Made by a program: the position numbers and the translations under genes | Shown: positions 1-39,207 of the stretch, piece after piece | Position numbering within the stretch: position 1 is the first letter of the stretch | Layout of the letters: the number at the start of each line of letters is the position of its first letter | The notes under the pieces: model-generated | Told to the model about the DNA's origin: nothing | The model's database searches: none | The model's input: only the letters and a program-made list of their open reading frames with translations | NCBI GenBank assembly: GCA_026396205.1 | Contig: JAPLXF010000058.1 | Location: 1 to 39,207, forward strand | DNA length: 39,207 nucleotides | Direction: 5' to 3' | From: Candidatus Moraniibacteriota bacterium | GTDB taxonomy: Bacteria; Patescibacteriota; Minisyncoccia; Moranbacterales; UBA2206

Positions 1-58
1 AAAGCCCGGCCGGCCCGGCGCCGATAATAATCAAATCAAAAAAATCTTTTTTAGCCAT
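1..58 (-). CDS. 5' fragment of an FAD/NAD(P)-binding oxidoreductase (thioredoxin-reductase-like); continues beyond the left edge
   Basis: Minus-strand ATG at 58..56, 3 nt after the dnaN stop. It reads MAKKDFFDLIIIGAGPAGL, a GxGxxG Rossmann start. Only 19 codons are visible, so the product is tentative. Confidence 0.45.
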   Translation of the reverse strand, partial: MAKKDFFDLIIIGAGPAGL

Positions 59-61
59 AAG

Positions 62-1210
62 TTAGCTCTTTATCGGCATTACGATGTAGACAAAATCGTC
101 CAGCACCTCGCCTTTTTGTTCATCGATTTCCTTGAGCGCCACCGGAGAAGTCCCGCTGTTGATTAAAAGGGCTATTTGGGAAGTAGCCATCACCGATAAG
201 CCGTCTAGAAGATATTTGGCGTTCAGAACCACTTCTTGGGATGGCCCCTGAATGTCGCCTTTGAGTTCTGAGGTGTTTTCACCCACTTCAACGCTTTTAG
301 CCTCGATAGTTATCAGCCCGCTCTCCTGTGAAGTTTTAACGGCAATCTCGCTGGTTTTTCCGGAAGTGAAAATAATAGCCATGCGGACTGCGCTTTGGAT
401 TTTTTCTTTGGAAACCACCGCTCGAGTTTGATAGTTTTTGGGCAAAATATGCTTGTATTCCGGGTATTTGCCGTTAATCAGGCGCGAAACTATTTTCGTG
501 CCATCTACCTCAAAAAAGATTTGTCCTTCTTCGATGGAGATTTTTACCTGGCTTTCCTCTTCACTGGGGATGATTCGGTTTAATTCCAGTAAAGTAGTCG
601 CAGGGATAATTACGCTTTCTTGTTTTTCAATTAAAGTTTTATAGAGATCTTTGGTTTTTTCCAAAGAAACTCGGTTTTCTGAAAGGCGAAAGCTGTCCGT
701 AGAGGCGAAGAAGAGTTCTTTTTCCTTTAAAATAAGATTAACTCCCGTTAATTCCGGCCGCGTTTCATTAATGGCTACCGAAGAAGATATTTTGGAAATA
801 ACCGCCTTAAGGGTTTCTCCAGACAGAGCAAGTTGAAAATCAACTTCTCTTTGGGGAATAAGCGGAAAATCAGAAGCGGGCAATCCCTTAATGACCGCCT
901 TTACCGATCCACTTTTTATTTTCAGATTTTGGTCGGCCGTCTCTAAAATTATATTTTCTCCCGGAGGCAGTGACCCAATAAAACTGCTGATTAATCTGGC
1001 CGGAATGGTAATTTTTCCGTCTTTTTCCACTTTGGCTCCAATCTTAGTTACCACGCCAATCTCCAAATTGGTGGCAGAGAGTTTTAAACCTCCTTTATCC
1101 GCTTCAAAAAGGATATTATTTAATATAGGTAAGGTGGTTTGCTTGGAAACTACTCGCTCGGTATTAAAAATAGCTTTTTTAAAATTTTCTTGGGTGCAAG
1201 TTATTTTCAT
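62..1210 (-). CDS. dnaN: DNA polymerase III beta sliding clamp
   Basis: 382-aa ORF. The N-terminus MKITCTQENFKKAI...TLPILNNILFEA and the three-domain length are typical of the beta clamp. It lies directly downstream of dnaA. Confidence 0.95.
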   Translation of the reverse strand: MKITCTQENFKKAIFNTERVVSKQTTLPILNNILFEADKGGLKLSATNLEIGVVTKIGAKVEKDGKITIPARLISSFIGSLPPGENIILETADQNLKIKSGSVKAVIKGLPASDFPLIPQREVDFQLALSGETLKAVISKISSSVAINETRPELTGVNLILKEKELFFASTDSFRLSENRVSLEKTKDLYKTLIEKQESVIIPATTLLELNRIIPSEEESQVKISIEEGQIFFEVDGTKIVSRLINGKYPEYKHILPKNYQTRAVVSKEKIQSAVRMAIIFTSGKTSEIAVKTSQESGLITIEAKSVEVGENTSELKGDIQGPSQEVVLNAKYLLDGLSVMATSQIALLINSGTSPVALKEIDEQKGEVLDDFVYIVMPIKS

Positions 1211-1468
1211 AAATTTATAATTAAATTATATTTATAAGTTTATTAATATATTTAGATAAATTAAATTTCTGTGGATAAGGTTATTTTTTGGCTTAAATAA
1301 GCTAAAATTTCAGTGGATAAAATAGGGATAACTCATAATTGGGGCTGTTGGGTTTTTAGTTAAAAAATAAATTATTTTTAAAATGGTTTTTATAACCCCC
1401 CACAACAACTGCACTTTCCACAACTTTCATAAGAGTTAAAAAGTAGCTTGTTAACAGTTAATCCACTC
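1211..1468. other. candidate oriC segment (dnaA-dnaN spacer with DnaA boxes and AT-rich unwinding tract)
   Basis: Perfect DnaA box tgtggataa at 1270..1278 and an 8/9 box agtggataa at 1312..1320. Weaker 7/9 matches lie at 1414..1422 and 1459..1467. Positions 1211..1260 are almost pure A/T. The position mirrors the Bacillus-type dnaA-dnaN origin segment. Confidence 0.6.
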
Positions 1469-2830
1469 TTAATTTATGGAATAAAGCCTTTCCTTGAGAA
1501 CGGCGATATCTTCGGATAACTTTTTATCAACTTCCAATTCTTTGGTAATTTTTTCAAAAGCGTGAATGGCGGTGGTATGGTCGCGTCCGCCCAGCCTTTC
1601 GCCGATGCCCGGATAAGAATAATTAAGTTCGCTGCGCATTAAAAACATGGCAATTTGCCGCGGCTTAACCACTTCCTTTTTTCTGCCCTTAACCAATAAA
1701 TCTTCCTGTTCAATATCATAAAATTCTGAAACCACCCTGATAATGTGTTTATGGGTAATGCCTTTTCTTTTGCCGCTGGAAACCAAGTCGGCTAAGGCGG
1801 AAAGAGCAAAATCGCCAGTGATCTCCTGGTTGGAAAGCTGGGCCGTGGCCTCCAGCCGATTGAGCGCGCCTTCCAGCTCCCGAATGTTGGCTGTGATGTT
1901 GGTCGCGATAAATTCCAAGGCTTCTTCGTCGATTTGAATGCCTTCTTCCAGCGCTTTGCGGCGCAAAATAGCCAAGCGGGTTTCATAATCCGGCCGGGAA
2001 ACATCGGCAATCATGCCTCCTTCAAAGCGCGATCGGAGCCTTTCTTCCAATGTAGGAATGGCTTTCGGCGGGCGATCGCTGCTTAAAACAATCTGCTTGT
2101 TAAGTTGGTAAAGATAATTGAAAATATGAAAAAATTCTTCTTGAGTTTTTTCTTTGCCGGAAAGAAATTGAATATCATCAATAATAAGTAAATCAAAAGT
2201 CTGATAAAATTCCTTAAAGGCGTTTATTTTTCCCGATTGAAGAGCAACAATCAAATCATTGGTAAACCGTTCGGAAGTTAAATAGCGCACTTTCAATCCG
2301 GAATCGCGTCGTAAAATTTCATTGCCGATTGATTGCAAGAGATGGGTTTTGCCCAGCCCCACTCCGCCATAAATGAAAAGCGGATTATAAAGCCGGCCCA
2401 AGCTTTGGGAAACGGCGAAACAAGCGGCGCGGGCCAGTTCATTGCTGCTACCAACCACAAAACTTTCAAAAGTGTAGCGGGGGTTTAAGTTGCTTTCTTG
2501 GCTTATTTTGGCTTGTTTCTGGGAAAGTTGGGTTTTCGGATGAGAAATGGCGTCTACGATCGGCTTGTGCAAGCCCCGTTCCTGAGTGGCGGTAATGGTG
2601 CAGACTACTTCTCTAATTTCATTGTGCAAATTACGCAGCGCCCGCAGAATATAAAGTTTGTATTTATTTTCCAGCCACTCCTTGGCAAATCCATTGGGGA
2701 CGCTGATAACTACCTGTCCATCTTTAATGGATAAAATAGAAGTGTTTTTGAACCAAGTAATAAAATTAGCCTTGGAAATAGAAAGCTCTATTTCTCCCAG
2801 AGCGGCTTGCCAAAGTTCTTCGTTAGTCAT
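1469..2830 (-). CDS. dnaA: chromosomal replication initiator DnaA
   Basis: The ORF track starts at 2959, but the conserved N-terminus begins at MTNEELWQAALGEIE (ATG 2830..2828). Motifs seen: Walker A GGVGLGKTHLL, Walker B LLIIDDIQF, SDRPP box, and C-terminal DNA-binding motif GGRDHTTAIHA. Confidence 0.95.
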   Translation of the reverse strand: MTNEELWQAALGEIELSISKANFITWFKNTSILSIKDGQVVISVPNGFAKEWLENKYKLYILRALRNLHNEIREVVCTITATQERGLHKPIVDAISHPKTQLSQKQAKISQESNLNPRYTFESFVVGSSNELARAACFAVSQSLGRLYNPLFIYGGVGLGKTHLLQSIGNEILRRDSGLKVRYLTSERFTNDLIVALQSGKINAFKEFYQTFDLLIIDDIQFLSGKEKTQEEFFHIFNYLYQLNKQIVLSSDRPPKAIPTLEERLRSRFEGGMIADVSRPDYETRLAILRRKALEEGIQIDEEALEFIATNITANIRELEGALNRLEATAQLSNQEITGDFALSALADLVSSGKRKGITHKHIIRVVSEFYDIEQEDLLVKGRKKEVVKPRQIAMFLMRSELNYSYPGIGERLGGRDHTTAIHAFEKITKELEVDKKLSEDIAVLKERLYSIN

Positions 2831-2976
2831 AAATAATAATAGAAATAATTGCGCTTTGAAAGTATAGCACAAAGCCAAAAAAGAAAAGGCAGAGAAAGCT
2901 GGAGAACTTGTTGATAAATTGTGGATCTCTGTATTAAGATTATATACTACACCTGCCATGAGTACGCAAGCGGCAA

Positions 2977-3005
2977 TTGACTTTTAGCTCTCCCGTTGGT
3001 AAGAT
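2977..3005 (+). promoter_or_regulatory. sigma70-like promoter for rpmH operon
   Basis: TTGACT (2977..2982), 17-nt spacer, TAAGAT (3000..3005), about 35 nt upstream of the rpmH ATG. An imperfect DnaA box (tgtggatct, 2920..2928) lies in the same spacer. Confidence 0.4.
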
Positions 3006-3040
3006 TTTAAATAGTAATTTAAACAGCTAACCAGAAAACT

Positions 3041-3178
3041 ATGAGTCAAACCTATAAGCCTAAGCGTCTGCGCCGCAAGCGCCGGCATGGCTTTTTAAAG
3101 CGAAAAAGAACCAGCAACGGCAGAAATGTGCTGGCTCGGCGGAGAAAAAAAGGCCGAAGGAATCTAACGACCGTTTAA
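3041..3178 (+). CDS. rpmH: 50S ribosomal protein L34
   Basis: Too short for the ORF track (45 aa): [45 protein letters not shown]. It has an Arg/Lys-rich L34 signature and sits immediately upstream of rnpA. Confidence 0.9.
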
Positions 3179-3180
3179 CT

Positions 3181-3528
3181 ATGCTCCCGTTCAATAATCG
3201 ACTAACCAAAAGAAAAGATTTTGCGCCCGTCCAGCGGCGCGGGCAGTTTTTTGCGCATGAGAATGTTATGCTGAAAATGGCAGCTAACGGAAAAGAGGAA
3301 AGCCGCATCGGCTTTATTGTTGGCATGGCCTTTTCCAAGTTGGCGGTTAAAAGAAATCAAACCAAGCGCCAGTTGAGGGAAATAATCCGCGGCCGGCTTA
3401 AAGAAATTAAAAAAGGCTTGGACATTGTGATTACCGTTCGCAAAAGACCGGACGAACGAGTGGATGCGAAAAAGCTAGCGGCGGATATCGAAATCGTGCT
3501 GAAAAAAAGCGGTTTAATTAAAATTTAA
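3181..3528 (+). CDS. rnpA: RNase P protein component
   Basis: 115-aa basic protein with the RNR-type motif KLAVKRNQTKRQLRE. The rpmH-rnpA-yidC-jag synteny is canonical. Confidence 0.9.
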   Translation: MLPFNNRLTKRKDFAPVQRRGQFFAHENVMLKMAANGKEESRIGFIVGMAFSKLAVKRNQTKRQLREIIRGRLKEIKKGLDIVITVRKRPDERVDAKKLAADIEIVLKKSGLIKI

Positions 3529-3539
3529 AAATAAAAAAA

Positions 3540-4307
3540 ATGGGATTTATTTTTAACGAGTTTGTTTATTACCCGATTTACAATTTGCTTATTTTTACCT
3601 ATAATATTTTGCCTTGGGCGGATTTCGGCGTGGCGATTATTGTTGTTACTATCGTCATAAAAATGCTGTTGATTCCGGTGAGCAAAAAACAAATTGAATC
3701 CCAGAAAAAAATGACGGAGCTGCAGCCGAAAATAAAAGAAATGCAACAGAAATACAAAAACGATAAAGAAAAGCAAAGCCGGGCGCTGATGGATCTTTAT
3801 AAAGAACATAAAACCAATCCTTTTTCCGGCTGTCTGCCGATGATTGTCCAGCTGGTTTTCCTAATTGCCATTTACCGGGTGCTGTTTAATATTTCCAAAA
3901 CCGGCTTAATGATTGATGGCACCGGTCTTTATGCTTTTGTTAAAAATCCCGGACAAATTAATCCGAATTTTTTGGGAATTATTGATTTGTCATCAGCTTT
4001 GAAAATTACCAGCTTGGCTATTAAAGATGTCCCCCATCTAATATTGGTGGCGCTGGCGGCTTTTTCCCAATATGTCCAAAGCAAAATGATGATGGCCAAA
4101 AAGGAAAAAGAAACGCCCAAAACGGAAAATAGTAAGGAAGATTTCGCGCAAATTATGTCCAAGCAAATGCTTTTTCTCGGACCACTGCTGACGCTTTATA
4201 TCGGCATCCAATTCCCCGCCGGGCTGGCGCTTTACTGGCTGGTTTCCACGGTCTTTATGATTGTCCAGCAATACCAATTGGGAAAAGAAATTAAAAAAAC
4301 TGCTTAA
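3540..4307 (+). CDS. yidC: membrane protein insertase YidC/Oxa1 (short form)
   Basis: 255 aa with about 5 TM segments. A charged coiled region follows TM1, and PAGLALYW lies near the C-terminus. It follows rnpA. Confidence 0.9.
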   Translation: MGFIFNEFVYYPIYNLLIFTYNILPWADFGVAIIVVTIVIKMLLIPVSKKQIESQKKMTELQPKIKEMQQKYKNDKEKQSRALMDLYKEHKTNPFSGCLPMIVQLVFLIAIYRVLFNISKTGLMIDGTGLYAFVKNPGQINPNFLGIIDLSSALKITSLAIKDVPHLILVALAAFSQYVQSKMMMAKKEKETPKTENSKEDFAQIMSKQMLFLGPLLTLYIGIQFPAGLALYWLVSTVFMIVQQYQLGKEIKKTA

Positions 4308-4316
4308 TAAAAATTT

Positions 4317-4787
4317 ATGGAAGCTATCGAAAAAACAATTCAGGAAATAGTGCAAAATATCGTTGAAGCTATGGGCTTTCCATGTCAAGTGGAAATAAAA
4401 AACCAAACGCTTAACGGTGCGGAGACCTTGGTTTTCAATATTATTACCCCGGAACCCAGCTTTTTAATCGGCCAATACGGAATTAATCTGCAATCCCTCC
4501 AGCATCTGTTGCGGATCTTGGTCAAACATAAAACCGATCAAAAAATCGGGTTCATTATCGATGCGAATTCCTATCGGGAAGAAAAAAACAGCTCGCTGGA
4601 AAGGCTGGCTAGAAGCTTGGCGGAAGAAGCAGTGCGGGAAAATAGAGAAATTATTCTGCGCCCCATGTCTTCCTATGAACGGAGAATCGTGCATATGGAA
4701 TTGGTTAAAAATACCGAAGTGGTGACGGAAAGTATCGGCGAAAATGACGATCGACGAGTAGTAATTAAACCAGCAAGACTGGTTTAA
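4317..4787 (+). CDS. jag: Jag/KhpB-type RNA-binding protein (KH + R3H)
   Basis: 156 aa with the C-terminal R3H motif (SYERRIVHMEL). It follows yidC, as in many bacteria. Confidence 0.85.
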   Translation: MEAIEKTIQEIVQNIVEAMGFPCQVEIKNQTLNGAETLVFNIITPEPSFLIGQYGINLQSLQHLLRILVKHKTDQKIGFIIDANSYREEKNSSLERLARSLAEEAVRENREIILRPMSSYERRIVHMELVKNTEVVTESIGENDDRRVVIKPARLV

Positions 4788-4837
4788 AATTTCCAAATAT
4801 TTAAAATATTTTTAGAAATTAGAAATTGCCAGTAAAG

Positions 4838-4864
4838 CCCCGTGGGCCACTGGCCTTTACGGGG
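4838..4864. repeat. CCCCGTGG...TTTACGGGG hairpin element, copy 1 of 3
   Basis: The sequence is ccccgtgggccactggcctttacgggg. The outer stem ccccgt/acgggg and an inner stem gggcc/ggcc differ from the inner stem of copies at 20542 and 20941 but still pair. It is flanked by agaaatt word repeats. Confidence 0.6.
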
Positions 4865-4877
4865 GAAATTCCAAGAT

Positions 4878-6320
4878 ATGGCTATTGCCAGAAAAATCGC
4901 CTATAACGTTTTTATCAGCAGCACCGCCAAAGTGCTGTCTACGATTTTGGCTTTGGTTTCCATCGGCTTTATTACCCGCTATTTGGGCAAGGAAGGTTTT
5001 GGCAATTACGCGACCGTGCTGGCTTTTTTCTCCTTTTTTACTGCCTTTTCCGATCTGGGGCTGTATCATATTTCTACGCGGGAAATTTCCCGCATTGGCG
5101 CTGCCGAGGAGAAAATTATGGGCAATATTTTTTCGCTGCGGATAATTTCTTCGCTGCTGATGCTGATAATTGCTCCCTTTTTATTGCTCGTTTTTTCTTA
5201 TCCGCCGGAAGTGGAGCGTGGAATTATAATTGCCGCCGCCGCCTTTCTTTTTTCCTCCGGCTACCAGGTGCTGAACGGCGTTTTTCAGAAAAATTTGGCG
5301 ATGGACAAAGTAGCCATCAGCGAACTGATCGGCAAAGTCATTCAAGTAGCGGTGGTCGTGGCCGCGGTGAAGCTTAATCTGGGCTTTGACTGGATTATGT
5401 CTTCCCTGCTTTTCTACATGGTTGTTACCTTTTCCATCGTGTTTATTTGGTCGCGAAAATATACCCGCTTTAAAATGCATTTTGATTTTGCCTATTGGAA
5501 AGAATTTCTCAAGGAATCCATCCCGATGGGCATCGCCACCATTATCACTTTTCTCTATTTTAAAATGGATACCATTTTGCTTTCGGTTATGCGCGGCAGC
5601 GCCGATGTAGGGATTTACAATGCCGCCTATAAGGTGCTGGAGAATATCACTTTTTTTCCGGCCATGGTGGCCGGACTGGTTATGCCCATTATGTCCGCCA
5701 GTATTTTTGCCAACCGAAAAAATTTCGAGGAAATTTCCAATAAGACCTTTAAATTTTTTGTTATTTTAATCGTGCCGATAGTTGTCGGCACCCTGTTTCT
5801 GGCCGAAGGCATAATCAATCTGATCGGCGGAGCCGGCTTTGCCGAATCGGCCAATATCCTGCGCATCATTATGTTTTCCTTGGCCTTTATCTTTTTTGGC
5901 AATTTTTTCAATACCATTTTAATCGTCGGAAATTTGCAGAAAAAACTGATGTTCGTTCTGGCTTTGGCGGCCATAATTAACATCAGCCTTAATCTGATTT
6001 TTATTCCCCGGTTTTCCTATACGGCCGCTGCTTATGTTTCGGTAATTACCGAAATGGCCGTAGTGGCCCTAACTGCCTATCTGGTAATTAAAAAAATCAA
6101 ATATATTCCCAAGCTGGAGAAAATTCCCGGAGTGCTGATGGGCGGACTTTTTATGGCGGCCTTTCTCTATGTTTTCCGGGAATTTAATTTTTTCTTTTTG
6201 GCGCTGGGCAGCGCGGCGGTCTATTTTCTGCTTCTCTGGGCATTTAGAGTTATCCAAACCTCGGAAATTATAAGCCTTATCAGCAAGAAAGGAGTGGAAG
6301 AATATGAAACACTGCCCTAA
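4878..6320 (+). CDS. polysaccharide/oligosaccharide flippase (Wzx/MOP superfamily)
   Basis: About 480 aa with 12-14 TM helices and a typical MOP-flippase N-terminus. The preferred start is ATG 4878 (MAIARKIAYN). The ORF-track start at 4842 is a GTG inside the hairpin repeat. Confidence 0.8.
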   Translation: MAIARKIAYNVFISSTAKVLSTILALVSIGFITRYLGKEGFGNYATVLAFFSFFTAFSDLGLYHISTREISRIGAAEEKIMGNIFSLRIISSLLMLIIAPFLLLVFSYPPEVERGIIIAAAAFLFSSGYQVLNGVFQKNLAMDKVAISELIGKVIQVAVVVAAVKLNLGFDWIMSSLLFYMVVTFSIVFIWSRKYTRFKMHFDFAYWKEFLKESIPMGIATIITFLYFKMDTILLSVMRGSADVGIYNAAYKVLENITFFPAMVAGLVMPIMSASIFANRKNFEEISNKTFKFFVILIVPIVVGTLFLAEGIINLIGGAGFAESANILRIIMFSLAFIFFGNFFNTILIVGNLQKKLMFVLALAAIINISLNLIFIPRFSYTAAAYVSVITEMAVVALTAYLVIKKIKYIPKLEKIPGVLMGGLFMAAFLYVFREFNFFFLALGSAAVYFLLLWAFRVIQTSEIISLISKKGVEEYETLP

Positions 6321-7170
6321 AGTCTTTACTATTATTCTTAATTATAACGGGAAGCAAGTAATAAAACCCTGCCTTTCCAGTGTTTTTAAAATTGATTATC
6401 CCAACTTTGAGGTGGTGGTAGTGGATAATAATTCTAAAGACGGCTCTTTGGAAATGGCCAAATCCGATTTTTCCAAAGCCCATTTTATCCAGAACCTGGA
6501 AAATTTGGGATTCGCGTCCGGCAATAATGTAGGTATCCGCTTTGCGCTGGAACGGACAGCCGAATATATTTTATTGCTGAACAACGACACGGAAGTCGAA
6601 AAAGATTTTTTAAAAAATTTAATCGAAGCGGCGGAGCTGGATAAAAACGCCGGCCTTTTAAGCCCGGTGATTTTTAATAAAATAAACCATAAAATCTGGT
6701 TTTCCGGAGGAAGAATTGACTGGCTTAGGATGCGCACCGAGCACTTTTTCAATTCGCGCACCGAAGATTCTTACGCTACGGGCTATGTCAGCGGCTGTGC
6801 CATGCTGGTGAAAGCCGAAGTTTTCAAGAAAATCGGGCTGCTGGACGAAGATTATTTTCTCTACTGGGAAGACGCCGATTTTAGCTGGCGGGCGCGCCAA
6901 GCCGGTTTTAAAAACAGGGTAGTTTCCTCCAGCTGGGCTTATCATACAGAGCAAAGCGCTGACAAAAAAGAACCCAAAATTTATTGGCTGGTGGTTTCCG
7001 GATTGATTTTTTTCAAAAAAAACACTCCTTTGTTTCTGCGGCCTTGGATAATTGGCTACACTCTTTTGCGAAGATTAAAAAATCAAATAGATGTTATTTT
7101 CCGGCGCGATCAGACGGTGCTGGCGGTAAAAAAGGCTTATCAAGATTTTTCCCATGCCAAATTTTTCTAA
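6304..7170 (+). CDS. family 2 glycosyltransferase (GT-A fold)
   Basis: Motifs FTIILNYNG, VVVVDNNSKDGS, NLGFASGNN and DEDYFLYWEDADFSWR. It overlaps the flippase end by 17 nt. Confidence 0.85.
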   Translation: MKHCPKVFTIILNYNGKQVIKPCLSSVFKIDYPNFEVVVVDNNSKDGSLEMAKSDFSKAHFIQNLENLGFASGNNVGIRFALERTAEYILLLNNDTEVEKDFLKNLIEAAELDKNAGLLSPVIFNKINHKIWFSGGRIDWLRMRTEHFFNSRTEDSYATGYVSGCAMLVKAEVFKKIGLLDEDYFLYWEDADFSWRARQAGFKNRVVSSSWAYHTEQSADKKEPKIYWLVVSGLIFFKKNTPLFLRPWIIGYTLLRRLKNQIDVIFRRDQTVLAVKKAYQDFSHAKFF

Positions 7171-7945
7171 AAAACTTTCAGTTGTTATTGTCAACTTCAA
7201 TAGCGCAGACTATCTGGAGAGATGTTTGGCGTCTGTTTTTAAAAATGTCACCAATTGTCCCGACTCTGAAGTGTTGGTGATTGATAATTCCGATGAATTA
7301 AGTTTGGAAAAACTTAGCCGGCCATATAAAATAAGCTTAATTAAGCCGGAAAAAAATATCGGTTTTGGTTCGGCGGCTAATTTAGGCGCACGAAATACCC
7401 ATGGCGAAATTTTGCTATTTTTAAATCCGGACACGGAAGTGCCGCCGGATTTTTTTTCCAAAGCGCTGGCGATTTTCCAAAAGCGGCCGGATATCGCCGT
7501 GCTGGGCCCGAAAATATTGGACGAAAACGGGAAAACTCAAGAATGGTCAGTGGGCCGGGAAGTCAATTTCTGGGATTTAATCGGCAATAATTTGGGCTTT
7601 ATCCGCAGCCAAAAAATTTGGGCCAGCGGCAAAAATCAAAAAGTGGATTGGGTGAGCGGAGCTTCCTTATTTATCCGCCGGGAGGCTTTTGATTCTGTCG
7701 GCGGATTTGATGAAAATTTATTTCTCTATTTTGAGGATATTGATCTTTGCCGGAGAGTCAGGCGAAAAAAAGGCAAAGTCGCCTATTTTCCCAGAATTTC
7801 AGTGAGGCATAAAGGCGGCCGGAGCTTTTCCAGCCGGGAAGCGCAAAAAAAATATTATTATACTTCGCAAGACCACTATTTTAAAAAGCACTTCGGCGCC
7901 AGAATAGCTTCTTGGGTGCGCTTCTTGCGGAAGTCTTTCGGATAG
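7154..7945 (+). CDS. family 2 glycosyltransferase (GT-A fold)
   Basis: Motifs SVVIVNFNS, VLVIDNSDE, NIGFGSAAN and FDENLFLYFEDIDLCRR. It overlaps the previous GT2 by 17 nt. Confidence 0.85.
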   Translation: MPNFSKKLSVVIVNFNSADYLERCLASVFKNVTNCPDSEVLVIDNSDELSLEKLSRPYKISLIKPEKNIGFGSAANLGARNTHGEILLFLNPDTEVPPDFFSKALAIFQKRPDIAVLGPKILDENGKTQEWSVGREVNFWDLIGNNLGFIRSQKIWASGKNQKVDWVSGASLFIRREAFDSVGGFDENLFLYFEDIDLCRRVRRKKGKVAYFPRISVRHKGGRSFSSREAQKKYYYTSQDHYFKKHFGARIASWVRFLRKSFG

Positions 7946-7951
7946 TGTTAT

Positions 7952-9211
7952 ATGGTAGATATGTTCAAATGGCTGATTATACTGGCAATCTATCTGCCCT
8001 TCCAATTGGCGCTCAATCCCGGTGCAGGCGTTGATTTGGCGTCCCTGCGGGTTTTAATACCTCTTTTTTTTCTTGTTTGGCTGGCGCAAGGATTGTTGAG
8101 AAAAAAAATTAGTTTGCCCAGAAATATCCAGACGATTTTAATTTTATCTTTTCTTTTTTTAAATGCCCTGTCTATTTTAGTTTCCCGCAATACCGATTGG
8201 TCAATCCGAAAACTACTTTTTCTTTTTTCGCTTTTCCCCGTTTATTTTGTAGCCGGCGCGGTAATCAATTCCAAAGAAAAAGCGGAAAAAATAATCCAAG
8301 CGCTAATTGACAGCGGAATGGTCGTGGCGCTTATGGGAATTATTCAATTTTCTCTCCAATTTATAATCGGCTGGGAAAAAATATATCAATTCTGGTCGGA
8401 TTATTTAGTTATCCCATTTTTAGGACGCAGTTTTGGCACGGCGGTCTTGAAAAATCCCAGCTGGCTGGTGAATATCTCCGGCCAGACCATTTTGCGGGCG
8501 ACGGCGGTTTTCCCCGACCCGCATATGTTTTCTTTTTATCTGGGATTATTAATTCCTCTGGCTTTGGGAATGTTTCTGGCGAGAAAAAAAGCGTGGTTAC
8601 TCGCCGGATTTATTTTGATGCTGGCGGCGGATATTTTGACCTTTTCCCGCGGCGGCTATTTGGGTTTAGCGGCCGGCTTTATTTTTTTGATAGTTCTTTT
8701 TTGGAAGAAAATAAGTAAAAATTATAAAATAGCGGTAATTATTAGCGCCAGCCTGATTTTTCTCGGAGTAATAATTCCCAACCCCGTTTCCAATCGGTTT
8801 TTCTCCAGCTTTAATCTCAAAGAAGGTTCCAACCAAGGCCGACTAAAAATGTGGAAAGCAGCCGAAACAGTAATTTTAGATAATCCTCTTTTGGGCGTTG
8901 GCATCGGCAACTATCCCTTGGAAGTAAAACCCAGCGCCGACTATCGGGAGCCGATATATGCCCACAATACCTATTTGGATATTGCCGCCGAAAGCGGAAT
9001 AATCAATGGCGCAATTTGGATAGGATTGCTTTTATCGACTATAATAAGTTTTTGGCGCCGAAAAGATATGATTTTTTCAATGATGGCTGTCGGTTTGATT
9101 ATTTTTTCCGTTCATTCGCTGGTGGAAACCGGAATTTATTCGCCGACAGTTTTAACATTGCTCTTAATTTTAATCAGCTTCAGCGCAATTAAAAATGAAA
9201 AAGCGGCTTAA
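7952..9211 (+). CDS. O-antigen ligase/polymerase-like (Wzy_C) membrane protein
   Basis: 419 aa and polytopic. Motifs: SRGGYLG, a large loop with GVGIGNYP, and YAHNTYLDIAAESG. Confidence 0.75.
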   Translation: MVDMFKWLIILAIYLPFQLALNPGAGVDLASLRVLIPLFFLVWLAQGLLRKKISLPRNIQTILILSFLFLNALSILVSRNTDWSIRKLLFLFSLFPVYFVAGAVINSKEKAEKIIQALIDSGMVVALMGIIQFSLQFIIGWEKIYQFWSDYLVIPFLGRSFGTAVLKNPSWLVNISGQTILRATAVFPDPHMFSFYLGLLIPLALGMFLARKKAWLLAGFILMLAADILTFSRGGYLGLAAGFIFLIVLFWKKISKNYKIAVIISASLIFLGVIIPNPVSNRFFSSFNLKEGSNQGRLKMWKAAETVILDNPLLGVGIGNYPLEVKPSADYREPIYAHNTYLDIAAESGIINGAIWIGLLLSTIISFWRRKDMIFSMMAVGLIIFSVHSLVETGIYSPTVLTLLLILISFSAIKNEKAA

Positions 9212-10433
9212 AATTGAACATCTTATCTATCTAATTATTTTTTTCTTGCCGGCGTATCTTTTGCGCTTTTATATCTTTGGAATTCCCACTAATGTTTTAG
9301 AAATATTAATTATTATTCTCGGGGTGGCTTGGCTGGCGGAAATAAAAAATGAAAATTTAAAAAGTTTTTGGCAGGAATACAAAAAAATAATTTTTTCTTT
9401 TTTGATTATAATTTTGGGCTTGCTGGCTTCCACTTTAATTAATAAAAATTATGCAACCGGGTTGGGAATTATCAAGGGCTGGTTTATTATCCCGTTTTTA
9501 TTTTTTTTGATTATCAAAACCGCGCTTCCGGATAAAGAAAAAGCGGTTAAAGCTTTTTATTATTCGGCGCTGGCCGTTTCCATGCTGGGAATAATTTACT
9601 ATGTTGCCGGCCGGCTGACTTTTGATGGCCGATTACAAATTTTTTTCAATTCGCCCAATTATTTGGCGATGTATCTGGCGCCGGCGGTGATAATCGGTGC
9701 GGTCAGATTCAATAAATCCCGCACCTTCTTACAGAATATTAAACTCCGTAGAAAGAACTTGCCTAATCCAATTATCTTCGAGTCAAACCATGAGAATTTC
9801 TGGAAGGTACGGGACAAGAAGCCGGTATTCTTTATTATTTCACTGGGGATTATACTATTAACTTTGTATCTCACTTTTTCCTACGCGGCCTGGGCGGCTT
9901 TATTTATAAGTTTGTTGGTTATTGAAATAGTGAAAGCTAAAAGAAGCTTTTTTCATTCAGGAATATTTAAAAGTACACTGATAATTTTTATTTTATTTTT
10001 ATTTTTGCAATTGGGCGGGAATAAATTCTATGATCTAAAAACACTGGCGGAAAGATCCTCTTTTTCTTCCCGAACAATGATTTGGAAATCGGCCGAAAAA
10101 ATACTTTCCGATAATTGGCTGTGGGGCATCGGGCCGGGCAATTTCCAAAATAGATATCTGGAATACCAACCATATTTCCCGCCTTATCTGGAGTGGGCGG
10201 TTCCCCATCCGCACAATCTTTTTCTTAATTTTTGGCTAAGCGGAGGCCTTTTGGCGCTGCTGGGATTTTTGGCCCTGCTTTATTTTTGGCTGAAAAGAAT
10301 TAAAAAACAAAAAAGCGATGTTTTCTTTTTCATCGCCTTGGGAATTATGCTGGCTATTTTAATTCAAGGGTTGGTGGACACCACTTTTTTCAAAAATGAT
10401 TTGGCCATTATTTTCTGGCTGGCTTTTCTATAA
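9195..10433 (+). CDS. O-antigen ligase/polymerase-like membrane protein (paralog)
   Basis: 412 aa and polytopic. Motifs: ERSSFSSRTMIWKSA, GIGPGNFQ and PHPHNLFLNFWLSGG. It overlaps the previous gene by 17 nt. Confidence 0.7.
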   Translation: MKKRLKIEHLIYLIIFFLPAYLLRFYIFGIPTNVLEILIIILGVAWLAEIKNENLKSFWQEYKKIIFSFLIIILGLLASTLINKNYATGLGIIKGWFIIPFLFFLIIKTALPDKEKAVKAFYYSALAVSMLGIIYYVAGRLTFDGRLQIFFNSPNYLAMYLAPAVIIGAVRFNKSRTFLQNIKLRRKNLPNPIIFESNHENFWKVRDKKPVFFIISLGIILLTLYLTFSYAAWAALFISLLVIEIVKAKRSFFHSGIFKSTLIIFILFLFLQLGGNKFYDLKTLAERSSFSSRTMIWKSAEKILSDNWLWGIGPGNFQNRYLEYQPYFPPYLEWAVPHPHNLFLNFWLSGGLLALLGFLALLYFWLKRIKKQKSDVFFFIALGIMLAILIQGLVDTTFFKNDLAIIFWLAFL

Positions 10434-11561
10434 ACCAATCCGGTAAAGCTTACTGTCGACCTTGTTGACAAAGAAAAGCTGGCTCTCGTCTGTGTTCAGG
10501 AAAAGATTAGCGGCGTCAAACTGACTTTCGATTTTTACCGGGTCAACTATCCTTTCTTTTTCTCCGGTTTTAACATCCGCTTTCCAAAAAGTATCGGTGG
10601 TTTTAAATTTTCCGCTCAAATAATCATTGGGTAAAATCATACCGGCCGGAATGGAAGCCGGCAGGGCGTAAAAAACCGTTTTATTGTCTTTCGACCAAAC
10701 GCATTTGGAAATAAATGTCGGAATGCCCAAACTGCGCAGTTCTCCACCATTACTGTTCATAGCCGAAAGCTGGATTTGCTGGCCGCCTCTTTCATTGGCA
10801 TGGCTGATTAAAACCGTTGATCCGTCCAGACTCCACAAATAATCCGCGCCGAATTTTCCGCCCAAAAGAGTTTTCTTTTCGCCCAATATCGAAGCGGATT
10901 GAAACTTGGTTTCCGTATAAGCATCCGGCTGGTTCCAGAAAGAAAGCAGGCCGGTTTGCGGAATGGGCGCGATGGCGATATCCCTGAATTCAACATCAGT
11001 CACCTTGCTCCAATTGGATCCATCGGGATCGGCGACGCTGATGTCGCGCTTTTTGCTGACCGGATCGTAGTATTTATAAAGAATCTTGGCATCATTCTGC
11101 CAGACAACCGTGTCAATATTATTTTTCAGCGGCACGCCAGTTTTTTCAGCGTAGTCATAATAGAAAAAAGTATTTTTTCCGGCGCCGGAAAATTGGGAAA
11201 TTACCTTGGTTCGGTCGGGCGACCAAAAAATTCCGGACAAGCCGGGCAGATCTTTATCGGAAAGTGTTTTTTTATTGATTCCGTCCAAATCAATTTCATA
11301 AGTTTTTCCATTTGGCGTGTAATATTTGATAGTCTTGTTTCTTTCGTCAAAAACCGGAGCCAAAACCGCTTCGTCGGATACCACCGGAATGCTTTTTTCC
11401 AGTTTTTTGACCTCCGCTACCGGAACTGTTTCCTCCAGTTTGACTGCCGGAACGGCCGGCGGCGCCGGTTTTCGGAAAACCAAAAAATAAATCCCCCAAA
11501 AAATGAGGACGATGGCCAGAAGGGCCGAAGAAAAAATAAAAAGTTTTTTGGATAAAGACAT
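10428..11561 (-). CDS. membrane-anchored beta-propeller protein (PD40/TolB-like repeats)
   Basis: N-terminal TM anchor (LFIFSSALLAIVLIFWGIYFLVF), then recurring blade motifs FWSPDRTKV, LWSLDGSTV and VWSKDNKTV. It lies 21 nt downstream of the pilin gene on the same strand. Confidence 0.6.
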   Translation of the reverse strand: MSLSKKLFIFSSALLAIVLIFWGIYFLVFRKPAPPAVPAVKLEETVPVAEVKKLEKSIPVVSDEAVLAPVFDERNKTIKYYTPNGKTYEIDLDGINKKTLSDKDLPGLSGIFWSPDRTKVISQFSGAGKNTFFYYDYAEKTGVPLKNNIDTVVWQNDAKILYKYYDPVSKKRDISVADPDGSNWSKVTDVEFRDIAIAPIPQTGLLSFWNQPDAYTETKFQSASILGEKKTLLGGKFGADYLWSLDGSTVLISHANERGGQQIQLSAMNSNGGELRSLGIPTFISKCVWSKDNKTVFYALPASIPAGMILPNDYLSGKFKTTDTFWKADVKTGEKERIVDPVKIESQFDAANLFLNTDESQLFFVNKVDSKLYRIGL

Positions 11562-11582
11562 TATTTTCTTATTAAATTATTT

Positions 11583-12452
11583 TTAGTTAAACACAACATG
11601 ATAATGGTCGCTGCCGTCGGTAAAATTGCAGCCGTAATTATATACTGGCGGATTACTGGAGGCGATGCAGGAAATATTCAAGCTTTTGTCAGTAGCGCCT
11701 TGTTTCAAGCAGGTTCCAAGGGCGTCGCTGGTGTTGCGTATGTCTACATTGGGCTTTCCCGGTCCGTGAGAGCTGTGTCCGCCTTCAGTTCCTCCGCTCA
11801 CGATTATAGCTCCGCATTTAGCGGCGACTTTTTTCAATCCATCGATGGCGTTTTGCGGCAATTGGCAAACGGTTGTGCATCCGCTTTGGTTTTGGGAAGA
11901 GCAGGTATTATTTTTTACAGTAACTCCTCCGCCGCTCTCTATTTGCTTCTTGGCGTCCTGATCGCATTTGGCAAATTCGGAATCGGAAACTTGCGGTTCT
12001 GTTCCGGCCGGAATAGGTTTACCCGCTCCGTCAGTTTTTCCTACTCCCACCGGCGTGCCCGCCCCCGTTGTCAGCGGTTTCATTTTAGTCAGATCAGGAT
12101 TGATAAAATAGAGAATAAGCCAAGCGGTTAAGGCCAGAATTAAGCCAATGATAGCGTCAGTAATATATTTCTTGGCTTTTTCCATCCCCGCATTATTACC
12201 GGCCGAAGCTACATACATATACCCTCCGATGATTATCATCGTCATGGCGCAGATAGATACAACCGCGATACCAAACTTGTAAATCGTATTGAGATAAGTA
12301 TAGAAATCCACTCCGGACGCAGAAGATTCCGCTTCATAACCAGGAATTTTTTCCATTGGCTGGTAACTGTAGCTTTGGGCGGAAACTAAAATCGGAGCCG
12401 CAAATAACAGCATAAACGATAATACAAGACACAATTTTCTAATATCTTTCAT
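11583..12452 (-). CDS. VirB2/TrbC-like (CPR T4SS-pilin type) protein with C-terminal Cys-rich domain carrying LAS/M15-like metallopeptidase motifs
   Basis: Signal peptide, then two TM helices with a short loop (FGIAVVSICAMTMIIIGGYMYVASAGNNAGMEKAKKYITDAIIGLILALTAWLILYFINP), the pattern of VirB2-type pilins. A Gly/Pro linker follows, then a 130-aa domain with SGGTEGGHSSHGPGKPNVDI and a terminal DHYH. Confidence 0.6.
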   Translation of the reverse strand: MKDIRKLCLVLSFMLLFAAPILVSAQSYSYQPMEKIPGYEAESSASGVDFYTYLNTIYKFGIAVVSICAMTMIIIGGYMYVASAGNNAGMEKAKKYITDAIIGLILALTAWLILYFINPDLTKMKPLTTGAGTPVGVGKTDGAGKPIPAGTEPQVSDSEFAKCDQDAKKQIESGGGVTVKNNTCSSQNQSGCTTVCQLPQNAIDGLKKVAAKCGAIIVSGGTEGGHSSHGPGKPNVDIRNTSDALGTCLKQGATDKSLNISCIASSNPPVYNYGCNFTDGSDHYHVVFN

Positions 12453-15400
12453 TGGAATATTCTGTAAATGACATTACCAGCCAAGAGGTGAATAAAATTA
12501 AGAGCGTAGTCAGAAAAATACGGAAGAGAAAGGCGAAATAAACGGGAAAGCCGGTGAAAAGAGTAGCCAGAATCTTTTGGCTCTGGGCTTTTATTCCCAC
12601 ATCAGTGGCGGGAGCTGCAATAACTTTGGCTTCAATTTCGCTGCCAATAGGCTTTTCATAAAATTGGTTAAAATCCACATTCCAGTTGTTGGCTAAAAAT
12701 TGCTTGGTGTTATTATCCTGCGAATAAATTCCGCCGAAGCTTATGGCATAAGAATCATTAATTGCTTTGTCAGTGTTGAAGATTAAAGTCGGCGCTTGGG
12801 TTTTTTCATCCACTCCCAATTTCACTCCCAAAGTTTGTTCGGCATAGGATTGCAAAGCTTTGGCAATATCGCTGTCCCCCACGGGAATAGTCATTCCATC
12901 GAAACTCCAAGAGGCTTGGTAGAGATTTTGGATCGGCATATTTACATTGGCCTTCAAGGTTACTGATTTATCAGCTTCCACTTCAAAAGAATCAGTGCTT
13001 TCATCCGGGTATTTTGTTCCATCAATGCCGACGAAAGTTCCCAATTGTTCCGGGTGGCATGAGGCCTTGCTTTCGTCCGCGCAGGCCAGAGAAACTTGCG
13101 GGTCGGTCACTTCAAAAGTGCGGGTCAAGTTGACCTTTTCGCCATCGGCATTGTTGGCAATCAGGGAAACGGAATATTGTTCGCCGGTATTTTTCAGCAC
13201 CGGAAAATAGGCTATATTGGTATTTTCAGAATTGCCCGAACAATTAGTTCCCTCCAAGCAGGGCAAAGGCTTGCCATCAAGAGTCCAAGCCATATCGGTC
13301 ATTTTGTTTTTTGTTTCGTCCACTTTCAGTCCGACAATTTGATTTTTCATCACCGGGCAGACAACGCCTTCAACTTGCGTGCGATCAGCGCATAGCCCAT
13401 TGCCGGTTCCGTCAACCAAGCTGATATTTCCGGAAGCATCAACCGCCGTCGGGAAGACTTTGATTTTTCCTCCGGTGCTGGACACGAGGATGAAAACATC
13501 AGCATTGCCTTCATTGGCTACGCCCTTAAAGATATTTTCTCTGACAGTCAAATGCACTTTCAAATAGAAGTTCCCTTTATAATCGGGAAAATTCAAGGGA
13601 AAACGAATGGAATCCAAACCGAAACCCGAAGTCTGCTTGAGCCCGGGAATTTGTGCTTTAGTCAAAGGCTTTCCGGTTTCCGCTCCGCTGATGTTGCCTT
13701 CCGAGTCAAGGTAGTTGATTTCCCAGTTGTATTTTAGGAAATTTTTGTCTTTGACATTGGAAACGGTGGAATTGATAATCAGTTCATCGCCCTCCGATTG
13801 CAAATAATCGCCTTTATAATCCGTTGAATCATTAATAGGGCTGTCCGGAGTGTAAGAAAGATTAACATCAACTTTGGCCGATTGTCCGCCTTCGGTCGGA
13901 TCAACCAAATTTTTTATTAAACAATCATTAATGTCTTTTTGGGTCATTTCGACAGTGGGAATTTTAACCGGGTAGCCCTTGACAATTATAGATTTTTCTC
14001 CAATCTTATCTTCGGGAACCTTGCAATCATTTTTAGGATAAGCCCACATAATCATTTTTGAGGAATCTTCATATTTGGTCGGCGTGATTCCCACTCCTTC
14101 CACTATCACGCCCACCTTGTCGCCCGCTTGATAAGTCCAAGTGAAAGAATCTTGTCCCAAACCCGCCACATTAGCCTCGTCCTTGTTGCCGTTATCGGCG
14201 GTGCTTGGATCATCCGGATTAGTGCGGAAGAAAAATTCTTCCAATTTATCATAATTATTATTGCCAATTCCAACCAAGCCTATATTCTGCCAGTCGGAGG
14301 CTCCGTTAAGTTTTTCACATAGCGATCCCAGATTCCAATAAGAAGACAGAACGGTGCATAATTTGCCATAATCATTGGCGTTAACTATAACGGGGAACTG
14401 ATGGCCGCAACCGGAAATCCAACCGCTGGTATTTTTTCTGACCATTTCATAATTTGTGCCGGTTCCAAAATCGTGAATATAGCATTTGGGCATTTGGTTA
14501 TAAAGTTTTTCTGCTTCTTTCTCTATCACTTCTCGAACGGCTTTTACCACTTTATCCCGAAATGCTCCCAATCCAGCCGCATTAATATGCAGATAAGGTT
14601 CCTGTAAGTCTAAGGTAAAAACATCTTGCCAATTAGTATTGTCGCGAATCGTATGAACAATTTGCGTAACCCAAGATAATACTTGTCCATCATCAAGCTT
14701 GAGCGCATCGGCAATTTGTGAATTACAGGTAGCAATTATACGGCTAATAAGTTTACTTGTAATCAAGTCTTTAATGGGCGTGGCTTTATCAGTATCAGTT
14801 CCTGCGTCATTTTCTTCGGTAACGGAAGCAATGCAGGTTATCAAATCGGCATATTTTCCCATATCATCCATCACATTGCCCCCTAACTTATTTTTTTGCT
14901 GGTCATCTCCGCCGAAAAAAGCCCTATAGCCATCACTATCCGCAGAAGAAACAGTTGAAAATTTATATTTATTATCCGCAGAACAAAAATCCGGCGGGCT
15001 GTCGACATCGCAAGTGCGCTGGTCTTTAGGCAAAAGCTTGTCATAGTCGTAGTTGCCCTTGCCCATCGCTCTTTTCCAATCGAAACCGTTGCCGGCAATA
15101 ATGCGCGAGGCTTCAATTTTCCATTCATTGGGGACAATTTTTAAATCCCCTCTGTGATTGATGTACCAAGTGTAATAAAGCGCTTTCATGTTCGCATTGC
15201 CGAAATACATCGGAACGGCGTTGGCAGTAATTTTTTCTCCCGGTTTGGGGCTGGCCGGATTAAAAACTATCGTTACCTGCGGAGCATCGGTTTTTTGGCT
15301 GGCGACATTGAAAGTTTCCCCCGCGTTTTGCATACTGATTGGATCAAGATGGTATCTTTGTTCAATTTCAGCGGCCACTTCACTGGGAGAAGGATAGACA

Positions 15401-15564
15401 GAGCCGCCGGAAGATCCCAGCAAAGTAGATCCCTTCACACCAGATCCCGGCATAGATGGAGAGCTTGACATAGATTGCGCCAAAACGGAAGAAAAACTCA
15501 TCATAAAAACTTCCAGTGAAATCAGGGCGGTGAGGGATATTTTTTTGAGGTTTTTAGAACGCAT
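12439..15564 (-). CDS. 1041-aa secreted surface protein with C-terminal membrane anchor (Ig/PKD-like repeats likely)
   Basis: N-terminal signal peptide (LISLEVFMMSFSSVLAQS) and a C-terminal double TM (FPVYFAFLFRIFLTTLLILFTSWLVMSF). Recurrent beta-sandwich-like W-x-x-D-G motifs: YTWYINHRGD, FTWTYQAGD, YNWEINYLD, MAWTLDGKP and ASWSFDGMT. It overlaps the pilin gene by 14 nt. Confidence 0.8.
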   Translation of the reverse strand: MRSKNLKKISLTALISLEVFMMSFSSVLAQSMSSSPSMPGSGVKGSTLLGSSGGSVYPSPSEVAAEIEQRYHLDPISMQNAGETFNVASQKTDAPQVTIVFNPASPKPGEKITANAVPMYFGNANMKALYYTWYINHRGDLKIVPNEWKIEASRIIAGNGFDWKRAMGKGNYDYDKLLPKDQRTCDVDSPPDFCSADNKYKFSTVSSADSDGYRAFFGGDDQQKNKLGGNVMDDMGKYADLITCIASVTEENDAGTDTDKATPIKDLITSKLISRIIATCNSQIADALKLDDGQVLSWVTQIVHTIRDNTNWQDVFTLDLQEPYLHINAAGLGAFRDKVVKAVREVIEKEAEKLYNQMPKCYIHDFGTGTNYEMVRKNTSGWISGCGHQFPVIVNANDYGKLCTVLSSYWNLGSLCEKLNGASDWQNIGLVGIGNNNYDKLEEFFFRTNPDDPSTADNGNKDEANVAGLGQDSFTWTYQAGDKVGVIVEGVGITPTKYEDSSKMIMWAYPKNDCKVPEDKIGEKSIIVKGYPVKIPTVEMTQKDINDCLIKNLVDPTEGGQSAKVDVNLSYTPDSPINDSTDYKGDYLQSEGDELIINSTVSNVKDKNFLKYNWEINYLDSEGNISGAETGKPLTKAQIPGLKQTSGFGLDSIRFPLNFPDYKGNFYLKVHLTVRENIFKGVANEGNADVFILVSSTGGKIKVFPTAVDASGNISLVDGTGNGLCADRTQVEGVVCPVMKNQIVGLKVDETKNKMTDMAWTLDGKPLPCLEGTNCSGNSENTNIAYFPVLKNTGEQYSVSLIANNADGEKVNLTRTFEVTDPQVSLACADESKASCHPEQLGTFVGIDGTKYPDESTDSFEVEADKSVTLKANVNMPIQNLYQASWSFDGMTIPVGDSDIAKALQSYAEQTLGVKLGVDEKTQAPTLIFNTDKAINDSYAISFGGIYSQDNNTKQFLANNWNVDFNQFYEKPIGSEIEAKVIAAPATDVGIKAQSQKILATLFTGFPVYFAFLFRIFLTTLLILFTSWLVMSFTEYSNERY

Positions 15565-15587
15565 TTGTTTTAAAACTATTGTATGTT

Positions 15588-15665
15588 GTCATTCCGGCCT
15601 CCGAGCCGGAATCTAGTTCATCGGCATTAGTTATTTACTGGATTCCGCATCAAGTGCGGAATGAC
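15588..15665. repeat. dual-hairpin MITE-like element (GTCATTCCGG...GGAATGAC family), copy A
   Basis: The sequence is gtcattccggcctccgagccggaatctag...ttactggattccgcatcaagtgcggaatgac. It forms two hairpins and has inverted termini gtcattccg/cggaatgac. It fills the spacer upstream of the 1041-aa gene. Confidence 0.75.
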
Positions 15666-15672
15666 AAAATTA

Positions 15673-16335
15673 CTACCGATACATATGTATTATAACAGCA
15701 TCGGCGATGATAATCGAGAGCCAAGCGGCGATGGGAGCGTAAAGGAGCGAACGGCTTTGGTAGGTAATCCAGCCGGAAGTGAAGGCGGTTATAAGATAAA
15801 GGGCGTTTATCCAATTGAAATTGCCGGTAGCCCAGAGAAAAAGGGCGAAAACGGTAAATTGGAGGAGTGGCGCCAGAATTCCCAGATATTTCCGGAAACT
15901 GAACATTATAAATCCGCGGAAAAACATTTCGTAAAGGAAAATATAAATGCCGACCAGTAAAATTTCATAGAGAGCGAAATAAAAAAAATTGGCGGAAAAA
16001 GGAACGGTATAGGCTTTGGAAAAATTGGTGTAAAAAATCAATAAATAAACGGCGGCTAAAGTAGCTATCAACGATAATATTCCCCACAAAACGCCTTTTT
16101 TCCAATTCCCCATTTGCCAGCCGTAATCTTGAAAATCACGGCGCAGATTAAATTTAATATAAAGAACGGGAATCAGCAGGAAAAAAACAAAGATGACTGT
16201 AGCTGTTTGGGCGAAACCTTTGACGGGAAAAAGGAAAAAAAGCGCCAGACAAATCAGAATTACTAATGAAGTAATGGCAATTTCTTTGGCTTCGCTGTTT
16301 TTTAGAGATAATTTTTTCAGATATCTTTTATTCAT
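15673..16335 (-). CDS. CPBP (CAAX protease/Abi)-like polytopic membrane protein, catalytic motifs degenerate
   Basis: About 7 TM segments. It has the CPBP-type motif FLYEMFFRGF (first Glu replaced by Tyr), but I cannot find the FxxxH and HxxxN motifs. The preferred start is ATG 16335 (MNKRYLKK), with AAGGAG 9 nt upstream. The ORF-track start at 16353 is TTG. Confidence 0.5.
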   Translation of the reverse strand: MNKRYLKKLSLKNSEAKEIAITSLVILICLALFFLFPVKGFAQTATVIFVFFLLIPVLYIKFNLRRDFQDYGWQMGNWKKGVLWGILSLIATLAAVYLLIFYTNFSKAYTVPFSANFFYFALYEILLVGIYIFLYEMFFRGFIMFSFRKYLGILAPLLQFTVFALFLWATGNFNWINALYLITAFTSGWITYQSRSLLYAPIAAWLSIIIADAVIIHMYR

Positions 16336-16882
16336 AAGCATATTCTCCTTCAAATCCTTCTTCTTCAGTTTCGGCAGCCGATTCTTGCGGCGCTTGGCTT
16401 CTTTCCCAAAGCACCATCAAATAAATTAAAACAACAACTACAGTTTGCAGTGGAAGCCCATTGACTCCGTAAAAAAAACTTTCCACAACCACGCCGCTGA
16501 TATTGGTGAGAGTTCTTAAAACAGTCATAACTAACTTTTTTTTGCCTCGACCGCCGAGAAGAGTGGTAAAAATCCAGATAGTCAGCGCAGTGCACCAGCT
16601 TATAATTGACATAACGGCCATACCGATAGCCGGTATTGGCAAAGTTATAACCAAATCCAGCAAATCTTTAATCATAGCCAGAAAAAAAGGAATCAGAAAA
16701 AGAATGTCGGTCAGTTCCATTTGCTTGATTAAAGAATAAGCAAATTTCACCGGATTTTTCAAGGCCGAAAAAGTCGATTTAGCCGGACTCTCCGGCTTTT
16801 TTTCACCTGCCTTATCTTTCTCGCCTTCTTTATCATTATCTCGGGAATCTTCCAGATTTTGTTTGTTTTGTTCCTCTGTCAT
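16328..16882 (-). CDS. hypothetical membrane protein (acidic N-terminal tail, 3-4 TM)
   Basis: 184 aa. The N-terminus is low-complexity and charged (EEQNKQNLEDSRDNDKEGEKDKAGEKKPE). Hydrophobic helices follow, then an acidic C-terminus. It overlaps the next gene (ATGAATAA). Confidence 0.7.
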   Translation of the reverse strand: MTEEQNKQNLEDSRDNDKEGEKDKAGEKKPESPAKSTFSALKNPVKFAYSLIKQMELTDILFLIPFFLAMIKDLLDLVITLPIPAIGMAVMSIISWCTALTIWIFTTLLGGRGKKKLVMTVLRTLTNISGVVVESFFYGVNGLPLQTVVVVLIYLMVLWERSQAPQESAAETEEEGFEGEYAYE

Positions 16883-16985
16883 CCCGGTAGTAGTCCCGCC
16901 TTTGTTAAAATAAAGCGGGATAAAGCTATGAATTATTAATTTAGTATCCTGTAGTATCAGATTTATAACGGCGGGACACTACGGG
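16883..16985 (-). promoter_or_regulatory. long-range inverted repeat abutting the start codon of the 184-aa gene
   Basis: cccggtagtagtcccgcc (16883..16900) pairs with ggcgggacactacggg (16970..16985): 8+5+3 bp with two bulges and a 69-nt loop. The proximal arm begins 1 nt from the ATG at 16882. Confidence 0.45.
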
Positions 16986-17003
16986 ACAAGTCCCTTTTGA
17001 ATT

Positions 17004-17082
17004 GTCATTCCGGCCCCAGAGCCGGAATCTAGTCTACAAACCAGAGTTTATTTACTGGATCCCGGATCAAGTCCGGGATGAC
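17004..17082. repeat. dual-hairpin MITE-like element, copy B
   Basis: The sequence is gtcattccggccccagagccggaatctag...tttactggatcccggatcaagtccgggatgac. It lies in the spacer downstream of virB4. The ORF-track entry 17002..17283 (SFRPQSRNL..WIPDQVRDD) is its translation artefact. Confidence 0.75.
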
Positions 17083-17097
17083 CCCGCCGTGGCAGGG

Positions 17098-17490
17098 TCA
17101 TTTTTTCTCTTCCTCTTTTTCTTCCATTTCATCCAATTCTTTTTTGGCGTTTTCAATTTCCAAAAGCTGGGCCGGGTCGGTGGTGATTATCTGGTCTTCC
17201 GAATAGGAAGCAATGACTTTAATAGCCACATGTTTGGTGCCGGCAAAGAAAATGCCTTCCCCCACGTTGCTTTCCAGCAGTAAAAACTTTTCTTGGTCAG
17301 TCAAATAAAATGTTTCCGCAACCACATCAATGGCGGCCGGCGATTGTTTGAGCAGTAATTGTATAGACGAATTGGTAACAATCGGTTTGCCGTAGCGGGA
17401 AGCCAAAAAGTCGTTGATATCTTGCGTAATAGTCGTCAGGCCGGTGTAATATTTCCGGCAGCGTTTGGCAATGCCGAACATAAACCACAT
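17098..17490 (-). CDS. VirB4 segment 4 (C-terminal motifs)
   Basis: Reads FGIAKRCRKYYTGLTTITQDINDFL...SIQLLLKQ, which matches the conserved RK(Y)..g....TQ...D region of VirB4/TraC ATPases. Confidence 0.8.
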   Translation of the reverse strand: MWFMFGIAKRCRKYYTGLTTITQDINDFLASRYGKPIVTNSSIQLLLKQSPAAIDVVAETFYLTDQEKFLLLESNVGEGIFFAGTKHVAIKVIASYSEDQIITTDPAQLLEIENAKKELDEMEEKEEEKK

Positions 17491-18853
17491 ACATGGCTAC
17501 CGGCCGCAGTTCTTCTTCCATATCGCGGATATTAAAAACCACCAGCGAATTGTTGACTCGAATATTGGTCGGCTGATTGAGGAAGCCGGAGAAAATTCCT
17601 TCAGTGTATTTTTCCAAGCGCGTGGCTAAATCTTCCGCACCTTCCATATTCCGCAAAACTTGGTATAAATCAGTCATCGTCGGAAAAGCTTCGGCCGTGA
17701 GCGTATTAAAATTAGTCTGCTCGGTAATGTCGCGAATGGCATAAGTTTCATGGACGGCCTTGTCCAAAACGGAATCTTCTTCGGGAGTGATATTGCCCAG
17801 CATAATATGCAAAAGTCCCAGCAAACTGGCGATATTATTGCGCAAAATATCGGCCGGCTCTTCATCTTCCCGCACCTTGGGCAGGTCGAAGGGATTGATA
17901 TGATGCGGCGAAGTCAGGGAAATCTTGATAAAAGTGCCATTGACCGTTTCACAGAGATGCTTGTATTCATTTTCCGGATCGATAATAATCACTTCCGTTC
18001 CCAGCATCAAAGAGCGGAGCGTTTCCAATTTAATAGTATAGCTTTTACCGGCGCCGGACTTGGCGAAAACGACCATATTGGCATTTTCCATTTTGAAACG
18101 GTCGAAAATAATCAAGCTGTTATTGTGGCGGTTGATGCCGTAGAGAATACCTTCGTCATTGGAAAGGGTGGAAGAAACAAAAGGAAAAGTCGTGGACAGC
18201 GGAGCCGAATTCATATTGGTTCCCACATCCAGTTCGTCGTTGGCCAGCGGAATCGCCGAATTGAAGCCTTGTTCGGATTTGAAAACCGCCGGTTTGACAT
18301 AAACCAACTGGGCTTCCAAAATAGCTTCAATCGATTTGGAAATTTTATCCAGCTCTTTTTCGTCTCCGGCGTAAATAGTTACATACAGCCCGAAGCGGAA
18401 AAATTTCTCCGTTCCCTGCTGAAGCTTGTCGCGCAGTTCTTCAATGTCCGTAGCGGCTGTTTCCAGCGCCGGGTCGCGAATTTTGCCGCCGGCCTCTTCA
18501 ATGTGCAGCTGGGATTGGACTTGGGTGGCGCTTTTGCGGAGCGTTTTCAGAATATCATTGGTGTCGATCGGATGGATAAACATGGAAATATCCAGCGGCA
18601 GGTCAATGTTGATAATCGGAGAAAACCAGTTGCTGTGGAGATAGCGCGGATAAGCAATGACGAAAAGCGTCTGCGCCAAAGTTTCGCCGACGCGGATATA
18701 GCGCGGGGCGACTTTAATGGCAGAGGGCGCGATTAAATCAGCCAACTTGGCGACGCCCTCTTGGTAATAGCGCTCGCTTCTTAAGACTTCGTCTTTTTCT
18801 TCCGGACGCAGAGTCTCGCCCTTTTTCTTTTTTATTTTGAGAAAATCCAACAT
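17327..18853 (-). CDS. VirB4 segment 3 (N-domain, Walker A)
   Basis: Motifs: APRYIRVGETLAQTLFVIAYPRYL, Walker A VVFAKSGAGKSYT, and EVIIIDPENEYKHL. The sequence after ..EELRPVAMYVV (about 17490) reads as nonsense. Confidence 0.85.
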   Translation of the reverse strand: MLDFLKIKKKKGETLRPEEKDEVLRSERYYQEGVAKLADLIAPSAIKVAPRYIRVGETLAQTLFVIAYPRYLHSNWFSPIINIDLPLDISMFIHPIDTNDILKTLRKSATQVQSQLHIEEAGGKIRDPALETAATDIEELRDKLQQGTEKFFRFGLYVTIYAGDEKELDKISKSIEAILEAQLVYVKPAVFKSEQGFNSAIPLANDELDVGTNMNSAPLSTTFPFVSSTLSNDEGILYGINRHNNSLIIFDRFKMENANMVVFAKSGAGKSYTIKLETLRSLMLGTEVIIIDPENEYKHLCETVNGTFIKISLTSPHHINPFDLPKVREDEEPADILRNNIASLLGLLHIMLGNITPEEDSVLDKAVHETYAIRDITEQTNFNTLTAEAFPTMTDLYQVLRNMEGAEDLATRLEKYTEGIFSGFLNQPTNIRVNNSLVVFNIRDMEEELRPVAMYVVYVRHCQTLPEILHRPDDYYARYQRLFGFPLRQTDCYQFVYTITAQTIAGRH

Positions 18854-18858
18854 ATTTT

Positions 18859-19148
18859 TTAGCGGATATCCATTTGCTCCACCATCCCTAAATCGCTGTG
18901 TTCGAAAATTTGCGGGTTATAGGAAGTGTAAAGCAGTTCGATAATTTCTTGGGTTTTGAGCATAGTCAAGCGGAGCCCCATGCCGGAAAGTCCGGCGACA
19001 ATATGGTCCACTCTTTGCAATAGCTGGTTGCGGTAAGTTTCAAAATTAGTTCTTTTTTCCAAAATGTCCTTACGGGGATTAACTAAACTGAAAACATTGC
19101 GGAAAAAACCTTTTTCTTTGTTTTCAATGGGAGAAAAAGGAACAGTAA
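18859..19148 (-). CDS. VirB4 segment 2
   Basis: This frame is open from 19236 and contains no ATG. The ORF track lists only 18859..19062, from a TTG. It reads ..YITVPFSPIENKEKGFFRNVFSLVNPRKDILEKRTNFETYRNQLLQRVDHIVAGLSGMGL..MDIR and ends at a TAA. The upstream boundary is approximate. Confidence 0.45.
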
Positions 19149-19393
19149 TGTAAGATGAGAATTTGCAGGGGGAAATCCAGAGAATTAAGGAAATTTTGGT
19201 AGCCGTTGATGATGGCTTCCTGCTCTTGGGTGGATTTCAAATCGTAATTGATGGCCGAAACGGCAATAATGGCGCGGATGGCCCCACTTTTCAGCACCAC
19301 GATATCTTCCTTAATTTCCAGCACATCCAAAAACTGCTGGGTGGTAGCGCTCCCGGTTTTTTTGGCTAATTTGGTTGAATACAGAGGCTCCAT
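19124..19393 (-). CDS. VirB4 segment 1 (N-terminal)
   Basis: Reads MEPLY..TTQQFLDVLEIKEDIVVLKSGAIRAIIAVSAINYDLKSTQEQEAIINGYQNFLNSLDFPLQILI. From memory this resembles the N-terminus of PrgJ/TcpF/Tn916-Orf16-type VirB4 proteins. The last 9 codons look out of frame. Confidence 0.55.
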   Translation of the reverse strand: MEPLYSTKLAKKTGSATTQQFLDVLEIKEDIVVLKSGAIRAIIAVSAINYDLKSTQEQEAIINGYQNFLNSLDFPLQILILHYCSFFSH

Positions 19394-19516
19394 ACGCGTA
19401 ATTTCTAATATCTAATTTCTAATTTCCAATGAAATTATTAATTTCAAATTTCAAAAATAATTAAACATTATAAATTTCATTGGTAATTGGATATTGGAAA
19501 TTGGTAATTATTAAAT
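19394..19516. repeat. AT-rich 7-nt word arrays arranged as an imperfect palindrome
   Basis: taatttc taatatc taatttc taatttc caatgaaat faces atttcattgg taattgg atattgg aaattgg taatta, with arms of about 37 nt. It lies in the prgI-virB4 spacer. Confidence 0.7.
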
Positions 19517-19909
19517 CTATTTTCCTTGTTCCAACAATTTGGATATTTCGGTTATTTTCGCTTCGCTGATTTTTTTCTGTTCTTTTTTAGCGATTATTTT
19601 TTTTATTATTTTAGCCTTTTGGGCTTTTTCCGGAATTCTTTTCCAGAAATACAATTTAGGCTTGAAAACAAAAACAACGGACGAGGTAATAAAGGAAATC
19701 AGCGGCTGGTTATAGGGGCGGTAGAAGGCGAAAGCCCCGAAAATAGCGGCAATCGGGACGCAGGAGATAAAGAAAGCGCTGACATCCAGCAAGTTCCAAG
19801 TTACCAGCAATACCGCGCCCATACCGAACATCCAGCCTAGCTGTTTGGCAGTTAAAGGCCCAACAATCTTGTCTTCTTTATCAATAAATTGGGGAACATT
19901 GAACAGCAT
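19517..19909 (-). CDS. PrgI-family (VirB3-like) small membrane protein
   Basis: MLFNVPQFIDKEDKIVGPLTAKQLGWMFGMGAVLL plus a second TM is the PrgI-family pattern. It lies directly upstream of virB4. The preferred start is ATG 19909. The ORF-track extension to 19951 is a translation of the heptamer array. Confidence 0.8.
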   Translation of the reverse strand: MLFNVPQFIDKEDKIVGPLTAKQLGWMFGMGAVLLVTWNLLDVSAFFISCVPIAAIFGAFAFYRPYNQPLISFITSSVVFVFKPKLYFWKRIPEKAQKAKIIKKIIAKKEQKKISEAKITEISKLLEQGK

Positions 19910-19951
19910 GGAACATGGAACATGGAACATGGAACATGGAATATGTAACAT
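19893..19951. repeat. tandem heptamer array (GGAACAT)n, plus-strand sense
   Basis: Four perfect ggaacat units (19910..19937), then ggaatat and gtaacat. Two degenerate units lie at 19893..19906. The array contains the prgI start codon. Confidence 0.85.
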
Positions 19952-19965
19952 GTTTCATTTTTTTA

Positions 19966-20334
19966 TTATTTTTTACTTTCAATTAATTTCCAGAGCATAG
20001 CTCCTATTTCATCCAAAAGACTCATAATTTCATCATATTCTTTTTTGCAAATATATTTTTCAGTATGCGAGAAATAAACCAGATATTTAGTTTCTTTCAA
20101 TGAGCCGTAGGAAATTTCCAAAAAATTTCTGTAGGAATTCCGGCTGTTTCTAGCATAGCCTTCTATATAGTTTAGTATAATTGAAAGCGCCGACCTTCTC
20201 AATTGGGAAGTTACTCCATAAATTTCTTCTTTTGGAAAGTTTTTAGTTTCAGAATATATTTTATGGATCACCAAATCCATTTTTATTTTTAAAGCATCAT
20301 GAAATCTTATTTTGTTTTCTGTTTTTTGCTTCAT
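19966..20334 (-). CDS. four-helix-bundle protein (23S rRNA intervening-sequence protein / Avd family)
   Basis: 122 aa. FPKEEIYGVTSQLRRSALSIILNYIEGYARNSRNSYRNFLEISYGSLKETKYLVYFS matches the family signature (sQlrRAa.Si..NIaEG...s..d...fl.ia.GS..E). Confidence 0.85.
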   Translation of the reverse strand: MKQKTENKIRFHDALKIKMDLVIHKIYSETKNFPKEEIYGVTSQLRRSALSIILNYIEGYARNSRNSYRNFLEISYGSLKETKYLVYFSHTEKYICKKEYDEIMSLLDEIGAMLWKLIESKK

Positions 20335-20377
20335 GTTATGTGTTATGTGCTATGTGTTCCATGTTACGTGTTCTATG
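20333..20377. repeat. tandem heptamer array in opposite orientation (ATGTTCC-like)n
   Basis: Units atgttat gtgttat gtgctat gtgttcc atgttac gtgttct atg. It fills the whole spacer between the stop of the 488-aa gene and the start of the four-helix-bundle gene. It is the reverse complement of the 19893..19951 array type. Confidence 0.8.
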
Positions 20378-21839
20378 ATTTCAAATTTACCACATTCCTG
20401 CCCATCTGTCTTTCGGGTTTAGTTGGCAGCTGGACTGGTGGATAGGAATTTTGGCTGGCACCGAAGACCGGTTCAATGCGTGAGGGAGTTTTTTGCATAG
20501 ATTTCAAATCAACAATTCTTTTGCCTCGGGAAATAGGCTCGCCCCGTGGAGGCGTAGCCTCTTTACGGGGTTCGGGGATATCCGGCGGCGGAGTTGGTAT
20601 GGAAACCGGCGGTTTTTGCGCTTGCCCCGTAGCGAACCCGGTTCTGCTACTGGGGGATTGGATAGCGGCTAATTTTTCTTCTATTTCCGAACCCAAGCCC
20701 GTTTCTCCAGTTGTTTTCAGGCGGTTTTTTTCAAAAGGCATTTTTTGCGGGGAAGAAAAACTCAAAGTTCCCAGCGAATCAATTTCATCTTCTTCTTTTT
20801 CTTCTTTTTCCGGCGCCTTAAAAGTCTCCGTCCCAATCGTCTCGCCGCGTGTCCCGCCTTGGCGGGATTTACGCGGCTCCCTGTCGAATGCTCCATATTC
20901 TGCATTATATGTCTGTCCCATTCTACTACTTGGGGCCGCGCCGCGTGGAGGCGTAGCCTCTTTACGCGGTTCTATGCTATGTGTTACGTGCTCCGTATTA
21001 CTTGTTCCATGTTCCATGTTATGTGTTCCATGCTCCATGAAAAAAATCTCCTTCCTATTCTCATCAACCGAAATTGGTGATTTTTCGTCTAGCGCTTTCA
21101 AAACCATGGCCAATTTCCGGCGCTCGTCCTCACTTAATTTAATAGTGTTTTTTTCTTGGAAAAGATAATGGCTGCGCGTCAGCTGGTCATGGTATTCGTA
21201 GCCGAGGTTGAAAGTATAATCGGCAATCCAGTTTTTAACCGAGGGCCGGACCGGATCGGGAAAACTTTTCAGAGTGATTTTGTCATTAGTAATCAATTGT
21301 TCGCCTAACTGGGGATATTTTTTCAGCGCTTCGACGATAGGCAGATTGACTAATTTGGGAATATAAACTTTTTTCTCTAAGACTTCCTTAGTTTCTCCAG
21401 CTTCCTCTTTAGTTAGTTCTTCTTTTTCTCTCATCAAATCGGCAATCCACGGTTCGGTAATTAAAACTTTTTGGTATAATTCTTCTTCAGATATTGGCGG
21501 CGGAGGCGGATTTATGCCCTTCCATTTTTCCAAAATCGGCTGGGCATTGGGAAATTGTTCCGGGAACCGGGCAAAAATTCTTTTGACAATTTCCTTAGCG
21601 ATGCCAAAAGCGGTATAGGAATTAACGCGGACATTATTTTGAATTGCCGCCGGCAAATTTTCTAAGGCAAAATCACCAACAAAAGCCAAACCAACCGAAC
21701 CTGTTATGTTAACGCTTAATTTTGGGTTAATGTTAAAATAAATTAAACTTTTTTTAATTTCTATCATTGGAGTATCTGAAATCGCCAAATTAAATATTTC
21801 CAGTGGTAATTTATTTAATTTTTCTGAAAAAGTAGCCAT
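20373..21839 (-). CDS. hypothetical cytoplasmic protein with repeat-derived, low-complexity C-terminal half
   Basis: 488 aa with no TM or signal peptide. The N-terminal 260 aa look ordered, with a PPPPP linker. The C-terminal half contains MEHGTHNMEHGTSNTEHVTHS (heptamer array) and two EPRKEATPPRG units (hairpin element). Confidence 0.75.
   Translation of the reverse strand: MATFSEKLNKLPLEIFNLAISDTPMIEIKKSLIYFNINPKLSVNITGSVGLAFVGDFALENLPAAIQNNVRVNSYTAFGIAKEIVKRIFARFPEQFPNAQPILEKWKGINPPPPPISEEELYQKVLITEPWIADLMREKEELTKEEAGETKEVLEKKVYIPKLVNLPIVEALKKYPQLGEQLITNDKITLKSFPDPVRPSVKNWIADYTFNLGYEYHDQLTRSHYLFQEKNTIKLSEDERRKLAMVLKALDEKSPISVDENRKEIFFMEHGTHNMEHGTSNTEHVTHSIEPRKEATPPRGAAPSSRMGQTYNAEYGAFDREPRKSRQGGTRGETIGTETFKAPEKEEKEEDEIDSLGTLSFSSPQKMPFEKNRLKTTGETGLGSEIEEKLAAIQSPSSRTGFATGQAQKPPVSIPTPPPDIPEPRKEATPPRGEPISRGKRIVDLKSMQKTPSRIEPVFGASQNSYPPVQLPTKPERQMGRNVVNLKS
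20542..20570. repeat. CCCCGTGG...TTTACGGGG hairpin element, copy 2 (inside CDS)
   Basis: The sequence is ccccgtggaggcgtagcctctttacgggg. On the minus strand it is translated as PRKEATPPRG. Confidence 0.7.
20941..21039. repeat. composite: hairpin element copy 3 (20941..20969) plus 10-unit heptamer array (20970..21039), inside CDS
   Basis: ccgcgtggaggcgtagcctctttacgcgg carries a compensatory C-G to G-C swap in the outer stem relative to copy 2. It is followed by ttctatg ctatgtg ttacgtg ctccgta ttacttg ttccatg ttccatg ttatgtg ttccatg ctccatg. With my boundaries the composite is 99 nt, or 33 codons. Confidence 0.7.
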
Positions 21840-21844
21840 TGTAT

Positions 21845-24208
21845 TTATAAATTTTTAAGAACATCATTATCATTTATATATTGTTGATGTCTTGGATCAC
21901 CTTTCATAACATTAATAATGTCACGTTGAATAGTCGTATTTTTCATTCTAGGCATTATTTCTCTTATTTGGCCATTCGATAAATTATCAGACCACTTTTG
22001 CCTCATTGCGGGAGTAACGCCAATAGTTTTGCCGCCCGAAAATCTTCGCAGAGTATCCGGGTTGCCATCTTTAATTATTTCATCCTGCATACTATCTCCT
22101 GCAGCACTTTCTGCAAATGCTCCAAACTTGCCTGTCATAGCTGTGTAAGATTTTTGTATGTCGCGGTGTATAGAGTTAGAAGAATCCTTGAATTTATAAT
22201 CTCTAGTTAGTGGATCAATGTAGTCGGCAATTTCTCCTGTAACTTTTTTAACAGTGTCTTTATATTTCTTCCTAACTTTTTCCCAATCAGGAGCCTTGAC
22301 AATGCCTTCCTCAGAAGCAATTCGCATCGTTTCTAGATTGCCAATAGAGTGCTCATTTTGTTTATTAACATCATATTGATTGCTATTGACAAAAGATCTT
22401 ATAGCTTGATCTCTCTTTGCCGGATCTAAATGATCAAAAGCGGCGGCAGTATCATTAATTTTCAGTTTATTATTAATTCGAGAAAATACTTGCGAGTTAT
22501 CACCAAAGGCTTTTCGCATCTTTTGATAATAAGTATCATCCGTATCAGGAACCCAATTGCCAGCAGCATTCTTTTTATATCTATTTAAGGATCCCTTATC
22601 AGCTAAAGCGATTAATCCAGCAGAGTAAACATCTTTATTACCACTGGCCATTAAGCTTCTAATATCAGGTTCAGCCATATCTTTCATATTGTAGCGTTCA
22701 TATTCTCCCTCTACCCTTTTAAGCTGATCTTTTTGAAATCTATTTCTAGCATCCATAACACCCCTCCAACCAGGAGCAATTTTTGAACGGGCCCAATCCT
22801 GTCGACTACCGGTCCATGTTCCCATCCGATTGGCCCAACCTTCAGTGGTGGTTTCATCTCTTCTTTTGCGGTAGGCTTTCCAGCCTCGGTGGGCGAAACT
22901 AAGTCCGGAAGCCCATTTGCCGAATTGTTTGGCGCGTCTTTTAACGGTTTCAGCTCCGGCAATACTCATTGATTGGGCAAAACCGATGCCGATCCAAAGA
23001 ATAACGATCGGAATAGCATAGAAAGTGAAAGCGCCAATTACATTAGAAGCAGTATAAGGATCCGTAGTAAATTTATGACCAGTGCTGCCCCATGTGGCAC
23101 CTATTTTTTGCATCATCGAAGTGGCGACATAAAGCATAAAGATCTGAATCGGTCCGAAAAAAGAATACTTAAAAAGATAGTCCCAAAACTGACCGACTTT
23201 CAAAGCCTTTTCTGATTTAGAGGAAGGAATAATAGCGCCGACAAAAGCCACCGGAGAAAAGATGATGAGAATAGTCAGTACAATGGTTCGAATGACTAAA
23301 AGTATAGAAATGGAAAGTAGGGTAATCATAAAAATGAAGAAAAAAATCACCAGCATAATTAAATAAGAAGTATCCGCCTTCCCCGGTACAATATTTTTGA
23401 TTATGTCTCCTAAGCCCGCATCTCTAGCCATGGAAGAAGCAAAACTGTTTATGTCAGTACTTTTTACAAGAAGAGTGTTGATAAGCGTGTACATCAAAAC
23501 ATTAGAAAAATCAATAATTACCCGGACAATGGGATAGCTGAAATTAACCAAAAGCGCCATTATGATAGTTCGGAAAAGAATGCTCCGAAAGCTGTATTTT
23601 TCCACTTGGAAAATAGTGGCAAAAGCGCAAAAAAGCAAAACCAGAATAAAAGCCAAATTGAGAAAATCGCGGACTTGTGACCAAATAGTGTAATTAATTC
23701 GATTATCCATTATATTTCTAACCATTTCCGGATTAACAATTGCGCTAAATAATGCTCCTGCCAAATCTAGAAATTGACTCTCGGCTTTAAGTACGGATAA
23801 GAGAGAGCAATCAACCGGATGCAAAAGCCAGACGCTCCATTCACCTATCACGCCTTCGCAAATTTTTACATCATTACTATTTGTTCCTGTTTGAGTTTCA
23901 TAAGATGTTTTTGTTTCTATCCCATTGGTTTTTGTGTCTCCTAAAGTTCCAGATGTATAAAATTTTCCAGGTTCATATTCTGTTTCTGTACATTTTTTAG
24001 AACAAGAAGCATCATCAGCAAAATCTCCTGGTATGGTTTGTGTTATAAATTCAGTTGGTTTATTGCCGCCAAGTACAATTTTTTTACACATGCAAGATTT
24101 TGCTTCTGCTTTTTCCGCCTTTCCCAAAAACAAAAAACACGCCGCGGTTAAAAATAAAAACAGCAGAAGCGATTGGGAAAGTTTGGATTTTTTACAGATA
24201 ATATGCAT
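21845..24208 (-). CDS. VirB6/TrbL/TcpH-like polytopic membrane protein with Cys-rich N-terminal ectodomain and large C-terminal soluble domain
   Basis: Signal/TM segment, then a Cys-rich segment (KSCMCKK..SCSKKCTE), at least 7 TM helices (residues about 150-470), and a 330-aa W/R/K-rich tail. This is the size and architecture of Gram-positive VirB6 analogues, and it sits in a virB4 neighbourhood. The preferred start is ATG 24208 (MHIICKK), because upstream codons lie in a repeat. Confidence 0.5.
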   Translation of the reverse strand: MHIICKKSKLSQSLLLFLFLTAACFLFLGKAEKAEAKSCMCKKIVLGGNKPTEFITQTIPGDFADDASCSKKCTETEYEPGKFYTSGTLGDTKTNGIETKTSYETQTGTNSNDVKICEGVIGEWSVWLLHPVDCSLLSVLKAESQFLDLAGALFSAIVNPEMVRNIMDNRINYTIWSQVRDFLNLAFILVLLFCAFATIFQVEKYSFRSILFRTIIMALLVNFSYPIVRVIIDFSNVLMYTLINTLLVKSTDINSFASSMARDAGLGDIIKNIVPGKADTSYLIMLVIFFFIFMITLLSISILLVIRTIVLTILIIFSPVAFVGAIIPSSKSEKALKVGQFWDYLFKYSFFGPIQIFMLYVATSMMQKIGATWGSTGHKFTTDPYTASNVIGAFTFYAIPIVILWIGIGFAQSMSIAGAETVKRRAKQFGKWASGLSFAHRGWKAYRKRRDETTTEGWANRMGTWTGSRQDWARSKIAPGWRGVMDARNRFQKDQLKRVEGEYERYNMKDMAEPDIRSLMASGNKDVYSAGLIALADKGSLNRYKKNAAGNWVPDTDDTYYQKMRKAFGDNSQVFSRINNKLKINDTAAAFDHLDPAKRDQAIRSFVNSNQYDVNKQNEHSIGNLETMRIASEEGIVKAPDWEKVRKKYKDTVKKVTGEIADYIDPLTRDYKFKDSSNSIHRDIQKSYTAMTGKFGAFAESAAGDSMQDEIIKDGNPDTLRRFSGGKTIGVTPAMRQKWSDNLSNGQIREIMPRMKNTTIQRDIINVMKGDPRHQQYINDNDVLKNL

Positions 24209-24218
24209 TTTGTATATT

Positions 24219-24341
24219 GTCATTCCGCACCCCAAGTCATACGACGGGGTAAACTTGATGCGGAATCTAGTAAATAAAACAAAATTATTGGACTGGATCC
24301 CGGATCAGGTCCGGGATGACATTTGTGTAGCTCGGGATGAC
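24219..24341. repeat. dual-hairpin MITE-like element, copy C (extended)
   Basis: The sequence is gtcattccgcacccc...ggggtaaacttgatgcggaatctag...ggactggatcccggatcaggtccgggatgac, plus an extra half-site ctcgggatgac. The ORF-track entry 24033..24389 (WIPDQVRDD) is its artefact. Confidence 0.75.
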
Positions 24342-24346
24342 AACAT

Positions 24347-25336
24347 CTACTGCCTTAAATTGACAGAACTTTGGCTATTGTATCTCTGAGGCGGAGTTTG
24401 CGTTTTTTGCGCTTGGGTTTTTTGGCTGTTAACTCTGGTAGTTTCCTTAGAAACATTTTGGGATGCGTTGCCGATGCCTTGATTGAGGGTTTTTGTCATA
24501 ATTTGGGAAACGACGGCTGTGATAACTTCCGGCATATGGGTGGCGCCAGCCAGAATTTTATTGCCCAAATCTTGTGTATTGGAATAAATGTCTTTGACGG
24601 TGGAACCAGGCGTGACGGTTTTGCCGTTCTGCTCTTTGCCGATAAAGCCTTGCCCAGCAATGCCTTTATTAGTATTAATCAGAGTCTGTAAATTTATCTC
24701 TTTTTGGTGCTCGTCTTGGATATAATTATTGAAAGCCCAAGGATTGTTGATTCCGGAAACATAGGACAATAAATTACTCATTCCATTTTTGGGATCCTTA
24801 AACATATCTCCCGGATTGCCTTTATAGTTCATTTGTGGCGCTTTCTTTTCCGTAGTGGAAGCTTTGGCCATTTGCTGCAAGCCTTGAGAATAGGACGACG
24901 AGGAACCGGAGATGGAAGATTTGGATTTGGAAGAAAAGCCTTCGGAAGAACTGCCGGCTGGCGCGTAAGAAAAGCTGCCGCGCCCACTTAAAGATCGATC
25001 GATAAGGTTGTTAGTATATTTATTGGCTTTATTTTCTGGATCGGTTTTTGTCCAGGCTAGCCAGTCGGTAATAAACATAGCTCCTCCGCTGCCGCTAATC
25101 ATAACGCTGATTTGGCTATTCAGGGTGCTGGCGGCAGTTTGTTTCAAAACTCCCAAAATTATGCCCTGTAACTGGTTAAAAATAACTTCCAGCGCTTGTT
25201 TCATAATTTCAGCCGGCGCCGCGTCCCAAGCATAAGCCGGCCGAGCTAAGTTCGGAGAGAAAACCAAAGACAAAGAAATAAGCAAAACCGCCATCCCTCG
25301 AATTAAAAATAATTTTTTCCTTTTTTGATTTTTCAT
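24347..25336 (-). CDS. hypothetical secreted protein (Ser-rich central region)
   Basis: The preferred start is ATG 25336 (MKNQKRKKLFLIRGMAVLLISLSLVFSPNLARPAYA, a signal peptide), 1 nt after the upstream stop. There is a central SSSEGFSSKSKSSISGSSSS tract. I recognise no family. Confidence 0.7.
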   Translation of the reverse strand: MKNQKRKKLFLIRGMAVLLISLSLVFSPNLARPAYAWDAAPAEIMKQALEVIFNQLQGIILGVLKQTAASTLNSQISVMISGSGGAMFITDWLAWTKTDPENKANKYTNNLIDRSLSGRGSFSYAPAGSSSEGFSSKSKSSISGSSSSYSQGLQQMAKASTTEKKAPQMNYKGNPGDMFKDPKNGMSNLLSYVSGINNPWAFNNYIQDEHQKEINLQTLINTNKGIAGQGFIGKEQNGKTVTPGSTVKDIYSNTQDLGNKILAGATHMPEVITAVVSQIMTKTLNQGIGNASQNVSKETTRVNSQKTQAQKTQTPPQRYNSQSSVNLRQ

Positions 25337-25337
25337 T

Positions 25338-26432
25338 TTAAGGTGATGTTGTTCCGATGCCAACTGTTGCCGTGCCGCCGACTCCGACTGTTGCGGTACT
25401 GCCAATGCCTAAATTATCCAGCACGGCCGGGTCGACTCCCATCTGTTCGATTTTTTGTTTGAGAACATCAGTGTAATCTATTCCCAATTCGGAAAATTTA
25501 CTCTGCAGTTCCGACATAAAAGCCATCATAGTTTCCATCAGGCCTTGCATCTTGGAAAAATTGGCGATGTCAGCCATCGGGTCTTCCGGATTGGGAGCGA
25601 TGCGGTCCTTAAGAATTATGGCGTATTTGGCAAATTGCAAAGCTTTGGTATGGATGCCGACCAAATCTTCCGGCACCTCCACGGCTTTCAATTGATCTAA
25701 TATTTTTTGCCCGCTGGCGGCGACATCATTCAAAAGCGCCGGCTCGCGATTGGTCAGCGCCGAGGTTATACTGCCTGTGATAGAACTCAAAAAAGTATCC
25801 AGTTTTCCGGAAGTCAAAGGCGCGGGAGAGTTGCTGGAGAAAATATAGAAAACCGAAGCGATGTAAGTGGAAAAATCTTCCTGCTTTTGCTGTTTTAATT
25901 TTTCCGCGGATAAATTTTTAGTGTTGGCTTTTTTGATTTTAATTTCGTCCGGAGAAATAGCCGGCAGATCTTCAGCGCCTATATCTTTATTGACAACCTC
26001 ATCAGTTAATTGCTGAATCTGATCGATGGAAATTTGCTGATTTTCCGGATCAGTCGTGTTCATCAATTGGGTAACTTTTTGGGCGACTTGGTTGGTGATG
26101 TTGGGCTTGGCTTCCGTGCCATTTGCAGAGGCTGATGGCGCCGAAACCGAAGTTGCTTCCGCTGTAAATAATTTGTCGCCCGGCGCCGGTTTTAAGGGAT
26201 TATAGCCGCTGCGCACTTCCACCCCGTCGGAATAGCCGTCGCCGTCCGTGTCGCGGTTTTGCGGGTCGGTGCCGTAAGATTTTTCTTCCGCGTCAGTCAA
26301 TCCGTCCTGGTCGGAATCCAAAAAGATATTGGCGTTGAAAGGCTTTTCCTGCGCCACTGAAAAAAAGGAAAAACTCAAGGCAAACAAACACGCCAATACA
26401 AACAAAGTTGGTTTGAGATTACTGATTTTCAT
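25338..26432 (-). CDS. hypothetical secreted protein with thrombospondin type-3-like Ca-binding repeats
   Basis: Signal peptide (LFVLACLFALSFSFFSVAQE), then DSDQDGLTDAEEKSYGTDPQNRDTDGDGYSDGVE (DxDxDG repeats). The remainder is helical. It is the first gene of the block. Confidence 0.75.
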   Translation of the reverse strand: MKISNLKPTLFVLACLFALSFSFFSVAQEKPFNANIFLDSDQDGLTDAEEKSYGTDPQNRDTDGDGYSDGVEVRSGYNPLKPAPGDKLFTAEATSVSAPSASANGTEAKPNITNQVAQKVTQLMNTTDPENQQISIDQIQQLTDEVVNKDIGAEDLPAISPDEIKIKKANTKNLSAEKLKQQKQEDFSTYIASVFYIFSSNSPAPLTSGKLDTFLSSITGSITSALTNREPALLNDVAASGQKILDQLKAVEVPEDLVGIHTKALQFAKYAIILKDRIAPNPEDPMADIANFSKMQGLMETMMAFMSELQSKFSELGIDYTDVLKQKIEQMGVDPAVLDNLGIGSTATVGVGGTATVGIGTTSP

Positions 26433-26462
26433 CCAATTTAAATTTATTCAATTTGCACTAAA

Positions 26463-26509
26463 ATTATACCACAAAAATAAGTGAAAAAAAACTTCCAGCC
26501 TGTGGATAA
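26463..26509 (-). promoter_or_regulatory. candidate promoter of the T4SS-like block with a perfect DnaA box upstream
   Basis: The minus strand reads ttatccaca (26509..26501), then about 32 nt, then tggTATAAT (extended -10, TATAAT = 26468..26463), about 30 nt before the ATG at 26432. The -35 is poor (T-run). Confidence 0.35.
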
Positions 26510-26569
26510 GAAACAGAATAAACTTTTGTCAAGTTGCCTATCCGAGAAAGGGCTGTTAGAGTGATAGCG

Positions 26570-28198
26570 ATGAGGAAAAAATTGGAAAAAATTCAACTGG
26601 CTTTGTTTAAAGAAACCGGGAAAAGAATCGGGCCGCTGGCGTGGTTGTCGGTTTTTTTCGGAGTGATTGTAATCCGGCTTTTTTTGGATGATTTCGTAGC
26701 TAAATCAAATAATCCCAGCCTGGGCCCGGTAATGTATATCCATAACTTGTTTTTCTTTTTTTTGCTTTTTCTTTTGGTTTGGCTCTTTCTAGCCTATATT
26801 TTACAGGAAAAACCGGCCAAATTAAGCTATTTAATGCTTTGGGCAACACTGCTGATAATTCTGCCGCCGATTTTCGATATGCTGAAAACCGGCGGCAGCA
26901 CATATTGGAGCGGCTATTTGATTGGCAATACGGCAGACTTATGGCGCTGGTTTATTGGTGTTTTCAGCCATTTGCCGTCCGGAATGCTTTATTTCGGCAC
27001 TAAAATCGTTTTTATTCTGGTAGCTTTGCTTTCCGGAGCCTGGGTTTATTTAAAGTCAAGGAGCTTTTTCAAGTCAGTATTTACAGTTTTCGGTATTTAT
27101 GTTCTAGTGTTTTTTATGGGGGCTTTTCCTTCATTTTTTACCTTTATTTACTACTTTTTTGCCGGATCGAAGAATCTGAATAATATATCCACGGCGAACA
27201 TTATTCAGCTGGTGGGAGCGCCGGTAACTGTTTTTGCCTTAAAACCGGTCGATTTTTCACTGGCCTTGGCTTATAATCTCAATTTAGTCTATTTTTTGCT
27301 TATTTTAGCCATAAGTTCTCTCTTTTTTGCTTGGAATTACCGGTCGGGTTTTTGGGCGATACTGAAAAACTGGCGCTATCCACAGCTTGTCTACCATGAC
27401 GGACTGTTTTTCTGTGGAATGGGCTTGGGACTACTGGCCTATCCGGAAAACCTTCATTTAAGCCTTTTTTCGGTTATAGCTGTCTTGGTTTTGCTATTTA
27501 GCATTGGGCTGGCTTGGGAAACATCGGTAATTGTCAATGATATTTATGATTATGAGATCGACGCCATTTCCAATCCGGAAAGACCGCTACAAAAAGGCAT
27601 TTTTAAGATTGCGGAGTATCGAGAAATAGGCATCATTTTTTTTATATCTTCACTTTTGGGAGGAATGATAGTTGGATTTAAATTCGCGGCGCTTTTGCTG
27701 GTTTATCAGATAATCGCTTGGTTTTATTCGGCGCCGCCTCTGCGGCTCAAAAGGTTTCCGGTAATTGCCACTTTGGCCAGTGCTTCAGCGTCGCTCATTG
27801 TTCTTTTTATGGGTTTTGCTCTTCTTTCCGGCGACGCTAATTTAGCCGGACTTTCCTGGCGGATAATTTTTCTTTTGCTTTTGGTTTTAACTCTGGCGCT
27901 GCCGGTTAAGGATTTTAAGGATATTGCCGGCGACCGGCGCTATGGAGTCTGGACGATTCCGGTGCTTTTGGGCGAAACTCAGGCGCGGCTGGTAGTTGGG
28001 ACAGGAGTTTTTATTTCTTTTATGGCCAGCGTCTTTTTTCTGAATGAACTCCGGCTTTTTATTTGGGCGCTGATTTTCGGTTGTCTGGCTTTTTTTATTC
28101 TGGTAAATGAAAAAATAAAACCCGCCAACTTATTCTGGCGGATTCTGGGTGTAACTTTTTTGTATGGGTTGGCTTTGGTTAAAGTTGTGTTTCTGTAA
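26570..28198 (+). CDS. UbiA-family prenyltransferase fused to a roughly 300-aa N-terminal polytopic domain
   Basis: The C-terminal half has NDIYDYEIDAISNPERPL (first Asp-rich motif) and DFKDIAGDRRYG (second). The N-terminal half has about 8 TM helices and no motif I recognise. The preferred start is ATG 26570 (MRKKLEK). Confidence 0.75.
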   Translation: MRKKLEKIQLALFKETGKRIGPLAWLSVFFGVIVIRLFLDDFVAKSNNPSLGPVMYIHNLFFFFLLFLLVWLFLAYILQEKPAKLSYLMLWATLLIILPPIFDMLKTGGSTYWSGYLIGNTADLWRWFIGVFSHLPSGMLYFGTKIVFILVALLSGAWVYLKSRSFFKSVFTVFGIYVLVFFMGAFPSFFTFIYYFFAGSKNLNNISTANIIQLVGAPVTVFALKPVDFSLALAYNLNLVYFLLILAISSLFFAWNYRSGFWAILKNWRYPQLVYHDGLFFCGMGLGLLAYPENLHLSLFSVIAVLVLLFSIGLAWETSVIVNDIYDYEIDAISNPERPLQKGIFKIAEYREIGIIFFISSLLGGMIVGFKFAALLLVYQIIAWFYSAPPLRLKRFPVIATLASASASLIVLFMGFALLSGDANLAGLSWRIIFLLLLVLTLALPVKDFKDIAGDRRYGVWTIPVLLGETQARLVVGTGVFISFMASVFFLNELRLFIWALIFGCLAFFILVNEKIKPANLFWRILGVTFLYGLALVKVVFL

Positions 28199-28201
28199 AT
28201 T

Positions 28202-28242
28202 TTATCGGAGCTCAACTCCGATTCGGAGTTGAGCTCCGATAA
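28202..28242. terminator. bidirectional hairpin between convergent genes
   Basis: ttatcggagctcaactccga-t-tcggagttgagctccgataa is a near-perfect 20-bp palindrome. It lies between the UbiA-family stop (28198) and the rsmA stop (28247). Confidence 0.6.
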
Positions 28243-28246
28243 ATCT

Positions 28247-29110
28247 CTAAAAGAGCTTTACTAATTTTTTCCAATCTTCAATACTTAATTCTTGTGCGCG
28301 GGCGGTTGGTAAAAGACCGGCAGTTTTTAATTTTTCTTCCACTGTTTTTTTATCCAAATGGAAACTGTTAGCTAGATTATTAAGTAAGGTTTTTCTTTTG
28401 GCTGAAAATCCGGCCTTCACGACGCGGAAAAATTTCTTACTTTGTTCTTTGCTATGTGTTCCATGTTCCGTGCTATGTGTGATGCGAATGACCGCACTGT
28501 CAATTTTTGGCACCGGAGAAAAACAATCTTTGCTTACCGGAAAAAGAATTTTCGACGTGGCGTAATACTTTACGGAAACCGCCAAAAGGCTCATTTTTTT
28601 GGGGGTTGCAACGATTCTTTCCGCCACTTCTTTTTGAACCATCAAAATCATTTCCTGTGGCGGATTTTCGCTTTCCAAAAATAATCGAATAATCGGAGCG
28701 GTGATGTAGTATGGAATGTTGGCGATGACTTTGTAACCCTCACCCCCCAGCCCCCTCTCCCAGCGGGAGAGGGTAGGGTGAGGGGAAACGACATTCGATG
28801 TCTTTTGGTCGCTTTGGTCGAGAGACATCGAATGTCTAAATAATTCCGATAAATTTACTTTCAAGATGTCGGCATTTACAATTTTCAGATTTTTAACGCC
28901 GGAAAATTTTTTCTCCAAAAGCTCCACTAAATTTTTATCCAGCTCGACGGCCATCACTCGGCCGGCTTTTTTAACCAGTTCTTCCGTCAAAATTCCCTTC
29001 CCCGGACCGATTTCCAAAACAAAATCCGACGGCTGCAGATTTGCAGCGGTTATAATTTTTTTAACAACATCCTTGTCGGTTAAAAAGTTTTGTCCTAATC
29101 TTGTCGGCAT
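28247..29110 (-). CDS. rsmA: 16S rRNA (adenine1518/1519-N6)-dimethyltransferase RsmA/KsgA
   Basis: Motifs: LGQNFL, the SAM motif VLEIGPGKGILTEEL, NIPYYITAPI, and C-terminal FSAKRKTLLNNL. It carries two repeat-derived in-frame segments. Confidence 0.9.
   Translation of the reverse strand: MPTRLGQNFLTDKDVVKKIITAANLQPSDFVLEIGPGKGILTEELVKKAGRVMAVELDKNLVELLEKKFSGVKNLKIVNADILKVNLSELFRHSMSLDQSDQKTSNVVSPHPTLSRWERGLGGEGYKVIANIPYYITAPIIRLFLESENPPQEMILMVQKEVAERIVATPKKMSLLAVSVKYYATSKILFPVSKDCFSPVPKIDSAVIRITHSTEHGTHSKEQSKKFFRVVKAGFSAKRKTLLNNLANSFHLDKKTVEEKLKTAGLLPTARAQELSIEDWKKLVKLF
28445..28486. repeat. 6-unit heptamer array inside rsmA
   Basis: Units ttctttg ctatgtg ttccatg ttccgtg ctatgtg tgatgcg, 42 nt or 14 codons. 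On the minus strand it is translated as ..THSTEHGTHSKEQ... Confidence 0.7.
28737..28836. repeat. two-hairpin palindromic element inserted in frame in rsmA
   Basis: Hairpin 1 is nested: ccctcaccc..ccctctcc-cagcg-ggagaggg..gggtgaggg (28737..28784). Hairpin 2: gacattcgatgtct (28790..28803) pairs with agacatcgaatgtc (28823..28836). The element encodes RHSMSLDQSDQKTSNVVSPHPTLSRWERGLGGEG, which sits between conserved RsmA motifs. Confidence 0.75.
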
Positions 29111-29214
29111 ATTATTAGCTTGTTAGTCTTTAGCTTTTTAGCTTATTAGTTTATTTTTTGTAGCTTTCTAGCTTCTTATTTTTCTAAAAAGCTAAGAAGC
29201 TAATTCCTAAAAAG
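29111..29214. repeat. spacer built of 7-8-nt TAGCT-containing word repeats with internal hairpin
   Basis: The tag trinucleotide recurs every 7-8 nt (ttagctt gttagtc tttagct ...). tagcttctta (29169..29178) pairs with taagaagcta (29193..29202). Confidence 0.6.
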
Positions 29215-30159
29215 CTAGTTAAGTATCGCCTCCACTTTAACCCCAATCACTCCGGCGCCGATGGATGCGATTTTGGCGAAAGCGACTTTATCCAGATCAA
29301 TAATCCGGCCTTTGCCCTGCGGGCCATAATCATTAATTTGCACCACCACCGATTTGCCGTTGGCAACATTGGTAACTTTAGCATAAGAATCTCTGGGTAA
29401 AGTTGTGCTGGCGGCAAAAAGCCCATCCTTAAAAACATACCATGTTCCCTGCCCTTTGTCAGCTTTGCCCAATTTCATATAAGTTCCCTGGATATTGATT
29501 TCATTCACCGGTTCTTTGGTGATATTTTTTGACAGCGCCACGCGGGAAATTTCCTTGCCGTTTTTATAAGTAATCCGATAATTTACTTCGCGGATTCCTT
29601 TTTCTCCCGTCTGTTCCACCTTTTTTTCGCGCCAACCAAGCTTGGAATCATTTTTGGAAATTATTTTGAAATCAATATCTTCCGGAATTATTTTTTCTTC
29701 CACATTGATGCGGGTAATGGCAATTTTTAAATTATCGGTCGGCAAGGCGTTAAAATCAGGAAAAGCTTTGTCCAGCCTGCCCAGCGTTATATTATTTTCC
29801 AAAATAGCCTCACGGATATTATAAGATAAGGCGTAGCCGTCAATAATTTTTCCATCGACTTCAATTTTTATTTTCCGGGCTTTTTTGATGGCGATATTGG
29901 TTCCGTAAAAAAGAGGAGAATTTTTTTCCAGAGAAATATAATCATGTTCGTTTAAATTTATCTTATTTTCTTTTAAAAAATCTTCAACAGTGGCAGCCGA
30001 AGTTAAAAGATCAAATTTCAGCCCGTCGTTATTGATGTTTATTAATTTTGATGAATTCGGAGAAAGATTAAGATTAATATGGTTAGAATTAGAGAAAAAT
30101 TTATAAACAAAAAAAGCAATAATCAAAATTAAAAAATATAATGCATATCTAAAATTCAT
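29215..30159 (-). CDS. cell-wall-associated protein: TM anchor, DUF348-like repeats, G5 domain, RlpA-like double-psi beta-barrel
   Basis: The C-terminus GTWYVFKDGLFAASTTLPRDSYAKVTNVANGKSVVVQINDYGPQGKGRIIDLDKVAFAKI matches RlpA/3D-type lytic transglycosylase domains. A G5-like segment lies upstream (GEKGIREVNYRITYKNGKEISR). Confidence 0.8.
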   Translation of the reverse strand: MNFRYALYFLILIIAFFVYKFFSNSNHINLNLSPNSSKLININNDGLKFDLLTSAATVEDFLKENKINLNEHDYISLEKNSPLFYGTNIAIKKARKIKIEVDGKIIDGYALSYNIREAILENNITLGRLDKAFPDFNALPTDNLKIAITRINVEEKIIPEDIDFKIISKNDSKLGWREKKVEQTGEKGIREVNYRITYKNGKEISRVALSKNITKEPVNEINIQGTYMKLGKADKGQGTWYVFKDGLFAASTTLPRDSYAKVTNVANGKSVVVQINDYGPQGKGRIIDLDKVAFAKIASIGAGVIGVKVEAILN

Positions 30160-30244
30160 AAAAATAAACTAAACTCCGAATCATTTAATCATTAGAAAAT
30201 TAGAAATTGATTAAAAATTAAAAATTGGAAATTAGAAATTTTTT

Positions 30245-31771
30245 TCATTCCGTCTTAAACCGATATTGGATCGCTTCGGCTATATGGGCGGGTGAAATAG
30301 TTTCGGTTTCCGAAAGGTCGGCGATGGTGCGCGCCACTTTGATAATCCGAAAATAACCGCGGGCGCTCAAATGAAGATTGGAAACGGCATTGCGCAAAAG
30401 CTCCACACAGGAATTGTCCAATTGGCAGAAATTTTTAATTTGTTCATTGCCCATTTCGCTGTTGGTGATTATTTTTAAAGCCGAAAAGCGCTGATGCTGG
30501 ATTTTTCTGGCCTTTTCAACCCGATTTCTGATAGTCTCGGAAGATTCAGATTGGTTTTCCTGCGCCAGCTTCTCGAATTTTACCCGCGGAACTTCGACAT
30601 GCAAATCAATTCGGTCAAGAATCGGCCCGGAAATTTTTTGCTGGTAGCGAATGATTTGGGCCGGACTGCAGGAACAGGCTCGTTCCGGGTCGGTGGCGTT
30701 GCCGCAAGGACAAGGATTCATAGCGGCTACCAAGGTAAAGCGAGCCGGAAATTCCACGGTGCCTTGGGCACGGGAAACGGTAATTGATCCGTCTTCCAGC
30801 GGTTGCCGCAAGTTTTCCAAAACAGTGCGGGTAAATTCCGGGAATTCATCCAAAAAAAGAACGCCTCGGTGGGAAAGGCTGACTTCTCCGGGCTTGGGAA
30901 TAGTGCCTCCGCCAACCAGCGAAACGGCGCTGGAACTGTGATGGGGTGTGCGGAAAGGGCGTTTGGTAATCAGCGCGGTGCCCTTGGGCAGTTTTCCGGA
31001 AACGGAAAAGATTTTAGTCACTTCCAGCGCTTCATTGATATTAAGCTTCGGCAAAATGGAAGTCATAGTCCGCGCCAGCAGAGTTTTTCCCGAGCCGGGC
31101 GGACCGCTCATAATGACATTGTGGCCTCCGGCGGCGGCAATTTCCAATGCCCGTTTGGCGTGCTCCTGCCCTTTGATGGAAACCATATCAGTTAATATTT
31201 CTTCCCCGGTGAAAAGCTCATTTAAGTCTATTTTTTCCACCGGGGTTATTTTAGCCGAACCGATTAGGTGGGCGATAAGTTCCGGCAGAGTCCGAACCGG
31301 AAAAACATTAATTTCTTCCACTACCGATGCTTCCCGAGCATTTTCCATGGGTACGAAAATATCCGAAATGCCTTTTTCTTTAGCTAAAATGGCCATCGGC
31401 AAAACTCCGCGCACCGGACGCACTGAACCGTCCAAAGACAATTCTCCGATAAAAAGCTTATTTTTATAATCAAAATGGATTTGCTTGGTAGTCAAAAGAA
31501 ACCCCAGCGCCATAGGCAAATCATAAACCGGCCCCTCTTTTTTGATGTCGGCCGGAGCCAAATTGATGGTTACCCGGCCGCATTGGTGGGGCGGGCGGAA
31601 CCGGCTATTGCGAATGGCGGCACTGACCCGATCTTTGGATTCTTTCACGGCGGCGTCAGGCAATCCGACAATGTTAAATTGGTGGAGCCCGGCTGGGATA
31701 GTATCCACTTCCACTTCAATTATTTCGCTGGCCAGTCCAATGGTGGCGGCCGAAAGGACTTTGGAAGACAT
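30245..31771 (-). CDS. comM: YifB/ComM-family Mg-chelatase-like AAA+ ATPase
   Basis: Lon-protease-like N-domain, Walker A MSGPPGSGKTLLA, Walker B GVLFLDEFPEF, and a Cys cluster NPCPCGN..CSC. The preferred start is ATG 31771 (MSSKVLSAATIG). Confidence 0.9.
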   Translation of the reverse strand: MSSKVLSAATIGLASEIIEVEVDTIPAGLHQFNIVGLPDAAVKESKDRVSAAIRNSRFRPPHQCGRVTINLAPADIKKEGPVYDLPMALGFLLTTKQIHFDYKNKLFIGELSLDGSVRPVRGVLPMAILAKEKGISDIFVPMENAREASVVEEINVFPVRTLPELIAHLIGSAKITPVEKIDLNELFTGEEILTDMVSIKGQEHAKRALEIAAAGGHNVIMSGPPGSGKTLLARTMTSILPKLNINEALEVTKIFSVSGKLPKGTALITKRPFRTPHHSSSAVSLVGGGTIPKPGEVSLSHRGVLFLDEFPEFTRTVLENLRQPLEDGSITVSRAQGTVEFPARFTLVAAMNPCPCGNATDPERACSCSPAQIIRYQQKISGPILDRIDLHVEVPRVKFEKLAQENQSESSETIRNRVEKARKIQHQRFSALKIITNSEMGNEQIKNFCQLDNSCVELLRNAVSNLHLSARGYFRIIKVARTIADLSETETISPAHIAEAIQYRFKTE

Positions 31772-31780
31772 AAAAAATAA

Positions 31781-31842
31781 ATTTCTAATTACCAATTTCC
31801 CTGCCTGCCGGCAGGCAGGTAATTTCCAATTAAATTTTAATG
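31781..31842. repeat. CCTGCCTGCCGGCAGGCAGG palindrome flanked by AATTTCC-type words, copy 1
   Basis: Perfect 20-nt palindrome at 31800..31819. It is flanked on both sides by the direct word aatttcc and further aattacc/aattaaa words. Confidence 0.8.
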
Positions 31843-32313
31843 TTAAAATTTTTCTTTAGATTTGAGATTCTGGATTATTAATAAAAATATTCCTATAACA
31901 ATAAAAGAATCAGCTAAATTGAAAACCGGCCAGAATTTCAGGTCGATGAAATCAGTGATGCATCCGTAGTATAGCCTATCGATCAGGTTTGATATAGCAC
32001 CGGACAAAATTAAAATAAGGGAGTAATTAGTAATTAGTAATTTGCCTGCCTGTCCGGTAGGCAGGTAATTAGAAGTTTTTATTCCCCAATTACCAATTAC
32101 AAATTTCAAATTACTTGCTATGAGCAAGATAAAAATAATTATACTTGACCATAATATCCAAAACAAGAAAGGCGGAATATTGATTCCAAACGCAATATTT
32201 TTATTGCAAATATAAAATCCGCCAGAATGACGGATAATATATTTAGAAGCTTGGTCAGCAGCTATTAAAAGTAAAAAAAATAGTCCCAAAAATATTTTTT
32301 TATATTTAAACAT
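31843..32313 (-). CDS. lspA: lipoprotein signal peptidase II
   Basis: Motifs: NKNIAFGI and GGAISNLIDRLYYGCITDFIDLKFWPVFNLADSFIVIG (catalytic Asp motifs). It contains a repeat-derived in-frame segment. Confidence 0.9.
   Translation of the reverse strand: MFKYKKIFLGLFFLLLIAADQASKYIIRHSGGFYICNKNIAFGINIPPFLFWILWSSIIIFILLIASNLKFVIGNWGIKTSNYLPTGQAGKLLITNYSLILILSGAISNLIDRLYYGCITDFIDLKFWPVFNLADSFIVIGIFLLIIQNLKSKEKF
32022..32112. repeat. palindrome-plus-word-array element inserted in frame in lspA, copy 2
   Basis: The sequence is taattag taattag taattt-gcctgcctgtccggtaggcagg-taattag ... ccaattaccaattacaaatttcaaattac. On the minus strand it is translated as NLKFVIGNWGIKTSNYLPTGQAGKLLITNYS, between TM helices. 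Confidence 0.7.
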
Positions 32314-32346
32314 TCGTATATTCGTAAATGATTGGTATTTCGTAGC

Positions 32347-32697
32347 CTACTGACATTTGATGCAAGTTTTGGCTGAAGGATTTATTTTTAATCTTTCAAG
32401 GTCTATTTCATGGTGGCAGTTTTCGCAAATACCATAAGTGCCTTTCTCAATTCTTTTCAAAGCGGCGATTATATCCTGCAGCTTTTTTTCCAGCGCGACT
32501 TCCACGGAAAGATTGTCGGAATATTGTTCCATCTCGGTGGCGTTATCTTCTTTGGCGCTGCCCAAATCTTCAAAAGTGGTTTGGTAGTCGCCCTTTTTAA
32601 TATCAATCGGCCGGGCTATCTTGGAAAGGCTTTTTTCCAAATTTTCCTTCTCTTTTAATAGCGCTTCCTTAAATGTTTCCAGCTGTTTTTTATCCAT
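32347..32697 (-). CDS. DksA/TraR-family C4 zinc-finger protein
   Basis: Coiled-coil N-terminal part plus CENCHHEIDLERLKINPSAKTCIKCQ. Confidence 0.85.
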   Translation of the reverse strand: MDKKQLETFKEALLKEKENLEKSLSKIARPIDIKKGDYQTTFEDLGSAKEDNATEMEQYSDNLSVEVALEKKLQDIIAALKRIEKGTYGICENCHHEIDLERLKINPSAKTCIKCQ

Positions 32698-32759
32698 ATT
32701 GGTGTTGCAGGTTAGTTGATTAACATTAAACTTATTGTATCAAAGAATTAATACAAAGT

Positions 32760-33143
32760 CTATAAAAAGATATTCCGAATGTGCTTTATTTTAGCCATTT
32801 TTTTGTTATTGTCAAGCCAAACGGAAATGGCATCAAAGCGATAGCTGGCGTCCAGCAGGCGGTTTTGGTAGAGATATTGGTTGGCAATTTTGGAAAGCTT
32901 GTGCAATTTGGCGCGAGTTATGTTTTCTTCCGGCAAAGTGTTTTGGTAAGTGGAAAAATTTCGGGTTTTCACTTCGACAAAAACAAACTCGTTTTTATCT
33001 TGGGCGATAATATCAATTTCTCCCAATCTTCTCCCGAAACGGTTTTTATAATTCATCTCGATAATTTTCAAACCGTTGCGCTTTAAAAAATCAGCGGCCA
33101 CTTCTTCGCCAAGTTGGCCAACGGTGCTTTTTAAATTCGGCAT
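32760..33143 (-). CDS. yraN: YraN-family (UPF0102) endonuclease-like protein
   Basis: GEEVAADFLKRNGLKIIEMNY..GEIDIIAQDKNEFVFVEVKTR is the family signature. Confidence 0.85.
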   Translation of the reverse strand: MPNLKSTVGQLGEEVAADFLKRNGLKIIEMNYKNRFGRRLGEIDIIAQDKNEFVFVEVKTRNFSTYQNTLPEENITRAKLHKLSKIANQYLYQNRLLDASYRFDAISVWLDNNKKMAKIKHIRNIFL

Positions 33144-33250
33144 AATCTTTACTAATTACTAATCATTACTAATATACTAATTTATAATATTAGTAATTCG
33201 TATATTCGTAAAGATTCGCCTGCCTGCCGGCAGGTAGGTAATTCGTAGAG
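33144..33250. repeat. word arrays (actaatt / attcgta) plus CCTGCCTGCCGGCAGGTAGG palindrome, copy 3
   Basis: Palindrome at 33219..33238, flanked by attcg words on both sides. Upstream, ttactaatat pairs with atattagtaa. Confidence 0.75.
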
Positions 33251-33629
33251 GAAACAAAAAACACCCTCAAGCGGTGTAAAATTTTTTTAGAAGTAGGCCG
33301 CACGAATAGCCAATTAAGAAAAAATATAGCCTAGTGCGGGCCCACTTCTTAGAACATATGTCAATATTTTATATATATTATTTTCGTCCGGGTGAGAGAC
33401 AAATTTAATAATTTTTATAAAATATGATTTTACGTATGTCCGTAACATTCTTCTGACTTGAATGTTTTTCTCCAACCATTCTCTGGTTTTAAACCTTTTA
33501 GTTAAAGAGCTAGCTTTTTATATTTTTTTTGTTTTTATAAAAAGATTTTGTTTTTGTTTTTAGGGTCCATATTAGTCAGAAATAATATGGCGATTATTAG
33601 ATGTTACTAATAATGCTTGAACAGCAGGA

Positions 33630-33672
33630 GAGTTTTCAATCGCAAATAGGGGGAAATTGCGATTGAAAACTC
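33630..33672. other. perfect 16-bp stem-loop in the long non-coding gap
   Basis: gagttttcaatcgcaa (33630..33645) pairs with ttgcgattgaaaactc (33657..33672), with an 11-nt loop atagggggaaa. No U-tract follows on either strand. Confidence 0.7.
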
Positions 33673-33714
33673 CTACGCCGTTCCTGAATATTTTCTTTTC
33701 AATTTACTGATTCT

Positions 33715-33743
33715 ATTATAGCAAAAAAATAGGCTAAAGTCAA
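33715..33743 (-). promoter_or_regulatory. near-consensus sigma70 promoter firing leftward into the non-coding gap
   Basis: The minus strand reads TTGACT (33743..33738), a 17-nt spacer, then TATAAT (33720..33715). The nearest downstream annotated start on that strand (yraN, 33143) is about 570 nt away. Confidence 0.5.
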
Positions 33744-33893
33744 TCAAAAAAACGAAAATGGCTTTAATAAAGCTTATCTGGTTTTTTAAATTAGCAACCC
33801 TCTATTTCATAATTTCCCCTGATTTGAAAAGTGAGTTACTTTTTCAGCTTAAAATGGAACAAAATTGTTTTTTTAAAACAAGTTATCCACAGT

Positions 33894-35105
33894 TTATTGG
33901 ATGCTGATGGCGCTTTCCGGCTGAACTCCCGTTCCGGTTGCGGCATTGCCTGTGGTTCCGACTCCCATATTGGAACTTTCGTTTGTAACGGCCGGTGTTG
34001 CCGCGGTATGGCTGGCGACATAATCATAAATCGATAGCAGTGTCTGCAGGGTGGTTCCCAGATACAGTTTTTTCTGGCTAATTCCGTAATCAATGGAAAG
34101 CTGGTATTTGTTGATGATATTGAAAAATCTGGTTGGCATTCCCCGGTAGGAATTATCAGCGAAAACTATCGGTTTTTCAGCCAGCGAATATTCCGAAGTG
34201 GGAAAGATCGGAGAAAAATCTTTAGGCAGATTGATTTCTTCGGCGGCCAGATCGATTTTAAGTTTAACTTCATCTTTGGCATCAACAGCTATGCCTACAG
34301 CCGGAGAAGTTCCGTCATTGAAAATAAAAAAGCTGAAACTGGCGGACAGATTGGAAAGAATATTTTCCGGCAAAGCAATGCCGAAAATGTTGGCAAAAGC
34401 CTGGAACTCAATCGGATTGTTGCTGGAATCCACGACAGAAAATTCTATAGGCGTGGCTATTTTGGATTCTATCACCTCGCTTATTTTTTTTCTTAAAGTT
34501 TCCTTGGCAGTTGATATTTCAACATCCAGAACCAGATAGTTGGGTTTATCGGTTTCAAATTTGGGCAGCGGTTTGACAACGGGCGGAGCAACCGGTGGCG
34601 GAGTTACTGTTTCTTGGGATTTGGTCATCCAGAAATAATAGCCTCCGCCGGCAATCATAACTATAATCAAAGCAATTCCGGCTATAATAAAGGACTTTCC
34701 TAGGCTTATTTTCTCAATTTTTTCTTCCGGTAGGCCCTTAAAAATCTGCCCGGACGGGCTTCCCGGCTGAAAAGGATTTATCACCTGCGGACCGGTCTTG
34801 GAGATATTTGGTTGAGGAGAAGCAGTTTGGGGTTCGCTGAATATTTTTTGCTGGGGAGTAAATTTGAAAAAGGGGTTGTTTTTAATATTTTCATTCCCTC
34901 CGCCATTAAAAACAGCTGCCGACGGCTTTACTTGAACCGGAGCCGGCTTAGCCTCTTCTTGAGGTTTTACTTTTCCGGAGATTTCGTCCAAATCCCTTTG
35001 CATAGTATGAATGGGGATATTTTCTATTTCCGATTGGATATTGGCTGTTGGCTTTTGATTGGCACTGGAAGAAACCCCACTTGTTTTATTTCCAAAATTA
35101 AACAT
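33894..35105 (-). CDS. hypothetical single-pass membrane protein
   Basis: 403 aa. The N-terminal roughly 140 aa are disordered (IHTMQRDLDEI motif, Pro/Gln-rich). One TM helix (FIIAGIALIIVMIAGGGYYFW) is followed by a C-terminal extracytoplasmic domain ending in a Gly/Thr-rich tail. Confidence 0.75.
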   Translation of the reverse strand: MFNFGNKTSGVSSSANQKPTANIQSEIENIPIHTMQRDLDEISGKVKPQEEAKPAPVQVKPSAAVFNGGGNENIKNNPFFKFTPQQKIFSEPQTASPQPNISKTGPQVINPFQPGSPSGQIFKGLPEEKIEKISLGKSFIIAGIALIIVMIAGGGYYFWMTKSQETVTPPPVAPPVVKPLPKFETDKPNYLVLDVEISTAKETLRKKISEVIESKIATPIEFSVVDSSNNPIEFQAFANIFGIALPENILSNLSASFSFFIFNDGTSPAVGIAVDAKDEVKLKIDLAAEEINLPKDFSPIFPTSEYSLAEKPIVFADNSYRGMPTRFFNIINKYQLSIDYGISQKKLYLGTTLQTLLSIYDYVASHTAATPAVTNESSNMGVGTTGNAATGTGVQPESAISIQ

Positions 35106-35148
35106 TTTTTTTGGGCGCAGAATAAATCTGCAAAAATAAAAATAAATT

Positions 35149-35171
35149 AGAGACAGTGGTTAACTGTCTCT
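35149..35171 (-). terminator. Rho-independent terminator downstream of pnp
   Basis: agagacag-tggttaa-ctgtctct. On the minus strand the hairpin is followed by aatttatttttattttt. Confidence 0.55.
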
Positions 35172-35203
35172 ATTTTACAACAAAATGTTTTTATCGTCCA
35201 TGC

Positions 35204-35280
35204 CCCCACACCAATTTATGCTAATAACCAATTGAGGTTATTTTTGGCGTGGGGATATATTTTTTGAAATTGGTGTGGGG
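35204..35280. repeat. 14-bp perfect inverted repeat just 3' of pnp
   Basis: ccccacaccaattt (35204..35217) pairs with aaattggtgtgggg (35267..35280). An inner hairpin ataacc-aattga-ggttat is also present. The repeat starts 11 nt after the pnp stop. Confidence 0.65.
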
Positions 35281-35291
35281 CAAGCCCAAAA

Positions 35292-37409
35292 TTATTTTAC
35301 GGCGGTTTTCATAGAAAGATTTATTCGGCCTTGGGAGTCAATTTCCCTGACTTTGACCGGAACCACATCGCCGACTTTTAAAACATCTTCTACGCGTTCA
35401 ACCCGGTGGTTGGCCATTTCGGAAATATGGATCAAACCTTCTTGACCAGGTAGAATTTCCGCAAAAGCGCCAAAAGTCATCAAACGGGTAACTTTAGCAT
35501 TGAATATTTCTCCGGCTTTGACTTCATGTGTCAGATTGTCAATCCATTTTTGGGCTTTTTTGGCCGATTCTTCATTGGGCGAAGTGATAAAAACGGAGCC
35601 GTCGTCTTCAATATCGATCTGGACGCCGGTTTCATCGATAATTTCATTGATAATCTTACCGCCGCTGCCGATAACATTCCTGATTTTATCCGGATGGATC
35701 TTCATAATGATGATTCTGGGCGCGTATTGGGACATTTCGGTTCTCGGGGCGGGAATGGCGGCTTTAATTTTTTCAATAATTTCCAGACGGTTTTTATGAG
35801 ATTGTTCCAAAACGGCTTTCAGCATTTCCAAAGTTACGCCGTCCACTTTCACATCCATTTGCAGCGCTGTTATACCATTTTCGCTGCCAGCCGCTTTAAA
35901 ATCCATATCGCCGTAATGATCTTCTAATCCCTGAATATCCGTAAGGACTTTAAATTTCTGTTCTTTGTTCTCTATTCCAGGTTGATTGATTATGATTCCC
36001 ATAGCGATTCCGGAAACCGGCCTTTTAATTGGTACTCCGGCGTCCATTAACGAAAGAGTGGAACCGCAAGTAGAAGCCATGGAAGATGAACCATTGGAGG
36101 AAAGAATTTCAGAAACTAATAAAATAGTGTAGGGAAATTCATCTTTGGATGGCAAAACCGGCACCAAGGCTTTTTCAGCCAAGGCGCCGTGGCCGATTTC
36201 GCGCCGGCCCGGCCCGCGCATCGGTTTGATTTCACCCACCGAAAACGGCGGGAAATTATAATGATGAATATATCTTTTTTTGATATCAACTTCCATCGTA
36301 TCGATAATCTGTTCGTCGCCGGGAGAGCCCAAGGTGGTAATAGTCAGCGCTTGAGTTTCACCGCGGGTAAAAAGAGCGGAGCCGTGAGTTCTGGGCAAAA
36401 GTCCGGTCCGACATTCAATTTGCCTGATTTCGTCCAGTTTTCGGCCATCGGGACGCTGCTCTTTTTCCAGAATATTTTTATGCACGATTTCGTCGGAAAC
36501 TTCTTCAAAAATTTGTTCCGCCACTTCTTTGATTTTTTCCGCTTCGCTAGCGTAATTTTCCAAAATAAAAGCCTCAACCTTTTCTTTGATAGCGGCAGTT
36601 TTAGCTTCAATGACCAACTTATCTTTGTCGTAAAGCGCTTCAGCAATGCCTTCTTTCAAGAAAATTTCCTTTATCTTGGCCTCAATTTCCGGGTCAGCCG
36701 CCAGTAAAGCCGGCTCGGCCTTTTCTTTACCGACTTCTTTTTGGATATCAGCGATAAAGCTGGCAATTTTTTTAATGGCTTCAAAACCGAAAGCAAAAGC
36801 CTCTAGCATTTCGGCTTCGGACACTTCATTGGCGCCGGCTTCCAGCATATTTATGTTGTCTTCTGTTCCGGAAATAGTCAGATCCAATCGGCTGTCGGCA
36901 ATATCGCCGTTGACCGGATTTAAAATAAATTCTTCTTTGACTTTTCCAACTTTAACCGCGGCTACCGGCCCGTTCCATGGAATATTGGAAATGGAAAGCG
37001 CGGCGGAAGCGGCGATAACCGCCAAGGTTGAAGGATCGTTTTCTCCATCATAAGAAAGAACGGTAGTAACTACCTGAACATCATTCCGCATGCGGCCGTT
37101 AAAAAGCGGGCGGATGGTCCGGTCTACGATTCGTCCGGAAAGAATGGCGTCATCCGACGGGCGGCCATCTCTTTTGATAAATTTGGAGCCTTTGATTTTG
37201 CCGGCAGCGTAGTATCTTTCTTCAAAGTCCACCATTAACGGGAAATAACCGCTGATTCGGGAAGCGGATTGGCTCATGACGGCGGCGGCTAAAACCACCG
37301 TATCACCGTAGCGGGCGGTTACAGAACCATTGGCCTGTCCGGCCAAAAGTCCGGTCTCAATTTCCAAAACCCTTCCTCCGATCTGGAGAGACCATTTTTT
37401 TTGTTCCAT
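35292..37409 (-). CDS. pnp: polyribonucleotide nucleotidyltransferase (PNPase)
   Basis: 705 aa with two RNase PH domains, a KH domain (IRNVIGSGGKIINEI) and an S1 domain (GEIFNAKVTRLMTFGAFAEILPGQEGLIHISE). Confidence 0.95.
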   Translation of the reverse strand: MEQKKWSLQIGGRVLEIETGLLAGQANGSVTARYGDTVVLAAAVMSQSASRISGYFPLMVDFEERYYAAGKIKGSKFIKRDGRPSDDAILSGRIVDRTIRPLFNGRMRNDVQVVTTVLSYDGENDPSTLAVIAASAALSISNIPWNGPVAAVKVGKVKEEFILNPVNGDIADSRLDLTISGTEDNINMLEAGANEVSEAEMLEAFAFGFEAIKKIASFIADIQKEVGKEKAEPALLAADPEIEAKIKEIFLKEGIAEALYDKDKLVIEAKTAAIKEKVEAFILENYASEAEKIKEVAEQIFEEVSDEIVHKNILEKEQRPDGRKLDEIRQIECRTGLLPRTHGSALFTRGETQALTITTLGSPGDEQIIDTMEVDIKKRYIHHYNFPPFSVGEIKPMRGPGRREIGHGALAEKALVPVLPSKDEFPYTILLVSEILSSNGSSSMASTCGSTLSLMDAGVPIKRPVSGIAMGIIINQPGIENKEQKFKVLTDIQGLEDHYGDMDFKAAGSENGITALQMDVKVDGVTLEMLKAVLEQSHKNRLEIIEKIKAAIPAPRTEMSQYAPRIIIMKIHPDKIRNVIGSGGKIINEIIDETGVQIDIEDDGSVFITSPNEESAKKAQKWIDNLTHEVKAGEIFNAKVTRLMTFGAFAEILPGQEGLIHISEMANHRVERVEDVLKVGDVVPVKVREIDSQGRINLSMKTAVK

Positions 37410-37413
37410 AAGA

Positions 37414-37482
37414 ACGTATTAGCCTTGCGCTAATGACGTTACAAACACGATAATAAGCTCAATTTTTGAGTTCATTATTGTG
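37414..37482 (-). promoter_or_regulatory. structured pnp 5' leader (two hairpins)
   Basis: acgt-attagc-cttgc-gctaat-g-acgt (37414..37439), and an imperfect hairpin cacgataataagctca/tgagttcattattgtg (37446..37482). They start 5 nt upstream of the pnp ATG. Confidence 0.35.
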
Positions 37483-37567
37483 TCTCCGACGCACTAACAA
37501 AGGCTTTATTTATTGAATTATTAAACTGGATTGATTTTAGCTTATTTAATAAAATTTGTCAATAAAA

Positions 37568-37597
37568 AAGGCAGCGCTTATTATTAGTCGCTGCCTT
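37568..37597 (-). terminator. Rho-independent terminator after the small Cys-containing ORF
   Basis: aaggcagcg-cttattattagt-cgctgcctt. T-runs follow on both strands (ttttttattgac on minus, attcgttttttt on plus). Confidence 0.6.
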
Positions 37598-37616
37598 ATT
37601 CGTTTTTTTATTGGAC

Positions 37617-37784
37617 TTATGTGACAGTCCATTTTATTTCTTTGGCGGTTCCGCCGTAATTGCATAAAATAGCCGTGGTTTGTTCGGCAATGCCGCCGTG
37701 AAAGGGACATTTCATGTAATCTCCTACCGGAAGTAATTTATCTTCCTTTTTTTCATTGAGCAATTTTGGACACTCAACGGGCAT
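37617..37784 (-). CDS. small (55 aa) Cys/His-containing hypothetical protein
   Basis: Not in the ORF track. AAAGGAGAAGGAAC precedes the ATG (37784). It reads MPVECPKLLNEKKEDKLLPVGDYMKCPFHGGIAEQTTAILCNYGGTAKEIKWTVT and is followed by a terminator. It lies downstream of fabH. Confidence 0.55.
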   Translation of the reverse strand: MPVECPKLLNEKKEDKLLPVGDYMKCPFHGGIAEQTTAILCNYGGTAKEIKWTVT

Positions 37785-37850
37785 GTTCCTTCTCCTTTGA
37801 AATGATTGTGAAATAAGAATAGCATCTACATTTTAGTTTGTTGCAGGAGT

Positions 37851-38798
37851 TTACCACCGTACTATTGCCGCGCCCCATGTCAGGCCTGCGCCGAAAGCGG
37901 TAAAAAGTAAAACATCATTCGGGCTTATGCGATCCTTCTCGTAGGCTTCTCGAAGGGCTATGGGTATTGTCGCGGATGACATATTTCCATATTTTTCTAT
38001 ATTTATGAAAATATTTTTAATGGGAATTTCCATCTTTTCAGCCACCATCAGAATGATTCTTTTGTTGGCTTGATGGGGAATGACCAGCTTGATATCGTCC
38101 TTTTTCAGCCTGGCCATTTTCAGAACAGTTTCGGAAGCTTGAACCATTCCTCTTATGGCCGGCTCATAAATCCTGTTTCCATACATCCTAAGCAGTTCTT
38201 CTCCATTGGGCATCTTTTGACAAAAAAGAAGACTGCCCTTTTTGCCATCGGAAAAAAGTTTGGTGGCGATTATTCCCCTGCCTTTTTCTTCGGTAGCTTC
38301 TAAAACAACAGCGCCAGCTCCATCTCCAAAAAGAATGCAAGTTGACCTGTCGGTATAATCTGTTATATCTGACAATTTTTCTGCGCCGACAAGCAGAATT
38401 TTTTTGTAGATGCCACTGCGGATATAAGCAGCTGCCATTTCAAGCCCTTGGATAAAACCGGTGCAGCCGGAATTAATATCGACAGCTGAAGCATTTATAG
38501 CTCCGATTTTATCTTGAATTTGGCAAGCACAGCTGGGGAAGTGATAATCTCCCCTGACTGTGGCAACGATTATATGGTCAAGCGCACTGGCTTTTAAGCC
38601 GTTGTCCTCCAAGGCTTCTTTGGCCGCTTTCGCTCCCATATCTGAGGGCGTTTCAAACCATGCAAGCCGTCTTTCCTTTATCCCCGTCATTTCAACAATC
38701 CGTTTATTCGTTGTGTCTACCATCTTTTCCAAGTCTTGATTGGTAAGAATGGTTGGCGGCAAATATTTTCCTACTCCTGTAATTCTGGCGTTTAGCAT
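37851..38798 (-). CDS. fabH: 3-oxoacyl-ACP synthase III (KAS III family)
   Basis: 315 aa with the catalytic triad contexts NSGCTGFIQG, PHQANKRI and GNMSSATIP. Confidence 0.9.
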   Translation of the reverse strand: MLNARITGVGKYLPPTILTNQDLEKMVDTTNKRIVEMTGIKERRLAWFETPSDMGAKAAKEALEDNGLKASALDHIIVATVRGDYHFPSCACQIQDKIGAINASAVDINSGCTGFIQGLEMAAAYIRSGIYKKILLVGAEKLSDITDYTDRSTCILFGDGAGAVVLEATEEKGRGIIATKLFSDGKKGSLLFCQKMPNGEELLRMYGNRIYEPAIRGMVQASETVLKMARLKKDDIKLVIPHQANKRIILMVAEKMEIPIKNIFINIEKYGNMSSATIPIALREAYEKDRISPNDVLLFTAFGAGLTWGAAIVRW

Positions 38799-38886
38799 AT
38801 AGCTCTCCTTTGTAAAAGTGCATTTATATTTTGTTCCAATTTTTGTTTATTTTGAGTTTAAGAAACCTTAGCTTAATTCGGATTTT

Positions 38887-38923
38887 TTGTCAATTTGACA
38901 AAGCCCAAACTGTGTTTTAGAAT
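38887..38923. promoter_or_regulatory. 15-bp perfect palindrome providing back-to-back -35 boxes for divergent promoters
   Basis: ttgtcaatttgacaa (38887..38901). Plus strand: TTGACA (38895..38900), 17 nt, TAGAAT (38918..38923). Minus strand: TTGACA, 17 nt, TAAGGT, directed toward fabH. Confidence 0.45.
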
Positions 38924-38982
38924 CAGTTATTCTTTAATAATCGAATATAAACTAAAAACCTCTTTCATAAAGGAGACAGACA

Positions 38983-39207
38983 ATGAGAAAGTCCATAATT
39001 TCAGTACTAATAATGTTTTTATTGATTATTTCCAGCACCATTGCTCAAGGCGACATATTTGTCAGAAAAATTGATAATTCCTATCAAATCGAAAAACGGG
39101 ATATAATCGCCATTATTCCGCAACTTCCCAAAAACATTCAATTCAACAAAGAAACAGAAGAAAAAATAATCGAGCTGTATATGGGAACAATCAAATCCTA
39201 TGTCGCG
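38983..39207 (+). CDS. hypothetical secreted protein, 5' part (runs off right edge)
   Basis: AAGGAG lies 8 nt upstream. MRKSIISVLIMFLLIISSTIAQG is a signal peptide. The frame is open for 75 codons to the window end. Confidence 0.65.
   Translation, partial: MRKSIISVLIMFLLIISSTIAQGDIFVRKIDNSYQIEKRDIIAIIPQLPKNIQFNKETEEKIIELYMGTIKSYVA

What the first reader, a model, noticed from the sequence alone, without database searches (positions are those of the whole stretch)
10428..26432. CPR-style type IV secretion-like block with mostly unassignable parts and no DNA-processing genes
Twelve co-directional minus-strand genes are tightly spaced or overlapping: 14-nt and 8-nt overlaps, and a 1-nt stop-start gap.

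**Recognisable core**
- PrgI/VirB3-like protein (VPQFIDKEDKIVGPLTAKQL).
- VirB4 ATPase (KSGAGKS, IIIDPENEY, RKYYTGLTTITQD).
- An approximately 790-aa VirB6/TcpH-like polytopic protein.
- A VirB2-type pilin.

**No T4SS role I can assign**
- Two signal-peptide proteins at the operon head, one with thrombospondin-3 Ca repeats.
- A 488-aa cytoplasmic protein.
- A 184-aa membrane protein.
- A CPBP-like protein.
- A 1041-aa anchored surface protein.
- A TolB-like propeller.

**Missing**
- I see no VirD4 coupling ATPase, relaxase, VirB11 or VirB8/9/10 in the window.

So this is not a conventional conjugation module. An envelope-spanning machine for host contact, DNA uptake or effector delivery in an episymbiont is a reasonable but unproven reading.
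Basis: partly seen in the sequence, partly recalled or inferred. Interest (0 to 1): 0.8.

Follow-up and report, generated by a model that had tools for sequence, protein, structure and literature searches.

The report
Patescibacterial T4SS locus with broken ATPase
This is the chromosomal type IV secretion gene cluster already described for ultrasmall Patescibacteria (CPR), here in a Moranbacteria-like contig, so it is not a new kind of machine; what stands out is that its two motor genes (trsD-like and virB4) each carry a frame-breaking deletion in this sequence.

Summary
The co-directional minus-strand block (10428-26432) is real, and its recognisable parts check out:
- PrgI/VirB3 and a VirB2-type pilin pass Pfam cut-offs.
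- There is a VirB4 ATPase.
- The extended VirB6 is supported through orthologues and a predicted fold.

No coupling protein, relaxase or VirB11 is present in the 39-kb contig.

This is the Patescibacteria T4SS already published in 2023-2025: chromosomal, near dnaA and ksgA, relaxase-less, with a TrsD-like gene before virB4.

- "VirB4" is two genes, trsD-like plus virB4. Both are broken here, by 152-nt and 101-nt out-of-frame deletions. The second removes Walker B.
- All 80 related loci and the 120 best database homologues have intact genes.
- One "operon" gene is an inserted 23S-rRNA-IVP cassette.

Across 80 Moranbacteria loci the whole block is collinear in about 58, but so are the housekeeping flanks. 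In 22 more distant loci only pilin-PrgI-TrsD-VirB4 plus the 184-aa membrane protein stay together. That 184-aa protein is therefore the only unassigned ORF with strong linkage to virB4.

Verdict: a new member of a known kind. The motor is dead as sequenced, or the contig is misassembled.

The parts
25338..26432 (-). g01: secreted 364-aa protein with bacterial thrombospondin-3 (Ca-binding) repeats; first gene of the block
   Evidence: Pfam TSP3_bac at 1.5e-15. It has an N-terminal hydrophobic segment. It is syntenic in 43 of 56 loci with enough upstream sequence, which is every arrangement-A locus. No profile hit was found in arrangement B.
24347..25336 (-). g02: 329-aa signal-anchored protein, unassigned
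   Evidence: There is no hit in Pfam, NCBIfam or PDB, either for the single sequence or for a 35-sequence profile. It is syntenic only in arrangement A.
21845..24223 (-). g03: extended VirB6/TrbL-like polytopic membrane protein (about 790 aa), with a large helical C-terminal domain
   Evidence: - The window protein gives only TrbL_4 at E = 0.27.
- Orthologues P0158 (31.1 bits) and P0211 (28.9 bits) pass the Pfam TrbL cut-off of 25.9.
- hhalign places the same motif region against pSK41 TrsL (E = 0.0032) and pCF10 PrgH (E = 0.035).
- The AlphaFold2 model has pLDDT 80.5. Its only target-sized structural match is R388 TrwI/VirB6 (7o3v_J): probability 0.98, TM-score normalised to the target 0.55, E = 0.73.
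20373..21839 (-). g04: 488-aa protein without hydrophobic segments, unassigned. Its 3' half is remodelled, with a heptamer array and a 34-nt repeat inside the ORF.
   Evidence: There is no Pfam or PDB hit for it or for 35 orthologues. It has a conserved core (...FPEPVRPSIKNWLADYTF...). It is syntenic only in arrangement A. Repeats are listed.
19966..20334 (-). Inserted 23S_rRNA_IVP / bAvd-like four-helix-bundle gene, bracketed by inverted heptamer arrays (19907-19955 and 20321-20377). Not a T4SS part.
   Evidence: Pfam 23S_rRNA_IVP at 1e-28. It is absent from this site in 79 of 80 related loci. Inverted repeats I9/I10 flank it. Other loci show the same design with different heptamers.
19517..19906 (-). 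PrgI/VirB3-like membrane protein. The likely start is MLFNVPQF at 19906; the ORF itself runs up to 19951 through the heptamer array.
   Evidence: Pfam PrgI at 6.3e-9, above the cut-off. It is present in 56 of 56 loci with enough upstream sequence. Relatives start at M-x-FN(I/V)PQFID.
18859..19393 (-). TrsD-like gene, disrupted. A 152-nt deletion between 19154 and 19153 shifts the frame, leaving ORF pieces 19124-19393 and 18859-19062.
   Evidence: - Three-frame translation and DNA alignment with six relatives show the lesion.
- It is a single 226-231-aa ORF in 77 of 77 relatives.
- The profile aligns end to end with pSK41 TrsD: 183 columns, E = 1.6e-4.
17098..18853 (-). virB4 ATPase gene, disrupted. 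A 101-nt deletion between 17485 and 17484 removes about 33 codons, including Walker B, and shifts the frame. Walker A (KSGAGKS) is retained.
   Evidence: - Searches show the lesion.
- Relatives encode 606-616 aa in one ORF.
- The 120 best database homologues are 587-630 aa.
- The deleted segment aligns to VLVVDEAW of the solved VirB4 ATPase domain 4AG5.
16328..16882 (-). g09: 184-aa membrane protein of an unnamed family. It is the only unassigned ORF that stays directly downstream of virB4 in both gene arrangements.
   Evidence: - A profile HMM finds it next to virB4 in 21 of 22 arrangement-B loci.
- The family has 68 database proteins, with no Pfam hit and no informative name.
- The AlphaFold2 model is a helical membrane bundle (pLDDT 67.7) with no PDB match.
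- Conserved positions are D59, K72, D73, D76, P144 and R161.
15673..16341 (-). g10: 222-aa polytopic protein, weakly CPBP-like (glutamic intramembrane protease family)
   Evidence: NCBIfam CPBP archaeomyxosortase MrtA at E = 4.4e-6. The match is full-length but scores 27 bits against a cut-off of 200. There is no Pfam hit. It is found only in arrangement A.
12439..15564 (-). g11: 1041-aa surface protein with a signal peptide and a conserved C-terminal membrane anchor, unassigned
   Evidence: There is no Pfam or PDB hit for it or its profile. A few orthologues give weak PKD or Ig hits. The C-terminal motif P-x-Y-x-A-F-L-F-R is conserved. It is found only in arrangement A.
11583..12452 (-). g12: VirB2-type T4SS pilin domain (aa ~51-117) fused to a Cys-rich C-terminal domain (aa ~170-289) of an undescribed family
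   Evidence: - Pfam T4SS_pilin at 3.2e-7, above the cut-off. NCBIfam pilin-like conjugal transfer protein at 3e-5.
- At the same position, 13 of 35 orthologues carry SLT and 7 of 35 carry SLT_3 instead.
- The window's C-terminal domain has 449 representative relatives.
- Eight residues are invariant or nearly so (97-100% of 106 homologues): C184, C192, E223, H226, H229, D237, H283 and H285.
- It has no PDB or Pfam match.
10428..11561 (-). g13: 377-aa N-terminally anchored protein, weakly TolB/beta-propeller-like; last gene of the block
   Evidence: NCBIfam PA2928 family at 3.5e-6 and propeller_TolB at 2.9e-4, both far below their cut-offs. There is no Pfam hit. It is found only in arrangement A.

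Best explanation
**What it is.** The block is the chromosomal, origin-proximal type IV secretion locus typical of Patescibacteria, in its Moranbacteria (Paceibacteria) form.

**Core genes.**
- An extended VirB6-like channel protein.
- PrgI/VirB3.
- A TrsD-like protein.
- The VirB4 ATPase.
- A small VirB4-linked membrane protein (g09).
- A VirB2-type pilin.

In related genomes the core has the order pilin, VirB3, TrsD, VirB4, the same as trsB-trsC-trsD-trsE of staphylococcal pSK41/pGO1.

**How it would work (inferred from the families).**
- VirB4, with TrsD, docks on VirB3/VirB6 in the membrane.
- It energises assembly of a pilin-based conduit through the cell wall.
- The domain fused to the pilin opens the wall locally. 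This domain is a lytic transglycosylase in most orthologues.
- With no coupling protein or relaxase nearby, the cargo is not conjugative DNA. It is more likely proteins or host macromolecules exchanged with a host cell.

**Other genes.** g01, g02, g04, g10, g11 and g13 are lineage-specific envelope proteins. They share the operon in one Moranbacteria clade, but their membership of the machine is unproven.

**State in this contig.** The trsD-like gene and virB4 each carry an out-of-frame internal deletion, and virB4 loses Walker B. As sequenced, the locus cannot make a working motor. It is either a very recently inactivated copy or variant, or the contig is wrong at these two points.
For: **Identity**
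- Pfam PrgI, T4SS_pilin and VirB4 P-loop domains.
- TrsD-like profile against pSK41 TrsD: E = 1.6e-4 over 183 columns.
- VirB6: orthologues pass the Pfam TrbL cut-off, and the model matches TrwI/VirB6 with probability 0.98 and TM-score normalised to the target 0.55.
- The solved VirB4 domain 4AG5 matches an intact orthologue at E = 4.5e-50.

**Context**
- dnaN, dnaA, rnpA, yidC and jag lie at 62-4787, ksgA at 28247-29110, and there is no GC break.
- PMC12102498 reports the same context for Paceibacteria.

**No DNA-processing genes**
- None was hit in the window ORFs I scanned.

**Conservation**
- 80 related loci from different species-level genomes were compared.
- PrgI, TrsD and VirB4 are present in every locus with sequence there (56 of 56).
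- pilin and g09 also accompany virB4 in both arrangements.

**Lesions**
- Three-frame translation.
- Alignment with six relatives shows gaps of exactly 152 and 101 nt.
- 77 of 77 relatives have an intact TrsD-like ORF, and all have virB4 ORFs of about 610 aa.
- The 120 best homologues are 587-630 aa.
- The other nine block genes checked show no comparable lesion, and the housekeeping genes give full-length Pfam matches.

**Literature**
- The T4SS is essential in Southlakia and its function is unknown.
- Possible T4SS pili were seen at a parasite-host interface.
Against: - Whether the deletions exist in the organism is unproven. Logan contigs from run SRR20698649 are 100% identical to the window at 10242-15618, 19283-20539 and 28211-30233, and a fourth carries g10 and most of g09. 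None spans either junction.
- Apart from the two deletions, all four remaining reading-frame pieces are open and about as conserved as in relatives. That fits either a very recent event or an artefact.
- The window's VirB6-like protein itself fails Pfam, and the Foldseek E-value is 0.73.
- No VirB8-like component or, in this window, recognisable cell-wall hydrolase was found.
- The substrate and the direction of transport are not addressed by any result here.
Confidence: 0.8

Rival explanations
1. The locus is intact and functional in the organism. On this reading the two deletions are errors of assembly or consensus, or a minority deletion variant picked up by the assembler.
For: - Outside the two gaps, no stop codons or further frameshifts exist in about 760 codons.
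- All 80 relatives and the 120 best homologues are intact, so the genes are under strong purifying selection in the clade.
- The T4SS is essential in the one Patescibacterium tested.
- An independent assembly of the run is fragmented in exactly this region.
Against: - Neither junction has a shared repeat longer than about 3-5 nt, so a k-mer assembler should need real junction reads to join them.
- The rest of the contig shows no frameshifted housekeeping gene.
- Both lesions fall within 2.3 kb of a 39-kb contig, which looks non-random.
Confidence: 0.4
2. Only the five-gene core (pilin, PrgI, TrsD-like, VirB4, g09), plus VirB6, is the secretion system. On this reading g01, g02, g04, g10, g11 and g13 are unrelated envelope genes that merely sit in a conserved neighbourhood.
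For: - In the 22 arrangement-B loci, profile HMMs of g01, g02, g04, g10, g11 and g13 find nothing within 10 kb of virB4, while pilin, PrgI, TrsD, VirB4 and g09 stay together.
- In arrangement A the housekeeping flanks (KsgA, UbiA, Wzy x2) are just as collinear as the unassigned ORFs, so synteny there carries little functional weight.
- Profiles of g01, g02, g04, g10 and g13 have no counterpart among 21 pCF10/pSK41 transfer proteins.
Against: - Spacing is tight or overlapping (5-nt, 1-nt and 14-nt junctions) and all genes share one strand in about 58 species-level genomes.
- All but g04 are envelope or secreted proteins, as expected for accessory parts.
- In L060 the VirB6 homologue lies only 10.8 kb from virB4, so 'absent within 10 kb' does not mean unlinked.
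Confidence: 0.4
3. The block is a decaying remnant of an integrated conjugative element rather than a resident chromosomal system.
For: The ATPase genes are disrupted. VirB4, TrsD and PrgI are homologous to monoderm plasmid transfer genes.
Against: - The same locus sits at the same chromosomal position (KsgA/UbiA on one side, Wzy on the other) in dozens of species-level genomes.
- No integrase, relaxase, T4CP or tRNA target is present.
- GC content is continuous with the flanks.
- The other genes are intact.
Confidence: 0.03
4. The machine imports rather than exports. On this reading it is a ComB-like uptake system for host DNA or RNA that feeds a nucleotide-auxotrophic epibiont.
For: - It lacks a T4CP and relaxase, as the Helicobacter ComB system does (own knowledge; the analogy is drawn in PMC11665869).
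- A 2026 preprint links VirB4 and possible T4SS pili to host RNA acquisition in a related lineage.
- comM and pnp lie in the same window.
Against: Nothing in the sequence indicates direction or cargo. ComEC-dependent competence was dispensable in Southlakia while the T4SS was essential, which does not identify the cargo.
Confidence: 0.15

Closest known systems
Patescibacteria-clade T4SS (Quinonero-Coronel et al. 2025, PMC12102498; Southlakia epibionticum T4SS, Wang et al. 2023 as cited in PMC12857230)
   Same: - The gene set is VirB4 with a TrsD homologue just upstream, PrgI/VirB3, VirB6, and VirB2-like pilin(s) of Pfam PF18895.
- It is chromosomal.
- It lies near dnaA/dnaN, rnpA and ksgA.
- No relaxase or T4CP is adjacent.
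   Different: - Here trsD-like and virB4 are interrupted.
- There is a single pilin gene, fused to an extra C-terminal domain, rather than a tandem pilin array.
- Six clade-specific ORFs share the operon.
- An IVP cassette is inserted before prgI.
pGO1/pSK41 trs conjugation genes of Staphylococcus (MPF-FATA subclass)
   Same: - The gene order trsB (VirB2/CagC-like), trsC (VirB3-like), trsD, trsE (VirB4) matches pilin, PrgI, TrsD-like, VirB4 in the arrangement-B relatives.
- TrsD is 227 aa against 226-231 aa here, with an end-to-end profile alignment at E = 1.6e-4.
   Different: - pSK41 also has a T4CP (TrsK), relaxase, TrsG CHAP hydrolase, topoisomerase and SSB, and it is a plasmid.
- Homology of the pilin to TrsB and of g09 to TrsF was not detectable.
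pCF10 prg/pcf T4SS of Enterococcus (PrgH-PrgI-PrgJ-PrgK-PrgL)
   Same: PrgI family membership holds. VirB4/PrgJ-type ATPase domains are present. The VirB6-like protein aligns weakly to the PrgH motif region.
   Different: No PrgK-type hydrolase, PrgL/PrgD VirB8-like protein, PrgB adhesin or PcfC coupling protein is detectable.
R388 TrwI/VirB6 and 'extended VirB6' proteins
   Same: The transmembrane core of g03 superposes on TrwI with TM-score normalised to the target of 0.55. Its large hydrophilic C-terminal domain fits the 'extended VirB6' class described in PMC12857230.
   Different: Sequence similarity is at the detection limit. The N-terminal Cys-rich beta element and the 330-aa helical C-terminal domain have no identified relative.
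Helicobacter pylori ComB DNA-uptake T4SS
   Same: Both are T4SS-derived systems without a coupling protein or relaxase. ComB has been suggested as a functional analogy in the literature.
   Different: ComB is a diderm VirB2-4/6-10 system. No sequence comparison was made here, so this is an analogy only.

Membership tests
Patescibacteria-clade T4SS (MPF-FATA-related) | VirB4-family ATPase gene | tested here: met
   P-loop_TraG at 8e-20, plus DUF87, TraC_F_IV and AAA_10. The 120 best homologues are named VirB4 or TraC by their sources. An orthologue matches the 4AG5 VirB4 domain at E = 4.5e-50.
Patescibacteria-clade T4SS (MPF-FATA-related) | TrsD homologue encoded next to virB4 | tested here: met
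   A separate 226-231-aa ORF lies directly upstream of virB4 in 77 of 77 relatives. Its profile aligns with pSK41 TrsD at E = 1.6e-4 over 183 columns, with probability only 50%. The window copy is disrupted.
Patescibacteria-clade T4SS (MPF-FATA-related) | VirB3/PrgI homologue near virB4 | tested here: met
   Pfam PrgI at 36.7 bits against a cut-off of 27.
Patescibacteria-clade T4SS (MPF-FATA-related) | VirB6/TrbL homologue near virB4 | tested here: met
   The evidence is indirect. The window protein is below threshold (TrbL_4, E = 0.27). Orthologues P0158 and P0211 pass the PF04610 cut-off. The model matches TrwI/VirB6 with probability 0.98 and TM-score normalised to the target 0.55, but E = 0.73.
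Patescibacteria-clade T4SS (MPF-FATA-related) | VirB2-like pilin (PF18895) near virB4 | tested here: met
   T4SS_pilin at 30.8 bits against a cut-off of 26.6. 31 of 35 orthologues also hit it.
Patescibacteria-clade T4SS (MPF-FATA-related) | Chromosomal location, often near dnaA/dnaN/rnpA/ksgA; no relaxase close to virB4 | tested here: met
   dnaN, dnaA, rnpA, yidC and ksgA are in the window, and no relaxase or T4CP family was hit in the ORFs scanned. The feature is as described in PMC12102498.
Patescibacteria-clade T4SS (MPF-FATA-related) | VirB4 falls inside the monophyletic Patescibacteria VirB4 clade | not tested
   No phylogeny was built. All 80 nearest loci are Moranbacteria, Parcubacteria or Patescibacteria MAGs by record title (a few are mislabelled Bdellovibrionales).
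Functional VirB4 motor ATPase | Walker A motif | tested here: met
   AKSGAGKS is present in ORF 17327-18853.
Functional VirB4 motor ATPase | Walker B motif (hhhhDE) and an uninterrupted reading frame | tested here: not met
   A 101-nt deletion removes the segment that aligns to VLVVDEAW of 4AG5, and it shifts the frame.
Conjugative MPF-FATA T4SS (pCF10 / pSK41 type) | VirD4/TcpA-type coupling protein | tested here: not met
   None was hit in the ORFs scanned in the 39-kb contig. One elsewhere in the genome cannot be excluded.
Conjugative MPF-FATA T4SS (pCF10 / pSK41 type) | Relaxase / oriT | tested here: not met
   No relaxase family was hit in the ORFs scanned in the contig. oriT was not searched.
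Conjugative MPF-FATA T4SS (pCF10 / pSK41 type) | VirB8-like component (PrgL/PrgD/TraM) | tested here: inconclusive
   Profiles of g01, g02, g04, g09, g10 and g13 against PrgL, PrgD and 19 other pCF10/pSK41 proteins gave a best E of 0.0037 in 126 tests, on short hydrophobic stretches.
Conjugative MPF-FATA T4SS (pCF10 / pSK41 type) | Dedicated peptidoglycan hydrolase (VirB1/PrgK/TrsG) | tested here: inconclusive
   20 of 35 orthologous pilin proteins carry SLT or SLT_3 domains. The window's pilin carries a different domain with conserved E, H, H, D, H, H positions but no Pfam or PDB match.
CPBP intramembrane protease family (g10) | Curated family score; conserved EExxxR and His motifs | tested here: inconclusive
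   NCBIfam CPBP MrtA at E = 4.4e-6, 27 bits against a cut-off of 200. There is no Pfam hit. By eye the sequence has YEMFFRG, with a single Glu.
TolB-type beta-propeller (g13) | Curated family score | tested here: inconclusive
   TIGR02800 at E = 2.9e-4, 19.9 bits against a cut-off of 343. PA2928 family at 3.5e-6, 26.6 bits against 70.

The most novel reading that the evidence does not exclude
**Proposed reading.** Moranbacteria run an enlarged, 12-gene version of the Patescibacteria T4SS. In it:
- The unnamed g09 membrane protein is an obligate VirB4 partner.
- The pilin carries interchangeable cell-wall-hydrolase heads. These are SLT, SLT_3, or the undescribed Cys/His-rich domain seen here.
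- A CPBP-like protease (g10) processes the adjacent C-terminally anchored 1041-aa surface protein (g11) as part of the host-contact apparatus.

**Possible implication.** This contig would also capture a natural motor-dead variant. That would imply the system is dispensable under some conditions.
Probability: 0.2. Interest if true: 0.55.

Novelty: new member of a known kind. Interest (0 to 1): 0.3.

Why it matters
- The Patescibacteria T4SS is essential in the one species tested, and its cargo is unknown. Well-annotated examples from other classes help define which parts are universal.
- This comparison narrows the invariant Moranbacteria core to pilin, PrgI, TrsD, VirB4 and g09. It flags g09 as an unnamed candidate subunit.
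- It shows that the pilin gene carries swappable wall-hydrolase-type domains. That may explain why separate VirB1 genes are rarely found.
- The broken trsD and virB4 genes, if real, would be a natural loss-of-function allele of a supposedly essential machine. If artefactual, they are a caution for automated T4SS calls in MAGs.
- None of this changes the category. The system itself is already described.

Tried and rejected
- **Stop-codon recoding or frameshifting to rescue VirB4.** Rejected. The pieces lie in different frames and the missing Walker B segment is physically absent.
- **'Split VirB4'.** Partly rejected. The upstream ORF is a separate, conserved TrsD-like gene. The match to the PrgJ N-terminus was not significant (E = 0.14), while the match to pSK41 TrsD was.
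- **Independent support for the deletion junctions.** Not obtained.
  - Exact-protein look-ups of the 508-, 130-, 89- and 184-aa products found nothing.
  - Four Logan contigs were retrieved. Three aligned at 100% identity, but none covers a junction.
  - Two JGI metagenome scans, one for the junction and one for the flank, found nothing.
- **Assigning g02, g04, g09 and g11.** Failed with Pfam, NCBIfam and PDB profile searches. hhalign of g01, g02, g04, g09, g10 and g13 against pCF10 and pSK41 proteins also found nothing. Foldseek of the g09 model found nothing.
- **LAS/M15 metallopeptidase guess for the pilin C-terminal domain.** Not supported by Pfam or PDB. It is kept only as an inference from the conserved His/Asp/Glu pattern.
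- **Promoter and terminator scan.** Counts were near the shuffled expectation, so it was uninformative.
- **Rfam and tRNA scans.** Nothing was found.
- **First hhalign batch.** It timed out and was re-run in reduced form.

Full report
**1. Observation**

The window is a complete 39,207-nt contig (P0001). From 26432 down to 10428 all substantial ORFs lie on the minus strand.

- g11 and g12 overlap by 14 nt (12439-12452).
- g09 and g10 overlap by 8 or 14 nt, depending on the ATG used.
- The stop at 25338 and the ATG at 25336 are separated by 1 nt.

Pfam confirms TSP3 repeats in the first gene, PrgI (above cut-off), T4SS_pilin (above cut-off) and VirB4-type P-loop domains. A simple hydropathy scan agrees with the stated signal peptides, anchors and polytopic proteins.

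**2.

Three-frame translation of 17050-19520 shows the VirB4-like sequence spread over four ORF pieces in alternating frames.

In related genomes this region holds two genes:
- A 226-231-aa ORF ending ...LDLK*.
- A 606-616-aa virB4 starting MLDFLKKK....

In 77 of 77 related loci the first is a single ORF, and all relatives have a full-length virB4 ORF. DNA alignment with six relatives shows clean gaps in the window:
- 152 nt, between coordinates 19154 and 19153.
- 101 nt, between coordinates 17485 and 17484.

Neither gap length is a multiple of three.

The 101-nt gap removes the segment LQFIWNEMR...LV(L/A)DEAW...DDAAS. In an intact orthologue this segment aligns with VLVVDEAW, the Walker B motif of the solved Thermoanaerobacter VirB4 ATPase domain 4AG5 (E = 4.5e-50 overall).

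The 120 best database homologues are 587-630 aa. The window's own 508-aa product is the only truncated one, and its nearest relative is 85% identical. The other nine block genes checked show no comparable lesion. Housekeeping genes on the contig give full-length domain matches.

**3. Are the deletions real?**

I could not decide this.
- Four Logan contigs assembled from run SRR20698649 carry exact window proteins. Three were aligned and are 100% identical to the window, at 10242-15618, 19283-20539 and 28211-30233. The fourth covers g10 and most of g09.
- None spans a junction.
- The exact truncated products are not on record.
- Scans of JGI metagenomes for the junction and for its flank found nothing.

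In favour of real deletions, the junctions share only 3-5 nt of microhomology. A k-mer assembler should therefore need junction-spanning reads. Both lesions also fall within 2.3 kb of a 39-kb contig.

In favour of an artefact or a very recent event, there is no other defect in about 760 remaining codons, and the genes are strongly conserved in all relatives.

I put roughly 55-60% on the deletions being present in at least part of the population.

**4. Identity of the parts**

- **TrsD-like ORF.** Its profile aligns end to end with TrsD of pSK41, which is 227 aa and sits directly upstream of the VirB4 homologue TrsE. The alignment covers 183 columns at E = 1.6e-4.
- **VirB6-like protein (g03).** On its own the roughly 790-aa protein fails Pfam (TrbL_4, E = 0.27).
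  - Orthologues found with its family profile pass the TrbL/VirB6 cut-off (P0158 at 31.1 bits, P0211 at 28.9 bits, cut-off 25.9).
  - Its profile aligns at the same motif region to pSK41 TrsL (E = 0.0032) and pCF10 PrgH (E = 0.035).
  - An AlphaFold2 model (pLDDT 80.5) has the R388 VirB6 homologue TrwI as its only target-sized structural match: probability 0.98, TM-score normalised to the target 0.55, E = 0.73.
  - With its 330-residue helical C-terminal domain it fits the 'extended VirB6' type.
- **g10.** It gives a full-length but far sub-threshold match to a CPBP protease model.
- **g13.** It gives weak TolB and PA2928 propeller matches.
- **g02, g04, g11.** They have no detectable relatives in Pfam, NCBIfam or PDB, alone or as profiles, and no consistent family across 30-35 orthologues for g04 and g11.
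- **Comparison with prototype plasmids.** None of g01, g02, g04, g09, g10 or g13 resembles any of 21 pCF10 or pSK41 transfer proteins.
- **Gene at 19966-20334.** It is a 23S_rRNA_IVP/bAvd-family gene, not a secretion component.

**5. Comparative test of linkage**

A genome-collection scan returned 80 loci from different species-level MAGs, nearly all labelled Moranbacteria, Parcubacteria or Patescibacteria. Their VirB4 identity to the window is 63-81%. Two arrangements occur.

- **Arrangement A** (about 58 loci, VirB4 70-81% identical) is collinear with the window across the whole block. It is also collinear across the flanks: G5, KsgA, UbiA, then g01 to g13, then Wzy, Wzy, GT.
- **Arrangement B** (22 loci, VirB4 63-71% identical) reads pilin, pilin, PrgI, TrsD, VirB4, g09, ComM, G5, KsgA.
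  - Profile HMMs built from arrangement-A orthologues of g01, g02, g04, g10, g11 and g13 find nothing within 10 kb.
  - The VirB6 homologue appears once, 10.8 kb away, after a LysM protein.

It is met strongly for one ORF, the 184-aa membrane protein g09.
- g09 was found next to virB4 in 21 of 22 arrangement-B loci.
- It belongs to an unnamed family of 68 database proteins with no Pfam domain.
- Its model is a helical membrane bundle with no structural match.

**6. Pilin**

The N-terminal pilin domain is highly conserved. The C-terminal domain differs among orthologues at the same position.
- 13 of 35 carry SLT and 7 of 35 carry SLT_3 lysozyme-like domains.
- The window's version carries another domain, with 449 representative relatives, often behind a T4SS_pilin domain.
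- That domain has eight invariant or nearly invariant residues (97-100% of 106 homologues): C184, C192, E223, H226, H229, D237, H283 and H285.
- It has no Pfam or PDB relative.

A metal-dependent wall hydrolase is my inference, not a result. The papers I read do not mention such pilin-hydrolase fusions.

**7. Context and the literature**

The contig carries dnaN, dnaA, rnpA, yidC and jag at its left end, and ksgA, comM, lspA, pnp and fabH to the right. GC content is continuous across the block. No tRNA or Rfam element is present.

PMC12102498 describes this picture for Patescibacteria:
- VirB4 of an MPF-FATA-related clade.
- TrsD as the most frequent partner.
- PrgI/VirB3, VirB6 and VirB2-like pilins nearby.
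- Relaxases almost always absent.
- T4CP genes rarely nearby.
- Loci near dnaA, dnaN, rnpA and ksgA.

A 2025 review and a 2024 perspective state that the system is essential in Southlakia epibionticum and that its function is unknown. Effector delivery and nucleic-acid uptake are the proposals. A 2026 preprint reports possible T4SS pili at a parasite-host interface.

**8. Mechanism**

Shown here: the homology of the parts, their arrangement and the lesions.

Inferred from the families:
- VirB4 with TrsD docks on VirB3/VirB6.
- It drives assembly of a VirB2-type filament or conduit through the wall.
- This is helped by the hydrolase-type domain fused to the pilin.
- Surface proteins mediate host contact.
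- The cargo is not relaxase-processed DNA.

As encoded in this contig, the ATPase lacks Walker B and is frameshifted, so the machine cannot be energised.

**9. Verdict**

This is a correctly spotted but already described system: a new member of a known kind. The useful additions are:
- The disrupted motor genes.
- A narrowed invariant core that includes the unnamed g09 family.
- Domain swapping on the pilin.
- An IVP cassette bracketed by heptamer arrays.

Noticed in passing
window 19907-20377 (and 20955-21039); L004 ~8300-9050; L053 ~7330-8020; L076 ~11720-12420: - The 122-aa 23S_rRNA_IVP/bAvd-like gene is bracketed by inverted arrays of 7-nt repeats: (CATGGAA)n at 19907-19955 and its complement at 20321-20377.
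- IVP genes in three related loci have the same design with different heptamers: CAATGAG... paired with ...TCATTGT, and TTAGCTT... paired with ...AAGCTAA.
- They sit at two different insertion sites.
- This looks like a small mobile cassette enclosed by a stem, reminiscent of rRNA intervening sequences.
   Followed up: partly
window 20373-21839 (g04), especially 20540-20573, 20939-21039: The g04 ORF contains a third heptamer array, translated as MEHGTHNMEHGTSNTEH. It also contains a 34-nt direct repeat 399 nt apart, and two copies of the C-terminal ...VDLKS / ...VNLKS motif. This suggests that cassette insertion was followed by partial duplication of the gene's 3' end.
   Followed up: no
window 11583-12090 (C-terminal domain of the pilin protein); orthologues in L003-L054: - Orthologous pilin proteins carry different C-terminal domains at the same locus: SLT in 13 of 35, SLT_3 in 7 of 35.
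- The window carries an undescribed Cys-rich domain with conserved E, H, H, D, H, H positions.
- That domain has 449 representative relatives, often behind a T4SS_pilin domain.
   Followed up: partly
L053, L055, L057, L059-L063, L065-L072, L074-L077, L079, L080: In these more distant Moranbacteria the core module (pilin, pilin, PrgI, TrsD, VirB4, g09) sits on the other side of ComM-G5-KsgA. Upstream of it lie a methyltransferase-like gene and a lipoprotein gene of about 490 aa. This indicates a translocation of the five-gene core relative to the window's arrangement.
   Followed up: partly
window 19399-19510: The PrgI to trsD-like intergenic region is a 52-nt-arm inverted repeat, 77% complementary, built from TAATTTC-type heptamers. 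Relatives have variable spacers of 5-200 nt, some with their own repeats, between trsD and virB4.
   Followed up: no
L003 ~9035-9100 and ~9921-9990: The same sequence of about 60 nt, which translates as FDGSSLKL.FRTT, occurs upstream of both trsD-like and virB4 in this relative. It may be a repeated intergenic element.
   Followed up: no
window 62-4787 and 28247-37409: The contig is origin-proximal, carrying dnaN, dnaA, rnpA, yidC and jag. It also carries comM (30245-31795) and pnp (35292-37409) near the T4SS block. Several public record titles of related MAGs label them 'uncultured Bdellovibrionales', although their neighbours are Moranbacteria-type, so those labels look wrong.
   Followed up: no
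window 33894-35105: A 403-aa minus-strand ORF with no Pfam match at E <= 0.001. It was not examined further.
   Followed up: no

Follow-up and report, generated by a model that had tools for sequence, protein, structure and literature searches.

We propose that a four-helix-bundle (4HB) gene in a Candidatus Moraniibacteriota genome and the two heptamer arrays that enclose it form one unit, namely an intervening-sequence-type gene cassette that was inserted between a gene of a T4SS cluster and prgI and is read and paired in the operon mRNA. We put the probability of this reading at roughly 0.6. Most genes of the 4HB family in many bacterial phyla have the same layout, and the cassette is therefore a widespread self-contained insert. 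Moreover, the 23S rRNA intervening sequence (IVS) of Coxiella is built in the same way and undergoes RNase III cleavage, and therefore we read the cassette as being of the IVS type, but in mRNA. The preliminary description of this DNA rightly observed that inverted arrays bracket a 4HB gene. Its interpretation stood with regard to the protein family, the arrays, the prgI start, the insertion and the likeness to IVSs, but fell with regard to a duplex of ~40 bp and the hint of an Avd gene of a diversity-generating retroelement (DGR). The features of the window, that is the whole 39,207-nt stretch analysed, are given in Table 1.

Table 1. Parts of the cassette, its host genes and further heptamer arrays (window coordinates)
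Feature	Position	Strand	Evidence
Empty heptamer hairpin, prgI stop to TraC-like gene start	19399..19510	minus	TRF; inverted repeat
prgI (130 aa), host gene directly downstream	19517..19909	minus	Pfam PrgI 6.3e-9; orthologue starts
3′ arm of cassette	19893..19955	minus	TRF; pattern count; predicted duplex with 5′ arm
4HB gene (122 aa; 23S_rRNA_IVP / TIGR02436 family), cassette cargo	19966..20334	minus	Pfam, NCBIfam and PDB matches
5′ arm of cassette	20332..20377	minus	TRF period 7/14; inverted repeats with 19893-19955
T4SS-cluster host gene (488 aa), directly upstream	20373..21839	minus	63 homologues, conserved motifs
Third heptamer array (array C)	20974..21039	minus	TRF; inverted repeat 49 nt at 82%

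The 4HB gene, its arrays and the junction with prgI

The family assignment of the ORF was upheld by matches to Pfam 23S_rRNA_IVP (PF05635; 1e-28, 100.1 bits against a cut-off of 33.8), NCBIfam TIGR02436 (102.1 bits, cut-off 24) and PDB 2GSC/XCC0516 (5.8e-13). It is the only 4HB gene found by six-frame hmmsearch of the window (4.6e-61), and 9,118 clusters (50% identity) match its protein. The dN/dS of the 4HB protein is 0.04-0.20, showing purifying selection, and therefore the protein is functional. The divergence of the arms is below that of synonymous sites.

The inverted arrays proved equally real, with the pattern GGAACATGGAACAT (at most 2 mismatches) matching 12 times in the window where shuffles predict 0.17. 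Units of the GGAACAT type lie on the plus strand at 19893-19951, where TRF reports a period of 7 with 6.6 copies and 92% matches (19907-19952), and the reverse-complement type forms the array at the other side of the gene (TRF periods 7 and 14; three inverted-repeat pairs). Read on the sense strand, the 5′ arm consists of A/C-rich heptamers (CATAGAA CACGTAA CATGGAA CACATAG CACATAA CACATAA CATG), with the TAG stop of the upstream gene (20375-20373) inside the first unit and the ATG of the 4HB gene (20334-20332) inside the last. The 3′ arm is built of U/G-rich (CATGTTC)n heptamers and takes in the prgI initiation region; the prgI ATG (19909-19907) is its last good unit, and further in-frame ATGs lie 5′ of it, one per three units. 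The start proposed for prgI in the preliminary description, inside the downstream array, was borne out by orthologues in three other clusters (L082, L084 and L085), which fix the ATG by the conserved beginning MLFNVPQFI/MLTNVPQFI. A 144-aa 'PrgI' ORF starts inside the array and has an odd N-terminal extension.

At the other boundary, the conserved C-terminus of the 488-aa protein (...GRNVVNLKS) stops at the first unit of the 5′ arm. We considered the C-terminal third of this ORF, which is GC-rich and contains array C and two hairpins, as non-coding and rejected this, since the homologues (n = 63) keep the motifs FSSPQKMPFEK and PRNVVNLKE there. Array C was missed in the preliminary description and is a better partner of the 3′ arm than the 5′ arm is, showing 82% complementarity over 49 nt and a duplex of 48 bp at -58.4 kcal/mol. 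It lies in frame in the variable linker of the 488-aa gene, where it encodes MEHGTHNMEHGTSNTEHVTHS, and one orthologue (L086) has a heptamer array at the equivalent linker site. The empty hairpin downstream of prgI has 52-nt arms that are 77% complementary and separated by 8 nt; with arms of AATTACC/AATTTCC... and ...GGAAATT/AGAAATT it has a cassette-like build without an ORF, and locus L043 holds a second 4HB cassette at the equivalent junction. The neighbouring TraC-like/VirB4 genes in the window look disrupted.

Comparison with orthologous clusters supported the earlier suggestion of a cassette between two cluster genes. In L082 and L084 there is no cassette and just 10-12 nt separate ...NVVNLK* from the prgI ATG. 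Two further clusters, L083 and L085, have an empty heptamer hairpin at the same junction, the 3′ arm of the former ending in the prgI ATG, whilst L097 carries a different small ORF (GxxExxY) between inverted arms. As judged from these alignments, the cassette is an insertion exactly between the upstream stop codon and the prgI ATG, replacing a spacer of ~10 nt. Relative to the empty sites the spacer is replaced with no evident target-site duplication, although L082 and L084 are distant orthologues (35-40% protein identity). The site is flanked by two protein genes of a T4SS-like operon and does not lie in an rRNA gene (23S helix 25 or 45). Searches for Rfam families, rRNA genes and tRNAs in the window gave nothing above chance, as did those for promoter and terminator signals of the cassette. 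A separately assembled 1257-nt contig equals 19283-20539 with zero differences. The runs that contain the sequence are DNA metagenomes, whose contigs confirm it and hold no cassette-free variant.

Recurrence of the layout across phyla

We compared 78 related 4HB genes from Patescibacteria, Omnitrophota, Planctomycetota, Elusimicrobiota and others. Arm complementarity was scored by gapped, transition-tolerant alignment, with duplex energies taken from the arms only; strict ungapped scoring was too harsh for imperfect arrays and RNAduplex on 110-nt flanks separated poorly, and both were replaced. A flank-to-flank score of at least 27 was reached by 64/78 4HB genes (82%), compared to 7.7% of 168 other genes at the same loci (Mann-Whitney 4e-25), and ~18% of the 78 loci are without significant arms. 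The preliminary description had named relatives carrying the gene without arrays as the observation that would count against it, and in the event some 82% of these relatives have complementary arms.

Pairing scores between arms of different loci are at background (median 17, compared to 37 for self), and therefore each locus has its own complementary pair. Over the 64 loci, the median arm is 34 nt long, the start of the 5′ arm is at a median of -4.5 nt relative to the stop codon of the upstream gene and the end of the 3′ arm at a median of +1 nt relative to the downstream ATG, which lies within the arm in 49%. The arms fill the entire stop-to-start gap. Neighbours on both sides are on the same strand in 66/78 cases. 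The repeat unit is 7 or 8 nt, 6 nt never being the best period, and every cassette has a unit of its own, built around a weak A[AG]C(A) core. Across unrelated contexts, the more alike two 4HB proteins are, the more alike are their arms, the similarity being 36/31 at 70% identity or above against a background of 15. This comparison shows that arm sequence tracks the protein phylogeny across unrelated sites, pointing to co-inheritance of arms and ORF.

The layout also occurs in plasmid copies of cultured cyanobacteria (Anabaena sp. 90, Nostoc punctiforme, Picosynechococcus and Geminocystis), five of the six checked having flanking arrays; in one copy (L096) the arrays are direct and not inverted, and in another (L091) there is an array on one side only. 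The 4HB gene lies between cas6 and cas4 in Anabaena sp. 90 and between cmr2 and cmr3 in Picosynechococcus PCC 7003, and the copy of N. punctiforme is on plasmid pNPUN02. The 4HB cassettes are mainly chromosomal or plasmid-borne, as a phage collection gave no 4HB match and IMG/VR gave 4 weak matches only, one of which had arrays. Cassettes can be close together, with three within 6 kb in L043, and empty heptamer hairpins without an ORF accompany loaded ones. In L043 and L018 such a hairpin shares its heptamer with a loaded cassette less than 2 kb away. We rejected this as a general rule, the heptamer being shared in only 3/16 same-contig pairs. In-frame repeat elements inside genes were seen at array C and at an lspA site.

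Arm pairing in RNA and alternative readings

We suggest the following mechanism for the cassette as an IVS-type insert in mRNA. The cassette would be co-transcribed as part of the minus-strand operon transcript, in which the arms would pair in vivo over 30 bp, so that the ORF would be extruded as a stem-loop and the stop codon of the upstream gene would come to lie next to the prgI ATG at the stem base. As 23S rRNA IVSs have the same build, the stem is by analogy a likely RNase III substrate, and cleavage is predicted. Pairing, melting of the 5′ arm by ribosomes, or cleavage would then set the amounts of PrgI and of the 4HB protein. The 4HB protein probably binds the repeat arms, by analogy with the related Avd pentamer, which grips a stem-loop of RNA.

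The predicted duplex of the 5′ and 3′ arms has 30 bp with internal loops, shorter than the ~40 bp first suggested, at -27.6 kcal/mol compared to -9.3 +/- 2.7 for shuffles, and the terminal stem is present in both the MFE and the centroid structure of the sense RNA. The median arm duplex over the 64 loci is -31.5 kcal/mol. Arm pairing in RNA is thus predicted by folding models. The whole-cassette fold reaches a z of -1.79 only, and in a 1.18-kb sense fold 38/46 paired positions of the 3′ arm pair with array C, its strongest predicted partner, which is ~1 kb upstream, within the coding sequence of the upstream gene. Among the transition mismatches between arms there is no bias between those that would leave G-U in the sense (149) and in the antisense (143) strand, and antisense arm duplexes match the sense ones in stability (36 versus 28 loci; p = 0.3, 64 loci); in the window the antisense duplex is the stronger (-47.3 versus -27.6). 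Therefore, the arm sequences give no sign of selection on the sense RNA specifically to pair.

These last results bear on a reading that we consider rather improbable, in which the arms act in DNA, as terminal inverted repeats or as hairpin/cruciform recombination sites for moving or copying the cassette, and mRNA pairing is incidental. The strand-symmetric mismatch spectrum with its many transversions (149/143/191) and the equal stability of sense and antisense duplexes are expected from neutral decay of a DNA inverted repeat or from gene conversion between its arms. Moreover, the arms travel with the ORF between unrelated sites, one terminal sequence is found at three junctions of L085, empty or loaded, and the empty hairpins, including those of L043 and L018, resemble non-autonomous derivatives. 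However, nuclease and recombinase motifs are missing from the 4HB fold, no transposase or integrase was found in the window, the 6-kb loci inspected have no transposase either, and no target-site duplication is visible. The arms are also strand-asymmetric relative to the ORF (5′ arm 46% A, 3′ arm 45% T; 41 loci versus 3), which is needless for a purely double-stranded site, and they abut stop and start codons within a few nt, which points to a link with expression.

Such a link could also mean that the cassette serves the host, the arrays exerting translational control of the downstream gene by coupling or by masking the prgI start and the 4HB protein being a repeat-binding regulator that the host keeps. 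We regard this as quite unlikely. It would account for the upstream stop codon and prgI ATG lying inside the arms, for the 7- or 8-nt unit, and for the stop codons in all three frames of the 5′ arm (41% of loci versus 11% of shuffles) and the ATGs in all three frames of the 3′ arm (19% versus 0.4%). The strong purifying selection on the protein is also in keeping with it, and TAACTGA repeats of Beggiatoaceae likewise end 1 nt before start codons (PMC4679880). However, close functional equivalents of the operon (L082 and L084) lack the cassette, cassettes precede unrelated housekeeping genes (ugd, ksgA, scpA, galT, efp and cas genes), and the cassette phylogeny departs from the host site, the prgI-linked 4HB copies being just 52-56% identical to each other with unrelated heptamers. 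Taken together, these data form the pattern of a selfish insert and not of a dedicated regulator.

That the gene is the Avd accessory gene of a DGR, as the preliminary description hinted, is most improbable and we reject it. DGRs are common in CPR bacteria and the protein has a weak match to Pfam bAvd (6e-11), but it scores 36.5 bits on the NCBIfam Avd equivalog NF033474, against a cut-off of 80 and compared to 102 on TIGR02436. The check proposed earlier, for a reverse transcriptase with template/variable repeats, found no reverse transcriptase in a Pfam scan of every window ORF of at least 100 aa and no such pair among the repeats found in the window. Lastly, it is scarcely credible that the parts lie together by chance or that low-complexity repeats misled the assembly: contigs of this family are often short, repeats break assemblies and the TraC-like/VirB4 neighbours appear disrupted, but an independent contig covers the whole cassette without differences, the pattern count far exceeds expectation, and the layout recurs elsewhere, both at 64 further loci and on finished plasmids from cyanobacteria in culture.

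Significance and comparison with known systems

Since its discovery in rRNA intervening sequences the S23p/IVP 4HB family has had no known role outside DGRs, and the tandem heptamers of cyanobacteria, Xanthomonas and sulfur bacteria likewise lack an explanation. The window and the comparison unite the two in one architecture, from Patescibacteria to cultured cyanobacteria. We found no link of 4HB/IVP genes in general to flanking heptamer arrays in the open-access full-text literature. More speculatively, and with considerable doubt, we suggest that 4HB 'IVS proteins' and prokaryotic 7/8-nt tandem repeats could together make up a single widespread class of gene cassette that has so far gone undescribed. 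Such cassettes would insert precisely at stop-to-start junctions or into the loops of rRNA hairpins, and would hide by folding out as a stem, thereby rejoining the host RNA on either side. The binding partner of the repeats would be the protein, whose specificity would co-evolve with the unit; empty hairpins would be non-autonomous remnants, and the nuclease-fold GxxExxY protein a second cargo with its own arm type (ACGAAT core). If true, this would provide a function for both the S23p/IVP family and STRR-type repeats, unexplained for ~30 years. Genetic tools exist at least for Nostoc punctiforme and for close relatives of Picosynechococcus PCC 7003. As N. punctiforme, Anabaena sp. 90 and Picosynechococcus are cultured, the ideas of RNase III cleavage, translational coupling and protein-repeat binding are directly testable. 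For annotation, cassettes explain why many contigs are short and why CPR genes show odd N-terminal extensions and peptide segments encoded by repeats. IVP genes have moreover been reported as 'CRISPR-associated' (PMC3936711) and are more likely inserts in cas operons.

The closest known system is the 23S rRNA IVS with an S23p/23S_rRNA_IVP ORF (Leptospira, Coxiella burnetii, Haemophilus, Brucella; CPR), which shares with the cassette the protein family and the enclosing terminal inverted repeats able to form a stem. The likeness is stronger than first claimed. In C. burnetii, 3-4 tandem heptamers (GACAGAT) of variable copy number directly precede the S23p ORF, RNase III cleaves a 28-bp terminal stem at the first repeat, and the SD is poor or absent (PMC4990558); in the cassette, six to seven units run directly into the ATG. 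CPR bacteria have IVP ORFs in both 16S and 23S rRNA insertions (PMC11270868). The host RNA differs, being a polycistronic mRNA for the cassette, at a stop-to-start junction, and rRNA helix 25 or 45 for the IVS. Moreover, the ORF of Coxiella is reported to be in decay and probably not translated, whereas the cassette protein is under purifying selection.

The Avd proteins of DGRs share the homologous 4HB fold; Avd is a basic pentamer of which all five protomers contact an 11-bp RNA stem-loop (bioRxiv 10.1101/2023.10.23.563531). Unlike a DGR, the cassette has no reverse transcriptase or TR/VR and scores below the Avd equivalog cut-off, and Avd genes are not known to have tandem-repeat arms on both sides.

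The arms resemble the heptamers of cyanobacteria (STRR), Beggiatoaceae (TAACTGA) and Xanthomonas (GGGAATC) in being 7-nt intergenic units beside start codons. Bacterial heptamer repeats often run up to a start codon or stop 1 nt short of it (PMC4679880; bioRxiv 10.1101/2022.06.06.494920), and the Xanthomonas repeats include 70-75 convergent (inverted) pairs (PMC4692102). In those papers, however, one or few consensus heptamers recur genome-wide and are tied to no protein, whereas the cassettes have locus-specific units of 7 or 8 nt in complementary array pairs around a 4HB gene. Cyanobacterial 4HB genes are themselves flanked by STRR-like heptamers.

Like MITE, REP and RPE elements, the cassettes are short and transposase-free, have inverted ends and occur many times per genome at gene junctions. 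Those elements have unique terminal repeats, whereas the cassette arms are tandem 7/8-nt arrays, many copies hold a conserved, selected ORF, and the cassette has no known mobilising enzyme. Rickettsia palindromic elements lie in frame inside genes, as do array C and the element at the lspA site.

Lastly, integron cassettes (attC) resemble the 4HB cassettes in carrying small, promoterless, co-directional ORFs, sometimes several in a row, with a repeat conserved in structure and not in sequence. Unlike them, the cassette has no integrase (none was found in the window) or attI, and its inverted repeat brackets the ORF and does not follow it. Moreover, an integron forms one array, whereas the 4HB cassettes are scattered over many different housekeeping operons.

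The cassette and the prgI junction

The preliminary description had assigned the 122-aa gene to the four-helix-bundle (4HB) family, and membership is certain: the ORF matches Pfam 23S_rRNA_IVP (1e-28), NCBIfam TIGR02436 (102 bits) and XCC0516 (PDB 2GSC, a solved pentameric 4HB protein; 5.8e-13). The inverted heptamer arrays described around it were recovered by TRF and inverted-repeat detection, and the pattern GGAACATGGAACAT, with at most 2 mismatches, matches 12 times in the window vs 0.17 expected from shuffles. In the sense (minus-strand) direction, ...AAT TTG AAA TCA TAG closes the upstream gene, and this TAG belongs to the opening unit of the 5′ array (CATAGAA CACGTAA CATGGAA CACATAG CACATAA CACATAA CATG), whose last ATG is the 4HB start codon. 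The 3′ array (CATGTTA CATATTC (CATGTTC)x4 CATGC) starts 14 nt past the 4HB stop codon; its last ATG (19909-19907) is the prgI start codon, which was thus rightly placed inside the downstream array. An assembly artefact was rejected, as a separately assembled 1257-nt contig matches 19283-20539 without a difference.

Features of the 4HB cassette and other repeat elements in the window
Feature	Position	Strand	Remarks
GGAACAT-type array	19893-19951	+	from sequence
Tandem array	19907-19952		TRF; period 7, 6.6 copies, 92% matches
Reverse-complement-type array	20332-20377		tandem and inverted-repeat detection
122-aa 4HB ORF	19966-20334	minus	between the two arrays
Array C	20974-21039		in frame, variable linker of the 488-aa T4SS-cluster protein; encodes MEHGTHNMEHGTSNTEHVTHS
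34-nt GC-rich hairpin, two copies	20540-20573, 20939-20972		94% identical, inside the 488-aa ORF; both encode EPRKEATPPRG
Empty heptamer hairpin	19399-19510		occupies prgI-to-TraC-like junction; 52-nt arms, 77% complementary, 8 nt apart
Fragmented TraC-like and VirB4 genes	17098-19393		ORFs 19124-19393, 18859-19062, 17327-18853, 17098-17490
~85-nt element, three copies	15565-15672, 16960-17097, 24236-24346		T4SS-like operon junctions; two hairpins (GTCATCCCGGACTTGATCCGGGATCCAGTAAAT...ACTAGATTCCGGCTC.GGGGCCGGAATGAC), compensatory changes between copies
Perfect 21-nt palindrome	28199-28246		TTTATCGGAGCTCAACTCCGA / TCGGAGTTGAGCTCCGATAAA; between two convergent genes; probably a bidirectional terminator
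Empty hairpin, 8-nt units	29111-29214		CTTTTTAG ... CTAAAAAG; directly upstream of ksgA/rsmA (28247-29110)
CCTGCC(N)GGCAGG-type GC-rich hairpins	32018-32115, 31796-31842, 33200-33260		between AT-rich heptamers; one within lspA ORF (31843-32313), apparently in frame
Gene-free stretch	33144-33893		750 nt; 27-nt hairpin at 33619-33683, no Rfam match
dnaN-dnaA-rnpA-yidC region	1-3200		near chromosomal origin

The 488-aa ORF upstream is a genuine gene; its N-terminal domain is common to 63 homologues, in which the C-terminal motifs FSSPQKMPFEK and PRNVVNLKE are kept. That the cassette was inserted between two cluster genes, as had been proposed, is supported by orthologous clusters, which are distant (35-40% protein identity). 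In two of these (L082, L084) nothing but a 10 or 12 nt spacer separates ...NVVNLK* from the prgI ATG (N-terminus MLFNVPQFI / MLTNVPQFI). Therefore, the window cassette (20372-19910) stands in place of a short spacer. Other clusters carry different contents at this point, namely 57 nt with an empty heptamer hairpin (AACACGA AACACAC AACATGA ... ATGTTAC ATGCTTC ...) whose 3′ arm terminates in the prgI ATG (L083), an empty hairpin of different sequence (L085), a GxxExxY ORF within inverted arms (L097), and a heptamer array immediately past the stop codon, at a contig break (L086). The terminal sequence of the L085 hairpin recurs around a GxxExxY (PDDEXK_3) ORF one junction on and, at the junction after that ORF, brackets a non-coding insert. 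The stop-to-start junction upstream of prgI has been filled repeatedly and independently.

Several further elements were observed. In L085 (4740-5260 and 5900-6100) and L097-L104, inverted arms also bracket GxxExxY (PDDEXK_3, TIGR04256) genes; their core, ACGAAT/ATTCGT, differs from that of the 4HB arms (A[AG]CA), and a single operon contains one such arm sequence in empty and loaded form as well as around a non-coding insert. ACGAAT-type heptamers lie ahead of lspA and the UPF0102 gene in the window. A second 4HB cassette fills the junction equivalent to prgI-to-TraC-like in locus L043, and loci L035 and L045 have a 4HB cassette upstream of ksgA/rsmA. At the linker site of array C, the L086 orthologue (36% identity) carries an array of different heptamers (GAACAAG/GATCAGC; ~2110-2180); one-unit slippage of such an array would shift the reading frame. 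The two differences between the 34-nt hairpin copies are compensatory (CCCCGT/ACGGGG vs CCGCGT/ACGCGG), pointing to a structured repeat element that the reading frame tolerates. The fragmented TraC-like and VirB4 genes, which are 229-aa and ~606-aa genes in orthologues, reflect pseudogenisation of the cluster or, alternatively, misassembly; a sister-sample contig has 152 additional nt at 19153/19154.

Recurrence of the layout

We compared 80 genomic loci, mostly metagenome-assembled and picked by homology to the window protein, from Patescibacteria (many classes), Omnitrophota, Planctomycetota, Elusimicrobiota, Desulfobacterales and others; 78 4HB genes were usable. Complementary arms, defined by a score of at least 27 between the 120-nt flanks upstream of the start and downstream of the stop, flank 64/78 4HB genes (82%) vs 7.7% of 168 other genes from the same loci (Mann-Whitney 4e-25), and were found in <1% of shifted windows. 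Tandem-repeat alignment is forgiving in such arm comparisons, and 5′ and 3′ flanks drawn from different loci gave background scores (median 17 vs 37 for a locus's own pair). The arm unit varies between loci and the two arms within each locus remain complementary. Units are 7 nt in 29 loci and 8 nt in 33-35; other best periods were confined to two 5′ arms (9 and 12 nt), 6 nt being best in none. There is a weak A[AG]C core (3.2 per 5′ arm vs 1.8 in shuffles), spaced at 7 or 8 nt. An unbiased search for inverted pairs of 7/8-nt arrays, covering 518 kb, returned 73 with a bimodal loop length, 21 being 'empty' (loop <100 nt) and ~40 having a loop of 345-450 nt, the size of the 4HB ORF.

Among plasmid copies in cultured cyanobacteria, 4/6 checked have the inverted-array layout. 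Inverted arrays accompany the 4HB copies between cas6 and cas4 of Anabaena sp. 90 and between cmr2 and cmr3 of Picosynechococcus PCC 7003. The Nostoc PCC 7120 copy (L091) has an array on a single side, and a Pseudanabaena galeata plasmid copy (L096, cas6|4HB|cas4) breaks the inverted-arm rule with long direct arrays, (AAAAGCT) ~15x upstream of the 4HB gene and (AAAAGCC)n downstream.

The arms (median 34 nt) are placed with respect to codons. The 5′ arm starts at the upstream gene's stop codon (median -4.5 nt) and ends 14.5 nt ahead of the 4HB ATG, and the 3′ arm runs from 5.5 nt past the 4HB stop to the downstream gene's ATG (median +1 nt), which lies within it in 49% of loci. Same-strand genes stand on both sides of 66/78 cassettes, with gaps of ~40 nt. 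The arms are also strand-asymmetric, the 5′ arm being 46% A (A+C 65%) and the 3′ arm 45% T (41 loci vs 3). All three frames of the 5′ arm hold stop codons in 41% of loci vs 11% of shuffles, and all three frames of the 3′ arm hold ATG in 19% vs 0.4%, in part because the length of the repeated unit is not a multiple of three.

Between loci with unrelated neighbours, arm similarity climbs with 4HB identity (36/31 at identities of at least 70% vs ~15), and therefore arms and ORF travel as one unit. The four prgI-linked cassettes (window, L009, L027, L043) are only 52-56% identical with unrelated units and are independent arrivals. Purifying selection acts on the protein (dN/dS 0.04-0.20); arm divergence is below synonymous-site divergence, a comparison in which repeat alignment may flatter the arms.

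Pairing of the arms and its interpretation

In sense RNA the inter-array stem is predicted in both MFE and centroid structures of the cassette, with a whole-cassette z-score of -1.79 vs -2.66 in antisense. The predicted 5′ arm-3′ arm duplex has 30 bp with internal loops in sense (-27.6 kcal/mol; shuffles -9.3 +/- 2.7) and 38 bp in antisense (-47.3 kcal/mol). Array C and the 3′ arm give a predicted sense duplex of 48 bp (-58.4 kcal/mol), and in a 1.18-kb fold array C captures 38/46 paired positions of the 3′ arm. Across loci, arm duplexes are strong (median -31.5 kcal/mol), with no advantage for sense over antisense (sense stronger in 28 loci, antisense in 36), and transition mismatches are equally divided between those that would be G-U (149) and A-C (143) in sense RNA. 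Therefore, complementarity is maintained, and sense RNA is not singled out as the target of selection.

Taken together, we favour, at a probability of about 0.6, an IVS-type, mRNA-borne cassette, in which a selected 4HB gene with complementary arms is inserted exactly from stop to start and transcribed with the operon; neither a promoter nor a terminator stands out from chance in it, and it matches no Rfam family. Within the operon mRNA the paired arms would extrude the cassette as a stem-loop, bringing the host stop and start codons side by side, and RNase III would, by analogy to rRNA IVS, be likely to cut the stem. Since the 3′ arm contains the prgI ATG, PrgI synthesis would be governed by arm pairing, by ribosome melting at the upstream stop or by cleavage. 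Strand asymmetry and the codon-exact position of the arms speak for a connection with expression; they count against arms that function in DNA-level mobility alone, a reading we consider unlikely even with the symmetric mismatch spectrum on its side. That spectrum favours complementarity that arose at the DNA level, e.g. through a copying mechanism or arm-to-arm conversion, and such an origin and the expression link may hold together. It is more doubtful still that the cassette is a translational regulator kept by the host. An Avd role in a diversity-generating retroelement was rejected, no window ORF of at least 100 aa being a reverse transcriptase and the Avd equivalog score lying under cut-off.

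Comparison with known systems

Heptamer arrays next to start codons have been reported in Beggiatoaceae (PMC4679880) and Nostoc (bioRxiv 10.1101/2022.06.06.494920), and convergent pairs in Xanthomonas (PMC4692102), in each case with no protein linked. We found no paper in the open-access literature tying 4HB genes in general to flanking arrays. Eighteen IVP genes within cas operons were interpreted earlier as CRISPR-associated (PMC3936711); the cas-operon 4HB cassettes on cyanobacterial plasmids (L092, L095, L096; cas6-cas4, cmr2-cmr3) look like inserts, not cas components. Avd, a relative of the 4HB proteins, forms a pentamer, and its five subunits clasp an 11-bp RNA stem-loop that has flipped-out bases (bioRxiv 10.1101/2023.10.23.563531).

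CPR bacteria also have IVP ORFs in rRNA insertions (PMC11270868). The 23S rRNA IVS of Coxiella encodes an S23p protein of the 4HB family, and directly 5′ of this ORF are three tandem GACAGAT heptamers and one degenerate unit, strain-variable in copy number; RNase III cleaves where the first repeat begins (PMC4990558). The window cassette has the structure of an IVS and a location outside rRNA, and its cleavage would follow by analogy. The Coxiella IVS and the window cassette are alike in architecture and differ in host RNA.
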